Shown here one piece after another: positions 1-41,260 of a stretch of 41,260 bases of DNA; the first letter of the stretch is position 1; every line of letters begins with the position of its first letter. The position numbers and the translations under genes were made by a program. Source of the DNA: an uncultured Gammaproteobacteria bacterium (GTDB lineage: Bacteria; Patescibacteriota; Microgenomatia; CAYGWK01); the NCBI GenBank assembly GCA_964487495.1, contig CAZAPL010000008.1:1-41260 (forward strand), read 5' to 3'. The notes under the pieces were generated by a model. The model saw only the letters and a program-made list of their open reading frames with translations, did no database searches and was not told the origin of the DNA.

Positions 1-105
1 TTCTCCGTATTCCCAGGCATAGATAATATTAGCAATTAAAGCGAAGATAAATAGAGAAATACCAATGATTGTTTTAAAATTTATCGACGCAAATTTATTC
101 CCCAT
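1..105 (-). CDS. Partial CDS (N-terminus only) of a probable secreted/membrane protein
   Basis: ATG at 105, open to the window edge: MGNKFASINFKTIIGISLLSSLLIANIIYAWEYGE, signal-peptide-like. Confidence 0.6.
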   Translation of the reverse strand, partial: MGNKFASINFKTIIGISLFIFALIANIIYAWEYGE

Positions 106-180
106 TTATTTAAATTCATAGTAAAATGAGGCTGAAGACTCTTTTAAGTTATGTTTAAAAATAAACTTCTTTCGAGCAAG

Positions 181-215
181 ATTACACCTGTCAGGTGTAA
201 TAGGTTCACACCTAT
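181..215. repeat. REP-like palindromic element downstream of RAYT 1
   Basis: ATTACACCTG-T-CAGGTGTAAT palindrome (181-201) followed by ACACCTAT (208-215); inverted copy at 915-946. Confidence 0.85.
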
Positions 216-880
216 CGTACCTCCAATAACAAATGCTTAATTTTCTCTAACTTCTTTCCGTAATCAATCTGATCAAAAACAAATTTCCTATATTCTTGTG
301 GATTTTTGAAATGACTCAGGACCGGTTTTAAGTCTAATAAGGAAGACTCTCCTTTTAAATAATCAGGGAATGAGGAAAAAGGATAAGAAACAAGTTCCTT
401 TTCATTAATAAAAAAAGAAACGACCGGATTTATATGAATATAACGGGAAAGATGGATCAATTGTTCTTCTGTCTCGACTCTTACCGCTTTAAAAACACTC
501 TCAAACAAATCACCTTTCCTTTTATATTTTGTATTATAATAGCGAGTGAAACTGTTAGTTGCCCGACTTAAAAATAAAGAAATTCCATTATCTTCTTTCT
601 GTTGTAGGAGAAGATGAAAATGATTAGGCATAAAAACAAAGGCTAATATCTCTATTAATTTTTTATTTTTATTAAGTTGCTTAAATGCGCTATCTCTGGC
701 CTTTAAAGATAAATTTACAAAGTGGGAGAATCTTATCTGAGGATTTCTTTGATAAAAGAATAAAACATCAGTAAATCGTTGACAATCTCTTTTATTTACT
801 AAAATTGGCTGATTATTTATGGCTCGATTAAAAATATGATAGATTTCGCCAGTAGCTAAAATAGTTTTTCGGTAGGACAT
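212..880 (-). mobile_element. REP-associated tyrosine transposase (RAYT; Y1/HUH, IS200-like family)
   Basis: YHIFNR, MPNHFHLL (HUH), LSRYIHINPV (catalytic Tyr) and YPFSS motifs; flanked by palindromic repeats. Confidence 0.9.
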
Positions 881-887
881 ATATAGA

Positions 888-915
888 ATTATAGTTAAAA
901 AATAATCAAAGTCAA
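888..915 (-). promoter_or_regulatory. Sigma70 promoter of RAYT 1 (likely leaderless)
   Basis: TTGACT (915-910), 16 nt, TATAAT (893-888), then 7 nt to ATG 880. Confidence 0.6.
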
Positions 916-946
916 TAGGTGTAAATTAAAAACACCTGACAGGTGT
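915..946. repeat. REP-like element upstream of RAYT 1 (inverted copy of 184-215)
   Basis: ATAGGTGT-N9-ACACCTGACAGGTGT. Confidence 0.85.
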
Positions 947-954
947 AGGAAAGC

Positions 955-1956
955 ATGAATAAAAATAAAATTTTAATTATTTGTGGGCCGACGGCAACCG
1001 GAAAAACAAGTTTGGGAATTAGTTTGGCAAAAAAATTTGGCGGAGAAATAGTTTCTGCTGATTCTCGGCAGGTTTATAAAGGAATGGATATAGGCACTGG
1101 TAAAGACTTGCCTGTAAATTCCAAATTCCAAATTCCAAATTCCAAAATAAAAATTCCAAATTCCAAATTCCAAATTGGATATTATTTTTTGGATGGGATT
1201 CCAATTTGGCTTTATGATCTGGCAGATCCTGATTATCGCTTTAATGTTGCCGATTATATTAGTTGTTCTGAGGTGGTGATTAAAGATATTTGGCGGAGAA
1301 AAAAATTGCCAATTTTGGTAGGGGGGACAGGTTTTTATATAAAGGCTTTAATTGACGGAATTCAAACTTTAGGAATAGCGCCAGATTGGGAGTTAAGGGA
1401 GAAATTGAAAAAATTAGGAGTTGAAAAATTAAGGGAAATTTTGAAAGAAATTGACCCTGAACACTTAAAAAAGATGAATGAAAGTGATAGAAATAATCCA
1501 AGGAGGCTGATTAGGGCAATAGAGATAGCAAAAAAAATTCAAAATTCAAAATTCAAAGTTCAAAATTACAATCCAAAATTAAAAATTGGTAGTTTGCTAA
1601 TTATTGGCTTAAAAGCGCCCTATAGAGTTCTTTATGAAAGAATTGACAAGCGGGTTGAAGAAAGAATAAAGCAGGGAATTGAAGTAGAGATTAAAAGATT
1701 ACTTAAAAGGGGTTATAATTGGGAAAATTCTGCCTTGGGGACGACTTTAGGATATAAAGAATGGCAACCATATTTTGAAAATTTAGAATCAAAAGAAGAA
1801 ATAATTCAGAAATGGAAATACGAGGAGCATGCTTATGCCCGAAGGCAGATGGTTTGGTTTAGAAAAGATAAAAGAATTTATTGGTTTGATATAAGTAAAG
1901 TTAGCTATCAAAAAGAGATAGAAAAATTAATTGAAAAATGGTATATTAAGGATTAG
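955..1956 (+). CDS. miaA: tRNA (adenosine(37)-N6)-dimethylallyltransferase
   Basis: GPTATGKT P-loop, SADSRQVYKGMDIGTGK, VGGTGFY, YARRQMVWF. Confidence 0.96.
   Translation: MNKNKILIICGPTATGKTSLGISLAKKFGGEIVSADSRQVYKGMDIGTGKDLPVNSKFQIPNSKIKIPNSKFQIGYYFLDGIPIWLYDLADPDYRFNVADYISCSEVVIKDIWRRKKLPILVGGTGFYIKALIDGIQTLGIAPDWELREKLKKLGVEKLREILKEIDPEHLKKMNESDRNNPRRLIRAIEIAKKIQNSKFKVQNYNPKLKIGSLLIIGLKAPYRVLYERIDKRVEERIKQGIEVEIKRLLKRGYNWENSALGTTLGYKEWQPYFENLESKEEIIQKWKYEEHAYARRQMVWFRKDKRIYWFDISKVSYQKEIEKLIEKWYIKD
1116..1178 (+). repeat. Heptamer tandem repeat (AAATTCC)n inside miaA
   Basis: 9 units, 63 nt: 4x AAATTCC, AAAATAA, 3x AAATTCC, AAATTGG. Confidence 0.95.
1534..1588 (+). repeat. Degenerate heptamer tandem repeat (AAAATTC)n inside miaA
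   Basis: AAAATTC x3, AAAGTTC, AAAATTA, CAATCC, AAAATTA, AAAATTG; encodes KIQNSKFKVQNYNPKLKI. Confidence 0.9.
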
Positions 1957-1958
1957 TT

Positions 1959-2960
1959 ATGCCGAAAAAGATTGAAATTTCTCATCGTTCGATAATTTTT
2001 ACCGTTATTTTTTTAATTGGTCTTTGGTTTTTTTACCAAATTCGCCATATTATTATTGCTTTATTTGTTTCTTTTGTGTTTATGTCTGTTTTAAATCCCT
2101 TGGTTGATAAAATAGAAAAATGGCGTCTTCCTCGATGGCTGGCAATTCTTTTAGTTTTTTTAATAATTTTTGGAATAATTGGGGGGATTTTGGCGGTACT
2201 TATTCCTTCTTTAATTAATCAAAGCGCTATTTTTATTAATAGGGTTTCTAGTTTTTTTAGGCAGCTCAATATTGGAGTTCTTGAAGAGGCAGGAATAGAC
2301 AAAAATTTTGTTGTAAATCAGTTTACTAATCTTTCGGTAATCCCTTCAAATATCTTAAAAATAGCAATTGGATTTTTTACAAATTTAATCTCCCTCTTAA
2401 CCTTAATTGTTATTACTTTTTATCTTATGCTTGAAAGGAAAAATTTTGGTCGATACCTCAAGATACTTTTTGGAGAAAAAAAAGGCAAAGAATTCGAGAT
2501 TTTGATAGAAAAAATTGAAAAAAGGCTAGGAGGTTGGATTAGAGGAGAACTTAGTTTGATGGTTATTGTTGGGGTTTTGTCCTTTGCTGGTCTTCGTCTT
2601 TTAGGGATGGAGTTTGCCCTCCCATTGGCAATTTTTGCCGGTTTTTTAGAGATAGTTCCTAATATTGGTCCTATTGTTTCCGCGATTCCGGCAATGATTA
2701 GTGGTTTTGCAATCTCTCCTTTTATGGGAGTGGCGGTTGGGGCTTTATATTTTCTAATTCAGCAAATTGAAAATAATCTCATCGTTCCTCGGGTAATGCA
2801 CAAAATGGCCGGAGTGAATCCCTTAATAACTATTTTGTCATTGGCGATTGGTTTTAAGTTAGCGGGTGTTTTGGGGGCAATCTTGGCTATCCCCGTAGTT
2901 TTAATTATTTATGTTTTAATCTCTGATTTTTTTAGATCTGAAAAATTTAAAAATTTGTAA
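1959..2960 (+). CDS. AI-2E (PerM) family transporter
   Basis: Polytopic; LEIVPNIGP, QQIENNLIVPRVM, GVLGAILAIP motifs. Confidence 0.92.
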   Translation: MPKKIEISHRSIIFTVIFLIGLWFFYQIRHIIIALFVSFVFMSVLNPLVDKIEKWRLPRWLAILLVFLIIFGIIGGILAVLIPSLINQSAIFINRVSSFFRQLNIGVLEEAGIDKNFVVNQFTNLSVIPSNILKIAIGFFTNLISLLTLIVITFYLMLERKNFGRYLKILFGEKKGKEFEILIEKIEKRLGGWIRGELSLMVIVGVLSFAGLRLLGMEFALPLAIFAGFLEIVPNIGPIVSAIPAMISGFAISPFMGVAVGALYFLIQQIENNLIVPRVMHKMAGVNPLITILSLAIGFKLAGVLGAILAIPVVLIIYVLISDFFRSEKFKNL

Positions 2961-2993
2961 TTTCTTCTTTTTTTTGGTAAAATTTTTTTAAAT

Positions 2994-3367
2994 CCTTAAG
3001 AAAAAACCGGACAATCGGGACGTAAAAATTTTTATTTTTACGTTCAGGAAAGTCCAGACAGCAGAAAGCAGGGTGTCTTGGTAATACCAAGATGTTTCGC
3101 TTTTGATAAGCGAAATAAAGATAGGGCCACAGAGACGAGCCGGGTGGCGCCGGGTGAAACGGTCAAGCGACTGGGCGCTTACTTCGCAGGGTTTACCCCG
3201 AGCGAAGTAAGGGGCAACCCTCCCCGCTGCAATCTCCGATAGACCCGCTCCGCCGAATTGGCGGATAAGGTTGCTTTCCCGAGGGTCAAGGTTGAGAGCG
3301 TTAGATTGATGATTGTCGCCTCAATAAAAGAGGTACAGAATCTGGCTTATAGGTTTTTTCTTAAGGG
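2994..3367 (+). ncRNA. rnpB: RNase P RNA
   Basis: P1 CCTTAAGAAAAAACC (2994-3008) pairs with 3352-3366; P2 GACAATC/GATTGTC; CAGGAAAGTCCAGAC and ACAGAATCTGGCTTA (P4); GCCACAGAGA and GGTGAAACGG; TG-G-TAAAAT extended -10 at 2975-2983. Confidence 0.95.
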
Positions 3368-3379
3368 TTAACTTTGGCA

Positions 3380-4153
3380 ATGAGTTTTTTTGAAGTTTTA
3401 TTTTTAGCAATCGTTCAGGGATTGACTGAATTTCTGCCAATTTCTTCAAGTGGGCATTTAGTGATTTTCCAAAAAATTTTAGGTTTTTCTAAAGCGCCAG
3501 TTTTATTTGATGTCCTTCTTCACGTTGGAACTTTAGGAGCGATTATTTTTTATTTTCGGAAAGGATTAGAGCAGATTATATCCGGATTAACACAAAAAAA
3601 GAAAGAGTCGGTAAATACCCTTTGGTTAGTTTTTCTGGGAACAATTCCCGCGGCCTTAGTTGGTGGTTTATTTGAGAAACAGATAAGTTCGGCTTTTAAT
3701 TCTCCTCAAACAGTGGGATTGACTTTTTTAGCAACTGCAGGATTATTGTTTTCTACTAGGTTAATTAAGCATCAAAATAAATGCTTTAATCAATTAAAGT
3801 GGTTTGATGCTTTATTTATAGGAATATTTCAGGCAGCGGCAATTCTTCCGGGAATCTCACGTTCCGGTTCAACCATTTCTTCCGGACTTTGGCGAGGATT
3901 TTCTCAAGAGACTGCCTTTACTTTTTCTTTCTATTTGGCAATCCCGGCAATTTTTGGGGCTTTAATTTTGGAGGCAAGAGATCTTTTTTCTTATTCCCAA
4001 ACTGAATTAATTCAGGGAGTGGCAGGGATGATAATTGCCGGGATTGTTGGTTTTTTTGCTTTAAAAGTTTTAGAGAAAGTCCTTAAGTCTACCAAATTTT
4101 TCTGGTTTGGAATATATTGTTTAGTTTTGGGAATAATTATTCTTCTTATTTAG
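3380..4153 (+). CDS. uppP: Undecaprenyl-diphosphatase
   Basis: QGLTEFLPISSSGH and PGISRSGST motifs; ATG 3380 preferred over TTG 3374. Confidence 0.96.
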   Translation: MSFFEVLFLAIVQGLTEFLPISSSGHLVIFQKILGFSKAPVLFDVLLHVGTLGAIIFYFRKGLEQIISGLTQKKKESVNTLWLVFLGTIPAALVGGLFEKQISSAFNSPQTVGLTFLATAGLLFSTRLIKHQNKCFNQLKWFDALFIGIFQAAAILPGISRSGSTISSGLWRGFSQETAFTFSFYLAIPAIFGALILEARDLFSYSQTELIQGVAGMIIAGIVGFFALKVLEKVLKSTKFFWFGIYCLVLGIIILLI

Positions 4154-4155
4154 TT

Positions 4156-5322
4156 TTATTTTTTAACAAATAAGACGGCGTTGGGGATATTGCGGCCAGG
4201 ACCAACTTTGTAGCCTCCAAACCAAAGGGCAGTTGAGCCGCCATCGTCAAGATTTAAGGCATTTTCAAGACCAAGAGCATGAAGGGTAAGGGCAGATTCA
4301 GCCACGGTTGCATTGTGGACAACGCCTATATAAACCGTATTTCCTTTTGTGCCAATAAAACTTCTATTCCCTTTGCTGCCTTGTTTTGGGTCATCACCAC
4401 CGGTGAATTTTATTTGACTGTTTAAAAGAAGAAGAGGATGATTAGCCAAAACAGCATCAACGCTTGTGTCCCTGCCCCATTCCAAAGATTGACTAACGAA
4501 TCTTGCGGTATTTCCGTAGAAAATTACCGCGGGAACAGTACTATAGATGTTATTTTCAGAATTAATGTATTTTTTGTTTTTATTCATCAAAAGAGTATCA
4601 AAAGCATTTTTTTTGTTGCTACATGAAGGGTAAGTTGCCGGACAAAAATATGAGCCGTTTATTCCGGCAAAAGCATTGTTTCGTAAGACATAATCAGCCA
4701 AAGGCAAAACCGGGCAATCGTTGGCGCAGTCTGAATCCGAGGCCGTATCAACAATGACGCGCGTAGAATTTAAGTCAGCGGAGATAATATCAACCATAAA
4801 ATCGCCCATTTCAGTTTTAACCTTTTGACGTTGGTATCCTTCTTGGGGAGGATTATTTGTTTCGCTTACTTTGGGAGGGATTTTAAAAGAGGTAGCAATT
4901 TTTTCTCTTTCATTTTCGATTTTATTGGCAAGGTCGCTAAGTTTAGCTTCGGCCGAAGCGTAATTTTTTTGGGAAAGAAGATTTAAGATTTCAGCAAACA
5001 ATTCATCCAGTTTTTCTGTCTTTTGGTAAGTTTCTTTAAAACTTAATAATTTTTCATAAGTTTGGGCAGCCTGATTATAGACTTTTTGAATATTTTTTAT
5101 TTCTTCTTCAAGTTCTTTGTTTTTTAAATATTGGTCTTGGTTTTTTAAGATATTTAATTCTTCAGAAATTAAAACAAGTTTTTGCTCAAGGCCGACTTTT
5201 TCGTTTTTGAGAGTTTTGGTTTGTTGATAAAAAATAAAAAACACGGAGGCGGCTGAGATAATAAAAAAGGGGGCAATATAAAATAGAATTTTTTTAACCT
5301 GTGGGTAATTTATTTTTTTCAC
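4156..5322 (-). CDS. Phosphodiester glycosidase (NAGPA/DUF2233) family protein with N-terminal TM and coiled coil
   Basis: AGINGSYF, NRSFIG, ALNLDDGGST motifs. Confidence 0.85.
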   Translation of the reverse strand: MKKINYPQVKKILFYIAPFFIISAASVFFIFYQQTKTLKNEKVGLEQKLVLISEELNILKNQDQYLKNKELEEEIKNIQKVYNQAAQTYEKLLSFKETYQKTEKLDELFAEILNLLSQKNYASAEAKLSDLANKIENEREKIATSFKIPPKVSETNNPPQEGYQRQKVKTEMGDFMVDIISADLNSTRVIVDTASDSDCANDCPVLPLADYVLRNNAFAGINGSYFCPATYPSCSNKKNAFDTLLMNKNKKYINSENNIYSTVPAVIFYGNTARFVSQSLEWGRDTSVDAVLANHPLLLLNSQIKFTGGDDPKQGSKGNRSFIGTKGNTVYIGVVHNATVAESALTLHALGLENALNLDDGGSTALWFGGYKVGPGRNIPNAVLFVKK

Positions 5323-5364
5323 TATTTTCAGTTTATCATATAAAATATAGTTTAGTTAGTTTTT

Positions 5365-6276
5365 ATGAATTCTTTCTTTCATATTCCGGTTTTGCTTAAA
5401 GAAACAATTGAATTTTTAAATCCTTCACCGGGAGAAATTTTTGTTGATTGCACATTGGGTGGTGGAGGGCACGCCGAAAAAATTTTAGAAAAAATTGGCA
5501 AAAAGGGAAAACTTGTTGGTATTGATTGCGATCCGGAGGCGATTGAAGAAGGAAAGAGGAAACTTAAAAAATTTGGAAGTCAGGTGGTTTTTGTTAATGA
5601 TAATTTTGTTAATCTAAAAAATATTCTCCAAGAATTAGGGATTTTTCAAGTTGATGGGATTCTTTTTGATTTAGGAGTTTCTTCTTATCAACTGGAGACA
5701 CGCCAACGTGGTTTTAGTTTTGGCGAAAAAGATAGGGACGCTCTTTTGGATATGCGAATGAATCCAGCCCAAAATTTTTCTGCTTTTGATATCGTCAATT
5801 TTTATCCGGAGAAAAAATTAAGGGAATTGTTTTTTAAGTTAGGCGAGGAACCATTTGGAGGAAAAATTGCCAGAGAAATTGTAAAAGAAAGAGAGAAAAA
5901 GAAAATTAAAACTTGCGGAGAACTTTTGGATTTAATTCGTCGGGCTACTCCACCAGATTATCGCTTTTCAAGAAAAAGCCATTGGGCTTCCAAAATTTTT
6001 CGGGCTTTAAGAATGGAGGTTAATCAAGAATTGCCAAATTTAGAAAAAGTTTTGCCTCAAGCGCTTGAGGTCTTAAAAAACGGAGGAAGAATAGTAGTTA
6101 TTTCTTTTCATTCGCTTGAAGATAGAATTGTTAAACGTAAGTTTTTGGAGTGGCAAAAATTTGGTTTTGTTGAGATTTTAACTAAAAAACCAGTTTTAGC
6201 AACTTCCTTGGAAATTATGAAAAACCCACGGGCAGACAGCGCTAAATTAAGAGCGGTTAAAAAATTAGTTAAATAA
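5365..6276 (+). CDS. rsmH: 16S rRNA m4C1402 methyltransferase
   Basis: HIPVLL, DCTLGGGGH, DLGVSSYQL, LDMRM, ISFHSLEDRIVK, NPRADSAKLR. Confidence 0.97.
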   Translation: MNSFFHIPVLLKETIEFLNPSPGEIFVDCTLGGGGHAEKILEKIGKKGKLVGIDCDPEAIEEGKRKLKKFGSQVVFVNDNFVNLKNILQELGIFQVDGILFDLGVSSYQLETRQRGFSFGEKDRDALLDMRMNPAQNFSAFDIVNFYPEKKLRELFFKLGEEPFGGKIAREIVKEREKKKIKTCGELLDLIRRATPPDYRFSRKSHWASKIFRALRMEVNQELPNLEKVLPQALEVLKNGGRIVVISFHSLEDRIVKRKFLEWQKFGFVEILTKKPVLATSLEIMKNPRADSAKLRAVKKLVK

Positions 6277-6315
6277 GGGCTAGTTTTAAATTGAGTAGTT
6301 TTTTAAATTTTAGTT

Positions 6316-8292
6316 TTATTTTTGGCATTCGTTTTCAAGTCTTTCAAGGGATAGTTGACTAAGATCCTTAGGATCTTTAGGTTCTAAACCAGAGCCTCCA
6401 GGAGCTAATTCTTTCAGATAACCGCCTTTTTCTAATTGCTCTTCTTGATATCTATGTCTTAATTCGTGGAGTAAAACTCCTCGAGAAGCATCCGGGTTTT
6501 GCTCGTAGATTTCTAAATACCTTAAACATTCGGGGCCTAAAAGAATACTACTTATAGAAACTTCTGGCTTAGAGTAAGGAGCCAGACCGCAATAAGGATC
6601 TATTTGAGCAAACATGATTATAAGGTTTTCTCCTTCTGGCAAATCTGCTATACATCTTATTAATTCTGGGGTTTTTGGGCCAAAATTTAGGGTTTTTTTA
6701 AGTAATTCTGGATCTATAGGACTTCGAGTTTCATTACGTAAAAAAACATTTCCTCCTAAATCCCTTGTCTCACCCGGCGCCAAAGGCGTAGATAATAAAT
6801 CCTCAAAACTTGATTCTGCTTTTTCTTGGGTTTCCTGATTTGCTGTCTTTTTTGGTGGGATTTGGGTATTTCCAATATCAATATCATTTTCTTGCATTTT
6901 TTGTTGTAAAAGTTGCCAGATTTCCCAAACATACTTTGCTTGTTCCCTGTGTTGATTCCAAGCCTTTCCTCCATTGCCTATAAAATTTTTTACAAAACTT
7001 GTTTTATCTGTTTCTTTATCTAAACCCATTACCATAACAACAAATTTGGCTGCGGCAAACATACTTGCTCGGTCATTAGTTCTATCAAGTAAACCCACCA
7101 ATTCTGCCGTTTCTTCCATAAACTGCATCGCGCCCACGGCACCAGCATAACTGGTAATGTTTCCTCCAAGAAAATAAGGGTGTTCTGAATTTCTTAAGGC
7201 TACCAAAAGCAATGCAATTTTAATGGCGTTTTCGTCAACTTTCCCTCCATTGACAAAAACTGCGGCATCAAAACTGTCTCGCCAAACCACGTCAGGTATA
7301 CGAAGGTAAAATTGAGAACCATTCCAATAAGTGATTGGTTCTTCGATTTTTGGAGCGGGCGGTCTCAATTCTTGGGGGACACTAAAACTCAAAACTTTTT
7401 CGTCAATAGGAGTCTCCGCAGTTTGAATTCCCAAAGATTTGTATTGCAAAAGTAGTTGTTCCTGGAGGGCCGCTTTATCTGCTGATATTGCCGTTTCATT
7501 TGGATGAGAGGATGAACTAATTGGTTTTCTCCCAACCCTAAAAACAATTTCATCATTTTCTATTTTCCATTCTATTATTACTGTATAGTTTTCAAAGGGA
7601 TTGACAATGAAAAAGTCTTTATCGTATCTTTTAGGATCGCACCACATCGTTACCCAATATTCTTTGGAAACGCCGCCAATCGGCGGATTATGGCCGATCA
7701 TTGTTGGCGTACTTAATTTTACTTCTAAACCGGCTTTTTTTACTACTTGATGTAGCATTGAAGCAGCATGACAAACACCATTACCGGCAATACCGCCAAC
7801 TACACGCATATTAAGATAGCAATCTGGCCCAAAGGTTTTGTTAACCGATATTTCTTGACCTGGGGGAATTTCTATCTGGCCAGCGTATTCTCCCCCACCG
7901 ACTTCTTGAGAAAGACGAGTATAAAACAAACGGGCATTTTCTACCATTTTAGAATTATTGGTTAATTCGGAAAATCTGAAAGTTTCCCCTTCTAACAATA
8001 CTTCTGCTGCTGCCTCTGCCGGCGAGGCTTGGGCACTTATGTCGGGGGAAGAAGGAGGACTTGATGTTTTTTTGTTTACGGCTTTAAGTATGGGAATACC
8101 TTCTAAATTTTTTGTGTCAGCAGCTATTATTTCGGGAATGGGTGGAGTTTCAACACTACATGAAATTGGTGATCTGTTATTTTCATCACCGTCAGCAAAA
8201 CGCCTGATTTGATCGCCGGCTTTGCAGCCGGTTATTAAAGTTAAAGAAAGACAAGCGCTCAATAAATAATTTTTTAAAGACTCTTTTGCCAT
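6316..8292 (-). CDS. Putative lipoprotein with VanW-like, lytic transglycosylase-like and HExxH regions
   Basis: Lipobox LITG-C; ISVNKTFGP...GNGVCHAASMLHQVVKKAGLEV (VanW-like); SYAGAVGAMQFMEETA (SLT/GH23-like); LLHELRHRYQ. Confidence 0.65.
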   Translation of the reverse strand: MAKESLKNYLLSACLSLTLITGCKAGDQIRRFADGDENNRSPISCSVETPPIPEIIAADTKNLEGIPILKAVNKKTSSPPSSPDISAQASPAEAAAEVLLEGETFRFSELTNNSKMVENARLFYTRLSQEVGGGEYAGQIEIPPGQEISVNKTFGPDCYLNMRVVGGIAGNGVCHAASMLHQVVKKAGLEVKLSTPTMIGHNPPIGGVSKEYWVTMWCDPKRYDKDFFIVNPFENYTVIIEWKIENDEIVFRVGRKPISSSSHPNETAISADKAALQEQLLLQYKSLGIQTAETPIDEKVLSFSVPQELRPPAPKIEEPITYWNGSQFYLRIPDVVWRDSFDAAVFVNGGKVDENAIKIALLLVALRNSEHPYFLGGNITSYAGAVGAMQFMEETAELVGLLDRTNDRASMFAAAKFVVMVMGLDKETDKTSFVKNFIGNGGKAWNQHREQAKYVWEIWQLLQQKMQENDIDIGNTQIPPKKTANQETQEKAESSFEDLLSTPLAPGETRDLGGNVFLRNETRSPIDPELLKKTLNFGPKTPELIRCIADLPEGENLIIMFAQIDPYCGLAPYSKPEVSISSILLGPECLRYLEIYEQNPDASRGVLLHELRHRYQEEQLEKGGYLKELAPGGSGLEPKDPKDLSQLSLERLENECQK

Positions 8293-8323
8293 CTGAAGAA
8301 TTTTTTAACGGGCAGAGGGATAT

Positions 8324-9736
8324 TTATTTTCTAGATTTTTCTAAAAAAAATCTTTCTAAATATCCGTAAGCACTAACATCGCTACCTATTTTTAATTCTT
8401 CGCCGGCCAAGTTTATTAATAGAAGAAAACTTATCTCATTGCCATCTTGATCCATAGCATGAATTAATTCCACAGGAAATCCAAAAAAGTCTATATTTTC
8501 AATTTCTGTTATCGTATATTTCCCTGGAGGTATTTTATCTGTAATACCCAAAAGTTCATGGCCTAAAATATTGTTTAAAAATCTTCTGCTTAGTTCTGAA
8601 GACCAAACAATTTTGCTGCCATCCGGTGTTTTTTTGTTTTGTTTGTCATCTTCTCTAGGAAAGATTTGAGATTCCGGGTTTTGTCCTTGCGTCTTTTCTT
8701 GATTTCCTGGTTGAGGTTGTAGATTTCCCGCTGTTGACGGTTTTTCTCCTTCTTGGGTATTTTGTTTTGGAGATGTTTCGGGTTGTTTGTTTGTTACTGG
8801 CGCTTTGAATGTAGTTGAGTTTTTAGGTATTATTTTTGGGGCAGGTGTTTTCTTAGTTAGAAGTGATCTAAGGTAATCAAGATAATTTTCTAAGGCTTGA
8901 GCCAAGGTTGGATTATAGCCGGTTAAAGCGATGATTAAATCTTTCATTTTTTGGCAAAGTGCCAATTGCTGGTCATCAATTCCTTCTTGGGAAATTCCGA
9001 TTAAAAGATTAAAGATTAAATTGGTTAAGTCGCCAACCATTTGAGGATTTTTTTCTCTTAAATATTTAATTTTTTCAATTAATTGAGGTTTTAATTTTCC
9101 ATTTTTAGCGTAAAAATCTTCGGTAAACAAACTTTCTATCAGTTCTTGAGCAGTCAGTTCTTGGAAAGCCAATTCTGTAATTTCTGTTTGAATAATAGAT
9201 TGGGTTTCAGGCGAAGATTCTGCTGTTTGAGAAGAAGTGGCCGGAGTTTCGGTTTTAACTGGGGTTGATTTTGGCGGTTGTTGCGTTATTGGTGATTCTG
9301 TTCTTTCTACTCTTTCTCCAATGGGGATGGCTTTAGGTTGAGGGGGAGCATTTTCTTTCGCATCACTAAGAATCACTTCTTCATAAGGAGACAGGATGGT
9401 AACCTCTTCAGGAGATAAATAAGAAGGCGCCGGTGATGAGATTTTTGGATTTTCCTGGGAGTTTGATCCTCTTGAAATTAAAATTCCGCCGACAACACCA
9501 CCGACAGTCAGAGCAGCTGTTAACGCCCCTGTTGTTATAACTTTTTTTATTTTTTCTATTGTACTTTCTATTGGACTTTCTATTGGAGGCGCTGGGGCAA
9601 CTTCTCCTCCTAGAATTCTCATGGCAGCGATTTTAGCAGCAGCAATTTCAGCAGGAGTTCTTTGGTCGAAATTACCGTCAAAAGCATTTCGGCCATCACT
9701 ACCGGATAATTCGGTTTCTTTCCATTGTGTTGCCAT
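8324..9736 (-). CDS. Hypothetical single-pass membrane protein with P/T/S/Q-rich linkers
   Basis: 470-aa ORF; TM GALTAALTVGGVVGGILI; two low-complexity linkers; co-oriented with neighbours. Confidence 0.75.
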   Translation of the reverse strand: MATQWKETELSGSDGRNAFDGNFDQRTPAEIAAAKIAAMRILGGEVAPAPPIESPIESTIEKIKKVITTGALTAALTVGGVVGGILISRGSNSQENPKISSPAPSYLSPEEVTILSPYEEVILSDAKENAPPQPKAIPIGERVERTESPITQQPPKSTPVKTETPATSSQTAESSPETQSIIQTEITELAFQELTAQELIESLFTEDFYAKNGKLKPQLIEKIKYLREKNPQMVGDLTNLIFNLLIGISQEGIDDQQLALCQKMKDLIIALTGYNPTLAQALENYLDYLRSLLTKKTPAPKIIPKNSTTFKAPVTNKQPETSPKQNTQEGEKPSTAGNLQPQPGNQEKTQGQNPESQIFPREDDKQNKKTPDGSKIVWSSELSRRFLNNILGHELLGITDKIPPGKYTITEIENIDFFGFPVELIHAMDQDGNEISFLLLINLAGEELKIGSDVSAYGYLERFFLEKSRK

Positions 9737-9751
9737 TTTTTTATTTTTACT

Positions 9752-11242
9752 TTATGTTATTCTAAATTTTAGATTTGCCGCCTTCTCTTGAGTTCTTAAA
9801 ATGGCCCTGGTGTTATCAACAGGGGCTTTTGGTTTTATTTTACCTCTAGAGTAAATAAGATTGTATCTCTCGTATCTTCTAGATTCGGGTTTATTATTGT
9901 TATTGTCAGGATTTTCAATTCCTCGCATAATCATGGGTAAATAAGGCGTTATTTTTGTCTCTGGTGTTGGTACTGGTTTTGCTTTTGGTGTTGGACTTGG
10001 TTCTTCTGGAGTTGATAGAGGGGTAGGAGTGGGAGTAGAAGTGGGAATACGTGCCGCTTGGGCTGTTTCGGTTAATTCTCTATATAAGGCTGTTTGAGTT
10101 GCGGCTGCTTTTTTGACTTCTTCAACGATACCTCCTTGATGAGCGCTAGCGGTTTCGACTGCTACTTGGGTCAAGGTAGCTTCTACTTCTTTTGCTATTT
10201 GGGTAGCCGTCATTCTTCTTTCTGCTTCTTCTTCTAATCTTTTAATGTATTCCTCTTGGGCTCGGCGTTGGGCTTCTAAAGTTGCTCTTACCTGCTCTTC
10301 GATACGCCTTTTTATTTCGGCGGCGTCTGGAGTCGGCGTTGATGTTTCTGTGGGTCTTTCGGTTTTTGTGGGTGTAGGAGTTTCTGTGGGCTTAGGAGTT
10401 TCTGAAGGAGTGGGAATTGGTGAAGCTATTACTTGGGCGGTCTCTGGTTTTGCCCCTAGACATTCATATAATATCGCTTCTAAAAAACTGCCCAAACTGG
10501 CATAATTTGTGAAAAGTTCAGGAGAAATTGCCATTGCTTGTTGCCGGTTAAGCATTGATTCTGGGCAATTGCCTTTTTTGGCATCTATTATTGCCTGTAA
10601 GATTTTTATTCTGGCTTCAAGAGGGAATCTGCTCGCTATTGAACTAGGTTGTTTTCTTATTTCTTCTTCCAAATAAGTTATAAAATCGGTTATGATGAAT
10701 GTACCACTTCCTTTATCAACTATAACTTCCCCAGGAAGACGAATATTTCTATTTAACATTTCTAAAACAGGTTTACATTTTTCACTTACTTTTCCTTTCC
10801 CCAAACAATCAATTGTTTCTTCATCAATACATCTTGTTACTGTTTCATCTTGGTCTATCCCTAATTCTTCTGCCGCTTGACTTTCTCCTAATTTAATTAA
10901 GGGGCATATGACTCTGTCAAAAGGATCTCGTGATTTAATTGGCGTTTGGGTTAGTTTATCTGGTCTTTCGGGGGTTGTGTAAGTAGTAGTGGGCGTTTCT
11001 GGGTTTTCCCTAAAGAGACCTACATTGTTTTTAAGGTCGTTGGCCAAATAAATAATACCAGCTCCGGCTAATACCACTATCGCTCCTTTAATACCACAAC
11101 CTAATATTTTGAAACTACAACCTATTACTTCATCGGGTCTCCTAATTGATCTTTTTGCGATTGCTGATAATAATTCACTTAAATTTGTTTCGTTAGTGGG
11201 AGGGAAATAATTTGGTGTGTCTCTCCTCTCCGGGCTTCCCAT
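9752..11242 (-). CDS. Hypothetical single-pass membrane protein, Cys-containing domain plus Pro/Thr-rich stalk
   Basis: TM GAIVVLAGAGIIYLA; PTPSETPKPTETPTPT repeats; start moved to ATG 11242 because ATG 11278 lies in the -10 box. Confidence 0.75.
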   Translation of the reverse strand: MGSPERRDTPNYFPPTNETNLSELLSAIAKRSIRRPDEVIGCSFKILGCGIKGAIVVLAGAGIIYLANDLKNNVGLFRENPETPTTTYTTPERPDKLTQTPIKSRDPFDRVICPLIKLGESQAAEELGIDQDETVTRCIDEETIDCLGKGKVSEKCKPVLEMLNRNIRLPGEVIVDKGSGTFIITDFITYLEEEIRKQPSSIASRFPLEARIKILQAIIDAKKGNCPESMLNRQQAMAISPELFTNYASLGSFLEAILYECLGAKPETAQVIASPIPTPSETPKPTETPTPTKTERPTETSTPTPDAAEIKRRIEEQVRATLEAQRRAQEEYIKRLEEEAERRMTATQIAKEVEATLTQVAVETASAHQGGIVEEVKKAAATQTALYRELTETAQAARIPTSTPTPTPLSTPEEPSPTPKAKPVPTPETKITPYLPMIMRGIENPDNNNNKPESRRYERYNLIYSRGKIKPKAPVDNTRAILRTQEKAANLKFRIT

Positions 11243-11276
11243 AATAGTATAATATAAGATATATAAGTATGGTGGC

Positions 11277-11305
11277 ATTTTAGCACCTTAGATATTTTTT
11301 GTCAA
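11277..11305 (-). promoter_or_regulatory. Near-consensus sigma70 promoter of the three-gene orphan operon
   Basis: TTGACA (11305-11300), 17 nt, TG-C-TAAAAT (11282-11277). Confidence 0.8.
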
Positions 11306-11424
11306 GTAAAAAAATCAATATCTTCTGACGTTTCGTAATCTTTCTTTTTAAGTATTTTTTTCTATAGGGTTTTAAAAGGGGTTTTGGTTGAAAATTTTTT
11401 TTAGATTGTGTCAGAATAAATTTA

Positions 11425-12957
11425 ATGCTGGCAAAAATTTTTTCAGGAGCAAATGTGGGGCTTGAAAGCGTTTTAATTGAGGTTGAGGTTGATATTTCCC
11501 CAAAGACCCTTCCCTCTTTTAATATTGTTGGTCTTCCTGATAAAGCAGTTGAAGAGGCAAAAGAAAGAGTAAGATCGGCATTAAAAAATTCAGGAGCGGA
11601 TTTTCCTTCAAAAAGAATTACCGTTAATCTTGCCCCCGCGGATTTGCCAAAATTTGGCCCCTCTTATGATTTGCCGATTGCTTTGGGGATTTTGATTGCC
11701 TCCGGGCAACTTAAAGCAAATTTGGATGACGCTTTGGTTTTAGGGGAATTGTCTTTGGATGGTTCTCTTCGTCATACCAATGGAATTTTGCCGATAGCTA
11801 TTTTGGCAAAAGAAAAAAAATTTAAAAGAATTTTTCTCCCCAAGGTTAACGCCCAAGAGGCATCGGTAGTTAATAATTTAAAAATTTATCCGGTTTCTTG
11901 CCTTCTTGAGATTTTTCGCCATTTTGGCGGCAGTCAAGAGATAAAGCCAATTTCCTATACTCCATTTTCTAAAATTTCTTCTTTGAGGATTTTTGAGTTT
12001 GATATGGCAGAAATTCGGGGGCAAGAAAATGCTAAAAGAGTTTTAGAGATTGCTGCCGCAGGCGGTCATAATGTTTTTATGAAAGGCCCTCCCGGAGCGG
12101 GGAAAACAATGCTTGCTCGCGCGTTGGCAGGAATTCTGCCGGATTTGACCGAAGAAGAGGCTCTTGAGGTAACTAAAATTTATTCAATAACCGGGAGTTT
12201 ACCCAAAGGAGAATCGATAATAAAATATCGTCCTTTTCGTTCTCCTCATCATACAATTTCAAGAATTGGTTTAATTGGTGGAGGAAGCCATCCGATTCCC
12301 GGAGAAATTTCTTTGGCCCATCGCGGTGTTTTATTCCTCGACGAATTTCCTGAATTCCCACGAAGTGTTCTTGAGGCATTAAGACAACCAATGGAAGATG
12401 GATTAGTTACCATTTCTCGGGCTTCAGGTACTTTAACCTTTCCGTCTAAGTTTATTTTGGTGGCTGCTGCCAATCCTTGTCCCTGCGGATATCTAGGAGA
12501 TTATTCAAAGCCATGTAATTGTCTCCCTGGGCAGATTCAAAGATATCAAAAGAGAATTTCCGGGCCAATCATTGACCGAATTGATCTTCATATTGACATC
12601 CCGGCAGTTAAAATAGAAAAACTGATAGAGAATGAAAGAGAAAAAAGAGAAAGTTCAAAGGAGATAAAAGCAAGAGTTCAGAAAGCCAGAAATTGGCAGA
12701 TAGAGAGATTTAAAGGAACAAAAATTAAAAGCAATGGAGAAATGACTACCAAAGATGTTAAATTTTTTTGTCCTCTTTCCAGAGAATGTCAAAATTTACT
12801 TTATCAGGCAGCAATTCAATTAAATCTTTCAGCCCGCTCTTTTTATCGGATAATTAAGATAGCGCGAACAATTGCCGATTTAGCCCAAGAAAAAGAAATC
12901 TTGAAGGAACACCTTGCTGAGGCCCTTCAATATCGTCCACGGGATTTGACCTTTTAA
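11425..12957 (+). CDS. comM: YifB/ComM family Mg-chelatase-like AAA+ ATPase
   Basis: VGLPDKAVEEAKERV, NLAPADLPK, GPPGAGKT, PGEISLAHRGVLFLDEFPEF, NPCPCG. Confidence 0.95.
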   Translation: MLAKIFSGANVGLESVLIEVEVDISPKTLPSFNIVGLPDKAVEEAKERVRSALKNSGADFPSKRITVNLAPADLPKFGPSYDLPIALGILIASGQLKANLDDALVLGELSLDGSLRHTNGILPIAILAKEKKFKRIFLPKVNAQEASVVNNLKIYPVSCLLEIFRHFGGSQEIKPISYTPFSKISSLRIFEFDMAEIRGQENAKRVLEIAAAGGHNVFMKGPPGAGKTMLARALAGILPDLTEEEALEVTKIYSITGSLPKGESIIKYRPFRSPHHTISRIGLIGGGSHPIPGEISLAHRGVLFLDEFPEFPRSVLEALRQPMEDGLVTISRASGTLTFPSKFILVAAANPCPCGYLGDYSKPCNCLPGQIQRYQKRISGPIIDRIDLHIDIPAVKIEKLIENEREKRESSKEIKARVQKARNWQIERFKGTKIKSNGEMTTKDVKFFCPLSRECQNLLYQAAIQLNLSARSFYRIIKIARTIADLAQEKEILKEHLAEALQYRPRDLTF

Positions 12958-13004
12958 TTTAGCAAAACCCCTCCCGTAAAACTTGGGTGGGGGTTTTTGC
13001 TAAA
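12958..13004. terminator. Probable bidirectional intrinsic terminator
   Basis: TTTAGCAAAACCCCTCCC-loop-GGGTGGGGGTTTTTGCTAAA between convergent genes. Confidence 0.8.
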
Positions 13005-13020
13005 AATTTTTTAAAAACTA

Positions 13021-13164
13021 TTAAGCGGCGCCAATTTTGAACATCTTAGTGCCACAATCTGGACATTGAGCCGTCATTGCCGGTTTACCGTTTTTCATTG
13101 TTATTCTTTGAGGATTGGCGACCTCCTTTTTGGCGCGGCACTTTACACAATACATTGTTGCCAT
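13021..13164 (-). CDS. DUF5679-type small zinc-ribbon protein, 47 aa (not in the ORF track)
   Basis: MATMYCVKCRAKKEVANPQRITMKNGKPAMTAQCPDCGTKMFKIGAA; two CxxC; strong SD AGGAGGTGA. Confidence 0.9.
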   Translation of the reverse strand: MATMYCVKCRAKKEVANPQRITMKNGKPAMTAQCPDCGTKMFKIGAA

Positions 13165-13220
13165 ATTTTCTCTGTCACCTCCTCTCTTTTTTGGGCAAAG
13201 TCAAATTTTTATAAAAAAAA

Positions 13221-13526
13221 TTAAAATTTGCCTGCCCTGTCTAAAAAGTATAGTATAAGTTCAAGACTAATTGCAAGTATGGCTAAAATTAAAGTTTTTG
13301 TCAAATCCTTTTTAATATAAGGGGTGTAAGGAGAAATAGCAAGAAGCGAATTTTGTTTTTGATCTTCAGAGCCTATCCTTGCCTTGGAAGTTATTGTGGG
13401 AATTTTTAGACTCTCCTTTGTTTCTTTATTTTCTATTTTTTCTTCCCCCTTTTCTAAATCTTGAGTAACTTTTAATTTTCTTCTTAATTCAGCAATTATT
13501 TTTTCTTTGCGAGTTTTTCTTGCCAT
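13221..13526 (-). CDS. Hypothetical basic protein with C-terminal TM helix
   Basis: MARKTRKEKIIAELRRK... plus hydrophobic C-terminus. Confidence 0.75.
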   Translation of the reverse strand: MARKTRKEKIIAELRRKLKVTQDLEKGEEKIENKETKESLKIPTITSKARIGSEDQKQNSLLAISPYTPYIKKDLTKTLILAILAISLELILYFLDRAGKF

Positions 13527-13685
13527 GGTCTTAAAAACTGAATTCAGCCGAATAATAACATATTAGTCAATCACTTTTCAATAACAATTTTTGAAATCGA
13601 AGACTTTTTGGGAATAATTTATAATGACGATTCGGAATCTTTAGGTTAGATAAAGATCTTAGAAATGTTTAAAAAGTCTGTTAGG

Positions 13686-13714
13686 TTGACATAATCTTCT
13701 TTAAAAGATAGAAT
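13686..13714 (+). promoter_or_regulatory. Sigma70 promoter
   Basis: TTGACA, 17 nt, TAGAAT. Confidence 0.75.
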
Positions 13715-13717
13715 AAA

Positions 13718-14194
13718 ATGGTAAAAATGTTGTCTAACGAACAATTTTTTTTGATTTTATCGGGAGTTATTTTTATTTGGTTGGCAATTTTAACTTTTTT
13801 TCTTTTTCGGGTTATTTCTCATTATCGCAGTTTAACCAAAGGGGTTTTAAAAGAAGATTTAATTTCAATTTTGGAAAAAATTCTAAAGGAAGAAAAGGAA
13901 AACCAAGATAAAATTGAGAAAATTTTTAAAAAGATTGAAGAAATTGAAAAAGAAGGGGCATTTCATATTCAAAAAGTAGGATTAGTGAGATTTAACCCAT
14001 TTTCCAATACTGGGGGTAGCCATAGTTTTACCTTGGCGCTTTTAAATAATTATGATGATGGGGTGGTAATTTCTAGTTTGCATAGTCGCGATCAGACAAG
14101 AATTTATGCCAAGCCAATAAAAGGAGGAAAATCTGAGAAATATGAACTTTCTGAAGAAGAAAAAGAAGCAATTGGAAAAGCCAAAAAACGTTAA
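13718..14194 (+). CDS. DUF4446 family protein (true start possibly ATG 13727)
   Basis: N-terminal TM, coiled coil, QKVGLVRFNPF..GG..SF.LALL, TRIYAKPI, LSEEEKEA. Confidence 0.88.
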   Translation: MVKMLSNEQFFLILSGVIFIWLAILTFFLFRVISHYRSLTKGVLKEDLISILEKILKEEKENQDKIEKIFKKIEEIEKEGAFHIQKVGLVRFNPFSNTGGSHSFTLALLNNYDDGVVISSLHSRDQTRIYAKPIKGGKSEKYELSEEEKEAIGKAKKR

Positions 14195-14211
14195 AAAATT
14201 TAAATGAAAAT

Positions 14212-15402
14212 ATGGAAAAAGCAGAAAATAGAAAAAAAATAATTTTGTTTATTACTTTAGGCTTAGGTCTTTATTTTCTTTCAACCGGTATTTCTTCTTT
14301 CTTCTTTTCTTATTTTGCAAAATCTTCCGGCGAATCAGAAATTGTTTCTCCTATTTCTTCTGAAGATAGAGAGAGGTTTAAAGTTGATTTATCCGCCCCA
14401 AAAAGTGAAGTTTGCCCTTTGAATGGAAAAATGTATACCAAAGCAGAAAAGGATATTTGGAGCAAGAGGCGACCATTAACGGTTATGATTGAAAATCACA
14501 AAGACAGTCGACCTCAGTCGGGTCTTTCTCGGGCAGATATTGTTTACGAGGCGGTAGCCGAAGGGGGAATTACGAGATTTCTGGCGGTTTTTTATTGTGG
14601 TGTTTCCGCCTTGGATGTTCAGGTTGGGCCTGTTCGTTCAGCAAGAACTTATTTTTTGGATTTTGCTTCTGAATACGGCGATTTTCCTTTATATGTTCAT
14701 GTTGGAGGAGCAAATACTCCTGGCCCTGCTAATGCTTTAGGGCAAATTGCTGATTATGGATGGATTAAGAAAGGAAATGATTTAAATCAATTTTCAATTG
14801 GTTTTCCAACTTTCTGGAGAGATCAAGAAAGACTTGGTCATCCTGTAGCCACAGAGCATACGATGTATTCGTCAACTGATAAACTTTTTGCGGTAGCCGA
14901 AAAGAGGAATTTAACCAATATTGATAGCGATGGTATCCCTTGGAATAAAAATTTTGTCAAATGGCAGTTTAAGGATGATACCAAAGAAAGTGAGAGAGGG
15001 TCAAAAAGTCCATCATTTTCTTTTTGGAAGGGCTATTCAGATTATGACGTTAAATGGGAATATGATTTGCTTTCTAATAATTATAAAAGGATAAATGGAG
15101 GAGTTTTACAAAAAGACAGAAATGATGATGCGGAAATTCGAGCCAGGGTAATAGTGGTTGTTTTTATGAAAGAGTCAAGAGCCAATGATGGTTATGAGGG
15201 TAACCTTCATCTTTTATATAAGACAAAGGGGTCAGGGAAGGCCCTTGTCTTTCAGGATGGTCAGGTTTTAGAAGGAGTTTGGGAGAAGAAGGAGCGAAAG
15301 GAAAGAATGACCTTTAAAGATTTAAAAGGTAAAGAGATAGCATTTAATCGGGGAGAAATTTGGATTGAAGTTTTACCTTTAGGAAATGAGGTGATTTATT
15401 AA
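14212..15402 (+). CDS. DUF3048 (YerB-like) membrane-anchored protein
   Basis: RPLTVMIENH, RPQSGLSRADIVYE..AEGGITRF, GPVRSARTYF. Confidence 0.9.
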   Translation: MEKAENRKKIILFITLGLGLYFLSTGISSFFFSYFAKSSGESEIVSPISSEDRERFKVDLSAPKSEVCPLNGKMYTKAEKDIWSKRRPLTVMIENHKDSRPQSGLSRADIVYEAVAEGGITRFLAVFYCGVSALDVQVGPVRSARTYFLDFASEYGDFPLYVHVGGANTPGPANALGQIADYGWIKKGNDLNQFSIGFPTFWRDQERLGHPVATEHTMYSSTDKLFAVAEKRNLTNIDSDGIPWNKNFVKWQFKDDTKESERGSKSPSFSFWKGYSDYDVKWEYDLLSNNYKRINGGVLQKDRNDDAEIRARVIVVVFMKESRANDGYEGNLHLLYKTKGSGKALVFQDGQVLEGVWEKKERKERMTFKDLKGKEIAFNRGEIWIEVLPLGNEVIY

Positions 15403-15509
15403 ATTAATTTTCTTCTTGTGAAAGACCTGCCCCTTAAAAAATAATTAATGAAAGAGAGAAAATTTATAAAAAGGATAAAAATTCAAGTTTTTCTTGATTT
15501 TTAAAATTT

Positions 15510-16088
15510 ATGGAACTGCAGGATCTTTTAATTTCAAAAGTAAGGGTTAAATTATTGGAGACATTTCTTTCAAATCCCCAGGAGATTTATCATGTTAGAG
15601 AATTAGTTAGAAGGACGGGAGAAGAAATAAATGCTGTTAGGAGAGAATTGGCTCATATGGAAAAATCGGGAATGGTTAAAAAGGAGCCAAGAGGAAACAG
15701 GCTTTATTATTGGTTTAGAAAGGATTATCTTTTTTATAATGAACTTTTGGCGATGATTACCAAAACTGTTGGCCTTGGGCGGGAAATTCTAAAGAACAGA
15801 GAAAGAATTGGTAAAATTTCCTTTGTTTCTTTTTCTGAAAAATTTGTTAAAAGAATTCCTAGAGAAAAAGATGAAGTTGATGTTTTAGTGGTTGGCCAGG
15901 TGATTTTGCCGGAAATTGCTGCCTTAATTAAAGCAGAGGAGCAACGAAGAGAACAGGAGATAAATTATACGATTATGAGTAATGAAGAGCTTTCTTTTCG
16001 CAAAGAAAGGAGAGATCCCTTTTTAATGGGGATACTTTTTTCTCCAAAAATAATGATTATTGGCGAAGAAAGAGAATTGGTTTTTTAA
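15510..16088 (+). CDS. Winged-HTH protein with C-terminal minimal nucleotidyltransferase-like domain
   Basis: SKVRVKLL..F..NP...HVREL.R...EEINAVRREL wHTH; EVDVLVVG and REINYT-like segments. Confidence 0.75.
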   Translation: MELQDLLISKVRVKLLETFLSNPQEIYHVRELVRRTGEEINAVRRELAHMEKSGMVKKEPRGNRLYYWFRKDYLFYNELLAMITKTVGLGREILKNRERIGKISFVSFSEKFVKRIPREKDEVDVLVVGQVILPEIAALIKAEEQRREQEINYTIMSNEELSFRKERRDPFLMGILFSPKIMIIGEERELVF

Positions 16089-16103
16089 AATTTATGCTTT
16101 ATT

Positions 16104-16301
16104 ATGTATCAACAGAAAGTAATTAAGACAGGAAATTCCTTAGCCTTGACTATTCCTGCAAAATTTGTTAAAGATTTAGGGATAAGAGCCGGTGATTCTG
16201 TTAAAACAATTTTTGAAAGGGAAAAGGGGAGAATAATTTATATTTTTTCCGGGATAAAACAACTTCCTCTCTCGGAAAGTTTTTTTCAGAAAAGAAAGTG
16301 A
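16104..16301 (+). CDS. AbrB/MazE/SpoVT family DNA-binding protein
   Basis: KVIKTGNSLALTIPAKFVKDLGIRAGDSV. Confidence 0.88.
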   Translation: MYQQKVIKTGNSLALTIPAKFVKDLGIRAGDSVKTIFEREKGRIIYIFSGIKQLPLSESFFQKRK

Positions 16302-16311
16302 AATTTTTTCT

Positions 16312-17637
16312 ATGAATAAAAAAAGAATTCTTTTATGGTTCATTATTTTTTTAACAGTTTTTTGTCTTGTTATTGATTTTCCTAAAGATTTTCCTCTTAA
16401 ATTTTCAATAGGAAAGTTTTCTGTAGATACAAAAATTTCCCATCCAAGAATTGACCTTAATTTTGGGAGAATAAAATTTAAGAGAGATCTTGAGATTAAA
16501 AAGGGATTAGATTTAGAAGGCGGTGCCCATTTAGTTTTTCAGGCAGATATGAAGGATATTCCTTTTGAAAATAGAAATTCTGCTATTGAGGCGGCGAAAA
16601 AAAACATTGAAAGAAGAATTAATTTTTTTGGAATTTCTGAGCCAGTAGTGCAAACAGCTAAAAGTGGCGAAGACTATCGTTTAATTGTAGAACTTCCCGG
16701 CATAGAAGATATAAATAGAGCAATTGATTTAATTGGTTCAACCGCCCAACTTGAATTTTGGGAACAAGTCGAGGCTTCTCCCTCGGCTGGTTTTAAACCC
16801 ACTGATTTGACTGGTAAGGATTTAAAAATTTCTCAGGTTCGTTTTGACCCAAATACCGGCCAACCGGTGGTTAGTCTTAATTTTTCTTCAGAAGGAGGGA
16901 AAAAATTTGCAGAGATCACCTCAAGAAATGTTGGTCGAATAGTTGCTATTTATTTAGATAAAAAAATTATTTCTACGCCTGTAGTCGAGGAACCGATAAC
17001 TTCTGGTGAGGCAATTATTAAAGGAAATTTTACTCTTCAGGAGGCAAAAGATCTTTCGATTAAACTTAACGCGGGGGCTTTGCCCGTACCAATTAAAATT
17101 ATTGAACAAAGAAATATTGGGGCCACATTAGGTCGAGAATCAGTACAAAAAAGCCTTAAAGCAGGTATGATTGGACTTTTAATGGTTGCCCTTTTTATGG
17201 GAGCATATTATGGCAAACTTGGTCTTTTAGCAGATTTGGCCTTGGTGCTTTATGGTTTGATTACTTTGGCCATTTATAAATTTATTCCTGTTACTTTAAC
17301 TTTACCTGGAATAGCGGGTTTTATTCTTTCAATTGGCATGGCAGTTGATTCAAATATTTTGATTTTTGAAAGGATGAAGGAGGAACAAAGATCTGGTAAG
17401 CCTTGGCAGATTGCAATGGAATTAGGATTTGGTCGGGCCTGGGATTCGATTAGAGATGCCAATATTTGTACCTTAATTACTTGTTTTATTTTATTTAATC
17501 CTTTTAATTGGGGTTTTTTGAATGTTTCGGGAATGGTTAGAGGTTTTGCTCTGACTTTGGGATTAGGAATTTTTATTTCTTTGTTTACTGGTATTGTTGT
17601 TACCAGGACATTGTTAAGAGTTTTTTACAAAGGTTAG
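16312..17637 (+). CDS. secD: Protein translocase subunit SecD
   Basis: GLDLEGG, LNAGALPVP, TLPGIAGFILSIGMAVDSNILIFERMKEE. Confidence 0.97.
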   Translation: MNKKRILLWFIIFLTVFCLVIDFPKDFPLKFSIGKFSVDTKISHPRIDLNFGRIKFKRDLEIKKGLDLEGGAHLVFQADMKDIPFENRNSAIEAAKKNIERRINFFGISEPVVQTAKSGEDYRLIVELPGIEDINRAIDLIGSTAQLEFWEQVEASPSAGFKPTDLTGKDLKISQVRFDPNTGQPVVSLNFSSEGGKKFAEITSRNVGRIVAIYLDKKIISTPVVEEPITSGEAIIKGNFTLQEAKDLSIKLNAGALPVPIKIIEQRNIGATLGRESVQKSLKAGMIGLLMVALFMGAYYGKLGLLADLALVLYGLITLAIYKFIPVTLTLPGIAGFILSIGMAVDSNILIFERMKEEQRSGKPWQIAMELGFGRAWDSIRDANICTLITCFILFNPFNWGFLNVSGMVRGFALTLGLGIFISLFTGIVVTRTLLRVFYKG

Positions 17638-17651
17638 TTTTTTAAAAGAAT

Positions 17652-18536
17652 ATGAATTTCATGCGTTTTAAATGGTTATATTTTCTTTTATCCGGTATTG
17701 TTTTAATTCCGGGAATTGTCTCTCTCTTTCTCTTTGGCCTTAAACCATCAATTGACTTTACCGGCGGGGCGCTTCTTGAATTTAAATTTGAAAACGCCAG
17801 AAATTTAAGTGCTTCGGCAATAGATGAAGTAGTTAAAGAAAAGGGGTTTGAGGTATTTTCTGTTCAGAAATCCGGAGAGAATGATTATCTTTTAAGAATG
17901 CAGCCAATAACAAAAGATGATGTTTCTTCTCTTAAAACCTCTTTAGCCGATAAATTTTTAGCTATACCAGAGGAAATTCGTTTTGAGACAGTTGGGCCAA
18001 TTTTAGGTAAGGAACTTTTGATTAAAACCATAATTGCTGTAGTTTTAGCAGCAGGTTTTATTTTGGCTTATGTTGCTTGGGTTTTTAAAAATTTTAAATT
18101 TGGAGTTTGTGCTATTTTGGCTATGTTTCATGATAGTTTTTTACTTTTGGGAACATTTTCCTTATTTGGGCGTTTTTTAGGAGTTGAGATAGACACCCTT
18201 TTTGTGACAGCAATGCTTACTATTCTTTCGTTTTCAGTTCATGATACAGTGGTAGTTTATGATCGAATTCGAGAATCACAGAAGAGATTTCCCCAGATAG
18301 CGTTTGAGGATTTGGCAAATAAGGCGGTAACGGAAACTTTATCGCGATCTTTAAATAATTCTTTAACAATTATTTTTATGCTTTTGGCTTTATTCCTGCT
18401 TGGAGGAGAGACGATTAAATGGTTTGTGGTTGCCCTTTTAATTGGGACTATTTCTGGAACCTATAGTTCTACCTTTACTGCCGTTCCGTTATTAGTTGTT
18501 TGGGAGAAAATTGAAAGAAAAAGAGAGAACAAATAA
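17652..18536 (+). CDS. secF: Protein translocase subunit SecF
   Basis: IDFTGG, ETVGP, SVHDTVVVYDRIRE, GTYSS. Confidence 0.97.
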   Translation: MNFMRFKWLYFLLSGIVLIPGIVSLFLFGLKPSIDFTGGALLEFKFENARNLSASAIDEVVKEKGFEVFSVQKSGENDYLLRMQPITKDDVSSLKTSLADKFLAIPEEIRFETVGPILGKELLIKTIIAVVLAAGFILAYVAWVFKNFKFGVCAILAMFHDSFLLLGTFSLFGRFLGVEIDTLFVTAMLTILSFSVHDTVVVYDRIRESQKRFPQIAFEDLANKAVTETLSRSLNNSLTIIFMLLALFLLGGETIKWFVVALLIGTISGTYSSTFTAVPLLVVWEKIERKRENK

Positions 18537-18611
18537 GATTTTTATAAAAAATTTTGTCTGTTTATGTAGAATAGAATTGTCTTTAAACTGAGATAGAAAG
18601 GAGGTGATAAT

Positions 18612-18872
18612 GTGGATTTGCAGGTTCAGAAAAAAGACGGCAGGCTTGAGCCTTTTGATAGGGATAAAATAAAAAGCGGCCTTCTTAAATCAGGAGCTTC
18701 CAAGGAGGAAGCGGAAAAAATTGCTGCCGATGTTGAAGTCTGGGCCCAGAATGCAGCCCAAAATGGTATTGTTAGTACCTTTAGTCTTAGGAATAAAGTT
18801 CTTGAGATTTTAAAAGAAATTAATCCTACCGCCGCTAACGCTTTTGAATTTTACCGAAAGCCAAAACAGTAA
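18612..18872 (+). CDS. Stand-alone ATP-cone domain protein
   Basis: VQKKDGRLEPFDRDKI; strong SD GAAAGGAGGTGA before GTG. Confidence 0.88.
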   Translation: MDLQVQKKDGRLEPFDRDKIKSGLLKSGASKEEAEKIAADVEVWAQNAAQNGIVSTFSLRNKVLEILKEINPTAANAFEFYRKPKQ

Positions 18873-18931
18873 TTTTGTTAATTTTTTATTAAATATTAAT
18901 CTTTTTTGGTCTAAAAGAGAAAGAATTTTTC

Positions 18932-19741
18932 GTGGAAGAAAAGGTTAAAAAAATTTTGAGTTCTTATAAAATTAAATTGGACCCTTTTAAGGATCAGTTT
19001 TTCCTCATTGATCAAGAAATTATAAAAAAAATTGTCGAAGAGGCAAAAATTAGGCCAAATGAAAAAGTGGTTGAAATTGGTGCGGGTTTGGGTTTTATTA
19101 CTTGGGAAATAGCCAAAAGATCTAGAAATGTTTTAGCAATTGAAATAGATAGGAGATTTAAGCCAATTTTAAATAAACTTCCTTCTTGGGTAAAGGTTGT
19201 TTATGGAGACGCCTGGAAAATTTTAGGGGGACTTCATTATTCAAAATATAAGTTTGATAAACTAATTTCTAGTCTTCCTTACAGTCTTTGCGAGCCGATA
19301 ATGCATAAGTTTACCTATGGGGTTAAATTCAAAACGATTGTTTTTGTAATTCCCAAGAAATTCTTTTATAAAATTTTAAATCATCCTATCTTCTCTGCTT
19401 TTTATAAAATTGAGAAAGTTTTAGACGTTCCCAAAAAAGCATTTTATCCTATACCTAGGGTTAATTCGGTGGTTGCAAAAATTACTCCCTACAAAAATCC
19501 GCCTCTTTCTGCTGTTATTTGTCAATATCTTTATAAACATAGGCGATCTCTTACTAAAAATGCTTTGGTTGAGGCGTTAATTGAGGTTTCTCCAAAAATT
19601 TACCAAAGAAAAATTACAAAGAATCAGGCAAGGAAATTAGTTCAAGAATTGGGGATCGATCAGAAACTTCTTAAAGAAAGACCCATCGACAATCCTAGTA
19701 TTTATTTTGAAGTAATTAAGAAAATAAATACCGTTTCGTAA
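18932..19741 (+). CDS. rsmA: RsmA/KsgA/Erm family rRNA adenine dimethyltransferase (divergent)
   Basis: DQFFLID, VVEIGAGLG, AIEID, SSLPY, FYPIPRVNS. Confidence 0.75.
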   Translation: MEEKVKKILSSYKIKLDPFKDQFFLIDQEIIKKIVEEAKIRPNEKVVEIGAGLGFITWEIAKRSRNVLAIEIDRRFKPILNKLPSWVKVVYGDAWKILGGLHYSKYKFDKLISSLPYSLCEPIMHKFTYGVKFKTIVFVIPKKFFYKILNHPIFSAFYKIEKVLDVPKKAFYPIPRVNSVVAKITPYKNPPLSAVICQYLYKHRRSLTKNALVEALIEVSPKIYQRKITKNQARKLVQELGIDQKLLKERPIDNPSIYFEVIKKINTVS

Positions 19742-19783
19742 ATTCATTCCGATACCGTTTCGTTTTATATTTACGAAATGGTA
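19729..19783. repeat. REP-like repeat cluster upstream of RAYT 2
   Basis: TACCGTTTCGTAAATTCA (19729), TACCGTTTCGT (19753), inverted ATTTACGAAATGGTA (19769-19783). Confidence 0.85.
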
Positions 19784-19839
19784 AAATGCGTTATAAAGGT
19801 AGTATTAAATATGATTTTTGATGTGATATTATAGAATAA

Positions 19840-20484
19840 ATGGCATTAAGGAAAACATTTTTGGCTACAGGCGAAGTTTATCATGTTTTAAATCGCTCAT
19901 CTTATGGTTTTCCTATATTTAAGGGAAAAAGAGAGCGTGAATATTTTCTGGAGGCGATGGGATATTATATTCAAGCAAATCCCCCAACAAAATTTTCTCT
20001 TTATAAGATTAAGAAAGATATGTTTTCTGTTAGTTTAAAAGATAGATTGGTAACAATTATTAATTTTTGTATTATGCCGACTCATTTTCATTTTACCCTA
20101 AGACAAGATAAAGATGATGGGATTAAAAAATTTATTCAGAAATTGACTAGTAGTTTTGCTCATTACTTTGCTATAAAAAATCGAAGTAGTGGTCATGTTT
20201 TTGAAGGAAATTTCAAGGCAATCCGGGTAGAAAATGAGGAACAGTTGATCCATCTTTCTCGATATATTCATTTAAATCCCGTTTCTTCCTATCTTGTGGA
20301 AAATCCAGAGGACTATTTATATTCTTCTTATAGAGTTTATTTAGGGAAAGAAAAATCATTTATTGTAGACCCATCTTTAGTTCTTAGTAATTTTTCTTCT
20401 CCTTTGGAATACGAAAGGTTTGTTTTATCTCAGAAAGATTATCAGCGAGAAATAGAAAAAATAAAACATCTACTTCTAGAGTAG
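19840..20484 (+). mobile_element. REP-associated tyrosine transposase (RAYT), paralog 2
   Basis: YHVLNR, MPTHFHF (HUH), LSRYIHLNPV, YLYSSY; visibly homologous to 212..880. Confidence 0.9.
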
Positions 20485-20496
20485 AAATAGGCAAAT

Positions 20497-20538
20497 TACC
20501 GTTTCGTAAATTCAAACCGATACCGTCTCGTAAATTCA
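20497..20538. repeat. REP-like repeat cluster downstream of RAYT 2
   Basis: TACCGTTTCGTAAATTCA (20497) and TACCGTCTCGTAAATTCA (20521), 24-nt period. Confidence 0.85.
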
Positions 20539-21879
20539 TAAATTTTGGCCGAGTTCTTTAATTCGGGAAAGTAAATATTTTCGTTTGTTCTTAGTCTTAT
20601 CTTCAACAACCTCTTCAAATAATTTATTTAAGACTTTTCCTACTAGTGGACCAGGAGAAATATTTAAAATTCTCATTACATCATGGCCATTAACCTTTAA
20701 ATCCGTTACCGTAAATGGTTGCTTTTGTACTTCTTTAAGTCTTTTTTTGAATTTTTCCAGTCTCCAAGAAGTTTCTCTTGCCCCCCCTCCAAGCCTATCA
20801 CCAACTCGAAGATCAAGAATGTCTTTTAAGTTTTCTTTACCAACATTCCTGATAAATCTTCTAATTGCCGAGTCGGTTTGGTGTTCATCGCAGGTAAATT
20901 GGTGCCATCTAACGAGAGTGGTTAACTTTTCTCTTTCTTTTTTGGAAAAACGGAGTCTTTCGGCAATATTTCTTGCAATTGAAGCTCCAATTAATTCGTG
21001 ATTGTAGAAGGTTCGCTTTTCTCCTTCGCCTTTAGCGGTTAGCGGTTTTCCAATATCGTGAAGAAGAGTGGCAAATCTAGTTATTGGATCTTTTGAGGGG
21101 CAATATTTTAGAGATAAAAGAGAATGGGTCCAGACATCATAAATATGGTGTTTGGCTTGCTTTAGCCCATATCCTTTAATTAATTCTGGAATAATTTTTT
21201 CCAAAAGCCCAGAAGATAAAAGAAGATTAAAACCGTCAGCGGGAAAATTACTCTTTAAAATTTTAAGAAGTTCATCACGGATTCTTTCTTTAGCGATTTT
21301 ATTAATTAAATTAACATTGTTTTGAATTGCCCGGAAAGTTTCTTCTTCGATGATAAAGCCAAGTTCTGTTGCTAAGCGAATCGCCCTCATCATTCTTAAG
21401 GCATCCTCAGAGAATCTTTTATTTGGATCACCTACTGCTTTAATAATTTTTTCTTTCAAGTCGCGCTGGCCTTCAAAATAATCAATAATTTTTGGTTTTT
21501 CTTGGGAATAATCTAAGGCCAAGGCGTTAATAGTAAAATCTCGGCGCGAAAGATCTTCTTTTAGGGAATTCCCCCAAATTACTTTATCTGGATGACGTCG
21601 ATCAGAATAGCCAATTTCTTTTCTAAAAGTGGTTATTTCGTAAGGATGAGGCGAAGAGGGATGATTGATTCCTACTGTTCCGAATTTATTGTCATAGAAA
21701 CCGTTAGGGAAAATTTTAAGGATTTCTTTTGGGGTAGCATTAGTAGTAAAATCCCAATCAGAAACTTCTCTTTTTAAAAGGAGATCTCTAACTGATCCTC
21801 CTACGACGTAAATTTCAAATCCTTCTTTTTTAAATTTTTTTAAAATTTCACAGGCAAAATCTGGAAGTTTGAAGTTCAT
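20536..21879 (-). CDS. cca: CCA tRNA nucleotidyltransferase with HD domain
   Basis: VGGSVRD..DWDFTT, RRDFTINA, EDALRMMRA, ERIRDE, LLHDIGKP. Confidence 0.93.
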   Translation of the reverse strand: MNFKLPDFACEILKKFKKEGFEIYVVGGSVRDLLLKREVSDWDFTTNATPKEILKIFPNGFYDNKFGTVGINHPSSPHPYEITTFRKEIGYSDRRHPDKVIWGNSLKEDLSRRDFTINALALDYSQEKPKIIDYFEGQRDLKEKIIKAVGDPNKRFSEDALRMMRAIRLATELGFIIEEETFRAIQNNVNLINKIAKERIRDELLKILKSNFPADGFNLLLSSGLLEKIIPELIKGYGLKQAKHHIYDVWTHSLLSLKYCPSKDPITRFATLLHDIGKPLTAKGEGEKRTFYNHELIGASIARNIAERLRFSKKEREKLTTLVRWHQFTCDEHQTDSAIRRFIRNVGKENLKDILDLRVGDRLGGGARETSWRLEKFKKRLKEVQKQPFTVTDLKVNGHDVMRILNISPGPLVGKVLNKLFEEVVEDKTKNKRKYLLSRIKELGQNL

Positions 21880-21881
21880 CT

Positions 21882-21900
21882 TGGTATGATAATTATACCA
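21882..21900. promoter_or_regulatory. Overlapping divergent extended -10 promoters for cca and recJ
   Basis: + strand TG-G-TATGAT (21882-21890); - strand TG-G-TATAAT (21900-21892). Confidence 0.65.
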
Positions 21901-23555
21901 TGAGAAGGTGGAGAGTATTGAATAAATTGGTTATGGCAAAAGAGGGCTTTGACGTTTCAGAAATTATTAGGATTTTATTAAAAAATCGAGAGATAAATAC
22001 CGATAAGGAAATTGAAGAATTTCTAAAGCCCCCTAGTCCTTATAGTTTAAAACCAGAACATCTAAAAATTAGTTTAGTTGATCTTGAAAAAGCGGTAAAA
22101 AGAATTAAAAAAGCAGTGAAGAATAATGAAAAAATTATTATATATGGAGATTATGATACTGATGGTGTTTGTGCTACGGCGATAATTTGGGAGGTTCTTT
22201 ATCAAATGGGAGCAAAAGTAATGCCTTTTATTCCTAAAAGAGAAGAAGGCTATGGAATGAAGGTTGAAAGGATTGATCAATTTGCCGATGAAGGGGTAAG
22301 TCTTATAATTACGGTAGATCAAGGTATTACTGCTTATCCCCAGGTTGATCACGCCAGGAAAATGGGAATTGATGTAATTGTTACCGATCATCATCTGCCT
22401 GGGGAAAAGAAGCCAAGGGCGTTTTCAATTATTCATACCACTGCTCTTTCGGGTTCTGGTGTGTCTTGGTTTTTGGCAAAAAATTTGGGGAATCCGGATC
22501 TTGATCTTGTAACTATTGGGACAGTGGCTGATATGTTGCCTTTAACCGGGGCAAATCGAGCAATTGTTTACCATGGACTTCCAAAATTAAGAAATACTAA
22601 AAGGCTTGGTTTAAAAAAACTTTACGATAAAGCGGGAATTTCTTCAGAATCTTTAGGGACTTACGAAATAGGATTTATTATCGGGCCAAGGATAAATGCT
22701 TCAGGAAGATTGGATGATCCGATGGAATCCTTACGCCTACTTTTGACCTCAAAGGAGGAAAGAGCCTTGTCTCTTGCTCAAAAAATTGATGAACAAAATC
22801 GCAGGCGTCAAGTTTTGACAGAAGAAATGACTATCCATGCGAGAAATTTATGGTTTTCTCAAGATGGGAAAAGTAAGTTGATTTTTGTTTCTCATACTTC
22901 ATACGAAGAGGGGATTTTAGGTTTAATAGCAGGAAAGTTAGTAGAAGAATTTTATCGGCCGGCGGTGGTTATTGCCCAAGGAGAAAAGTACTCTCGGGCT
23001 TCTGCAAGATCAATTAATGGTTTTAATATTATTGAAGCAATAAGATCATGTAGCGATATTTTGGGGTCTCATGGTGGGCATGCTTTGGCGGCTGGTTTTT
23101 CGGTAGAAACGGTAAGGATTGAGGAATTAAAAACTAGACTTCTTGAAATAGCAGAAAAAAACTTAAATGAGGAAATTTTAACCCCTGTTTTAAAAATTGA
23201 TTTAGAGATGGATCTTTCTTTTGTTTCTCTTTCTCTTTTTGAGATATTGAAAAAATTAGAGCCCTTTGGTTATGGTAATCCCGAACCTCTCTTTTTAAGC
23301 CGAAATTTAATTATTTTTGATGCCCAAACTGTAGGGGATAAAAATCAACATCTTAAATTAAAAGTAGCATCTCTCCTGTCACGGACCACTTTTGAGGCTA
23401 TTGGTTTTGGCATGGGAGGCTTTTTTGATAAACTTTCTCCTGAAGAACCGGTTGATATTGTTTATAGTTTACTTTTGGAGAGATGGAATAATTCTTCCTC
23501 TCTTAAGTTAAAAATTAAAGATATAAGAAAAAGCAAAAATGGAGAAAAAGATTAA
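21900..23555 (+). CDS. recJ: ssDNA-specific exonuclease RecJ
   Basis: YGDYDTDG, ITVDQG, TDHH, GTVADM, PRINASGR, GGHALAAG. Confidence 0.96.
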   Translation: MRRWRVLNKLVMAKEGFDVSEIIRILLKNREINTDKEIEEFLKPPSPYSLKPEHLKISLVDLEKAVKRIKKAVKNNEKIIIYGDYDTDGVCATAIIWEVLYQMGAKVMPFIPKREEGYGMKVERIDQFADEGVSLIITVDQGITAYPQVDHARKMGIDVIVTDHHLPGEKKPRAFSIIHTTALSGSGVSWFLAKNLGNPDLDLVTIGTVADMLPLTGANRAIVYHGLPKLRNTKRLGLKKLYDKAGISSESLGTYEIGFIIGPRINASGRLDDPMESLRLLLTSKEERALSLAQKIDEQNRRRQVLTEEMTIHARNLWFSQDGKSKLIFVSHTSYEEGILGLIAGKLVEEFYRPAVVIAQGEKYSRASARSINGFNIIEAIRSCSDILGSHGGHALAAGFSVETVRIEELKTRLLEIAEKNLNEEILTPVLKIDLEMDLSFVSLSLFEILKKLEPFGYGNPEPLFLSRNLIIFDAQTVGDKNQHLKLKVASLLSRTTFEAIGFGMGGFFDKLSPEEPVDIVYSLLLERWNNSSSLKLKIKDIRKSKNGEKD

Positions 23556-25020
23556 TATTGATAAATTAATTGAAAAAATTAAATATTATGATCTTAAGGT
23601 TGACCTTAAAGAGGTAAGGAGGGCTTTTGAATTTGCTTCTTCTGCTTGCGGGGGGAAATTAAGACTTTCCGGAGAAACGGTTTTGGATCATTTACTTGCA
23701 GTTGCCGAGGTTTTGGTAGATTGGAAACTGGATACTACCTCGATTGTCGCAGGTATTTTACATGATGTTGTTGAAGATGGAGGCAAAAGCCTGGAAGAGA
23801 TCAAAAAAAATTTTGGAGAACAGGTGGCATTTTTAGTTGATGGGGTAACAAAGATAGGTGGTTTAAAACTCAGAGGGTCAACCAATGAAGAATTTGTTGA
23901 AAATTTAAGAAAAATGGTTGTGGTTATGGCTTCTGATTTAAGAGTAGTTTTAATTAAACTTGCTGATCGTTATCATAATATGCAGACTCTTTCCTTTTTG
24001 CCTTTGGATAAGCAAAAAAGAATTGCCAGAGAAACTTTGGAAATTTATGCTCCTCTTGCGGAAAGATTAGGGATTGGGGAAATGAAGGGGAAACTTGAGG
24101 ATTTAGCCTTTTCTTATGTTTATCCTGAAGATTTCTTGTGGGTTAAGAATTTTTCTGCCCCATTTTACCATAAAGCTCAAGAGATCGTTGAGGAGGCGAA
24201 GGAAGAAATTTTAAAAAAACTTGGAGAAGAAAAAATAAAAGCCACCGTTTCCGGCCGGGTTAAACATCTTTATTCTCTTTGGAAGAAACTTTTAAGACCA
24301 GAAATTAATAAAGATATTTCAAAAATTTTTGATCTTGTGGCATTAAGAATACTTGTTTCTTCAATAAGAGATTGTTATGCCTCCTTGGGTGTAGTTCATC
24401 AGAAATGGAAGCCAGTTCCTTTTAAGGGAGTAAGTGATTTTATCGCTCAACCAAAGCCAAATGGTTATCGTTCGATTCATACTACTGTTTTTGGTCCTCA
24501 CGGAAGGATTATTGAAATTCAAATAAGGACTTATCAAATGCATGATGAGGCAGAAAATGGAATTGCCGCCCATTGGTATTACGCTTCTTTAAAGTCAAGA
24601 GGGGTCTCTGATCAGAGACTTGAAAGCGGAAGTTTTGCTCCTGATGAAAAACTTTCTTGGGTTCGGCAATTGGTTGCTTGGCAGAAGGAAATCGTTGGTT
24701 CAAAAGAATTTTTAGAGGCGATAAAATTCGACGCTTTAGCCCATCGAATTTTTGTTTTTTCGCCAAAAGGCGATGTTTTCGATTTGCCTTTAGGGGCTAC
24801 CCCGATTGATTTTGCTTATGCAGTCCATACCAGTTTGGGTGATGAGGCAGTTGGAGCAAAGGTTAACGGGAAAATGGTTAAACTTAATTATAAATTAAAA
24901 AGTGGCGATATGGTTGAAATATTGAAAAAGGAAGGCACTAAACCCTCACGAGACTGGCTGGAGTTTGTAGTTACTACTTTGGCTAAAAGAAGGATTAGAA
25001 GATTTTTTAAGAATGTTTAA
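23539..25020 (+). CDS. rel: RelA/SpoT family (p)ppGpp synthetase/hydrolase, short form (HD-SYN-TGS)
   Basis: LHDVVED, KLADRYHNM, KPNGYRSIHT, EIQIRT, TPIDFAYAVHT. Confidence 0.93.
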   Translation: MEKKINIDKLIEKIKYYDLKVDLKEVRRAFEFASSACGGKLRLSGETVLDHLLAVAEVLVDWKLDTTSIVAGILHDVVEDGGKSLEEIKKNFGEQVAFLVDGVTKIGGLKLRGSTNEEFVENLRKMVVVMASDLRVVLIKLADRYHNMQTLSFLPLDKQKRIARETLEIYAPLAERLGIGEMKGKLEDLAFSYVYPEDFLWVKNFSAPFYHKAQEIVEEAKEEILKKLGEEKIKATVSGRVKHLYSLWKKLLRPEINKDISKIFDLVALRILVSSIRDCYASLGVVHQKWKPVPFKGVSDFIAQPKPNGYRSIHTTVFGPHGRIIEIQIRTYQMHDEAENGIAAHWYYASLKSRGVSDQRLESGSFAPDEKLSWVRQLVAWQKEIVGSKEFLEAIKFDALAHRIFVFSPKGDVFDLPLGATPIDFAYAVHTSLGDEAVGAKVNGKMVKLNYKLKSGDMVEILKKEGTKPSRDWLEFVVTTLAKRRIRRFFKNV

Positions 25021-25051
25021 ATTTTTTATAATTATTTTTCTCTTTTTTGGG

Positions 25052-25300
25052 CTATTTTTGGTGTTTCCCAAGTTTTCCTTTTTGGTTTAGAAAATTTTCC
25101 GGTGAAGTTTTTTCTCTCAGAGAATTGCCTTGATCACCAAAAATTTCTTCACCGTATTTGTTAATTATTCTTATTGCTTCTTCAGGATTTAATTTTAATA
25201 TCTCTTCCCAAGCAGCCTGTTGGGCATTTGGTAGAATGCCAAAAGTATCTAGCATTTTTTGGTATCTTCCTAAAGCTTTCCAATATTCTGATTCTTTCAT
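25052..25300 (-). CDS. Hypothetical protein, 82 aa
   Basis: ATG-initiated ORF directly downstream of the attenuator-like leader. Confidence 0.65.
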   Translation of the reverse strand: MKESEYWKALGRYQKMLDTFGILPNAQQAAWEEILKLNPEEAIRIINKYGEEIFGDQGNSLREKTSPENFLNQKGKLGKHQK

Positions 25301-25310
25301 TATTCTAATA

Positions 25311-25340
25311 AATAAAAAACCTCCCTTTTTTGGGAGGTTT
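25311..25340 (-). terminator. Intrinsic terminator within a leader (attenuator)
   Basis: AAACCTCCC-AAAAAA-GGGAGGTTT followed by TTTATTT on the - strand. Confidence 0.8.
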
Positions 25341-25363
25341 GAGAAAGTTTTAAAAACTATTTT

Positions 25364-25450
25364 CTACTGCCATTTCCCCAAACCTCCCCTCTCCTTCTTT
25401 TTGAGGATAATAGAAAGAGAGATTTGGTTTATAAAAAGGGAGTTTTTCAT
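25364..25450 (-). CDS. Putative leader peptide, 28 aa (not in the ORF track)
   Basis: MKNSLFINQISLSIILKKKERGGLGKWQ*, between promoter and terminator; contains the antiterminator segment. Confidence 0.6.
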   Translation of the reverse strand: MKNSLFINQISLSIILKKKERGGLGKWQ

Positions 25451-25462
25451 TTAATTATAAAG

Positions 25463-25491
25463 ATTTTAATTAGTCATTTTTAGATTGTCAA
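25463..25491 (-). promoter_or_regulatory. Sigma70 promoter of the attenuated unit
   Basis: TTGACA (25491-25486), 17 nt, TAAAAT (25468-25463). Confidence 0.8.
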
Positions 25492-25521
25492 GATAAAGAA
25501 AAAAATGTAGAATATTAGATA

Positions 25522-26910
25522 ATGCAAAGAGTTTTAACTAGTCAGACTAAAGAAAAAATTGGAGAAAAAGTTAGGCTTTGTGGATGGGTAAATAATCTTC
25601 GGGATCACGGAAAGATAATTTTTATAGATTTACGAGACAAAGAGGGAATTATTCAATTAGTTGGAGATGAAAAATTGAAAAATTTGAGAATTTCCGACGT
25701 TTTGGAGATTGAGGGAGTGGTCAAGAAAAGACCAAAAAATTTAATTAACCCCAAAATTTTAACCGGAGAAATAGAAGTTGAAGTTAAGAACTTTAAAATT
25801 TTGGCAAAGTCAAAGGATTTGCCTTTCGATATTCAGGGAAGTGGAAGAGAAATCAATGAGGAATTACGCCTGCGGTATCGTTATTTAGATTTAAGGCGAC
25901 TAAGAATTTTTAGGAATTTGGAAATTCGTCATAAAACTATTAAATTTATTCGTGATTGGCTAGATGCTCATGGGTTTATTGAAATTGAAACTCCAATTTT
26001 AACAAAGGCTACTCCAGAAGGGGCAAGAGACTTTTTGGTTCCTTCAAGGCTTCAGCCAGGGAAATTTTATGCCTTGCCCCAATCTCCCCAGCAGTATAAA
26101 CAACTTTTAATGGTTGCTGGGTTTGAAAGATATTATCAGATAGCGCGTTGTTTTAGGGATGAAGACCCGCGGGCTGACCGGGCTTATGGGGAGTTTACTC
26201 AACTTGATCTTGAAATGTCTTTTACAACCCAAGAAGAAATTTTGTCTTTGATTGAAGAACTTTATAAATCTTTAATTAAAAAAGTTTTTCCTCAAAAAAA
26301 GCTTACTTTTTCTCATTTTCCTAGATTAGAATATGATGAGGTTATTAAAAAATATAAGACAGATAAGCCTGATTTAAGAAAAAACAAAAATGACCCCGAC
26401 GAGTTAGCATTTTGCTTTATAGTTAATTTTCCTTTATTTGAATGGAAGGAAAAAGAAAATCGTTGGGATTCAATGCATCACCCTTTTACTGCTCCTAAAG
26501 AAGAGTTTGTTCAAGACTTACTTAATGAAAGAAATATTGGTGGAATTAAATCTTATCAACATGATTTTGTTTTAAACGGTTTTGAAATAGGAGGGGGAAG
26601 TATTAGAATTTCTGATCCGGAAATTCAAGAAAAAGTTTTTAAAATTCTCGGCCATGAATCATCAGAAATTAAGAAAAAATTTGGGCATCTTTTGGAGGCT
26701 TTTAGTTATGGCGTCCCCCCTCATGGTGGAATTGCTCCCGGAATAGACCGTTTTTTAATGATTGTTTTAAATGAGCCTAATCTTCGGGAGGTAATTGCTT
26801 TTCCAATGACCGCCTCGGGACAAACAGCAGTTATGGATGCTCCTTCTGAAGTAGACTCTTCTCAGCTTAAAGAGTTAGGAATAGAAATTGTCTTTAATAA
26901 AGACAAATGA
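25522..26910 (+). CDS. aspS: Aspartate--tRNA ligase, bacterial type without GAD insertion, probably non-discriminating
   Basis: RDHGKIIFIDLRD, TPEGARDFLVPSR, ALPQSPQ, CFRDED, PPHGGIAPGIDR. Confidence 0.95.
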   Translation: MQRVLTSQTKEKIGEKVRLCGWVNNLRDHGKIIFIDLRDKEGIIQLVGDEKLKNLRISDVLEIEGVVKKRPKNLINPKILTGEIEVEVKNFKILAKSKDLPFDIQGSGREINEELRLRYRYLDLRRLRIFRNLEIRHKTIKFIRDWLDAHGFIEIETPILTKATPEGARDFLVPSRLQPGKFYALPQSPQQYKQLLMVAGFERYYQIARCFRDEDPRADRAYGEFTQLDLEMSFTTQEEILSLIEELYKSLIKKVFPQKKLTFSHFPRLEYDEVIKKYKTDKPDLRKNKNDPDELAFCFIVNFPLFEWKEKENRWDSMHHPFTAPKEEFVQDLLNERNIGGIKSYQHDFVLNGFEIGGGSIRISDPEIQEKVFKILGHESSEIKKKFGHLLEAFSYGVPPHGGIAPGIDRFLMIVLNEPNLREVIAFPMTASGQTAVMDAPSEVDSSQLKELGIEIVFNKDK

Positions 26911-27860
26911 AAGAAATTAGGAATTTTTTCTCTTTTTTGTGGGGGAAAAATTTTTTAAATGTTTTGGAGTTTTTATTAGTTTTTTTGTTTATTCTTTTTC
27001 TTCCGGGGTTAGATTATTATGAAAATCTGAATTCTTTTTGGCAGAAGCCTGAAGTTCTCGGTTTTCATTTTTCTATTCCCCCTCCTTTGCCAATCCCCAA
27101 AAATAAACTCGGAATTTTGCCTTTAGAATTTTCGGCTAAGGCAATTTTTTTGGTAGATTTACCTACATGGATGCCTATTTACCAAAAAAATCCTCATTTA
27201 AGAGTTCCTCCTGCTTCAACTGCTAAGATAATGACTGCTTTGGTATCGCTTGATTATTATCGCCTAGACGATGTTTTAACAGTTCCTAATATGGATTTTC
27301 AAGGGCAGATTATTAAACTTCGCGCAGGAGAAAAAATGACAGTAGAGAATCTTTTGCATGCTTTGCTTTTGGCTTCGGCTAATGATGCTGCCGAAACTTT
27401 GGCGGCAAATTATCCTGGGGGGAGAAAATCTTTTATAGAAAAGATGAATCAAAAAGCTAAAGAGTTAAATCTTTCGAATACTTATTTTACTAATCCTACT
27501 GGTTTAGATGAAGAAGGTCAGTATACTACCGCTTTTGATTTGGCTCTTCTGTCGCGGGCAGCAATTCAAAATGAAGTTTTTACTAAGATAGTTTCAAAAA
27601 AAGAATTTTTAATTAGCCTGGTTGATCAAAAGAAATTTTATTCATTGAGAAACATTAATATTCTATTAGATAAATTACCGGGAATTAAAGGAATTAAAAC
27701 GGGGTGGACAGTTTCCGCTGGAGAATGTTTAGTAAGTTTTTATAAAAAGGATGAAAGGGAGATAATTAGTGTTGTTTTGGGTAGTAAAGATAGATTTGGA
27801 GAAACAGAAAAGATTTTAAATTGGGTTTTTGAGAATTTTGAATGGAAAATTCCAGTTTAA
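26907..27860 (+). CDS. D-alanyl-D-alanine carboxypeptidase (peptidase S11)
   Basis: PASTAK (SxxK), SAND (SxN), NPTGL, KTG. Confidence 0.92.
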   Translation: MKEIRNFFSFLWGKNFLNVLEFLLVFLFILFLPGLDYYENLNSFWQKPEVLGFHFSIPPPLPIPKNKLGILPLEFSAKAIFLVDLPTWMPIYQKNPHLRVPPASTAKIMTALVSLDYYRLDDVLTVPNMDFQGQIIKLRAGEKMTVENLLHALLLASANDAAETLAANYPGGRKSFIEKMNQKAKELNLSNTYFTNPTGLDEEGQYTTAFDLALLSRAAIQNEVFTKIVSKKEFLISLVDQKKFYSLRNINILLDKLPGIKGIKTGWTVSAGECLVSFYKKDEREIISVVLGSKDRFGETEKILNWVFENFEWKIPV

Positions 27861-27866
27861 ATTTTT

Positions 27867-28919
27867 TTATTCTGTCCATTTAGGATCAATAGCGGGTACG
27901 TAGGCAAAAAAATCTCTGTCGCCTTCAAAAACAAAAATTGGCTGGAGAAAGTTTTGGGGTTTTGGAGAATCATAATAGGCCAGATAAACTTTTCTAATGG
28001 TAATTTTGCCTTCACTGTTATCTCCCAAATTGGCAATAAAACCCTTTCCCTCTTGGATTTCTTGCCAGGCTAAAGACGCAGATTTAAGGGGGTAGGTAGC
28101 AAAATTATCCCATTCTATTTTATTATAGTTATATTTTACCTCTACAATTCTTTTATTTCGATCTCTTGCTCCCGAAAACATAAATGAGACGATTCCTTCT
28201 TTTGGATTAGGAGGAAGAACTGGGAGATTATCCTTTTTTTCTCTAAAAAGAGCAACTTTGACAAAATCTGCCTCAGAAAGAGAAAGAGCTGGTTTTAGAT
28301 CGGGGGGTTGATATTTAAGATAGGAAATTTCTGCATTGCCATTTTTTAAATCTTCGCTTAAAAGGCCAATATTGTTTAGGAAACCTTTGGCCTCAGAAAT
28401 TGCTTGTTCACCAGAGGGTAATTTTTTTTCAAATAGAATTGATTGATCATTTTGAAAATCATATTTAAGATTAAAAGTTCCGTTTACGATATCAATATCT
28501 AAAATATATTCTGGAGTAGTTTGCGAAGAGAAGCGATAAATTGTTTCGGATAATGGTTTTGGCGAACTAGAAAAACCAATTTTTCTGGCCGTTTCTTTTG
28601 CTCTTTCTAAAGAAAGAAGAGAAACCGCAGGTTTAACGGAGACATAAACTTTGCCAATAGAATCAAGTTTGGGAATTGTCCCTTGGATTGTTTCTAATTT
28701 GAAAGAAAGAGAAGGTTTTTCTTCAATTTTGGGAAAGTCTATTTTAGGTAATTTGCCAAAAGAGGTTGTTGGGGGTGGTGGTGGCGGGGGATGGATTTTG
28801 CGGAGATAGGCGGTGGTGGCATTCCAGATAAAACGCAGAATTAAAAATCCCACAAAGAAAATTATTCCATATTTTATTCCTTTACGAGTATAATAAGCGG
28901 TTTCTGTAAGAGTCGCCAT
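27867..28919 (-). CDS. Hypothetical membrane-anchored protein
   Basis: 350 aa; N-terminal TM, poly-Pro, FGKLP, LAYYD...LQPIFVF C-terminus. Confidence 0.85.
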   Translation of the reverse strand: MATLTETAYYTRKGIKYGIIFFVGFLILRFIWNATTAYLRKIHPPPPPPPTTSFGKLPKIDFPKIEEKPSLSFKLETIQGTIPKLDSIGKVYVSVKPAVSLLSLERAKETARKIGFSSSPKPLSETIYRFSSQTTPEYILDIDIVNGTFNLKYDFQNDQSILFEKKLPSGEQAISEAKGFLNNIGLLSEDLKNGNAEISYLKYQPPDLKPALSLSEADFVKVALFREKKDNLPVLPPNPKEGIVSFMFSGARDRNKRIVEVKYNYNKIEWDNFATYPLKSASLAWQEIQEGKGFIANLGDNSEGKITIRKVYLAYYDSPKPQNFLQPIFVFEGDRDFFAYVPAIDPKWTE

Positions 28920-28964
28920 ACACTTTTGAGTATAGATTTATCTTATGCTAAAATCAAGGTAATT

Positions 28965-30380
28965 ATGAAAGAAATTCGTACCCGTTTTGCCCCTTCGCCT
29001 ACTGGTTTTTTGCATATTGGAGGGTTGCGAACCGCTCTTTATTCTTATGCTTTTGCCAAAAGTCAGGGGGGGAAGTTTATTTTAAGGATTGAAGACACAG
29101 ATATTAAAAGATACATAGAAGGAGCAAAAGAAAAAATCTGCGAAATTTTAAAAATATTTGGTTTAAATTGGGATGAAGGGCCAGAGGTTGGCGGGCCATA
29201 CGCTCCTTATATTCAGTCGGAGAGAGTAAAGGTTGGGATTTATAAAAAATATGCCGAGATTCTTCTTAATTCCGGTCGTGCTTATTATTGTTTTTGCTCT
29301 TTTCCTCCTGAGGAAATTTTAAAATCGAAAGATAAAAGAAGAGAAATAAAATTAAGAGATGATTGCCGTAATCTAAGCCCTAAGGAAATTAGAAGACTCC
29401 TTGAGAGAGGAGAAAAACCGGCAATCCGCTTAAGACTCCCCGAAGGCGAAAAGGTTTCTTATTTTGATTTTGTTTTAAAAAAAGAGATTTATTGGAAAAC
29501 TGATTTTGTTGATGAGGTAGTTCTTCTTAAGTCAGATGGATTTCCTACTTATCATTTAGCGGTAGTAGTTGATGATGCCGAGATGAAAATTTCTCATATT
29601 TTAAGAGGTCATGATTGGTTGCCAAGTACCCCTATCCATCTTTTGCTTTTTAAATATTTAAATTTCCCAGTTCCTCAAATTGGTCATTTAACTGATATTC
29701 TTGATCCGTCTGGAGGGAAGCTTTCTAAAAGAAAGGGGACAGTTGCGTGCGAAGAATTTTTAAGTCAAGGTTATTTACCGGAGGCGATTTTAAATTTTGT
29801 AATGCTTTTAGGTTGGGCACCAAAGGATAACAGAGAGATTTTTAGTTTGTCCGATTTTGTTGCTAATTTCCAAAAAGGTAATCTTCAAGTTTCAAATCCT
29901 GTTTTTAATCAAAAAAAATTGGATTGGTTTAATGGATTTTATATTAGAAATAAAAAAGACGACTGTCTACTTCAATTAATTAAACCATTTGCACCAAGAA
30001 ACGCCTCTCCTCGTTTAATTAATCAAACTATTCCTTTAATTAAAGAAAGGATTAAAAAACTTTCGGATTATTCTTCTCTAGCCGGATTTTTTTTTAAAGA
30101 ACCAAAGATTGACAAAAAATTATTTACTAAGGGGGCAAAAGAGCAATTATTACTGGCCCTTGAAGTTCTAGAAAAAAACAAAAATTGGGATAAAAAAAAC
30201 TTGGAAAAAGAACTCCAAAAATTGGTAAAAGAAAAAAGTTGGCAAGTTGGAGATTTTTTTATGAATTTTCGTATCGCTATTGCTGGCTCCAAAATCACTC
30301 CGCCAATCACAGACTCGATTGAGATTTTAGGGAAAGATAAAACCTTAAAACGACTTAAGGTAGCCGTTGCTTTATTATGA
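28965..30380 (+). CDS. gltX: Glutamate--tRNA ligase
   Basis: RTRFAPSPTGFLHIGG, LRIEDTD, DGFPTYH, KLSKR; ATG 28965 preferred over TTG 28926. Confidence 0.96.
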   Translation: MKEIRTRFAPSPTGFLHIGGLRTALYSYAFAKSQGGKFILRIEDTDIKRYIEGAKEKICEILKIFGLNWDEGPEVGGPYAPYIQSERVKVGIYKKYAEILLNSGRAYYCFCSFPPEEILKSKDKRREIKLRDDCRNLSPKEIRRLLERGEKPAIRLRLPEGEKVSYFDFVLKKEIYWKTDFVDEVVLLKSDGFPTYHLAVVVDDAEMKISHILRGHDWLPSTPIHLLLFKYLNFPVPQIGHLTDILDPSGGKLSKRKGTVACEEFLSQGYLPEAILNFVMLLGWAPKDNREIFSLSDFVANFQKGNLQVSNPVFNQKKLDWFNGFYIRNKKDDCLLQLIKPFAPRNASPRLINQTIPLIKERIKKLSDYSSLAGFFFKEPKIDKKLFTKGAKEQLLLALEVLEKNKNWDKKNLEKELQKLVKEKSWQVGDFFMNFRIAIAGSKITPPITDSIEILGKDKTLKRLKVAVALL

Positions 30381-30389
30381 GAAATTTTT

Positions 30390-30416
30390 ACTCCAATACT
30401 CCAGTGTAATGGAGTA
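30390..30416. repeat. Palindromic direct repeat, left of the TrpR-like gene
   Basis: ACTCCAATACTCCAGTGTAATGGAGTA. Confidence 0.85.
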
Positions 30417-30431
30417 GGATAGGGAGATTTT

Positions 30432-30908
30432 ATGACGAAGGTTTCTAGAATTCTTATCGATCCTAAAAGAATATCCCTTTTTATAAATTCTTTATGGAAT
30501 ACTTTGGCGCTTCTTGAGGATAAAAAAGAAGCGGAAGCATTTTTTAAGGATGTCTTTACTCGAACAGAAATTTTAATGTTTGCTAAGCGAATTCAAATTG
30601 CCAAGATGCTTCTTCTGGGATATGATTATCAAACAATAAGTTCTTTTGTTAGAGTGGGAAATACTACTATTTCCAAAGTTAGCGATTGGCTTAACCAAAG
30701 TAAAGGAGCAAAAAAGGTCATTCAACGCTTATTAGAGATAGAGAGGAAAGAAAAGGGTAATTTAATAATACCCTCCTCTCCTCGTGGGATTTTCTCGCTT
30801 GGGCCAAATTTATTTAAATTTGGAATCGAAACGGCAATAAAGCAGGTTAAGAAACGGAAAAAGAGGAAATCGGTAGAGAAATCGCTTCACTCCAATAATC
30901 CAGTGTAA
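30432..30908 (+). CDS. YerC/YecD family TrpR-related HTH protein
   Basis: FFKDVFTRTEILMFAKRIQIAKMLL.G.DYQTI....VGNTTISKV. Confidence 0.88.
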   Translation: MTKVSRILIDPKRISLFINSLWNTLALLEDKKEAEAFFKDVFTRTEILMFAKRIQIAKMLLLGYDYQTISSFVRVGNTTISKVSDWLNQSKGAKKVIQRLLEIERKEKGNLIIPSSPRGIFSLGPNLFKFGIETAIKQVKKRKKRKSVEKSLHSNNPV

Positions 30909-30919
30909 TGGATTATTGG
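30889..30919. repeat. Palindromic direct repeat, right of the TrpR-like gene
   Basis: ACTCCAATAATCCAGTGTAATGGATTA(TTGG); contains the gene's stop codon. Confidence 0.85.
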
Positions 30920-30998
30920 TAGTTTAAAAACCTAGGGAAAGTTGTTTTTGGGTTTAAAAATTGATAGAATAAATTTAAAAAAATAAGTCTTTTCTTTT

Positions 30999-31072
30999 TG
31001 CGGGATGGTGTAATGGTAGCACACAGGGCTCTGGACCCTGGAATCTAGGTTCGAATCCTAGTCCCGCAGCCA
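30999..31072 (+). tRNA. tRNA-Gln(CTG), CCA encoded
   Basis: Acceptor TGCGGGA/TCCCGCA; anticodon arm CAGGG-CT-CTG-GA-CCCTG; GGTTCGAATCC. Confidence 0.96.
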
Positions 31073-31513
31073 ATTTGTAAAGTTTGCGTTTCCCGCCCCG
31101 CTCGAGCGTAATTTTTCAGAAATCAACGTCGGGATTTTCCTTAAAAAAAGTTCGGATTTTATTCAAGACAGATAGCCGCCAAGGGGGTGCCCAAAATTAA
31201 TTAATTTTTGGGTTAATAATACAGCTATTATTGAGTTTCTTGTATAAATCGATATAGCTTCAAACTTTAAACAGGTGACTTTTTAGCTAATTCATACCAA
31301 TATTAATCATAGATTTCTGTTGATTTGTTGAACCGGCTTTGTGGAATGCTAGATTTGCTAGGCAACTGGTTGAAAAAATCCTGAATTTGAAACTTTTAAT
31401 AGGTATCATTTGACAAGCGGCAAGATATACCCCCTGCTTTGTTTTTTTGTTTTGCGAAGACATTAATTAATATTTTTCAGTTATCTTTAAGATAAAAATG
31501 TATAATAGTTAAT

Positions 31514-31786
31514 ATGATAAAACAAAAAATACGTGGTTTGGTTAGTTTGAACTTATTATTTTTTTGGATAGCGTCAACCTTAAGTGGATTTATTTTATAT
31601 CTTGCTCCCGAAGGACAAAGATCAGGGAGAGCAATTCTCCTTTTTGGACTTACTAAACATGACTGGGTCAGTGTTCATACTTGGATTAGTTTTATATTTT
31701 TGGGAATAATTTTGCTTCATGTTATTATTGACTGGCGCTTGCTGATTGTAATTATTAAATTACTTCTTAATGGTAGCAATAAATAA
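31514..31786 (+). CDS. DUF4405 domain membrane protein
   Basis: SGFILY...GLTKHDWVSVHTW...LLHVIIDW. Confidence 0.85.
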   Translation: MIKQKIRGLVSLNLLFFWIASTLSGFILYLAPEGQRSGRAILLFGLTKHDWVSVHTWISFIFLGIILLHVIIDWRLLIVIIKLLLNGSNK

Positions 31787-31883
31787 CAGTTTCTATGTTA
31801 TACTTTTATTGTTTGAAAAAAGACTAAGAATTACCCTTTTATTTCTAGTTTAGGGCTATTAGTTTTATGGTGAACATAGATTT

Positions 31884-32537
31884 ATGAAACAAAATGACTT
31901 TTTTTTAAATCTTCTTTCCTCGATTTTGTTTTTGGCAATTTTTGTTTTATTTTTTTCGCCCCCAGAATTTTTGGAAAAACCTGGTTGTCGTTGTCAAGGG
32001 ACGGGAGAATTTCAGTTTGATGAAACTCAAGCCTATTTTGAGGGAAAGAAAATTTCTGCACCATTGGTAGCCAGATGGGAGCTTTCGCCAAGTGAAAGAA
32101 AGGTTCTTGGAGAGGCGACAGGCTTTGAAAAATGGATTGAGGTTGATTTGTCTGAGCAAAAGCTCCGTGCCTGGGAAGGAGATAGATTGTTTTTGGAGTC
32201 TTTAATTTCTTCAGGTAAATGGGCGCCTACGCCAGTTGGAGAATTTAGAATTTGGATAAAGATTAAATATGCTAAAATGTCGGGAGGCAGTAAAGAAAAC
32301 AATACTTATTATTATTTACCAAATGTGCCTTATATTATGTATTTTTACAATGGTTATGGTCTTCATGGAACCTATTGGCATAATAATTTTGGTCGACCAA
32401 TGAGTCATGGATGCATTAATTTACCGACGCCAATTGCGGAAAAGATTTTTTACTGGAGTAATCCTCAAATTGGTAATTCTTTTGTGGTTAGGGCAGATAA
32501 AAATAATCCTGGGACCAGGGTGGTGATTCATAAATAA
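31884..32537 (+). CDS. L,D-transpeptidase (YkuD family)
   Basis: WIEVDLSEQ, TPVGEF, LHGTYWHNNFGRPMSHGCINL. Confidence 0.93.
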   Translation: MKQNDFFLNLLSSILFLAIFVLFFSPPEFLEKPGCRCQGTGEFQFDETQAYFEGKKISAPLVARWELSPSERKVLGEATGFEKWIEVDLSEQKLRAWEGDRLFLESLISSGKWAPTPVGEFRIWIKIKYAKMSGGSKENNTYYYLPNVPYIMYFYNGYGLHGTYWHNNFGRPMSHGCINLPTPIAEKIFYWSNPQIGNSFVVRADKNNPGTRVVIHK

Positions 32538-32550
32538 GTTTGTTTGCTTC

Positions 32551-32584
32551 TTGACATTTAGCAGTTGATATGCTAGACTGCTAA
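32551..32584 (+). promoter_or_regulatory. lon promoter overlapped by a CIRCE-like (HrcA) operator
   Basis: TTGACA (32551), 17 nt, TAGACT (32574); TTAGCAGTT-N9-GACTGCTAA at 32558-32584. Confidence 0.8.
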
Positions 32585-32611
32585 TTAGTTAGCAAGTTTT
32601 AAGAGCTGAAA

Positions 32612-35056
32612 ATGGAAAACAAATCTGAAAAAATTATTCCTACAGTTGCCCTTCGCGACAGTGTCGTTTTTCCTTACACTGAATTTCCTTTAACCTTCGG
32701 AAGACGGCGTTCAAATAATGCTATTAAAGCAGCCTTTAGTGGTTCTTCGCAGCGACTTTTAGCAGTTTTTACCCAGAAAGATCCGCGAATTGCCGAGCCA
32801 AACCAAGAGGATCTTTATCAAATAGGAACTTTAATTACTCTTGAGAATATTTTAGAAACTGACGGAACAACGATTGCTATCGCCAGAGGTTTAAGGAGGG
32901 TAAAACTTGAGGAAATTGTTCAAAACGAACCCTTTCTTTTAGCCAAAATTTCTGAGATTCCAGAAATTATTGAAGAAACTCCAGAAGTTAAGGCTTTGTC
33001 AAATCATTTAATAAATGAATATCGCCGGGCTTTTAACTTGGGAAAGTCAATTGATATTATGGTTTTAATGAGACTTTCTTCAGGGGTTTCTCCAGCAGAA
33101 CTGGCTGACCAAATTGCTTCAAGTTTAGATTTGAAGACAAAAGAAAAACAGGATCTTCTTGAAACGATAGTAGTTAAGGATAGGCTTAAGAAGGTTAATG
33201 ATTATCTTTCTCAGGAAATAAAAATTTTGGAACTTGAGCATTCAATTGCTACCAAAACCCAGGAGCGATTTGAGAAAGAAATGAGAGAGGCAGTTCTTCG
33301 AGAAAGAAAAAGGACAATTGAAAAAGAACTTGGGGAACTAAAAGAGGACGAAGAGGTAGCAGATCTAAAACAGAGAATTCGTCAAGCAAATTTGCCAATT
33401 GAAGTAAAAAAGAAAGCAGAAAAAGAACTCTCTCGTTTTTCTCAAATGCCCCCGATGTCTCCTGAAAGACCTTATATTGAAAATTGGCTTGATTGGATTT
33501 GTTCGATGCCGTGGAATAAAACTACTCCAAATAATACAAGTATTACTCAGGCAGCCAAGATCCTAGAGGAAGATCATTTTGGGTTGAAGAAGGTAAAAGA
33601 AAGGGTAATTGAGTATCTAGCAGTGATGAAACTTAAGTCAAAAAAACAAAAGCCTTCTAAATTTAAGAAAAATAAAGAAAGTCAAAAGAAAGAAGATACC
33701 AGTCCATCGATTCTTTGTTTTATTGGTCCTCCGGGAGTAGGTAAAACTTCAATTGGTAAATCAATTGCCAGGGCTTTAGGGAGGAAATTTATTCGTGTTT
33801 CTTTGGGAGGAATTAGAGACGAGGCTGAAATTCGTGGTCATCGGCGGACATACGTTGGGGCAATGCCTGGGAGGATAATTCAGGGGATAAGAAATGCGGG
33901 GACAAAGAATCCCGTTTTTATGCTTGATGAAATTGATAAAATTGGAAGTGATTTTCGAGGAGATCCTTCAGCGGCTTTGCTTGAGGCATTGGATCCTGAA
34001 CAGAATAAAGAGTTTTCTGATCATTATCTTGAAGTTCCCTTTGACCTTTCCGAGGTGATGTTTATTTGTACTGGTAATATTTTGGACACTATTCCTCCCG
34101 CACTTCGTGATAGGCTTGAAATAATTACTTTTCCTGGTTATACCGAGGAGGAGAAATTTCATATTGCCAAAGAATTTCTCTGGCCAAAGCAAGTTCAAGC
34201 TCATGGTCTTGAAAAAATAGAAATTCAAGATGAGGCTTTATACGAGATAATTCGTCGTTATACACGCGAGGCGGGAGTTAGGGAACTTGAAAGAATGTTA
34301 GCAATGATTTTGCGGAAGGTGGCTAAAAGAAAGGCAGAAGGAAAGAAGATTAAAGAGCAGGTTGGTTTAAAAGAGGCAAGGAAATTTCTTGGGCCTCCGA
34401 AGTATTCCTCGGTTTTAGCAGAGAAAAAAGATGAGGTGGGAATGGCAACGGGACTTGCTTGGACAGAGGCAGGAGGAGAAATTCTTTTTATCGAGGTTGC
34501 CTTAATGCCGGGAAAGGGGCATCTTATTTTAACTGGACATTTAGGGGAGGTAATGAAAGAATCGGCTCAGGCCGCTTTTTCTTATGCTCGCAGTCATTGG
34601 AAAGCACTTGGTCTTAAAGAAAATTTTTCTAAGAATTTGGATATTCATATTCATGTTCCTGAAGGAGCAGTTCCTAAAGATGGACCTTCTGCTGGAGTAG
34701 CGATGGCGGTGGCTTTGATTTCTGCTTTAAGCAAAATTCCGACACGTCGAGATGTAGGTATGACAGGAGAAATAACTTTACGAGGACGAGTTTTGGAGAT
34801 TGGGGGGGTTAAAGAGAAGGTGATTGCCGCCCATCGAGCAGGTCTTAAGACGGTAATTTTACCAAAGGAAAATAAAAAAGATCTTGAAGATGTTCCTCAG
34901 AAAGTTAAGAAAGATATTGAATTTGTTTTTGTTTCTGATTTGGGAGAGGCTTTAAGAGTAGCGCTTTGTCATCGGAAAAATAACCAAGGAAAAGAAGATC
35001 TCGGTTTAAAAAAAAATCAAAAGGCAAATTTTTCTCAACCCCTACTTGCTTCTTGA
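32612..35056 (+). CDS. lon: ATP-dependent protease La
   Basis: GPPGVGKTS, RGHRRTYVGAMPG, LDEIDK, PKDGPSAG, GGVKEK. Confidence 0.98.
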   Translation: MENKSEKIIPTVALRDSVVFPYTEFPLTFGRRRSNNAIKAAFSGSSQRLLAVFTQKDPRIAEPNQEDLYQIGTLITLENILETDGTTIAIARGLRRVKLEEIVQNEPFLLAKISEIPEIIEETPEVKALSNHLINEYRRAFNLGKSIDIMVLMRLSSGVSPAELADQIASSLDLKTKEKQDLLETIVVKDRLKKVNDYLSQEIKILELEHSIATKTQERFEKEMREAVLRERKRTIEKELGELKEDEEVADLKQRIRQANLPIEVKKKAEKELSRFSQMPPMSPERPYIENWLDWICSMPWNKTTPNNTSITQAAKILEEDHFGLKKVKERVIEYLAVMKLKSKKQKPSKFKKNKESQKKEDTSPSILCFIGPPGVGKTSIGKSIARALGRKFIRVSLGGIRDEAEIRGHRRTYVGAMPGRIIQGIRNAGTKNPVFMLDEIDKIGSDFRGDPSAALLEALDPEQNKEFSDHYLEVPFDLSEVMFICTGNILDTIPPALRDRLEIITFPGYTEEEKFHIAKEFLWPKQVQAHGLEKIEIQDEALYEIIRRYTREAGVRELERMLAMILRKVAKRKAEGKKIKEQVGLKEARKFLGPPKYSSVLAEKKDEVGMATGLAWTEAGGEILFIEVALMPGKGHLILTGHLGEVMKESAQAAFSYARSHWKALGLKENFSKNLDIHIHVPEGAVPKDGPSAGVAMAVALISALSKIPTRRDVGMTGEITLRGRVLEIGGVKEKVIAAHRAGLKTVILPKENKKDLEDVPQKVKKDIEFVFVSDLGEALRVALCHRKNNQGKEDLGLKKNQKANFSQPLLAS

Positions 35057-35134
35057 AGAAAAAAGAAGTAAAATCTTTCTTCGAATTGACATTTTCTTAA
35101 TTTTTAACAAAGAGAGAGTTTTTATAGAGAAATT

Positions 35135-35207
35135 GGCGCTATCGTCTAGTGGCCTAGGACATCAGGTTCTCATCCTGAAAACCCCGGTTCGAATCCGGGT
35201 AGCGTCA
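35135..35207 (+). tRNA. tRNA-Glu(CTC), CCA not encoded
   Basis: Acceptor GGCGCTA/TAGCGTC; anticodon arm TCAGG-TT-CTC-AT-CCTGA; GGTTCGAATCC. Confidence 0.95.
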
Positions 35208-35238
35208 CTTTCTTAATTAAATTTAAAATTTTCTATTA

Positions 35239-35267
35239 TTGACAATATTTTTTCCCTGTTATATTAT
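35239..35267 (+). promoter_or_regulatory. Sigma70 promoter upstream of greA
   Basis: TTGACA, 17 nt, TATTAT. Confidence 0.65.
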
Positions 35268-35349
35268 TTTTTCTTAAGGCAGAAGGCAAATTTTTATTTC
35301 CCATAAATTCCACCCAAAGAGGTGATTTTTTGTTTTGGGGTAAAAAATT

Positions 35350-35817
35350 ATGGATGAAGAAAAGGTTTATTTAACTCGCGAAGGATTAGAAAGTCTTAAA
35401 AAAGAATACGAAATTTTAACGAAAGTTAGAAGGCCGTTGGCGGTAGAAAGATTAGCCGCCACACGAATTGTGGGAGAAATGACCGAGAACAGTGATTATA
35501 CTCAAGCAAAGCAGGATCTTTCTTTTATCGATGGTAGAATTTCCGAATTGGAAGAGGTATTAGGGAGAGCGGTTTTAATAGAAGAAGATAGGGGAAAACA
35601 TAAACAGATTGGAATTGGTTGTAAGGTAACTGTTGAAATTAATGGCGAAAAAAAGGTATTTCATTTAGTAGGCGAATGGGAAGCAGATCCAGTTAAACAG
35701 AAAATTTCTTATAATTCTCCTCTTGGTCGGTCTTTATTAGGAAAAAAGGTTGGAGATAAGGTAGAAGTTGAAGTGCCTGCCGGGAAATTAGTTTATACTA
35801 TTCTTCAAATCGATTAA
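35350..35817 (+). CDS. greA: Transcription elongation factor GreA
   Basis: LTREG, GEMTENSDY (GDLSENAEY equivalent), EADP...ISYNSPLGRSL, VPAG. Confidence 0.93.
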   Translation: MDEEKVYLTREGLESLKKEYEILTKVRRPLAVERLAATRIVGEMTENSDYTQAKQDLSFIDGRISELEEVLGRAVLIEEDRGKHKQIGIGCKVTVEINGEKKVFHLVGEWEADPVKQKISYNSPLGRSLLGKKVGDKVEVEVPAGKLVYTILQID

Positions 35818-35842
35818 ATTTTGTGTTAAAATTCTTTCAGTT

Positions 35843-37303
35843 ATGCCGGCAAGATTGGTTAGTTTAAGGGCAAAGCGTATTTCCAAACTTAAGGAAATCC
35901 GTGCCTTAGGGGTTAATCCCTATCCTTCAGTCTCAAGGAGAACTCATTCTGCTTCTTCTGCCAAAGAGATGCTTGATAGAGAAGTTCGGGTTGCCGGTCG
36001 GATTTTTTCCTGGCGGGAACATGGTGGTTCTATTTTTGCAGATTTAAAAGACGAATCAGGGAAAATTCAAATTTTTTTTAAAAGGGATGTTTTAGGTAAG
36101 GAAAGATATGATTTTTTAAAACTTTTGGATATTGGTGATTTTTTAGAGGTCGAAGGTAAAGTTTTTAAAACTTATGCAGGAGAATTAACTGTTTTGGTTT
36201 CTGATTTTACCCTTCTGACTAAATCACTCCGTCCACTTCCTTCGAAATGGTATGGATTAAAAGATGTTGAGGAGCGTTTTCGTCGTCGATATCTTGATTT
36301 AATTATGAATCCTGAGGTTAGGGAAATGTTTATTAAGAAGAGCAGGTTTTGGTCTTCGATAAGAGAATATTTGACAAATCAGGGTTTTTTGGAGGTGGAA
36401 ACGCCAGTTCTTGAGGCTGTTCCAGGAGGGGCAGATGCCAGACCCTTTATTACCCATCATTATGCTTTAGATACTGATTTTTATCTTCGGATTTCTTTAG
36501 AACTTCATTTGAAAAGATTAATTGTTGGTGGGTTTGAGAAAATTTTTGAAATTGGTCGGGTTTTTCGTAATGAAGGTATAGATGCGGAACACCTTCAGGA
36601 TTACACCCAAATGGAATTTTATTGGGCTTATGCTAATTATGAAGATTTAATGGATTTTTTGGAGGACTTTTATAGATATGTAATCGAAAAGACAATTGGC
36701 GGTTTAAAAAGTAAAAAAGAAGGAAAGGAGATTAACTGGGGGAAGAAATGGGAGAGGATAGATTATTCCCAGATTTTTTGGGAGATTGTAAAAATTAATC
36801 CTCTTAAAGCAGGACGGGAAGAACTTCTTAAAAAAGCAAAAGAATTAAAACTTAAACCCGAGGAATTTTTAGGCAAGGGGCGGTTGATGGATTTGATTTA
36901 TAAAAAGACAATTAGGCCAAGGATAATTGGGCCAGCATTTTTGATAAATTTACCGGTTGAGGTTTCTCCTTTAGCCAAAAGAATTCCCGATAATCCTAAT
37001 TTAACAGAAAGAATTTTGGTATTGGCTGGAGGAACAGAATTAGGGAATGGTTTTTCAGAACTTAATGATCCGTTGGATCAAAAAGAGCGTTTTGAGGAAC
37101 AGCAAAAACTTCGTGAAGCCGGAGATGAAGAGGCACAAATGTATGATAAGGATTTTATTGAGGCTTTAGAATATGGAATGCCTCCTACTGCCGGTTTTGG
37201 CTTAAGTGAAAGATTATTTTCGTTTTTAATGAATAAACCAATTAGAGAGTGTGTCTTTTTCCCTTTAATGAAAAAAAGATCAGGGAGGAAAAGAAATGAT
37301 TAA
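35843..37303 (+). CDS. lysS: Lysine--tRNA ligase (class II)
   Basis: RFRRRYLDL, GGADARPF, YLRISLELHLKRL, FRNEG, YGMPPTAGFG. Confidence 0.97.
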   Translation: MPARLVSLRAKRISKLKEIRALGVNPYPSVSRRTHSASSAKEMLDREVRVAGRIFSWREHGGSIFADLKDESGKIQIFFKRDVLGKERYDFLKLLDIGDFLEVEGKVFKTYAGELTVLVSDFTLLTKSLRPLPSKWYGLKDVEERFRRRYLDLIMNPEVREMFIKKSRFWSSIREYLTNQGFLEVETPVLEAVPGGADARPFITHHYALDTDFYLRISLELHLKRLIVGGFEKIFEIGRVFRNEGIDAEHLQDYTQMEFYWAYANYEDLMDFLEDFYRYVIEKTIGGLKSKKEGKEINWGKKWERIDYSQIFWEIVKINPLKAGREELLKKAKELKLKPEEFLGKGRLMDLIYKKTIRPRIIGPAFLINLPVEVSPLAKRIPDNPNLTERILVLAGGTELGNGFSELNDPLDQKERFEEQQKLREAGDEEAQMYDKDFIEALEYGMPPTAGFGLSERLFSFLMNKPIRECVFFPLMKKRSGRKRND

Positions 37304-37880
37304 TCGTCAAGAGGCCTTAGAATTTTTAGAAAAAAAGGTTGAAAACAAAAACATTTTAAAGCATATGTTGGCCTGCGAAGAATTAATGGGAGAAATTTAT
37401 GAATCTTTAAAGCAGAAAAATGAGAAAGATTTAGGGGGAACAAAAGAAGAATGGATGATGGCAGGTCTTCTTCACGATGGAGATTATTGTTTAGATGTTC
37501 CTCCGGAAAAACAGGGAGTTCAAATAACCCAGTGGCTTAAGGAGGAAGGTTTTGATGTTCCAGAGAATGTAGCCCGGGCAATGGCTTCCCATAATCACTT
37601 GACAGGGACGACCCCTGTCAGCAAGATGGATTGGGCTCTTTTTTGTGGTGATAGTTTAACGGGATTAATTGTGGCGGCAACTTTGGTTTTACCAAGTCGA
37701 AAGATAACTGATTTAACGGTAGAAAATGTTTTAAACCGTTTTAAAGAAAAGTCCTTTGCTCGAGGAACGCGCCGGGAAGATATTGCTTTGTGTAAGGAAA
37801 AATTGGGTTTAGAACTTAAGGAATTTATAGAAATTGGTCTTAGGGCAATGCAGAAAATAAGTTCTGTTCTTGGTTTATAG
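37296..37880 (+). CDS. HD/HDIG domain phosphohydrolase
   Basis: KHMLA, GLLHDGD, ASHN, DSLTGLI, FKEKSFARG. Confidence 0.88.
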   Translation: MINRQEALEFLEKKVENKNILKHMLACEELMGEIYESLKQKNEKDLGGTKEEWMMAGLLHDGDYCLDVPPEKQGVQITQWLKEEGFDVPENVARAMASHNHLTGTTPVSKMDWALFCGDSLTGLIVAATLVLPSRKITDLTVENVLNRFKEKSFARGTRREDIALCKEKLGLELKEFIEIGLRAMQKISSVLGL

Positions 37881-37890
37881 ATTAATTTAA

Positions 37891-38403
37891 ATGAAATCAA
37901 GTCTTGAAATAGAAAAGTTGAGAAAAAAAGATGTGCTAAATTTTTATCGATTTGTTAAAAATTTCATACTAAATGAATACGAAAACTATTCTTCTTTAAT
38001 AAGGCATTTTTATTGGCGTCATTTTTGGAATAAAAAGAAAATAGAAAAATATTTAAAAGATAAAGATTCAATATTGATGGTTGCTAAGGAAGGAGGGAAA
38101 ATAATTGGTTTTTTAAAGGGGTTTGTTGATTATGGTGGCGCTGCTTGGATTAATTGGTTGGGGGTAGAAAAGGAATTTAGAAAGAAGGGGATTGGCACCT
38201 CTCTTTTAGAAGAAACGGAAAAATTTTTTAAGAGTCGTCTTTGTCATTTTATTCAGTGGTGCACAGAAAGGACGAGCTTAGTTAATTTTTGTAAGAAAAG
38301 AGAGTGGCATTTAATTGGTTTGCAAAAGGAATCGTGGTGTGGCCAAGATGAGTACTTACTGCAAAAAAATATTGATAAGCCTCACTTTGAACTTTGGAAA
38401 TGA
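37891..38403 (+). CDS. GNAT family N-acetyltransferase
   Basis: WLGVEKEFRKKGIGTSLL acetyl-CoA motif. Confidence 0.88.
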   Translation: MKSSLEIEKLRKKDVLNFYRFVKNFILNEYENYSSLIRHFYWRHFWNKKKIEKYLKDKDSILMVAKEGGKIIGFLKGFVDYGGAAWINWLGVEKEFRKKGIGTSLLEETEKFFKSRLCHFIQWCTERTSLVNFCKKREWHLIGLQKESWCGQDEYLLQKNIDKPHFELWK

Positions 38404-38420
38404 AGATGTAATTAAGCCGT

Positions 38421-39728
38421 ATGCTTGACCTAAATTTTATTAGAGAAAATCCTCAAGAAGTAAAAAGGGGGATTAAAAAAAGAGGTTATAATCCGGAAAT
38501 TGTTGATCGAGTTTTAAAGGTTGATGAAACCCGGAGGCAACTTATTGGAGAAATTGAGAAATTGAGAGCAGAAAGGAATAAATTAGGGCCAAAAGATATT
38601 GAAAAAGGAAGAAAAATTAAAGAAATTCTTCAAAGGCTGGGACCAGATCTGCGGGCAGTCGAAGAAGAGTTAAAAAATCTTTTATACGAAATTCCTAATC
38701 TTCCCTCGGTTGATACTCCTTTAGGAAAAAGTGAGACAGATAATTTGGAATTGAGGGTATGGCTACCGGGGAAGGGTTACTTAGCAAAAGAGAAAATCGG
38801 TAGAGGGTGGAAATCAGTCGAATTTATGCCTCGTTTTGAGGGGAAAGATCATGTAGAATTGGGAGAAACTTTAGATATTTTAGATATTAAACAAGCAGGG
38901 AAGGTTGCGGGAAGTCGTTTTGTTTATTTGAAAAAAGAGGCAGCGATTTTACAGTTTGCTATTTTTGAATTTTTAAAAGATCGACTTTTGAAAGAGAGAT
39001 TTATACCAATGGTGGTTCCCTTACTGGTTAAGGATTGGGTTTTGTATGGTACTAGTCATTTTCCTCAGGGTAAAGACCAAGTATATAAAATAAAAGAGGA
39101 AAATGTAGAAGGTAAAGAAAGTTTGAATTTGGTTGGTTCTTCAGAGGCACCACTGTTTGCCTATTTTGCTGACCGAGTCTTTAAAGAGGAAGATTTGCCA
39201 ATTAAAGTAATGGCTTATACCTCCTGTTTTCGTTCTGAGGCCGGAAGTTGGGGAAAGGATGTTCGAGGAATGAAAAGGGTTCATCAATTTGATAAGTTGG
39301 AAATTGATGTAGTTTGTGCTCCTTGGCAGTCTGAGGAGATTCTGGAGTATTTAGTGGGAATTAATGAATGGTTTTTGCAATCTCTAAAACTTCCCTATCG
39401 GGTTTGGCAAAAGTGTAGTGCGGATATGGGTTATCATGCTTCGGCTAAACAATACGATGTCGAGGTTTGGTTACCGGTAAGCGGCGAGTACATGGAAACA
39501 ATGTCGGCAACTAACACCACCGACTATCAGGCAAGAAGAATGAATATAAAGTTTATTAACAAAAATAGAGAAAAGCAGTTTTGTCATACAGTTAATGATA
39601 CGGGAGTGGCTATGGGGAGAATTTTGATTGCCATTTTGGAAAATTATCAGCAAAAAGACGGCTCGCTTTTAGTACCCGAGGTTTTACAAAAATATTGTGG
39701 ATTTAAAAAAATTTCTCCCCAAAAGTAA
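38421..39728 (+). CDS. serS: Serine--tRNA ligase
   Basis: MLDLNFIRENP, CFRSEAGS.GKD.RG..RVHQFDKLE, TDYQARR, ILENYQQKDG. Confidence 0.97.
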   Translation: MLDLNFIRENPQEVKRGIKKRGYNPEIVDRVLKVDETRRQLIGEIEKLRAERNKLGPKDIEKGRKIKEILQRLGPDLRAVEEELKNLLYEIPNLPSVDTPLGKSETDNLELRVWLPGKGYLAKEKIGRGWKSVEFMPRFEGKDHVELGETLDILDIKQAGKVAGSRFVYLKKEAAILQFAIFEFLKDRLLKERFIPMVVPLLVKDWVLYGTSHFPQGKDQVYKIKEENVEGKESLNLVGSSEAPLFAYFADRVFKEEDLPIKVMAYTSCFRSEAGSWGKDVRGMKRVHQFDKLEIDVVCAPWQSEEILEYLVGINEWFLQSLKLPYRVWQKCSADMGYHASAKQYDVEVWLPVSGEYMETMSATNTTDYQARRMNIKFINKNREKQFCHTVNDTGVAMGRILIAILENYQQKDGSLLVPEVLQKYCGFKKISPQK

Positions 39729-39732
39729 ATTT

Positions 39733-41010
39733 TTATTTTTCAACATAAAGAAAGCCCTTTTTAAAGTTTTTAATTTTTGCTTTTATCAATTCTCCTTGTT
39801 GAATTTTCCTCCCTTTAATTTTTATTGGAAAAGAATTTTCAGCAATCCCCTTCCAAAAATTGTTATTGATTTTATTGAAAATAAGACAGTTTAGAATTTT
39901 TCCTTTTAAATTATTTGCAATTTCTTTTTTTATTTTTTCAGTTTCTTTCCGGATGATTTTAGATCTTCTTCTTTTTATTTCTTTAGGCATGTCTTGCCAT
40001 TCCCCTTTTTTTATTTTTTCAAATGCTAATGTTTTAGGTCTTGGGGAAAAGGGAAAAACATGGGCAAAAGCAATTTTTATTTTTTTAATTAATTGAATTG
40101 TTTTTTTTAAATCCTCTTCTGTTTCGGTAGGGAAACCAACAATGATGTCCGCCCTTAAAACAAATTCCGGTCTCTTTTGTTTAATTAATTGAATCGACTT
40201 GTTTAATTGATTGAAGTTGAGTTTTCTCCCCATATCTCTTAAAACTTTTAAGGATCCAGATTGAAGAGAAAGATGGAGGAAAGGAGAAAGACGATTTTCT
40301 TGGGCAAAAAATCTGGTAAATTTTTCATCTAAAATTTCAGGGTCAAGGGAAGAAAGAGTAATTTTGGGGACAGAGGTTTTTTCGAGAAGATATTTTAAAA
40401 GATCCAAAAGATTTTTTTGGGGTTTTAGATCCCTGCCCCATTGGGAAATTGCCGTGCCGACTAAAATTGCCTCCTTAATTTTTGTTTTTAATTGATTTAT
40501 TTCTTCCGCTATTTTTTCTTCAGGAATGCTTTTTGATTTCCCTCTTACAAAAGGAACAATACAATAACTGCATCTATGATTGCAACCTTCTTGAATTTTA
40601 ATTAGGGCTCGACCAACTTGTTCAAATTTTGTTTGAAAATTTACGGGGGGAGAGGGTTTAAGAGGAAATTTTTCTTTTAAAATTTTATCTATCTTCTCTT
40701 TTTCTTTATTTGAAAGATAAAGATTTGCCTTTGGAAGATCTATTATTTTTTTTATTTTGGCCTCACCCCCACAGCCAATTACTACCAAAAAGGCGTTTGG
40801 ATATTTTCTTTTAAATTGTTTAATAATTCTTCTAGTTTCGTTTTCTGCCTTCTTGGTTACTATGCAGGTATTGACAATAATGACATCTGGGCTGGAGGAA
40901 GACTTCGCTATTTTAAATCCGGATTTGATTAGGTCTTTTTGGATATTTTCAATTTCTGCTTGATTAGTGCGACAGCCCAAAAATAAAGTTTTAAAAGTTT
41001 TTGTTTTCAT
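39733..41010 (-). CDS. mtaB: MiaB/MtaB family radical SAM tRNA methylthiotransferase
   Basis: LGCRTNQAE, NTCIVT, IQEGCNHRCSYC, IIVGFPTET, HVFPFSPRP. Confidence 0.85.
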   Translation of the reverse strand: MKTKTFKTLFLGCRTNQAEIENIQKDLIKSGFKIAKSSSSPDVIIVNTCIVTKKAENETRRIIKQFKRKYPNAFLVVIGCGGEAKIKKIIDLPKANLYLSNKEKEKIDKILKEKFPLKPSPPVNFQTKFEQVGRALIKIQEGCNHRCSYCIVPFVRGKSKSIPEEKIAEEINQLKTKIKEAILVGTAISQWGRDLKPQKNLLDLLKYLLEKTSVPKITLSSLDPEILDEKFTRFFAQENRLSPFLHLSLQSGSLKVLRDMGRKLNFNQLNKSIQLIKQKRPEFVLRADIIVGFPTETEEDLKKTIQLIKKIKIAFAHVFPFSPRPKTLAFEKIKKGEWQDMPKEIKRRRSKIIRKETEKIKKEIANNLKGKILNCLIFNKINNNFWKGIAENSFPIKIKGRKIQQGELIKAKIKNFKKGFLYVEK

Positions 41011-41042
41011 CTATCTGAATGATTTTATCATATAATTAGATT

Positions 41043-41260
41043 GTGGATATTAAATTTTGGCTGAAAAAATTTTTTAGGGGATACACTATTTTGGAAGAAA
41101 CTTTTTCTCCAATAAATGGGAGAATTCAGGTTTTAGAGGATTTTTTAGGAAGAAGAAGATTGTTAGCAGGAGGAATAACTCAGTCGGGAGAAATAGTTGA
41201 GGAAATTTGGGGACAGGCGTTTAAATCAATTAGGAGTTTGAAAGTTAGTCGTTGTTTGAT
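41043..41260 (+). CDS. Partial CDS, probable spermidine-synthase-like methyltransferase
   Basis: GTG start; MDIKFWLKK...SPINGRIQV...LLAGGITQSG...SRCL, open at the window edge. Confidence 0.55.
   Translation, partial: MDIKFWLKKFFRGYTILEETFSPINGRIQVLEDFLGRRRLLAGGITQSGEIVEEIWGQAFKSIRSLKVSRCL

Follow-up and report, generated by a model that had tools for sequence, protein, structure and literature searches.

The window analysed here, a stretch of 41,260 nucleotides from an uncultured Gammaproteobacteria bacterium, carries three single genes that each lie between copies of a different short repeat. Two of them encode RAYT-like Y1 (HUH) proteins (RAYT1 and RAYT2), and the third encodes a long protein of the YerC/HisR/TrpR family. 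This raises the question of whether the three loci share one design, as supposed by a first-pass annotation that saw in them a single class of minimal cassettes, either mobilised in trans or self-binding. The single class does not stand, as the RAYT-like and TrpR-like cases differ in protein, repeat geometry and likely function. Most likely, the bracketed look reflects two unrelated systems: RAYT-like genes with cognate repeats, and TrpR-like genes with private palindromes. We hold with moderate confidence the whole account, which combines RAYT/REP-type genes with autoregulated TrpR-like repressors and their operators.

Repeat brackets in the window and in the genome

The features of the three loci are the following.

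183-216, no strand: left REP-like inverted repeat of RAYT1, holding the RAYT1 stop codon (212-214)
184-198: hairpin ACACCTGTCAGGTGT of the left RAYT1 repeat
208-215: outer motif of the left RAYT1 repeat, the reverse complement of ATAGGTGT
212-880, minus strand: RAYT-like Y1 (HUH) gene 1, 222 aa, with HFHL at residue 87 and YIHINP at residue 147
915-947, no strand: right inverted repeat of RAYT1, 8 nt short of the miaA start (955), with ATAGGTGT at 915-922 and the hairpin ACACCTGACAGGTGT at 932-946
19730-19782, plus strand: family 2 copy before RAYT2, made up of two units in direct orientation and one inverted unit
19739-19741: stop codon of the rsmA-like gene, within the first unit of this copy
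19766-19782: the third, inverted unit, able to pair with unit 2 as a hairpin
19840-20484, plus strand: RAYT-like Y1 (HUH) gene 2, 214 aa, with HFHF at residue 82 and YIHLNP at residue 142
20498-20538, plus strand: family 2 copy after RAYT2, in the same orientation as the upstream copy
20536-20538: stop codon of the convergent cca gene, the last three bases of this copy
30390-30416, plus strand: upstream private palindrome, stem TACTCCA / TGGAGTA, loop GTGTAA, with a direct half-site ACTCCA on the 5' side
30432-30908, plus strand: long YerC/HisR/TrpR-family gene, 158 aa, one of six paralogues in the genome
30889-30915, plus strand: downstream palindrome copy, stem AATAATCCA / TGGATTATT, coding for the last residues of the TrpR-like gene
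30906-30908: TAA stop codon of the TrpR-like gene, in the loop of the downstream palindrome
30999-31072, plus strand: tRNA-Gln(CTG), the next gene, about 80 nt after the downstream palindrome

These coordinates bear out the earlier observation of repeats on both sides of all three genes, and four stop codons (RAYT1, the rsmA-like gene, cca and the TrpR-like gene) do lie inside repeat units. The bracket of RAYT1 consists of inverted copies of ATAGGTGT-N9-ACACCTGACAGGTGT (183-216 and 915-947). That of RAYT2 consists of direct copies of ACCGTTTCGTAAATTCAwwCCGATACCGTyTCGT (19730-19763 and 20498-20531), and that of the TrpR-like gene of direct copies of ACTCCAATAmTCCAGTGTAATGGAkTA, with two differences between the copies that preserve stem complementarity. 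None of the families recurs elsewhere in the window, as had been stated; the whole genome holds 2 copies of family 1, 6 copies of family 2 (C8 twice, C10, C11 and C27 twice) and 3 copies of the family 3 core, the third at C29:34176. All three genes are indeed situated between housekeeping genes. At the miaA, rsmA-cca and gltX-tRNA-Gln loci, which had been singled out for comparison, the relatives searched carry either different cargo or no gene of this kind, and no RAYT was found in them at miaA or rsmA-cca.

The flanks of the 563 ORF-called genes of the source genome (617 kb) were scanned over 120 nt, ungapped, with a score of +1/-2. Direct repeats had their 99th percentile at 16.8 and inverted repeats at 14.4; the genes of the window, with scores of 16, 26 and 16, were all among the top 10 of 563. 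Eight of these 10 genes were Y1/RAYT-like (three of the four in the genome) or TrpR-like (five of the six), so that the bracket recurs in the genome and is strongly enriched at these two families. Based on these ranks and percentiles, the brackets are not due to chance. At the relatives' loci, a score of 15 was reached by one of about 76 neighbouring ORFs, compared with seven TrpR-like ORFs (106 ORFs listed).

RAYT-like genes and their repeats

Both RAYT-like proteins match the Pfam family Y1_Tnp (PF01797; cut-off 23), with 34.2 bits for RAYT1 and 31.6 bits for RAYT2. RAYT/REP (REPIN) systems were reportedly described by Nunvar in 2010, by Bertels and Rainey in 2011 and by Ton-Hoang in 2012. 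The likeness to them lies in a single Y1/HUH gene with the HUH and Tyr motifs between copies of its own repeat, in the inverted hairpins that form the RAYT1 repeats, and in a different repeat family for each RAYT. Of the four RAYT-like genes of the genome, three have their own repeats at either end, and the fourth has them at one end and within it. In contrast to classical REP families, which count tens to hundreds of copies, only 2-6 copies per family are observed here (2, 6, 4 and 4 repeat sites for the four genes). The RAYT2 repeats also differ in being tandem direct units, not simple hairpins, in direct rather than inverted orientation, and family 2 repeats additionally bracket an unrelated 342-aa gene (C27:6195-7223). 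Furthermore, the two window RAYTs score 54.0 and 55.5 bits against the NCBIfam RAYT model NF047646, below its cut-off of 80. Judged by their sequences, the Y1/HUH genes of the window can be regarded as RAYT-like and as a case of the established RAYT/REP arrangement, here in a genome of very small size.

TrpR-like genes and their private palindromes

The gene at 30432-30908 scores 48 bits with Pfam PF01371 (Trp_repressor; cut-off 27), and all six paralogues are above this cut-off. It also exceeds the cut-off of TIGR02531 (YerC/YecD; 46.9 vs 42.2), the C31 and C33 paralogues being just under it (41.2 and 40.7). The PDB relatives found by sequence are 3frw, 3g1c and 3kor. The structural model of the C31 paralogue has a mean pLDDT of 81, with values above 90 for residues 10-100, and its residues 10-105, approximately, gave target TM-scores of 0.78-0.86 to 3frw, 3kor and 3g1c and of 0.65-0.72 to E. 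coli TrpR in Foldseek. Beyond the TrpR fold, only two low-confidence helices were modelled. The C31 paralogue is thus predicted to adopt a TrpR-like helical fold with a helix-turn-helix.

According to PMC9413887, YerC is the TrpR-family repressor HisR, the sites of which are 20-bp palindromes, and the known HisR/TrpR members have fewer than 100 aa, are mostly single-copy and act on 20-bp sites at amino-acid genes. The proteins studied here share the fold and the family, and have palindromic sites, which they are predicted to bind, at the starts of their own or target genes. An unflanked clade of 118-aa proteins (G001, G002 and G010) has CCCACTTTAA..CTAAAGTGGG before its own start, which fits the HisR consensus TTTA-N6-TAAA given in that paper. 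In contrast, the proteins with brackets are longer (127-162 aa), with an extra C-terminal part, are present in up to seven copies in genomes of less than 1.2 Mb, and have a private site per paralogue (repeats of 16-36 bp) with copies both before and after the gene. His or trp genes were not seen among the neighbours of the palindrome sites; the products encoded beside these sites are secreted or membrane proteins, glycosyltransferases, DUF2304, ComEA-like and tsaB-like proteins.

The TrpR-like gene of the window belongs to a group of long YerC/HisR/TrpR-family members (about 130-160 aa) that has expanded throughout the class. The bracket is present in five of the six TrpR-like paralogues of the source genome. 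Across the class, 74 long YerC/HisR/TrpR-family genes from 33 genomes were compared, those with a score of at least 16 being taken as bracketed. A near-identical private repeat of 16-36 nt, mostly a palindrome, was found before the start and after the stop of 36 of them, nearly all encoding 127-162 aa, and many repeat pairs are 100% identical over 23-33 nt. One side of the tree (58 rows) holds 34 of these 36 genes. The similarity of the palindromes is correlated with protein identity (Mantel r = 0.50, reached in 0 of 2000 permutations), a signal that co-inheritance of gene and flank would also give. In the sequences compared, the palindromes track the protein tree and co-diverge with the proteins.

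With regard to promoters, the C24 paralogue has a TTGACA-17-TATAAT site with 12 of 12 matches, the -10 element of which lies within the upstream palindrome. Promoter-like sites with at least 10 of 12 matches overlap the palindrome in 8 of 36 upstream copies vs 2 of 36 downstream copies; no consensus-like promoter was found at the TrpR-like gene of the window or at the C31 locus. In the window, 15 nt separate the end of the upstream palindrome from the ATG, with the ribosome-binding site AGGGAG in between. In 18 of the 36 cases, an ORF with 70 aa or more starts in the same direction between -8 and +45 nt from the downstream copy, and 12 of the 36 downstream copies are kept with no same-strand gene or tRNA within 100 nt. 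A site before the tsaB-like gene and a site inside a FAD oxidase gene are common to the source genome and G001.

Based on these observations, the TrpR-like genes most likely encode autoregulated repressors with putative operators and are not mobile gene cassettes; binding, repression and an effector are what we infer for these proteins. Each paralogue would bind its own private palindrome as a dimer. The copy at, or within about 20 nt of, its own start would overlap the -10 region of a promoter giving a short-leader or leaderless mRNA, so that the bound protein would shut off its own gene. The second copy, directly after the stop codon, is in half to two-thirds of cases also the site that fronts the next co-directional gene or tRNA, the likely target, and a few further copies lie elsewhere in the genome. 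In about one third of cases, where nothing follows the downstream copy, it may act as a roadblock or terminator, or form a loop with the upstream site. Self-binding, one of the two modes first suggested, is the one that best fits the TrpR/HisR fold, the co-divergence and the promoter overlap.

The downstream copy could instead serve the repressor gene itself in general, by a tetramer-bridged loop of about 420-580 bp that shuts the gene or by a roadblock that ends transcription, a reading that is possible but not probable. It agrees with the 12 downstream copies that have no such neighbour and are still 85-100% identical to the upstream copy, with the lack of intrinsic-terminator-like sites at the three loci scanned, and with the C-terminal extension of the long clade, which the unflanked 118-aa clade does not have. 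However, 18 of the 36 downstream copies adjoin the start of the next gene, as the upstream copy does, and for those a shared operator suffices. The centre-to-centre spacing that a loop would have to bridge also varies, from 423 to 583 bp.

Palindrome copies at new places

The autoregulated-repressor account does not explain the copying of ready-made palindromes into coding genes. In G001, trmD contains a perfect 28/28 palindrome in frame, read as CLNDLNHFNK, and the source genome and G002 lack exactly those 10 aa. Among the 28 orthologues scored (30 aligned, the loop being unlocated in 2), a strong palindrome is present in this loop only in G001. In the source genome, a variable loop of a GT1 gene contains a 30/30 copy that the orthologues of G001 and G002 lack, and a PMT_2 gene contains a C8-type core within a stretch that exceeds its G002 counterpart by 10 aa. 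The trmD and GT1 cases are new copies at sites that have none in relatives. Two spacers of G001 contain two different palindromes only 3-4 nt apart. Sites of the same family are far more alike than usual operators, the likeness extending to asymmetric positions and non-palindromic tails (four sites of one G001 family match at 28/28 and three at 27/28), which indicates copying rather than independent selection. In addition, the palindromes of orthologous TrpR-like loci differ between genomes, and are identical upstream and downstream within each.

All of these observations are consistent with palindromes that are small self-propagating elements, similar to REPs or Rickettsia palindromic elements, are copied by some machinery and have the TrpR-like protein as their cognate binder. 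The protein would then help or tame the element, or be a regulator by which a spreading site was recruited, and the bracket would result from copies landing beside the gene or being homogenised with it. We consider this unlikely. The families counted have very few copies (2-8 per genome), there is no linked nuclease or transposase, and the proteins consist of the TrpR fold and two low-confidence helices. The RAYT beside trmD in G001 has its own, different REPs; the site in the FAD gene is old, within a conserved peptide and without an insert; and several sites are found in two genomes immediately ahead of the same gene, as in a regulon.

Rickettsia palindromic elements are small palindromic repeats of about 100-150 nt that insert in frame into genes. 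The palindromes described here resemble them where a ready-made copy sits in frame within a conserved gene and adds 10 residues to a tolerant loop, but are only 28-30 nt long, with 2-8 copies, mostly at gene starts, and each family is tied to one DNA-binding paralogue. It is doubtful that they are elements of 28-30 nt that multiply by copy-and-paste, have one cognate TrpR-family paralogue each, are homogenised within the genome and can land in new promoters or, in frame, in essential genes such as trmD. If they were, pairs of regulator and site would spread ready-made promoter/operator modules and thereby rewire a minimal genome, with no linked transposase needed.

That the whole unit of repeat, TrpR-like gene and repeat is a mobile or excisable cassette, moved in trans or looped out via its direct repeats, is highly improbable, although in many loci the gene leaves just 0-3 nt of the interval between the repeats unoccupied, paralogues occur in lineage-specific bursts (three in G021), and the gltX-tRNA-Gln spacer holds unrelated cargo in G001, G002, G017, G018 and G022. 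This cargo is never the same TrpR-like unit; in G017, the same tRNA-Gln is preceded at about 60 nt by a solo palindrome that belongs to another TrpR-type family. No recombinase or transposase linked to the unit was found in the flanks, nor any pair of empty and filled sites for the same TrpR-like gene. No two loci have near-identical cassettes, branch lengths being at least 0.17 in the clearest recent paralogue pairs, and in the source genome a solo copy resembles the flanking copies as closely as these resemble one another. Of the five bracketed TrpR-like loci there, three have syntenic counterparts in other genera or families, namely C31 (on both sides in G001, G018 and G017, on one side in G022), C27 (in G018) and C17 (in G002). 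The proposed mobilisation in trans is not supported for the TrpR-like genes. Since the palindromes do reach new places, some process in trans may act on the repeats themselves rather than on the genes.

Repeat brackets in the window and the genome

The genome comprises 616,953 bases in 33 contigs, with a G+C content of about 35% and an estimated completeness of 96%, and the window is the complete contig C8. Close homologues of one of its proteins are assigned by their sources to the Patescibacteria group, Candidatus Gottesmanbacteria, Shapirobacteria, and Levybacteria, which belong to the class Microgenomatia of the candidate phyla radiation. Three genes of the window, listed here with the tRNA that follows the third, are bracketed, i.e., a near-identical private repeat, mostly a palindrome, is found both before the start and after the stop of the gene.

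212-880, minus strand: RAYT1 (Pfam Y1_Tnp)
19840-20484, plus strand: RAYT2 (Pfam Y1_Tnp)
30432-30908, plus strand: TrpR-like gene (Pfam Trp_repressor)
from 30999: tRNA-Gln, after the TrpR-like gene

According to Pfam, the neighbours of these genes are miaA, an rsmA-type methyltransferase gene, cca, and gltX. RAYT1 is bracketed by two copies of ATAGGTGT-N9-ACACCTGACAGGTGT in inverted orientation. The bracket of RAYT2 is a direct repeat of an approximately 34-nt unit built from two sub-repeats of 13-17 nt, and a third sub-repeat of this family is located, inverted, upstream of the gene. In the case of the TrpR-like gene, a 27-nt unit able to form a hairpin is repeated in direct orientation on the two sides; its copies differ at two positions, and both differences preserve stem pairing. 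All four stop codons that the first-pass annotation had placed inside repeats are indeed within repeat units, and no extra copies of the three repeat families are present in the window. Its observation of three bracketed genes is thus confirmed, and it extends beyond the window. The miaA gene exhibits a run of 8-nt tandem repeats at 1120-1180 (AAATTCCA and variants).

In the genome, 594 ORF genes were called, and 563 of them were scored by the best ungapped match between their 120-nt flanks. The 99th percentile is 16.8 for direct repeats and 14.4 for inverted repeats. The ten best genes comprise five of the six TrpR-like genes, three of the four Y1 genes (Pfam counts six Trp_repressor and four Y1_Tnp genes in the genome), C27:6195-7223, and C5:698-1486. 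Based on these ten genes, the recurring architecture proposed at first pass is real and specific to the Y1 and TrpR-like families. This flank scan replaced an earlier genome-wide scan of 13-mer repeats, which was uninformative because chance repeats swamp an AT-rich genome. The gene at C27:6195-7223 (minus strand, 342 aa), which has no match in Pfam or NCBIfam, shows a direct-orientation bracket of the RAYT2 repeat family (locus L082, C27:6181-7351). The gene at C5:698-1486, ranked eighth, is flanked on both sides by the 16-nt direct repeat AATTATAACACAAAAT, with no mismatch between the copies, and a sortase-like TCWPPG motif is visible by eye in its 262-aa protein.

The TrpR-like family and its putative operators

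Genes matching PF01371 are present in 32 of the 41 genomes of the same class, including this one, with one to seven genes per genome; here, the family represents about 1% of the ORF-called genes (6/594). We fetched 74 of these genes with 1.5 kb on each side and scored their flanks. A flank score of at least 16 is observed for 36 of them, whereas among approximately 76 neighbouring ORFs, taken from 30 of the loci as controls, only one reached a score of 15. Apart from two of 100 and 176 aa, the proteins encoded by the flanked genes are 127-162 aa long, and in many cases the two copies are identical across 23-33 nt. The distance from the end of the upstream copy to the start codon is usually 0-20 nt, as is that from the stop to the beginning of the downstream copy. 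On the phylogenetic tree, 34 of the 36 flanked genes fall on one side of 58 rows, and none belongs to a 13-row clade of proteins of about 118 aa, which includes the sixth, unflanked paralogue of this genome. Among 121 genomes sampled across the phylum, the long type was found almost exclusively in this class, with only 11 genomes outside it matching at 1e-18, mostly over a partial profile. Literature searches found nothing in print on the TrpR-like family in this radiation.

The long TrpR-like proteins match YerC/YecD (TIGR02531), with scores near the cut-off, and sequence matches include three structures of 'TrpR-like' proteins from structural genomics, all unpublished. A structural model predicted from 34 family members is confident at residues 10-100. 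Its target TM-score against these structures is 0.78-0.86, with Escherichia coli TrpR the next best. The model also predicts two additional helices at the C-terminus, with low confidence. Bacillus YerC is described as HisR, a TrpR-family repressor of 20-bp palindromes with the consensus cacTTTAnnnnnnTAAAgtg, and the HisR/YerC proteins as shorter than 100 aa and mostly single-copy (PMC9413887). In the unflanked 118-aa clade, CCCACTTTAA..CTAAAGTGGG, which is consistent with the HisR consensus, is located just 5' of the gene's own start in the relatives G001, G002, and G010. Since this motif precedes the genes of the clade, the palindromes beside TrpR-like genes have the look of putative cognate operators, at least in the 118-aa clade. 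In addition, palindrome similarity correlates with protein identity (Mantel r = 0.50, reached by none of 2000 permutations; 36 pairs), a correlation to which co-inheritance alone would add.

With regard to the upstream copy, the paralogue on contig C24 exhibits a perfect TTGACA-17-TATAAT promoter, with its -10 box within the palindrome. Promoter-like sites of at least 10/12 overlap the upstream copy in 8/36 cases versus the downstream copy in 2/36, and their geometry is constant, the -10 box being inside the palindrome and the -35 box just outside. At the window locus and the C31 locus, no promoter-like site was found at the palindromes, and a terminator scan of three loci found no terminator-like site. 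In three paralogues of this genome, only 0-3 nt separate the end of the palindrome from the ATG, which leaves no space for a ribosome-binding site and would be consistent with short-leader or leaderless mRNAs. The sixth, unflanked paralogue is likewise preceded, 5 nt 5' of its start, by a unique palindrome of 37 nt. A strict hairpin score of at least 10 is found upstream of 12/36 flanked genes, 8/38 unflanked genes, and 10/571 controls, a scoring that is poorly tuned to imperfect palindromes.

The bracketed TrpR-like gene is best read as a putative repressor gene with its operators, a variant of the TrpR/HisR kind. Most simply, the repressor would be autoregulated, and its own site would also serve the next gene and a few more. 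In half of the brackets (18/36), an ORF of at least 70 aa on the same strand starts between -8 and +45 nt from the downstream copy. A gene or tRNA is within 100 nt of this copy in about 24/36, and a convergent or distant neighbour is found in about 12/36. Use by the next gene could account for the downstream copy in half to two-thirds of the brackets; about a third have no such neighbour. In the orthologue group of the C31 locus, the next gene in four relatives encodes a secreted protein with an N-terminal QVVINEF...WVELYN motif, which we take to resemble a lamin-tail domain; the next gene at this locus in our genome encodes a secreted protein of a different type. Extra copies in the genome precede a tsaB-like gene, a DUF2304 gene, and a PMT-type glycosyltransferase gene, and others are inside a GT1 gene, a PMT_2 gene, and an FAD amine-oxidase gene. 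G001 has eight sites of the same palindrome family, four of them 28/28, including those before the tsaB-like gene and inside the FAD gene. The family of locus L055 in G021 has five sites, and that of L070 in G028 has two, both flanking.

Regulators are very scarce in the bacteria of this radiation, and to our knowledge almost nothing is known about their gene control. A family whose private sites can be read on both sides of the gene offers ready-made candidate regulator-operator pairs and candidate regulons, which would include genes for surface proteins and glycosyltransferases as well as ComEA-like and tsaB-like genes. The diverged pairs of paralogue and site also form a natural data set on DNA reading by TrpR-fold proteins.

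Inheritance of the genes and proposed copying of the palindromes

The first-pass annotation had proposed a broader class of minimal cassettes, mobilised in trans or self-binding. This interpretation is half right: the conserved bracket around a DNA-binding gene with no nuclease stands, but not its grouping with the RAYTs in one class. Mobile cassettes are disfavoured by synteny. The surroundings of the C31 locus are shared on both sides with G001, G018, and G017, and on one side with G022; synteny is also seen for the C27 locus with G018 and for the C17 locus with G002. Because of this synteny, most TrpR-type brackets appear to be old and vertically inherited. No linked recombinase was found at the TrpR-like brackets, nor were near-identical cassette pairs. 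The TrpR-like genes themselves are mostly not mobile.

Unlike the syntenic brackets, the gltX-tRNA-Gln spacer contains unrelated cargo in five relatives and is a small cargo hot spot. In the relatives searched, the comparison of loci suggested at first pass gave other cargo at gltX-tRNA-Gln and rsmA-cca and no RAYT at miaA. In G022, the spacer (L071) contains a 118-aa ORF with CxxC...CANCH motifs, which by eye looks like an HNH endonuclease from its Cys/His motifs; other relatives exhibit a GNAT-like ORF, a coiled-coil ORF, or two 116-aa ORFs at this spot. In G017, a palindrome belonging to another TrpR-type family stands alone about 60 nt 5' of the same tRNA-Gln. Among the matches listed for 28900-32600 in three DNA runs, which covered contigs only, one contig of an approximately 96%-alike strain runs from gltX through the TrpR-like gene to the tRNA, and none of these matches shows a joint removing the cassette, which carries no weight either way.

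Some features of the palindromes are difficult to reconcile with simple operators. Within a genome, the copies hardly differ, even at asymmetric positions and in non-palindromic tails, and orthologous loci in different genomes carry differing palindromes. In trmD of G001, a perfect palindrome copy in frame adds 10 residues, which are not present in this genome and in G002; among 28 scored orthologues (30 aligned, with the loop not located in two), only that of G001 has a strong palindrome in this loop. The GT1 and PMT_2 sites lie within stretches whose length differs from that of close relatives. Palindromes of two different TrpR-type families also occur 3-4 nt apart, within a single intergenic spacer, at each of L149 and L150 of G001. 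The near-identity of the copies and the trmD, GT1, and PMT_2 sites thus suggest that ready-made palindromes are copied to new places by some process, and this is the strange part that remains. If the sites truly spread by copying, they would provide a compact bacterial example of regulatory rewiring via mobile binding sites.

The FAD amine-oxidase site was ruled out as an insertion, as it lies within a peptide conserved in relatives. No enzyme was found linked to the palindrome copies apart from a neighbouring RAYT in G001; at this sole adjacency, a link between TrpR-type palindromes and RAYTs was ruled out, as the REPs of that RAYT differ. The TrmD loop, which follows a conserved ESFS motif, varies from 0 to about 35 residues across the class (30 genomes, L157-L186).

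RAYT-like genes

The RAYT part is the known RAYT/REP design with unusually few repeats; it is of lesser importance and represents this design at its smallest copy number. All four Y1 proteins of the genome exhibit the HUH motif and the YIH(L/I)NP tyrosine motif, with scores under the cut-off of the NCBIfam RAYT model. No two of the Y1 genes share a repeat family, and the four families have 2, 6, 4, and 4 genomic sites. No RAYT was found upstream of miaA in the five relatives searched. The rsmA-cca comparison concerns one same-family relative, G001, in which rsmA and cca are neighbours; its gap (L137) contains a 393-aa ORF where our genome has RAYT2. By eye, this ORF resembles an integrase-type transposase in its C-terminal part. 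The RAYT sites are spots where foreign DNA arrives and leaves. For the fourth RAYT, no copies of its palindrome, GAGGTGCCACCTG, were found downstream of the gene; the palindrome occurs twice within its own coding region and twice just upstream (C17:31546-31575, 32044-32073).

Follow-up and report, generated by a model that had tools for sequence, protein, structure and literature searches.

A probable leader-peptide transcription attenuator ahead of a small-protein gene between rel and aspS in the Microgenomates group

What controls the transcription of a small gene that lies between rel and aspS, directly behind an intrinsic terminator? In the 41,260-nt stretch of DNA analyzed here (the window), this gene encodes a protein of 82 amino acids (25052–25300, minus strand, ATG at 25300), and its neighbors carry the Pfam domains HD_4, RelA_SpoT and TGS (rel) and tRNA-synt_2 (aspS), in agreement with the location given in an earlier note made from the sequence. 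That note read the DNA in front of the gene as the layout of ribosome-mediated attenuation. To our knowledge, almost nothing is known of regulation in CPR/Patescibacteria, organisms that cannot be grown alone; the host of this locus is an ultra-small hot-spring bacterium. A leader peptide offers a readable label, in that its codons name the amino acid whose shortage switches the gene on. We propose that ribosome-mediated attenuation of transcription, by way of a leader peptide, probably controls the 82-aa gene.

Leader architecture and alternative helices

Read on the minus strand, all of the features listed in the earlier note were present at the positions it gave. The sigma-70-type leader promoter (TTGACA-17-TAAAAT, 25463–25491), with boxes at 25491–25486 and 25468–25463 separated by a 17-nt spacer, gave 11 of 12 matches and ranked first among the 31 promoter-like sites that a scan of 11 kb turned up, a total for which shuffles gave an expectation of 31.3. 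Twelve nucleotides past the −10 box begins the leader ORF, MKNSLFINQISLSIILKKKERGGLGKWQ (25364–25450, minus strand), which has 28 codons and a stop (ATG at 25450, stop at 25366–25364). The intrinsic terminator (25311–25340, minus strand) consists of a 9-bp stem, AAACCUCCC/GGGAGGUUU, a loop of AAAAAA and a U-rich tail; its stem arms AAACCTCCC/GGGAGGTTT span 25340–25317 and its tail reads TTTATTTATT. Six terminator-like sites were found against 9.6 expected, so that the count by itself is uninformative. Only 16 nt separate the terminator stem from the ATG of the gated gene, which leaves no room for a separate promoter. The 10-nt complement reported in the earlier note is exact, GGGAGGTTTG (25388–25379) being the reverse complement of CAAACCTCCC (25341–25332), and the helix extends to 15 pairs. 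A mini-ORF of seven codons, MAVENSF (25373), has a strong SD-like sequence upstream and was rejected because its ATG is missing in G024, the counterpart locus described below.

On the plus strand, a divergent promoter-like site for aspS (TTGTCA-17-TAGAAT, 25485–25513, 10 of 12 matches) places its −10 box 8 nt ahead of the aspS ATG (25522), and its −35 box overlaps that of the leader promoter. The divergent arrangement at aspS is likewise readable in G024. The cassette, together with this promoter-like site, is an insertion between rel and aspS.

The leader RNA folded with a minimum free energy (MFE) of −55.8 kcal/mol, compared with −32.5 ± 3.7 for 200 shuffles, none of which was as good (z −6.33). 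Folding of the alternative structures, which the earlier note had suggested as a check, yielded three helices. Region 1 (CCAAAUCUCUCUUU, 25414–25427, minus strand; codons N8–S13), found in progressive and partial folds, lies inside the ORF and pairs with region 2 (GGAGAGGGGAGGUUUGGGGAA, 25374–25391, minus strand), which falls within the final eight sense codons and has region 3 (UUUCUCAAACCUCCC, 25332–25346, minus strand) as its other partner; folds place region 3 both as the 3′ strand of the antiterminator and as the 5′ arm of the terminator. In partial folds the 1:2 helix reached −20.9 kcal/mol and the 3:4 terminator helix −14.6 kcal/mol, and the 15-pair 2:3 antiterminator reached −24.0 kcal/mol; the 2:3 and 1:2 helices are mutually exclusive. 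For regions 1–4 with no ribosome, the MFE structure was 1:2 plus the terminator (−39.2). When a ribosome mask was placed on the stop codon the terminator formed, and when it was placed on Ile codon 7, 10 or 15 the antiterminator formed. The upstream stem that the earlier note had named as a competitor, TCTCTCTTTCT/AGAAGGAGAGG, does pair but coexists with the antiterminator in the MFE structure; the true competing helix is a shifted register, CCAAAUCUCUCUUU (25427–25414) with GGAGAGGGGAGGUUUGG.

In equilibrium folds that included the 5′ end, the terminator was never favored (mean pair probability 0.00–0.12), since region 4 is taken up there by a 5′ segment, AAAUGAAAAACUCCCUUUUU; any termination would accordingly have to be under kinetic control. 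We treat the pairing of AAAUGAAAAACUCCCUUUUU with region 4 as incidental, since it appears only in the full-length equilibrium folds of the window and is absent in G024. Region 2 begins about 22 nt ahead of the stop codon (family median 13 nt, range to 40), so a ribosome at termination would leave some of it exposed.

In the mechanism that we infer, transcription would start a few bases ahead of the leader ATG, a ribosome would translate the 28-codon frame while RNA polymerase advances, and read-through would depend on stalling. A ribosome slowed in codons 5–16 would cover region 1 and leave region 2 (GGGAGGUUUGGGG) to pair with region 3, so that no terminator forms and the gene is transcribed. 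A ribosome that reaches the stop codon would cover the 3′ half of region 2 and allow 3:4 to pair; with no ribosome at all, region 1 would capture region 2 and region 3 would again pair with region 4. In both of these cases transcription would end at the U tract.

Conservation of the leader and its gated protein

The sole syntenic counterpart that we found lies in G024, a Microgenomates metagenome-assembled genome of another family. The leader is 75% identical between the two loci (138 of 185 positions), compared with 58% nucleotide identity for the gated gene and with 45% and 46% identity at fourfold degenerate sites of rel and aspS, respectively. G024 keeps the TTGACA-17-TAAAAT promoter and has a leader ORF of 25 codons in which indels of 6 and 3 nt preserve the frame and the stop occupies the aligned position; the in-frame indels and common stop argue that the frame is read. 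Initiation at the leader ATG is putative, as the window frame lacks a Shine-Dalgarno sequence and begins 12 nt from the −10 box, at the upper edge of the family range of 5–12 nt, and the 15 nt of G024 fall outside that range. The earlier note had named loss of the uORF/antiterminator pairing in homologous loci as evidence against attenuation. We found the uORF kept in G024 and in two strain variants, and all three helices kept in G024 (1:2, −25.7; 2:3, −28.4; 3:4, −13.8 kcal/mol).

Within region 1 a block, AACCAAATCTC, is identical in G024, as is the peptide stretch LFINQISL. The peptide identity is not independent evidence, because region 1, which encodes it, is under constraint at the RNA level, with AACCAAAUCUC pairing to region 2. 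The leader ORF is intact in both strain variants, which carry substitutions only, two synonymous and two not. Between close strains the transcribed leader has 3 substitutions and the 249-nt gene 14; the terminator is free of substitutions in both variants. One synonymous strain change, at 25376, converts a G·U to an A-U pair in region 2. Across G024 and the strain variants all helix changes were one-sided (U-A to U-G, G·U to A-U), and no double compensatory change was seen in the helices of the one orthologous locus and two strain variants.

Other searches for this locus returned little. A search of genome contigs for orthologues gave G024 alone and one of viral contigs gave none; a pattern search of metagenome DNA gave 17 matches, all of them chance matches inside unrelated sequence; a profile HMM search of the class was positive in 2 of 401 genomes; and whole-leader BLAST matched, beyond the terminator part, G024 alone. 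A 26-nt match at G000:C17:17441-17466 (E 2e-4) lies within a purine-rich stretch.

The gated protein itself is fast-evolving. It is predicted to form a three-helix core (residues 2–58) followed by a basic, disordered tail. The earlier note had called the gene an orphan. It is not one in the strict sense, as about five small-protein clusters among 1.8 billion representatives are related to it; Pfam gave no family (the sub-threshold SHOCT-like match scored 14.6 bits against 27). The homologues are P0002 (88%), P0005, P0006 (the protein of G024), P0007 and P0009; three large proteins from phmmer, P0003, P0004 and P0008, were not counted as relatives because they are repeat proteins. A protein search of 5.8 billion sequences recovered only the query and P0002, and a scan of metagenome proteins for the 82-aa protein recovered nothing. 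Foldseek found no match for it in the PDB at E ≤ 0.001, the wide VIA-align search gave a best Z of 7.4, to designed helical bundles, in a range that means a common arrangement only, and ESM Atlas scores did not exceed 0.86.

A leader that is better conserved than its gene, and a gene product with a basic disordered tail, would also suit a ligand or a protein, for example the 82-aa protein itself, as the factor that decides between 2:3 and 3:4, with the short ORF being incidental. We consider this highly improbable. The frame appears to be read, as argued above from G024, and the link between codon runs and genes across the family described below needs translation. Furthermore, the leader matched no riboswitch or protein-binding leader family: Rfam searched at E up to 10 gave nothing at gathering score, and its best match, Phe_leader (RF01859; 29.9 bits, gathering score 55, E 0.029), is itself a leader-peptide family.

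A class-wide family and the signal it reads

The terminator motif of the window, CCTCCCAAAAAAGGGAGGTTTTTT (25337–25314), fits the pattern CCTCCC-N3-9-GGGAGG-T5+. It is the sole CCTCCC..GGGAGG+T hairpin in the 617-kb genome, and among the 45 terminator-like hairpins of that genome it alone lies between a short promoter-proximal ORF and a following ORF. A scan of the class found the motif CCTCCC-loop-GGGAGG-T5 in 158 of 401 sampled genomes, and a reversed-pattern control gave 0 in every listed genome. We examined 73 sampled hairpins in a detailed census with shuffle controls (n = 1460). An ATG ORF of 14–38 codons ending 16–44 nt upstream of the hairpin was present in 67 of the 73 (19% of shuffles), and in 61 there was also a TAnnnT 5–12 nt ahead of the ATG of that ORF (6% of shuffles); 62 had an upstream GGRGG. 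The window element has GGRGG in its last ORF codons and lies inside these ranges with its 28 codons, a 26-nt gap and, at the upper edge, a −10 box 12 nt from the ATG, a distance that, with no Shine-Dalgarno sequence, would make the frame near-leaderless.

The window element is a member of a large family in its class (the 'Microgenomates group') defined by a near-leaderless short ORF and four CCUCC-/GGGAGG-like segments. It shares with the sampled loci the CCTCCC-loop-GGGAGG-U terminator, the placing of a G-rich region 2 at the end of the ORF and a gene within 40 nt; it differs from them in that its codon enrichment is of the weakest kind, its elements are spaced more widely, with 12 nt from the −10 box to the ATG and about 22 nt from region 2 to the stop, and its region 1 is CCAAAUCUC, not ACCUCC.

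Codon runs in other members of the family match the genes that follow. Cysteine runs (CC.SC, and CCC at two loci) stand ahead of cysKM/cystathionine-beta-synthase-type enzymes (294.8, 447.5 and 444.6 bits). Runs of Ile are found before citramalate synthase (401 and 489.4 bits) and before a Rid-family protein (RidA; 163 bits), YYY before tyrS (331 bits), YFWFYF before DAHP synthase (275 bits), MCMMM before the SAM-cleaving enzyme SAM_HAT_C (33.9 bits) and KKTTKT before aspartate kinase (144 bits). The members whose targets can be interpreted are amino-acid specific. Together with the common geometry of 67 loci, these matches lend support to the attenuation reading of the earlier note. Several family frames resemble hydrophobic mini-proteins with conserved sequence.

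That resemblance would be expected if promoter, short ORF and terminator formed an independent sRNA or small-protein unit. Expression of the 82-aa gene would then be unregulated and would rely solely on leakage past the terminator or on a different start, and termination would yield a highly structured RNA of about 145 nt. We consider this improbable. An ORF of at least 40 aa begins within 40 nt behind 62 of the 73 hairpins, and in 29 of those 62 the GGGAGG 3′ arm lies 4–13 nt ahead of the start codon, which indicates that hairpin and gene are coupled. The 16-nt gap in the window, the conserved antiterminator and the lack of any Rfam family at threshold also speak against a separate unit.

The codons of the window frame point less clearly to a signal. 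As the earlier note had stated, there is no single-codon run (maximum 3 Ile per 7 codons), a weakness shared by 27 of the 67 census frames, and Cys codons are absent from the leader frame. Codons 5–16 (LFINQISLSIIL) include four Ile and three Leu, or 7 of 12 (binomial P 0.0035 against genome usage, for a stretch picked after the fact), and four Ile in 27 codons is unremarkable (P 0.21). Region 1, being rich in pyrimidines, dictates part of the Ile/Ser/Leu content, and region 2 dictates the K/R/G codons. We regard it as an evenly balanced question whether Ile/Leu supply, rather than any slowing of translation, is the main signal.

The same hardware could read another signal, as a general translation-stress sensor of the whiB7 kind or through nascent-peptide or drug-dependent arrest of the erm/cat kind; any ribosome slowing, or arrest on LFINQISL, would then open the antiterminator. 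The missing codon run, the identity of LFINQISL in the window and G024 and a target other than a biosynthetic gene are all consistent with this, and PMC10274678 describes a whiB7 uORF attenuator that answers many amino-acid and tRNA defects through the composition of its uORF. We nevertheless judge it unlikely, as LFINQISL is encoded by the RNA-constrained region 1, no resistance-type gene lies downstream, and the family is specific for amino acids wherever its targets can be interpreted. A translation-stress sensor and an Ile/Leu-supply sensor would be indistinguishable by the sequence analysis used here.

Attenuation by a leader peptide, our preferred reading, marks the 82-aa protein beside rel as a candidate starvation- or translation-stress-induced product. 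We also entertain a broader and doubtful picture, in which a regulon read by ribosomes throughout the class includes this cassette as one node and gates amino-acid enzymes, tRNA synthetases and many lineage-specific mini-proteins. At this locus, starvation for branched-chain amino acids (or general translational starvation) would be coupled to a three-helix protein whose gene was inserted between rel and aspS along with a bidirectional promoter, and which might target the stringent response or the translation machinery. Should the family be real, it would comprise hundreds of unannotated switches that assign physiological cues to the enzymes, the tRNA synthetases and, most of all, the orphan mini-proteins of these symbionts. 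Classical attenuation with SD-less short ORFs would then rank among the main means of regulation in a lineage poor in transcription factors.

Relation to known attenuators

We found no published name for the CCUCCC/GGGAGG short-ORF family and no paper on leader-peptide attenuation in the candidate phyla radiation, Patescibacteria or Microgenomates, in a search of main texts that covered few subscription journals; one paper on Patescibacteria that uses the term 'leader peptide' does so for bacteriocin leader peptides only.

Classical leader-peptide attenuators include trpL, hisL and pheL, and the ilvGMEDA leader is of mixed Ile/Leu/Val type. The window element shares with these amino-acid operon attenuators a promoter-near short ORF, 1:2, 2:3 and 3:4 helices formed from four segments, an intrinsic terminator directly ahead of the gene, a region 1 within the ORF and a stop beside region 2. 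Unlike them, it has no single-codon run, its target is a small protein and not a pathway enzyme, its ORF starts 12 nt past the −10 box with no Shine-Dalgarno sequence, and its segments are of SD-like and anti-SD-like sequence. The likeness to Rfam Phe_leader is one of layout only, with no sequence homology (29.9 bits against 55).

The mycobacterial 'Cys ribulon' comprises leaderless polycysteine short ORFs (bioRxiv 10.1101/834739). The two systems are alike in having unannotated sensory short ORFs at or near the transcript 5′ end, at which stalled ribosomes remodel downstream structure, and in the use of many independent loci for one amino acid. The window element differs from the ribulon in its phylum, in having a terminator with a U tract, and in a GGGAGG arm that lies 19 nt from the ATG, too distant to serve as an SD; it has no Cys run, and we found in it neither a polycysteine tract nor release of a sequestered ribosome-binding site. 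The window element is an analogue of the mycobacterial leaderless Cys attenuators and does not belong to them.

The uORF attenuator in the 5′ leader of mycobacterial whiB7 has a known transcription factor as its target and an Ala-enriched uORF (PMC10274678). The window element has no sequence relation to it, and nothing in the present analysis ties the element to antibiotics. The two are alike in placing a non-biosynthetic gene, a stress gene in the case of whiB7, behind a uORF with an antiterminator and a terminator. In both, the composition of the uORF, not a strict run, would set what is sensed.

Layout and folding of the leader

As the earlier note had stated, the element lies between rel and aspS. 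Both are + strand genes: rel (23539–25020) converges with the gated gene, and aspS (25522–26910) diverges from the leader. The promoter, 28-codon ORF, terminator, start codon and 10-nt complement reported in that note were each recovered on the - strand: TTGACA (25491–25486) and, after 17 nt, TAAAAT (25468–25463), as read from the sequence; a leader ORF beginning 12 nt after the -10 box (ATG 25450, TAG 25366–25364); a 26-nt spacer; a terminator hairpin, AAACCTCCC-AAAAAA-GGGAGGTTT, with a T-rich tail (25340–25317); the 82-codon gated ORF (ATG 25300, end 25052); and GGGAGGTTTG (25388–25379), a perfect complement of CAAACCTCCC (25341–25332). In an 11-kb scan that returned 31 promoter-like sites, this promoter ranked top, with 11 of 12 matches; neither promoter-like nor terminator-like sites outnumbered their shuffle expectation, so the scan by itself is no proof. 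Across the 617-kb genome (35.4% G+C), the leader contained the sole CCTCCC..GGGAGG hairpin with a T run, and it was the sole case among 45 terminator-like hairpins to combine a promoter-proximal short ORF upstream with an ORF behind. On the + strand, a promoter-like site for aspS, TTGTCA-17-TAGAAT (within 25485–25524), uses a -35 box that is also part of the leader promoter. Between the end of its -10 box and the aspS ATG lie 8 nt (7 nt at ~1225–1270 of L010, the counterpart in genome G024), so the aspS mRNA may be leaderless.

The 166-nt leader RNA had a minimum free energy (MFE) of -55.8 kcal/mol, versus -32.5 ± 3.7 across 200 dinucleotide-shuffled sequences (z -6.33). In growing-transcript folds, region 1 (CCAAAUCUCUCUUU, codons 8–13) paired first with region 2 (GGAGAGGGGAGGUUUGG), at -22.6 kcal/mol for the transcript up to 25376; addition of region 3 (UUUCUCAAACCUCCC) flipped the MFE to the 15-pair 2:3 antiterminator, whereupon region 1 shifted register and UCUCUCUUUC paired with AGAAGGAGAG. 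That last stem had been proposed as an upstream competitor; it does pair, but it coexists with the antiterminator in the MFE and is therefore not its competitor. The isolated 1:2, 2:3 and 3:4 helices had energies of -20.9, -24.0 and -14.6 kcal/mol. Regions 1–4 without a ribosome folded as 1:2 plus the terminator (-39.2 kcal/mol); a 30-nt ribosome mask whose A site was placed on the stop codon yielded the terminator, and masks with the A site on Ile codons 7, 10 or 15 yielded the antiterminator. A stretch on another contig of the same genome (G000:C17:17441–17466; L002 1501–1526), purine-rich, matches the region-2/stop-codon part of the leader at 24 of 26 nt (E 2e-4).

The folding proposed in the earlier note as a check thus returned both alternative helices, 2:3 and 3:4, but disfavored the terminator when the first 24 nt were included, its mean pair probability then being only 0.00–0.12 at equilibrium. 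In full-length equilibrium folds a 5' segment, AAAUGAAAAACUCCCUUUUU, pairs with region 4, a pairing that was absent from G024 in the fold comparison. Because equilibrium folds never favor the terminator when the 5' end is present, the decision of the switch, if it works, must be kinetic, a trait in common with other attenuators. In the same full-length folds 25433–25451, including the leader ATG, pairs with 25304–25331 (terminator 3' arm and U tract), which would conceal the leader's start codon in read-through RNA.

Conservation of the leader and its gene

Described in the earlier note as the product of an orphan gene, the 82-aa protein indeed had no family in a Pfam search, but five small credible relatives were found among 1.8 billion representatives: P0002 (88% identity) and the 105–129-aa P0005, P0006, P0007 and P0009. 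Searches of 61 and 401 class genomes placed the gene in only one further genome, G024 (the source of P0006), a Microgenomates-group MAG of another family, and a genome_contigs scan again returned G024 alone. The order recJ-rel-X-aspS-carboxypeptidase is identical in the two genomes despite their different families. The G024 leader has the same TTGACA-17-TAAAAT promoter, a 25-codon frame (MRLFINQISLFILKERGRGGLGKRP) with 6- and 3-nt indels relative to the window and its stop at the aligned position, and 1:2, 2:3 and 3:4 helices of -25.7, -28.4 and -13.8 kcal/mol; the earlier note had regarded loss of the uORF or antiterminator pairing in homologous loci as evidence against attenuation, and both frame and 2:3 helix are kept here. 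The leaders are 75% identical (138/185), the gated genes 58% in DNA and 45% in protein, and 4-fold degenerate sites 45% (rel) and 46% (aspS); the higher identity of the leader than of the gene indicates that it is under stronger constraint. Within helices every difference between the two sequences is one-sided with the pair retained. Double compensatory changes do not occur, and this comparison therefore does not prove the structure by covariation.

Two strain variants, read from contigs of three hot-spring DNA runs and compared over 25040–25530, left the terminator and antiterminator core without change; the stretch was present in no RNA run. Both variants carry a synonymous GGG to GGA at 25376 that turns a G.U into an A-U pair in 2:3. 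The other two of the three differences in X2 are Ser13 to Pro (25414) and a promoter-spacer change (25475). X3 has 19 substituted places and one deletion: three substitutions in the ~146 nt of leader, all inside its ORF (25376; 25390, Arg21 to Gly, A-U to G.U; 25409, AUU to AUC, synonymous), one in the promoter spacer (25484), one at 25304 beside a 1-nt deletion at 25307 in the terminator–ATG gap, and 14 in the gated gene (25052–25300, - strand), whose product is identical to P0002. Because 10 of those 14 alter the protein and four are synonymous, the 82-aa protein is either evolving fast or under diversifying selection. A G024-like leader fragment was also present on a 299-nt X3 contig.

AlphaFold2, run on a 6-sequence alignment, modeled the protein as helices 2–20, 24–35 and 39–58 (core pLDDT ~85) with a disordered, basic tail; structure and language-model searches returned no informative relative. 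Two large proteins of AT-rich organisms, P0004 and P0008, carry 4–6 repeats of NP.LR..I..KYG.D.F..DG resembling residues 38–58, a likeness that could reflect either true homology or a compositional match.

Comparison of 25040–25530 with L119, L120 and L121 delimited a ~500-nt cassette of back-to-back promoter pair, leader and small gene. It occurs at the identical site in two of five genomes inspected, the window's own and G024. Two members of the window's family (G001, G002) and one of G024's (G309) join rel straight to aspS on one strand, aspS starting 8–20 nt after the rel stop or overlapping the rel ORF end (G309), which makes the cassette an insertion/deletion polymorphism at one site. 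Its history may have been inheritance and loss, or transfer by recombination among co-resident lineages.

A putative class-wide attenuator family

BLAST with the leader matched 55 of 401 class genomes, nearly always at the terminator part, and the loci behind the matches showed the identical layout 5' of unrelated genes. The family search pattern CCTCCC-N3-9-GGGAGGTTTTT occurred in 158 of the 401 (~247 matches), its reversed control in none of the listed class genomes. Of 190 genomes sampled from the rest of the phylum, 20 had the pattern, and there matches were often two-strand, as typical of bidirectional terminators.

Our census drew on 60 genomes, with one region each around the match listed first (extended where neighboring matches were close). 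It took in all 73 hairpins of these 60 regions that had 200 nt or more of sequence 5' of them, chosen by hairpin alone. A 14–38-codon ATG frame (median 26) ending 16–44 nt (median 29) 5' of the hairpin was present in 67 of 73, versus 19% when the 230 nt upstream were dinucleotide-shuffled (1460 shuffles); such a frame with TAnnnT 5–12 nt (median 8) ahead of its ATG, in 61 of 73 versus 6%. In this class, the scan of CPR genomes suggested in the earlier note uncovered uORF–terminator leaders in many genomes. Only 1 of the 67 frames had an SD-like sequence 5' of its ATG. GGRGG lay upstream of 62 of 73 hairpins, mostly 10–17 nt ahead of the stop, and an ORF of 40 aa or longer followed 62 of 73 within 40 nt, with the GGGAGG arm 4–13 nt from the start codon in 29 of these 62 and a second cluster at 18–21 nt. 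The window's frame has 28 codons and ends 26 nt 5' of the hairpin; its ATG is 12 nt from the -10 box, its region 2 is ~22 nt ahead of the stop, and GGGAGG is 19 nt from the gene's ATG. All these values are inside the family ranges, two spacings being at the long end. None of the sampled downstream proteins was related to the 82-aa protein (blastp, 1e-4).

Where the gene behind is recognizable, the codon run matches its predicted product: CC.SC (L020) with a cysKM-type enzyme (294.8 bits, below the curated cut-off), CCC (L033, L069) with cystathionine-beta-synthase/cysK-type enzymes (447.5, 444.6 bits), IIIAII (L030) and FVIIID (L101) with citramalate synthase (401 bits, ORF cut by locus end; 489.4 bits, cut-off 450), IQIIGIIITS (L099) with a Rid-family deaminase (163 bits, cut-off 106), YYY (L095) with tyrS (331 bits), YFWFYF (L114) with DAHP synthase (275 bits, cut-off 268), KKTTKT (L115) with aspartate kinase (144 bits, truncated ORF), NNN (L110) with an amino-acid racemase (151.8 bits), and MCMMM (L037, genome G192) with a SAM hydroxide adenosyltransferase domain (Pfam, 33.9 bits, cut-off 25.5). 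An enzyme of this last type would free methionine from SAM, and would therefore give Met-rich leaders a neat starvation logic. No match was obvious for TTTT (L065; short-chain dehydrogenase/epimerase-like protein), for a Leu/Ile/Phe-rich frame (L012; PLP decarboxylase), or for many frames, chiefly Leu-rich ones, preceding 50–150-aa singleton proteins without a family. The 20 annotated ORFs were picked partly for clear runs in their frames, so this list shows that matches exist, not their frequency.

Several loci had further features. Tandem one-strand cassettes occur in L100 (G191:C9:17795–21720), L086, L101, L085 and L099; G191 has four in 2.7 kb, with Leu/Val-, Ile-, Met- and aromatic-type frames and a different small or unknown gene behind each, and the protein behind its Met-type frame (MMM) resembles by eye the SAM-cleaving enzyme of L037, with no NCBIfam match. 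An AAATTAG x3.5 repeat fills the short ORF–terminator spacer in L012 (~1495–1525, G309) and L014 (~1500–1525, G006), from different families. In L070–L073 (four genomes, one genus) a 34–35-aa frame, MDILSVQNLNS.CIYLH.TWMRFLR..., has no codon run and is conserved at the peptide level 5' of a conserved unknown protein of >328 aa; it may represent another type of sensor, e.g., an arrest peptide.

Candidate signal and known systems

Codons 5–16 of the window's frame (LFINQISLSIIL) contain four Ile and three Leu, and a ribosome paused on any of these would cover region 1, leaving GGGAGGUUUGGGG free. Seven Ile or Leu in 12 codons has P 0.0035 against usage in 385 long ORFs (Ile 8.8%, Leu 10.8%) for a codon window picked post hoc; four Ile in 27 codons is within chance expectation (P 0.21). 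The earlier note saw no clear control-codon run, and the top single-residue density is just 3 per 7 codons, with 27 of 67 census frames no stronger. The RNA structure prescribes a large share of the peptide, since AAC CAA AUC UCU CUU UCU form region 1 and AAA AAG AAG GAG AGG GGA GGU region 2. The odds are about even that the switch is an amino-acid sensor weighted toward Ile/Leu or that it responds more broadly to slowed translation; the latter follows the whiB7 uORF model, in which uORF composition determines what is sensed (PMC10274678).

The ribosome-mediated-attenuation layout described in the earlier note is borne out by the helices, the conservation in G024 and the family geometry (67/73), and we consider it probable that the window's element is a real, conserved leader-peptide attenuator. 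The leader reached membership of no Rfam leader family in an Rfam search, and among mostly open-access main texts we found no publication on CPR, Patescibacteria or Microgenomates that deals with leader peptides or attenuation. The mechanism is classical attenuation, hence of a known kind, and the element is a variant of that kind. Its nearest analogues among the publications examined are the whiB7 uORF attenuator and the mycobacterial leaderless poly-Cys short ORFs, which act on ribosome-binding-site access (10.1101/834739).
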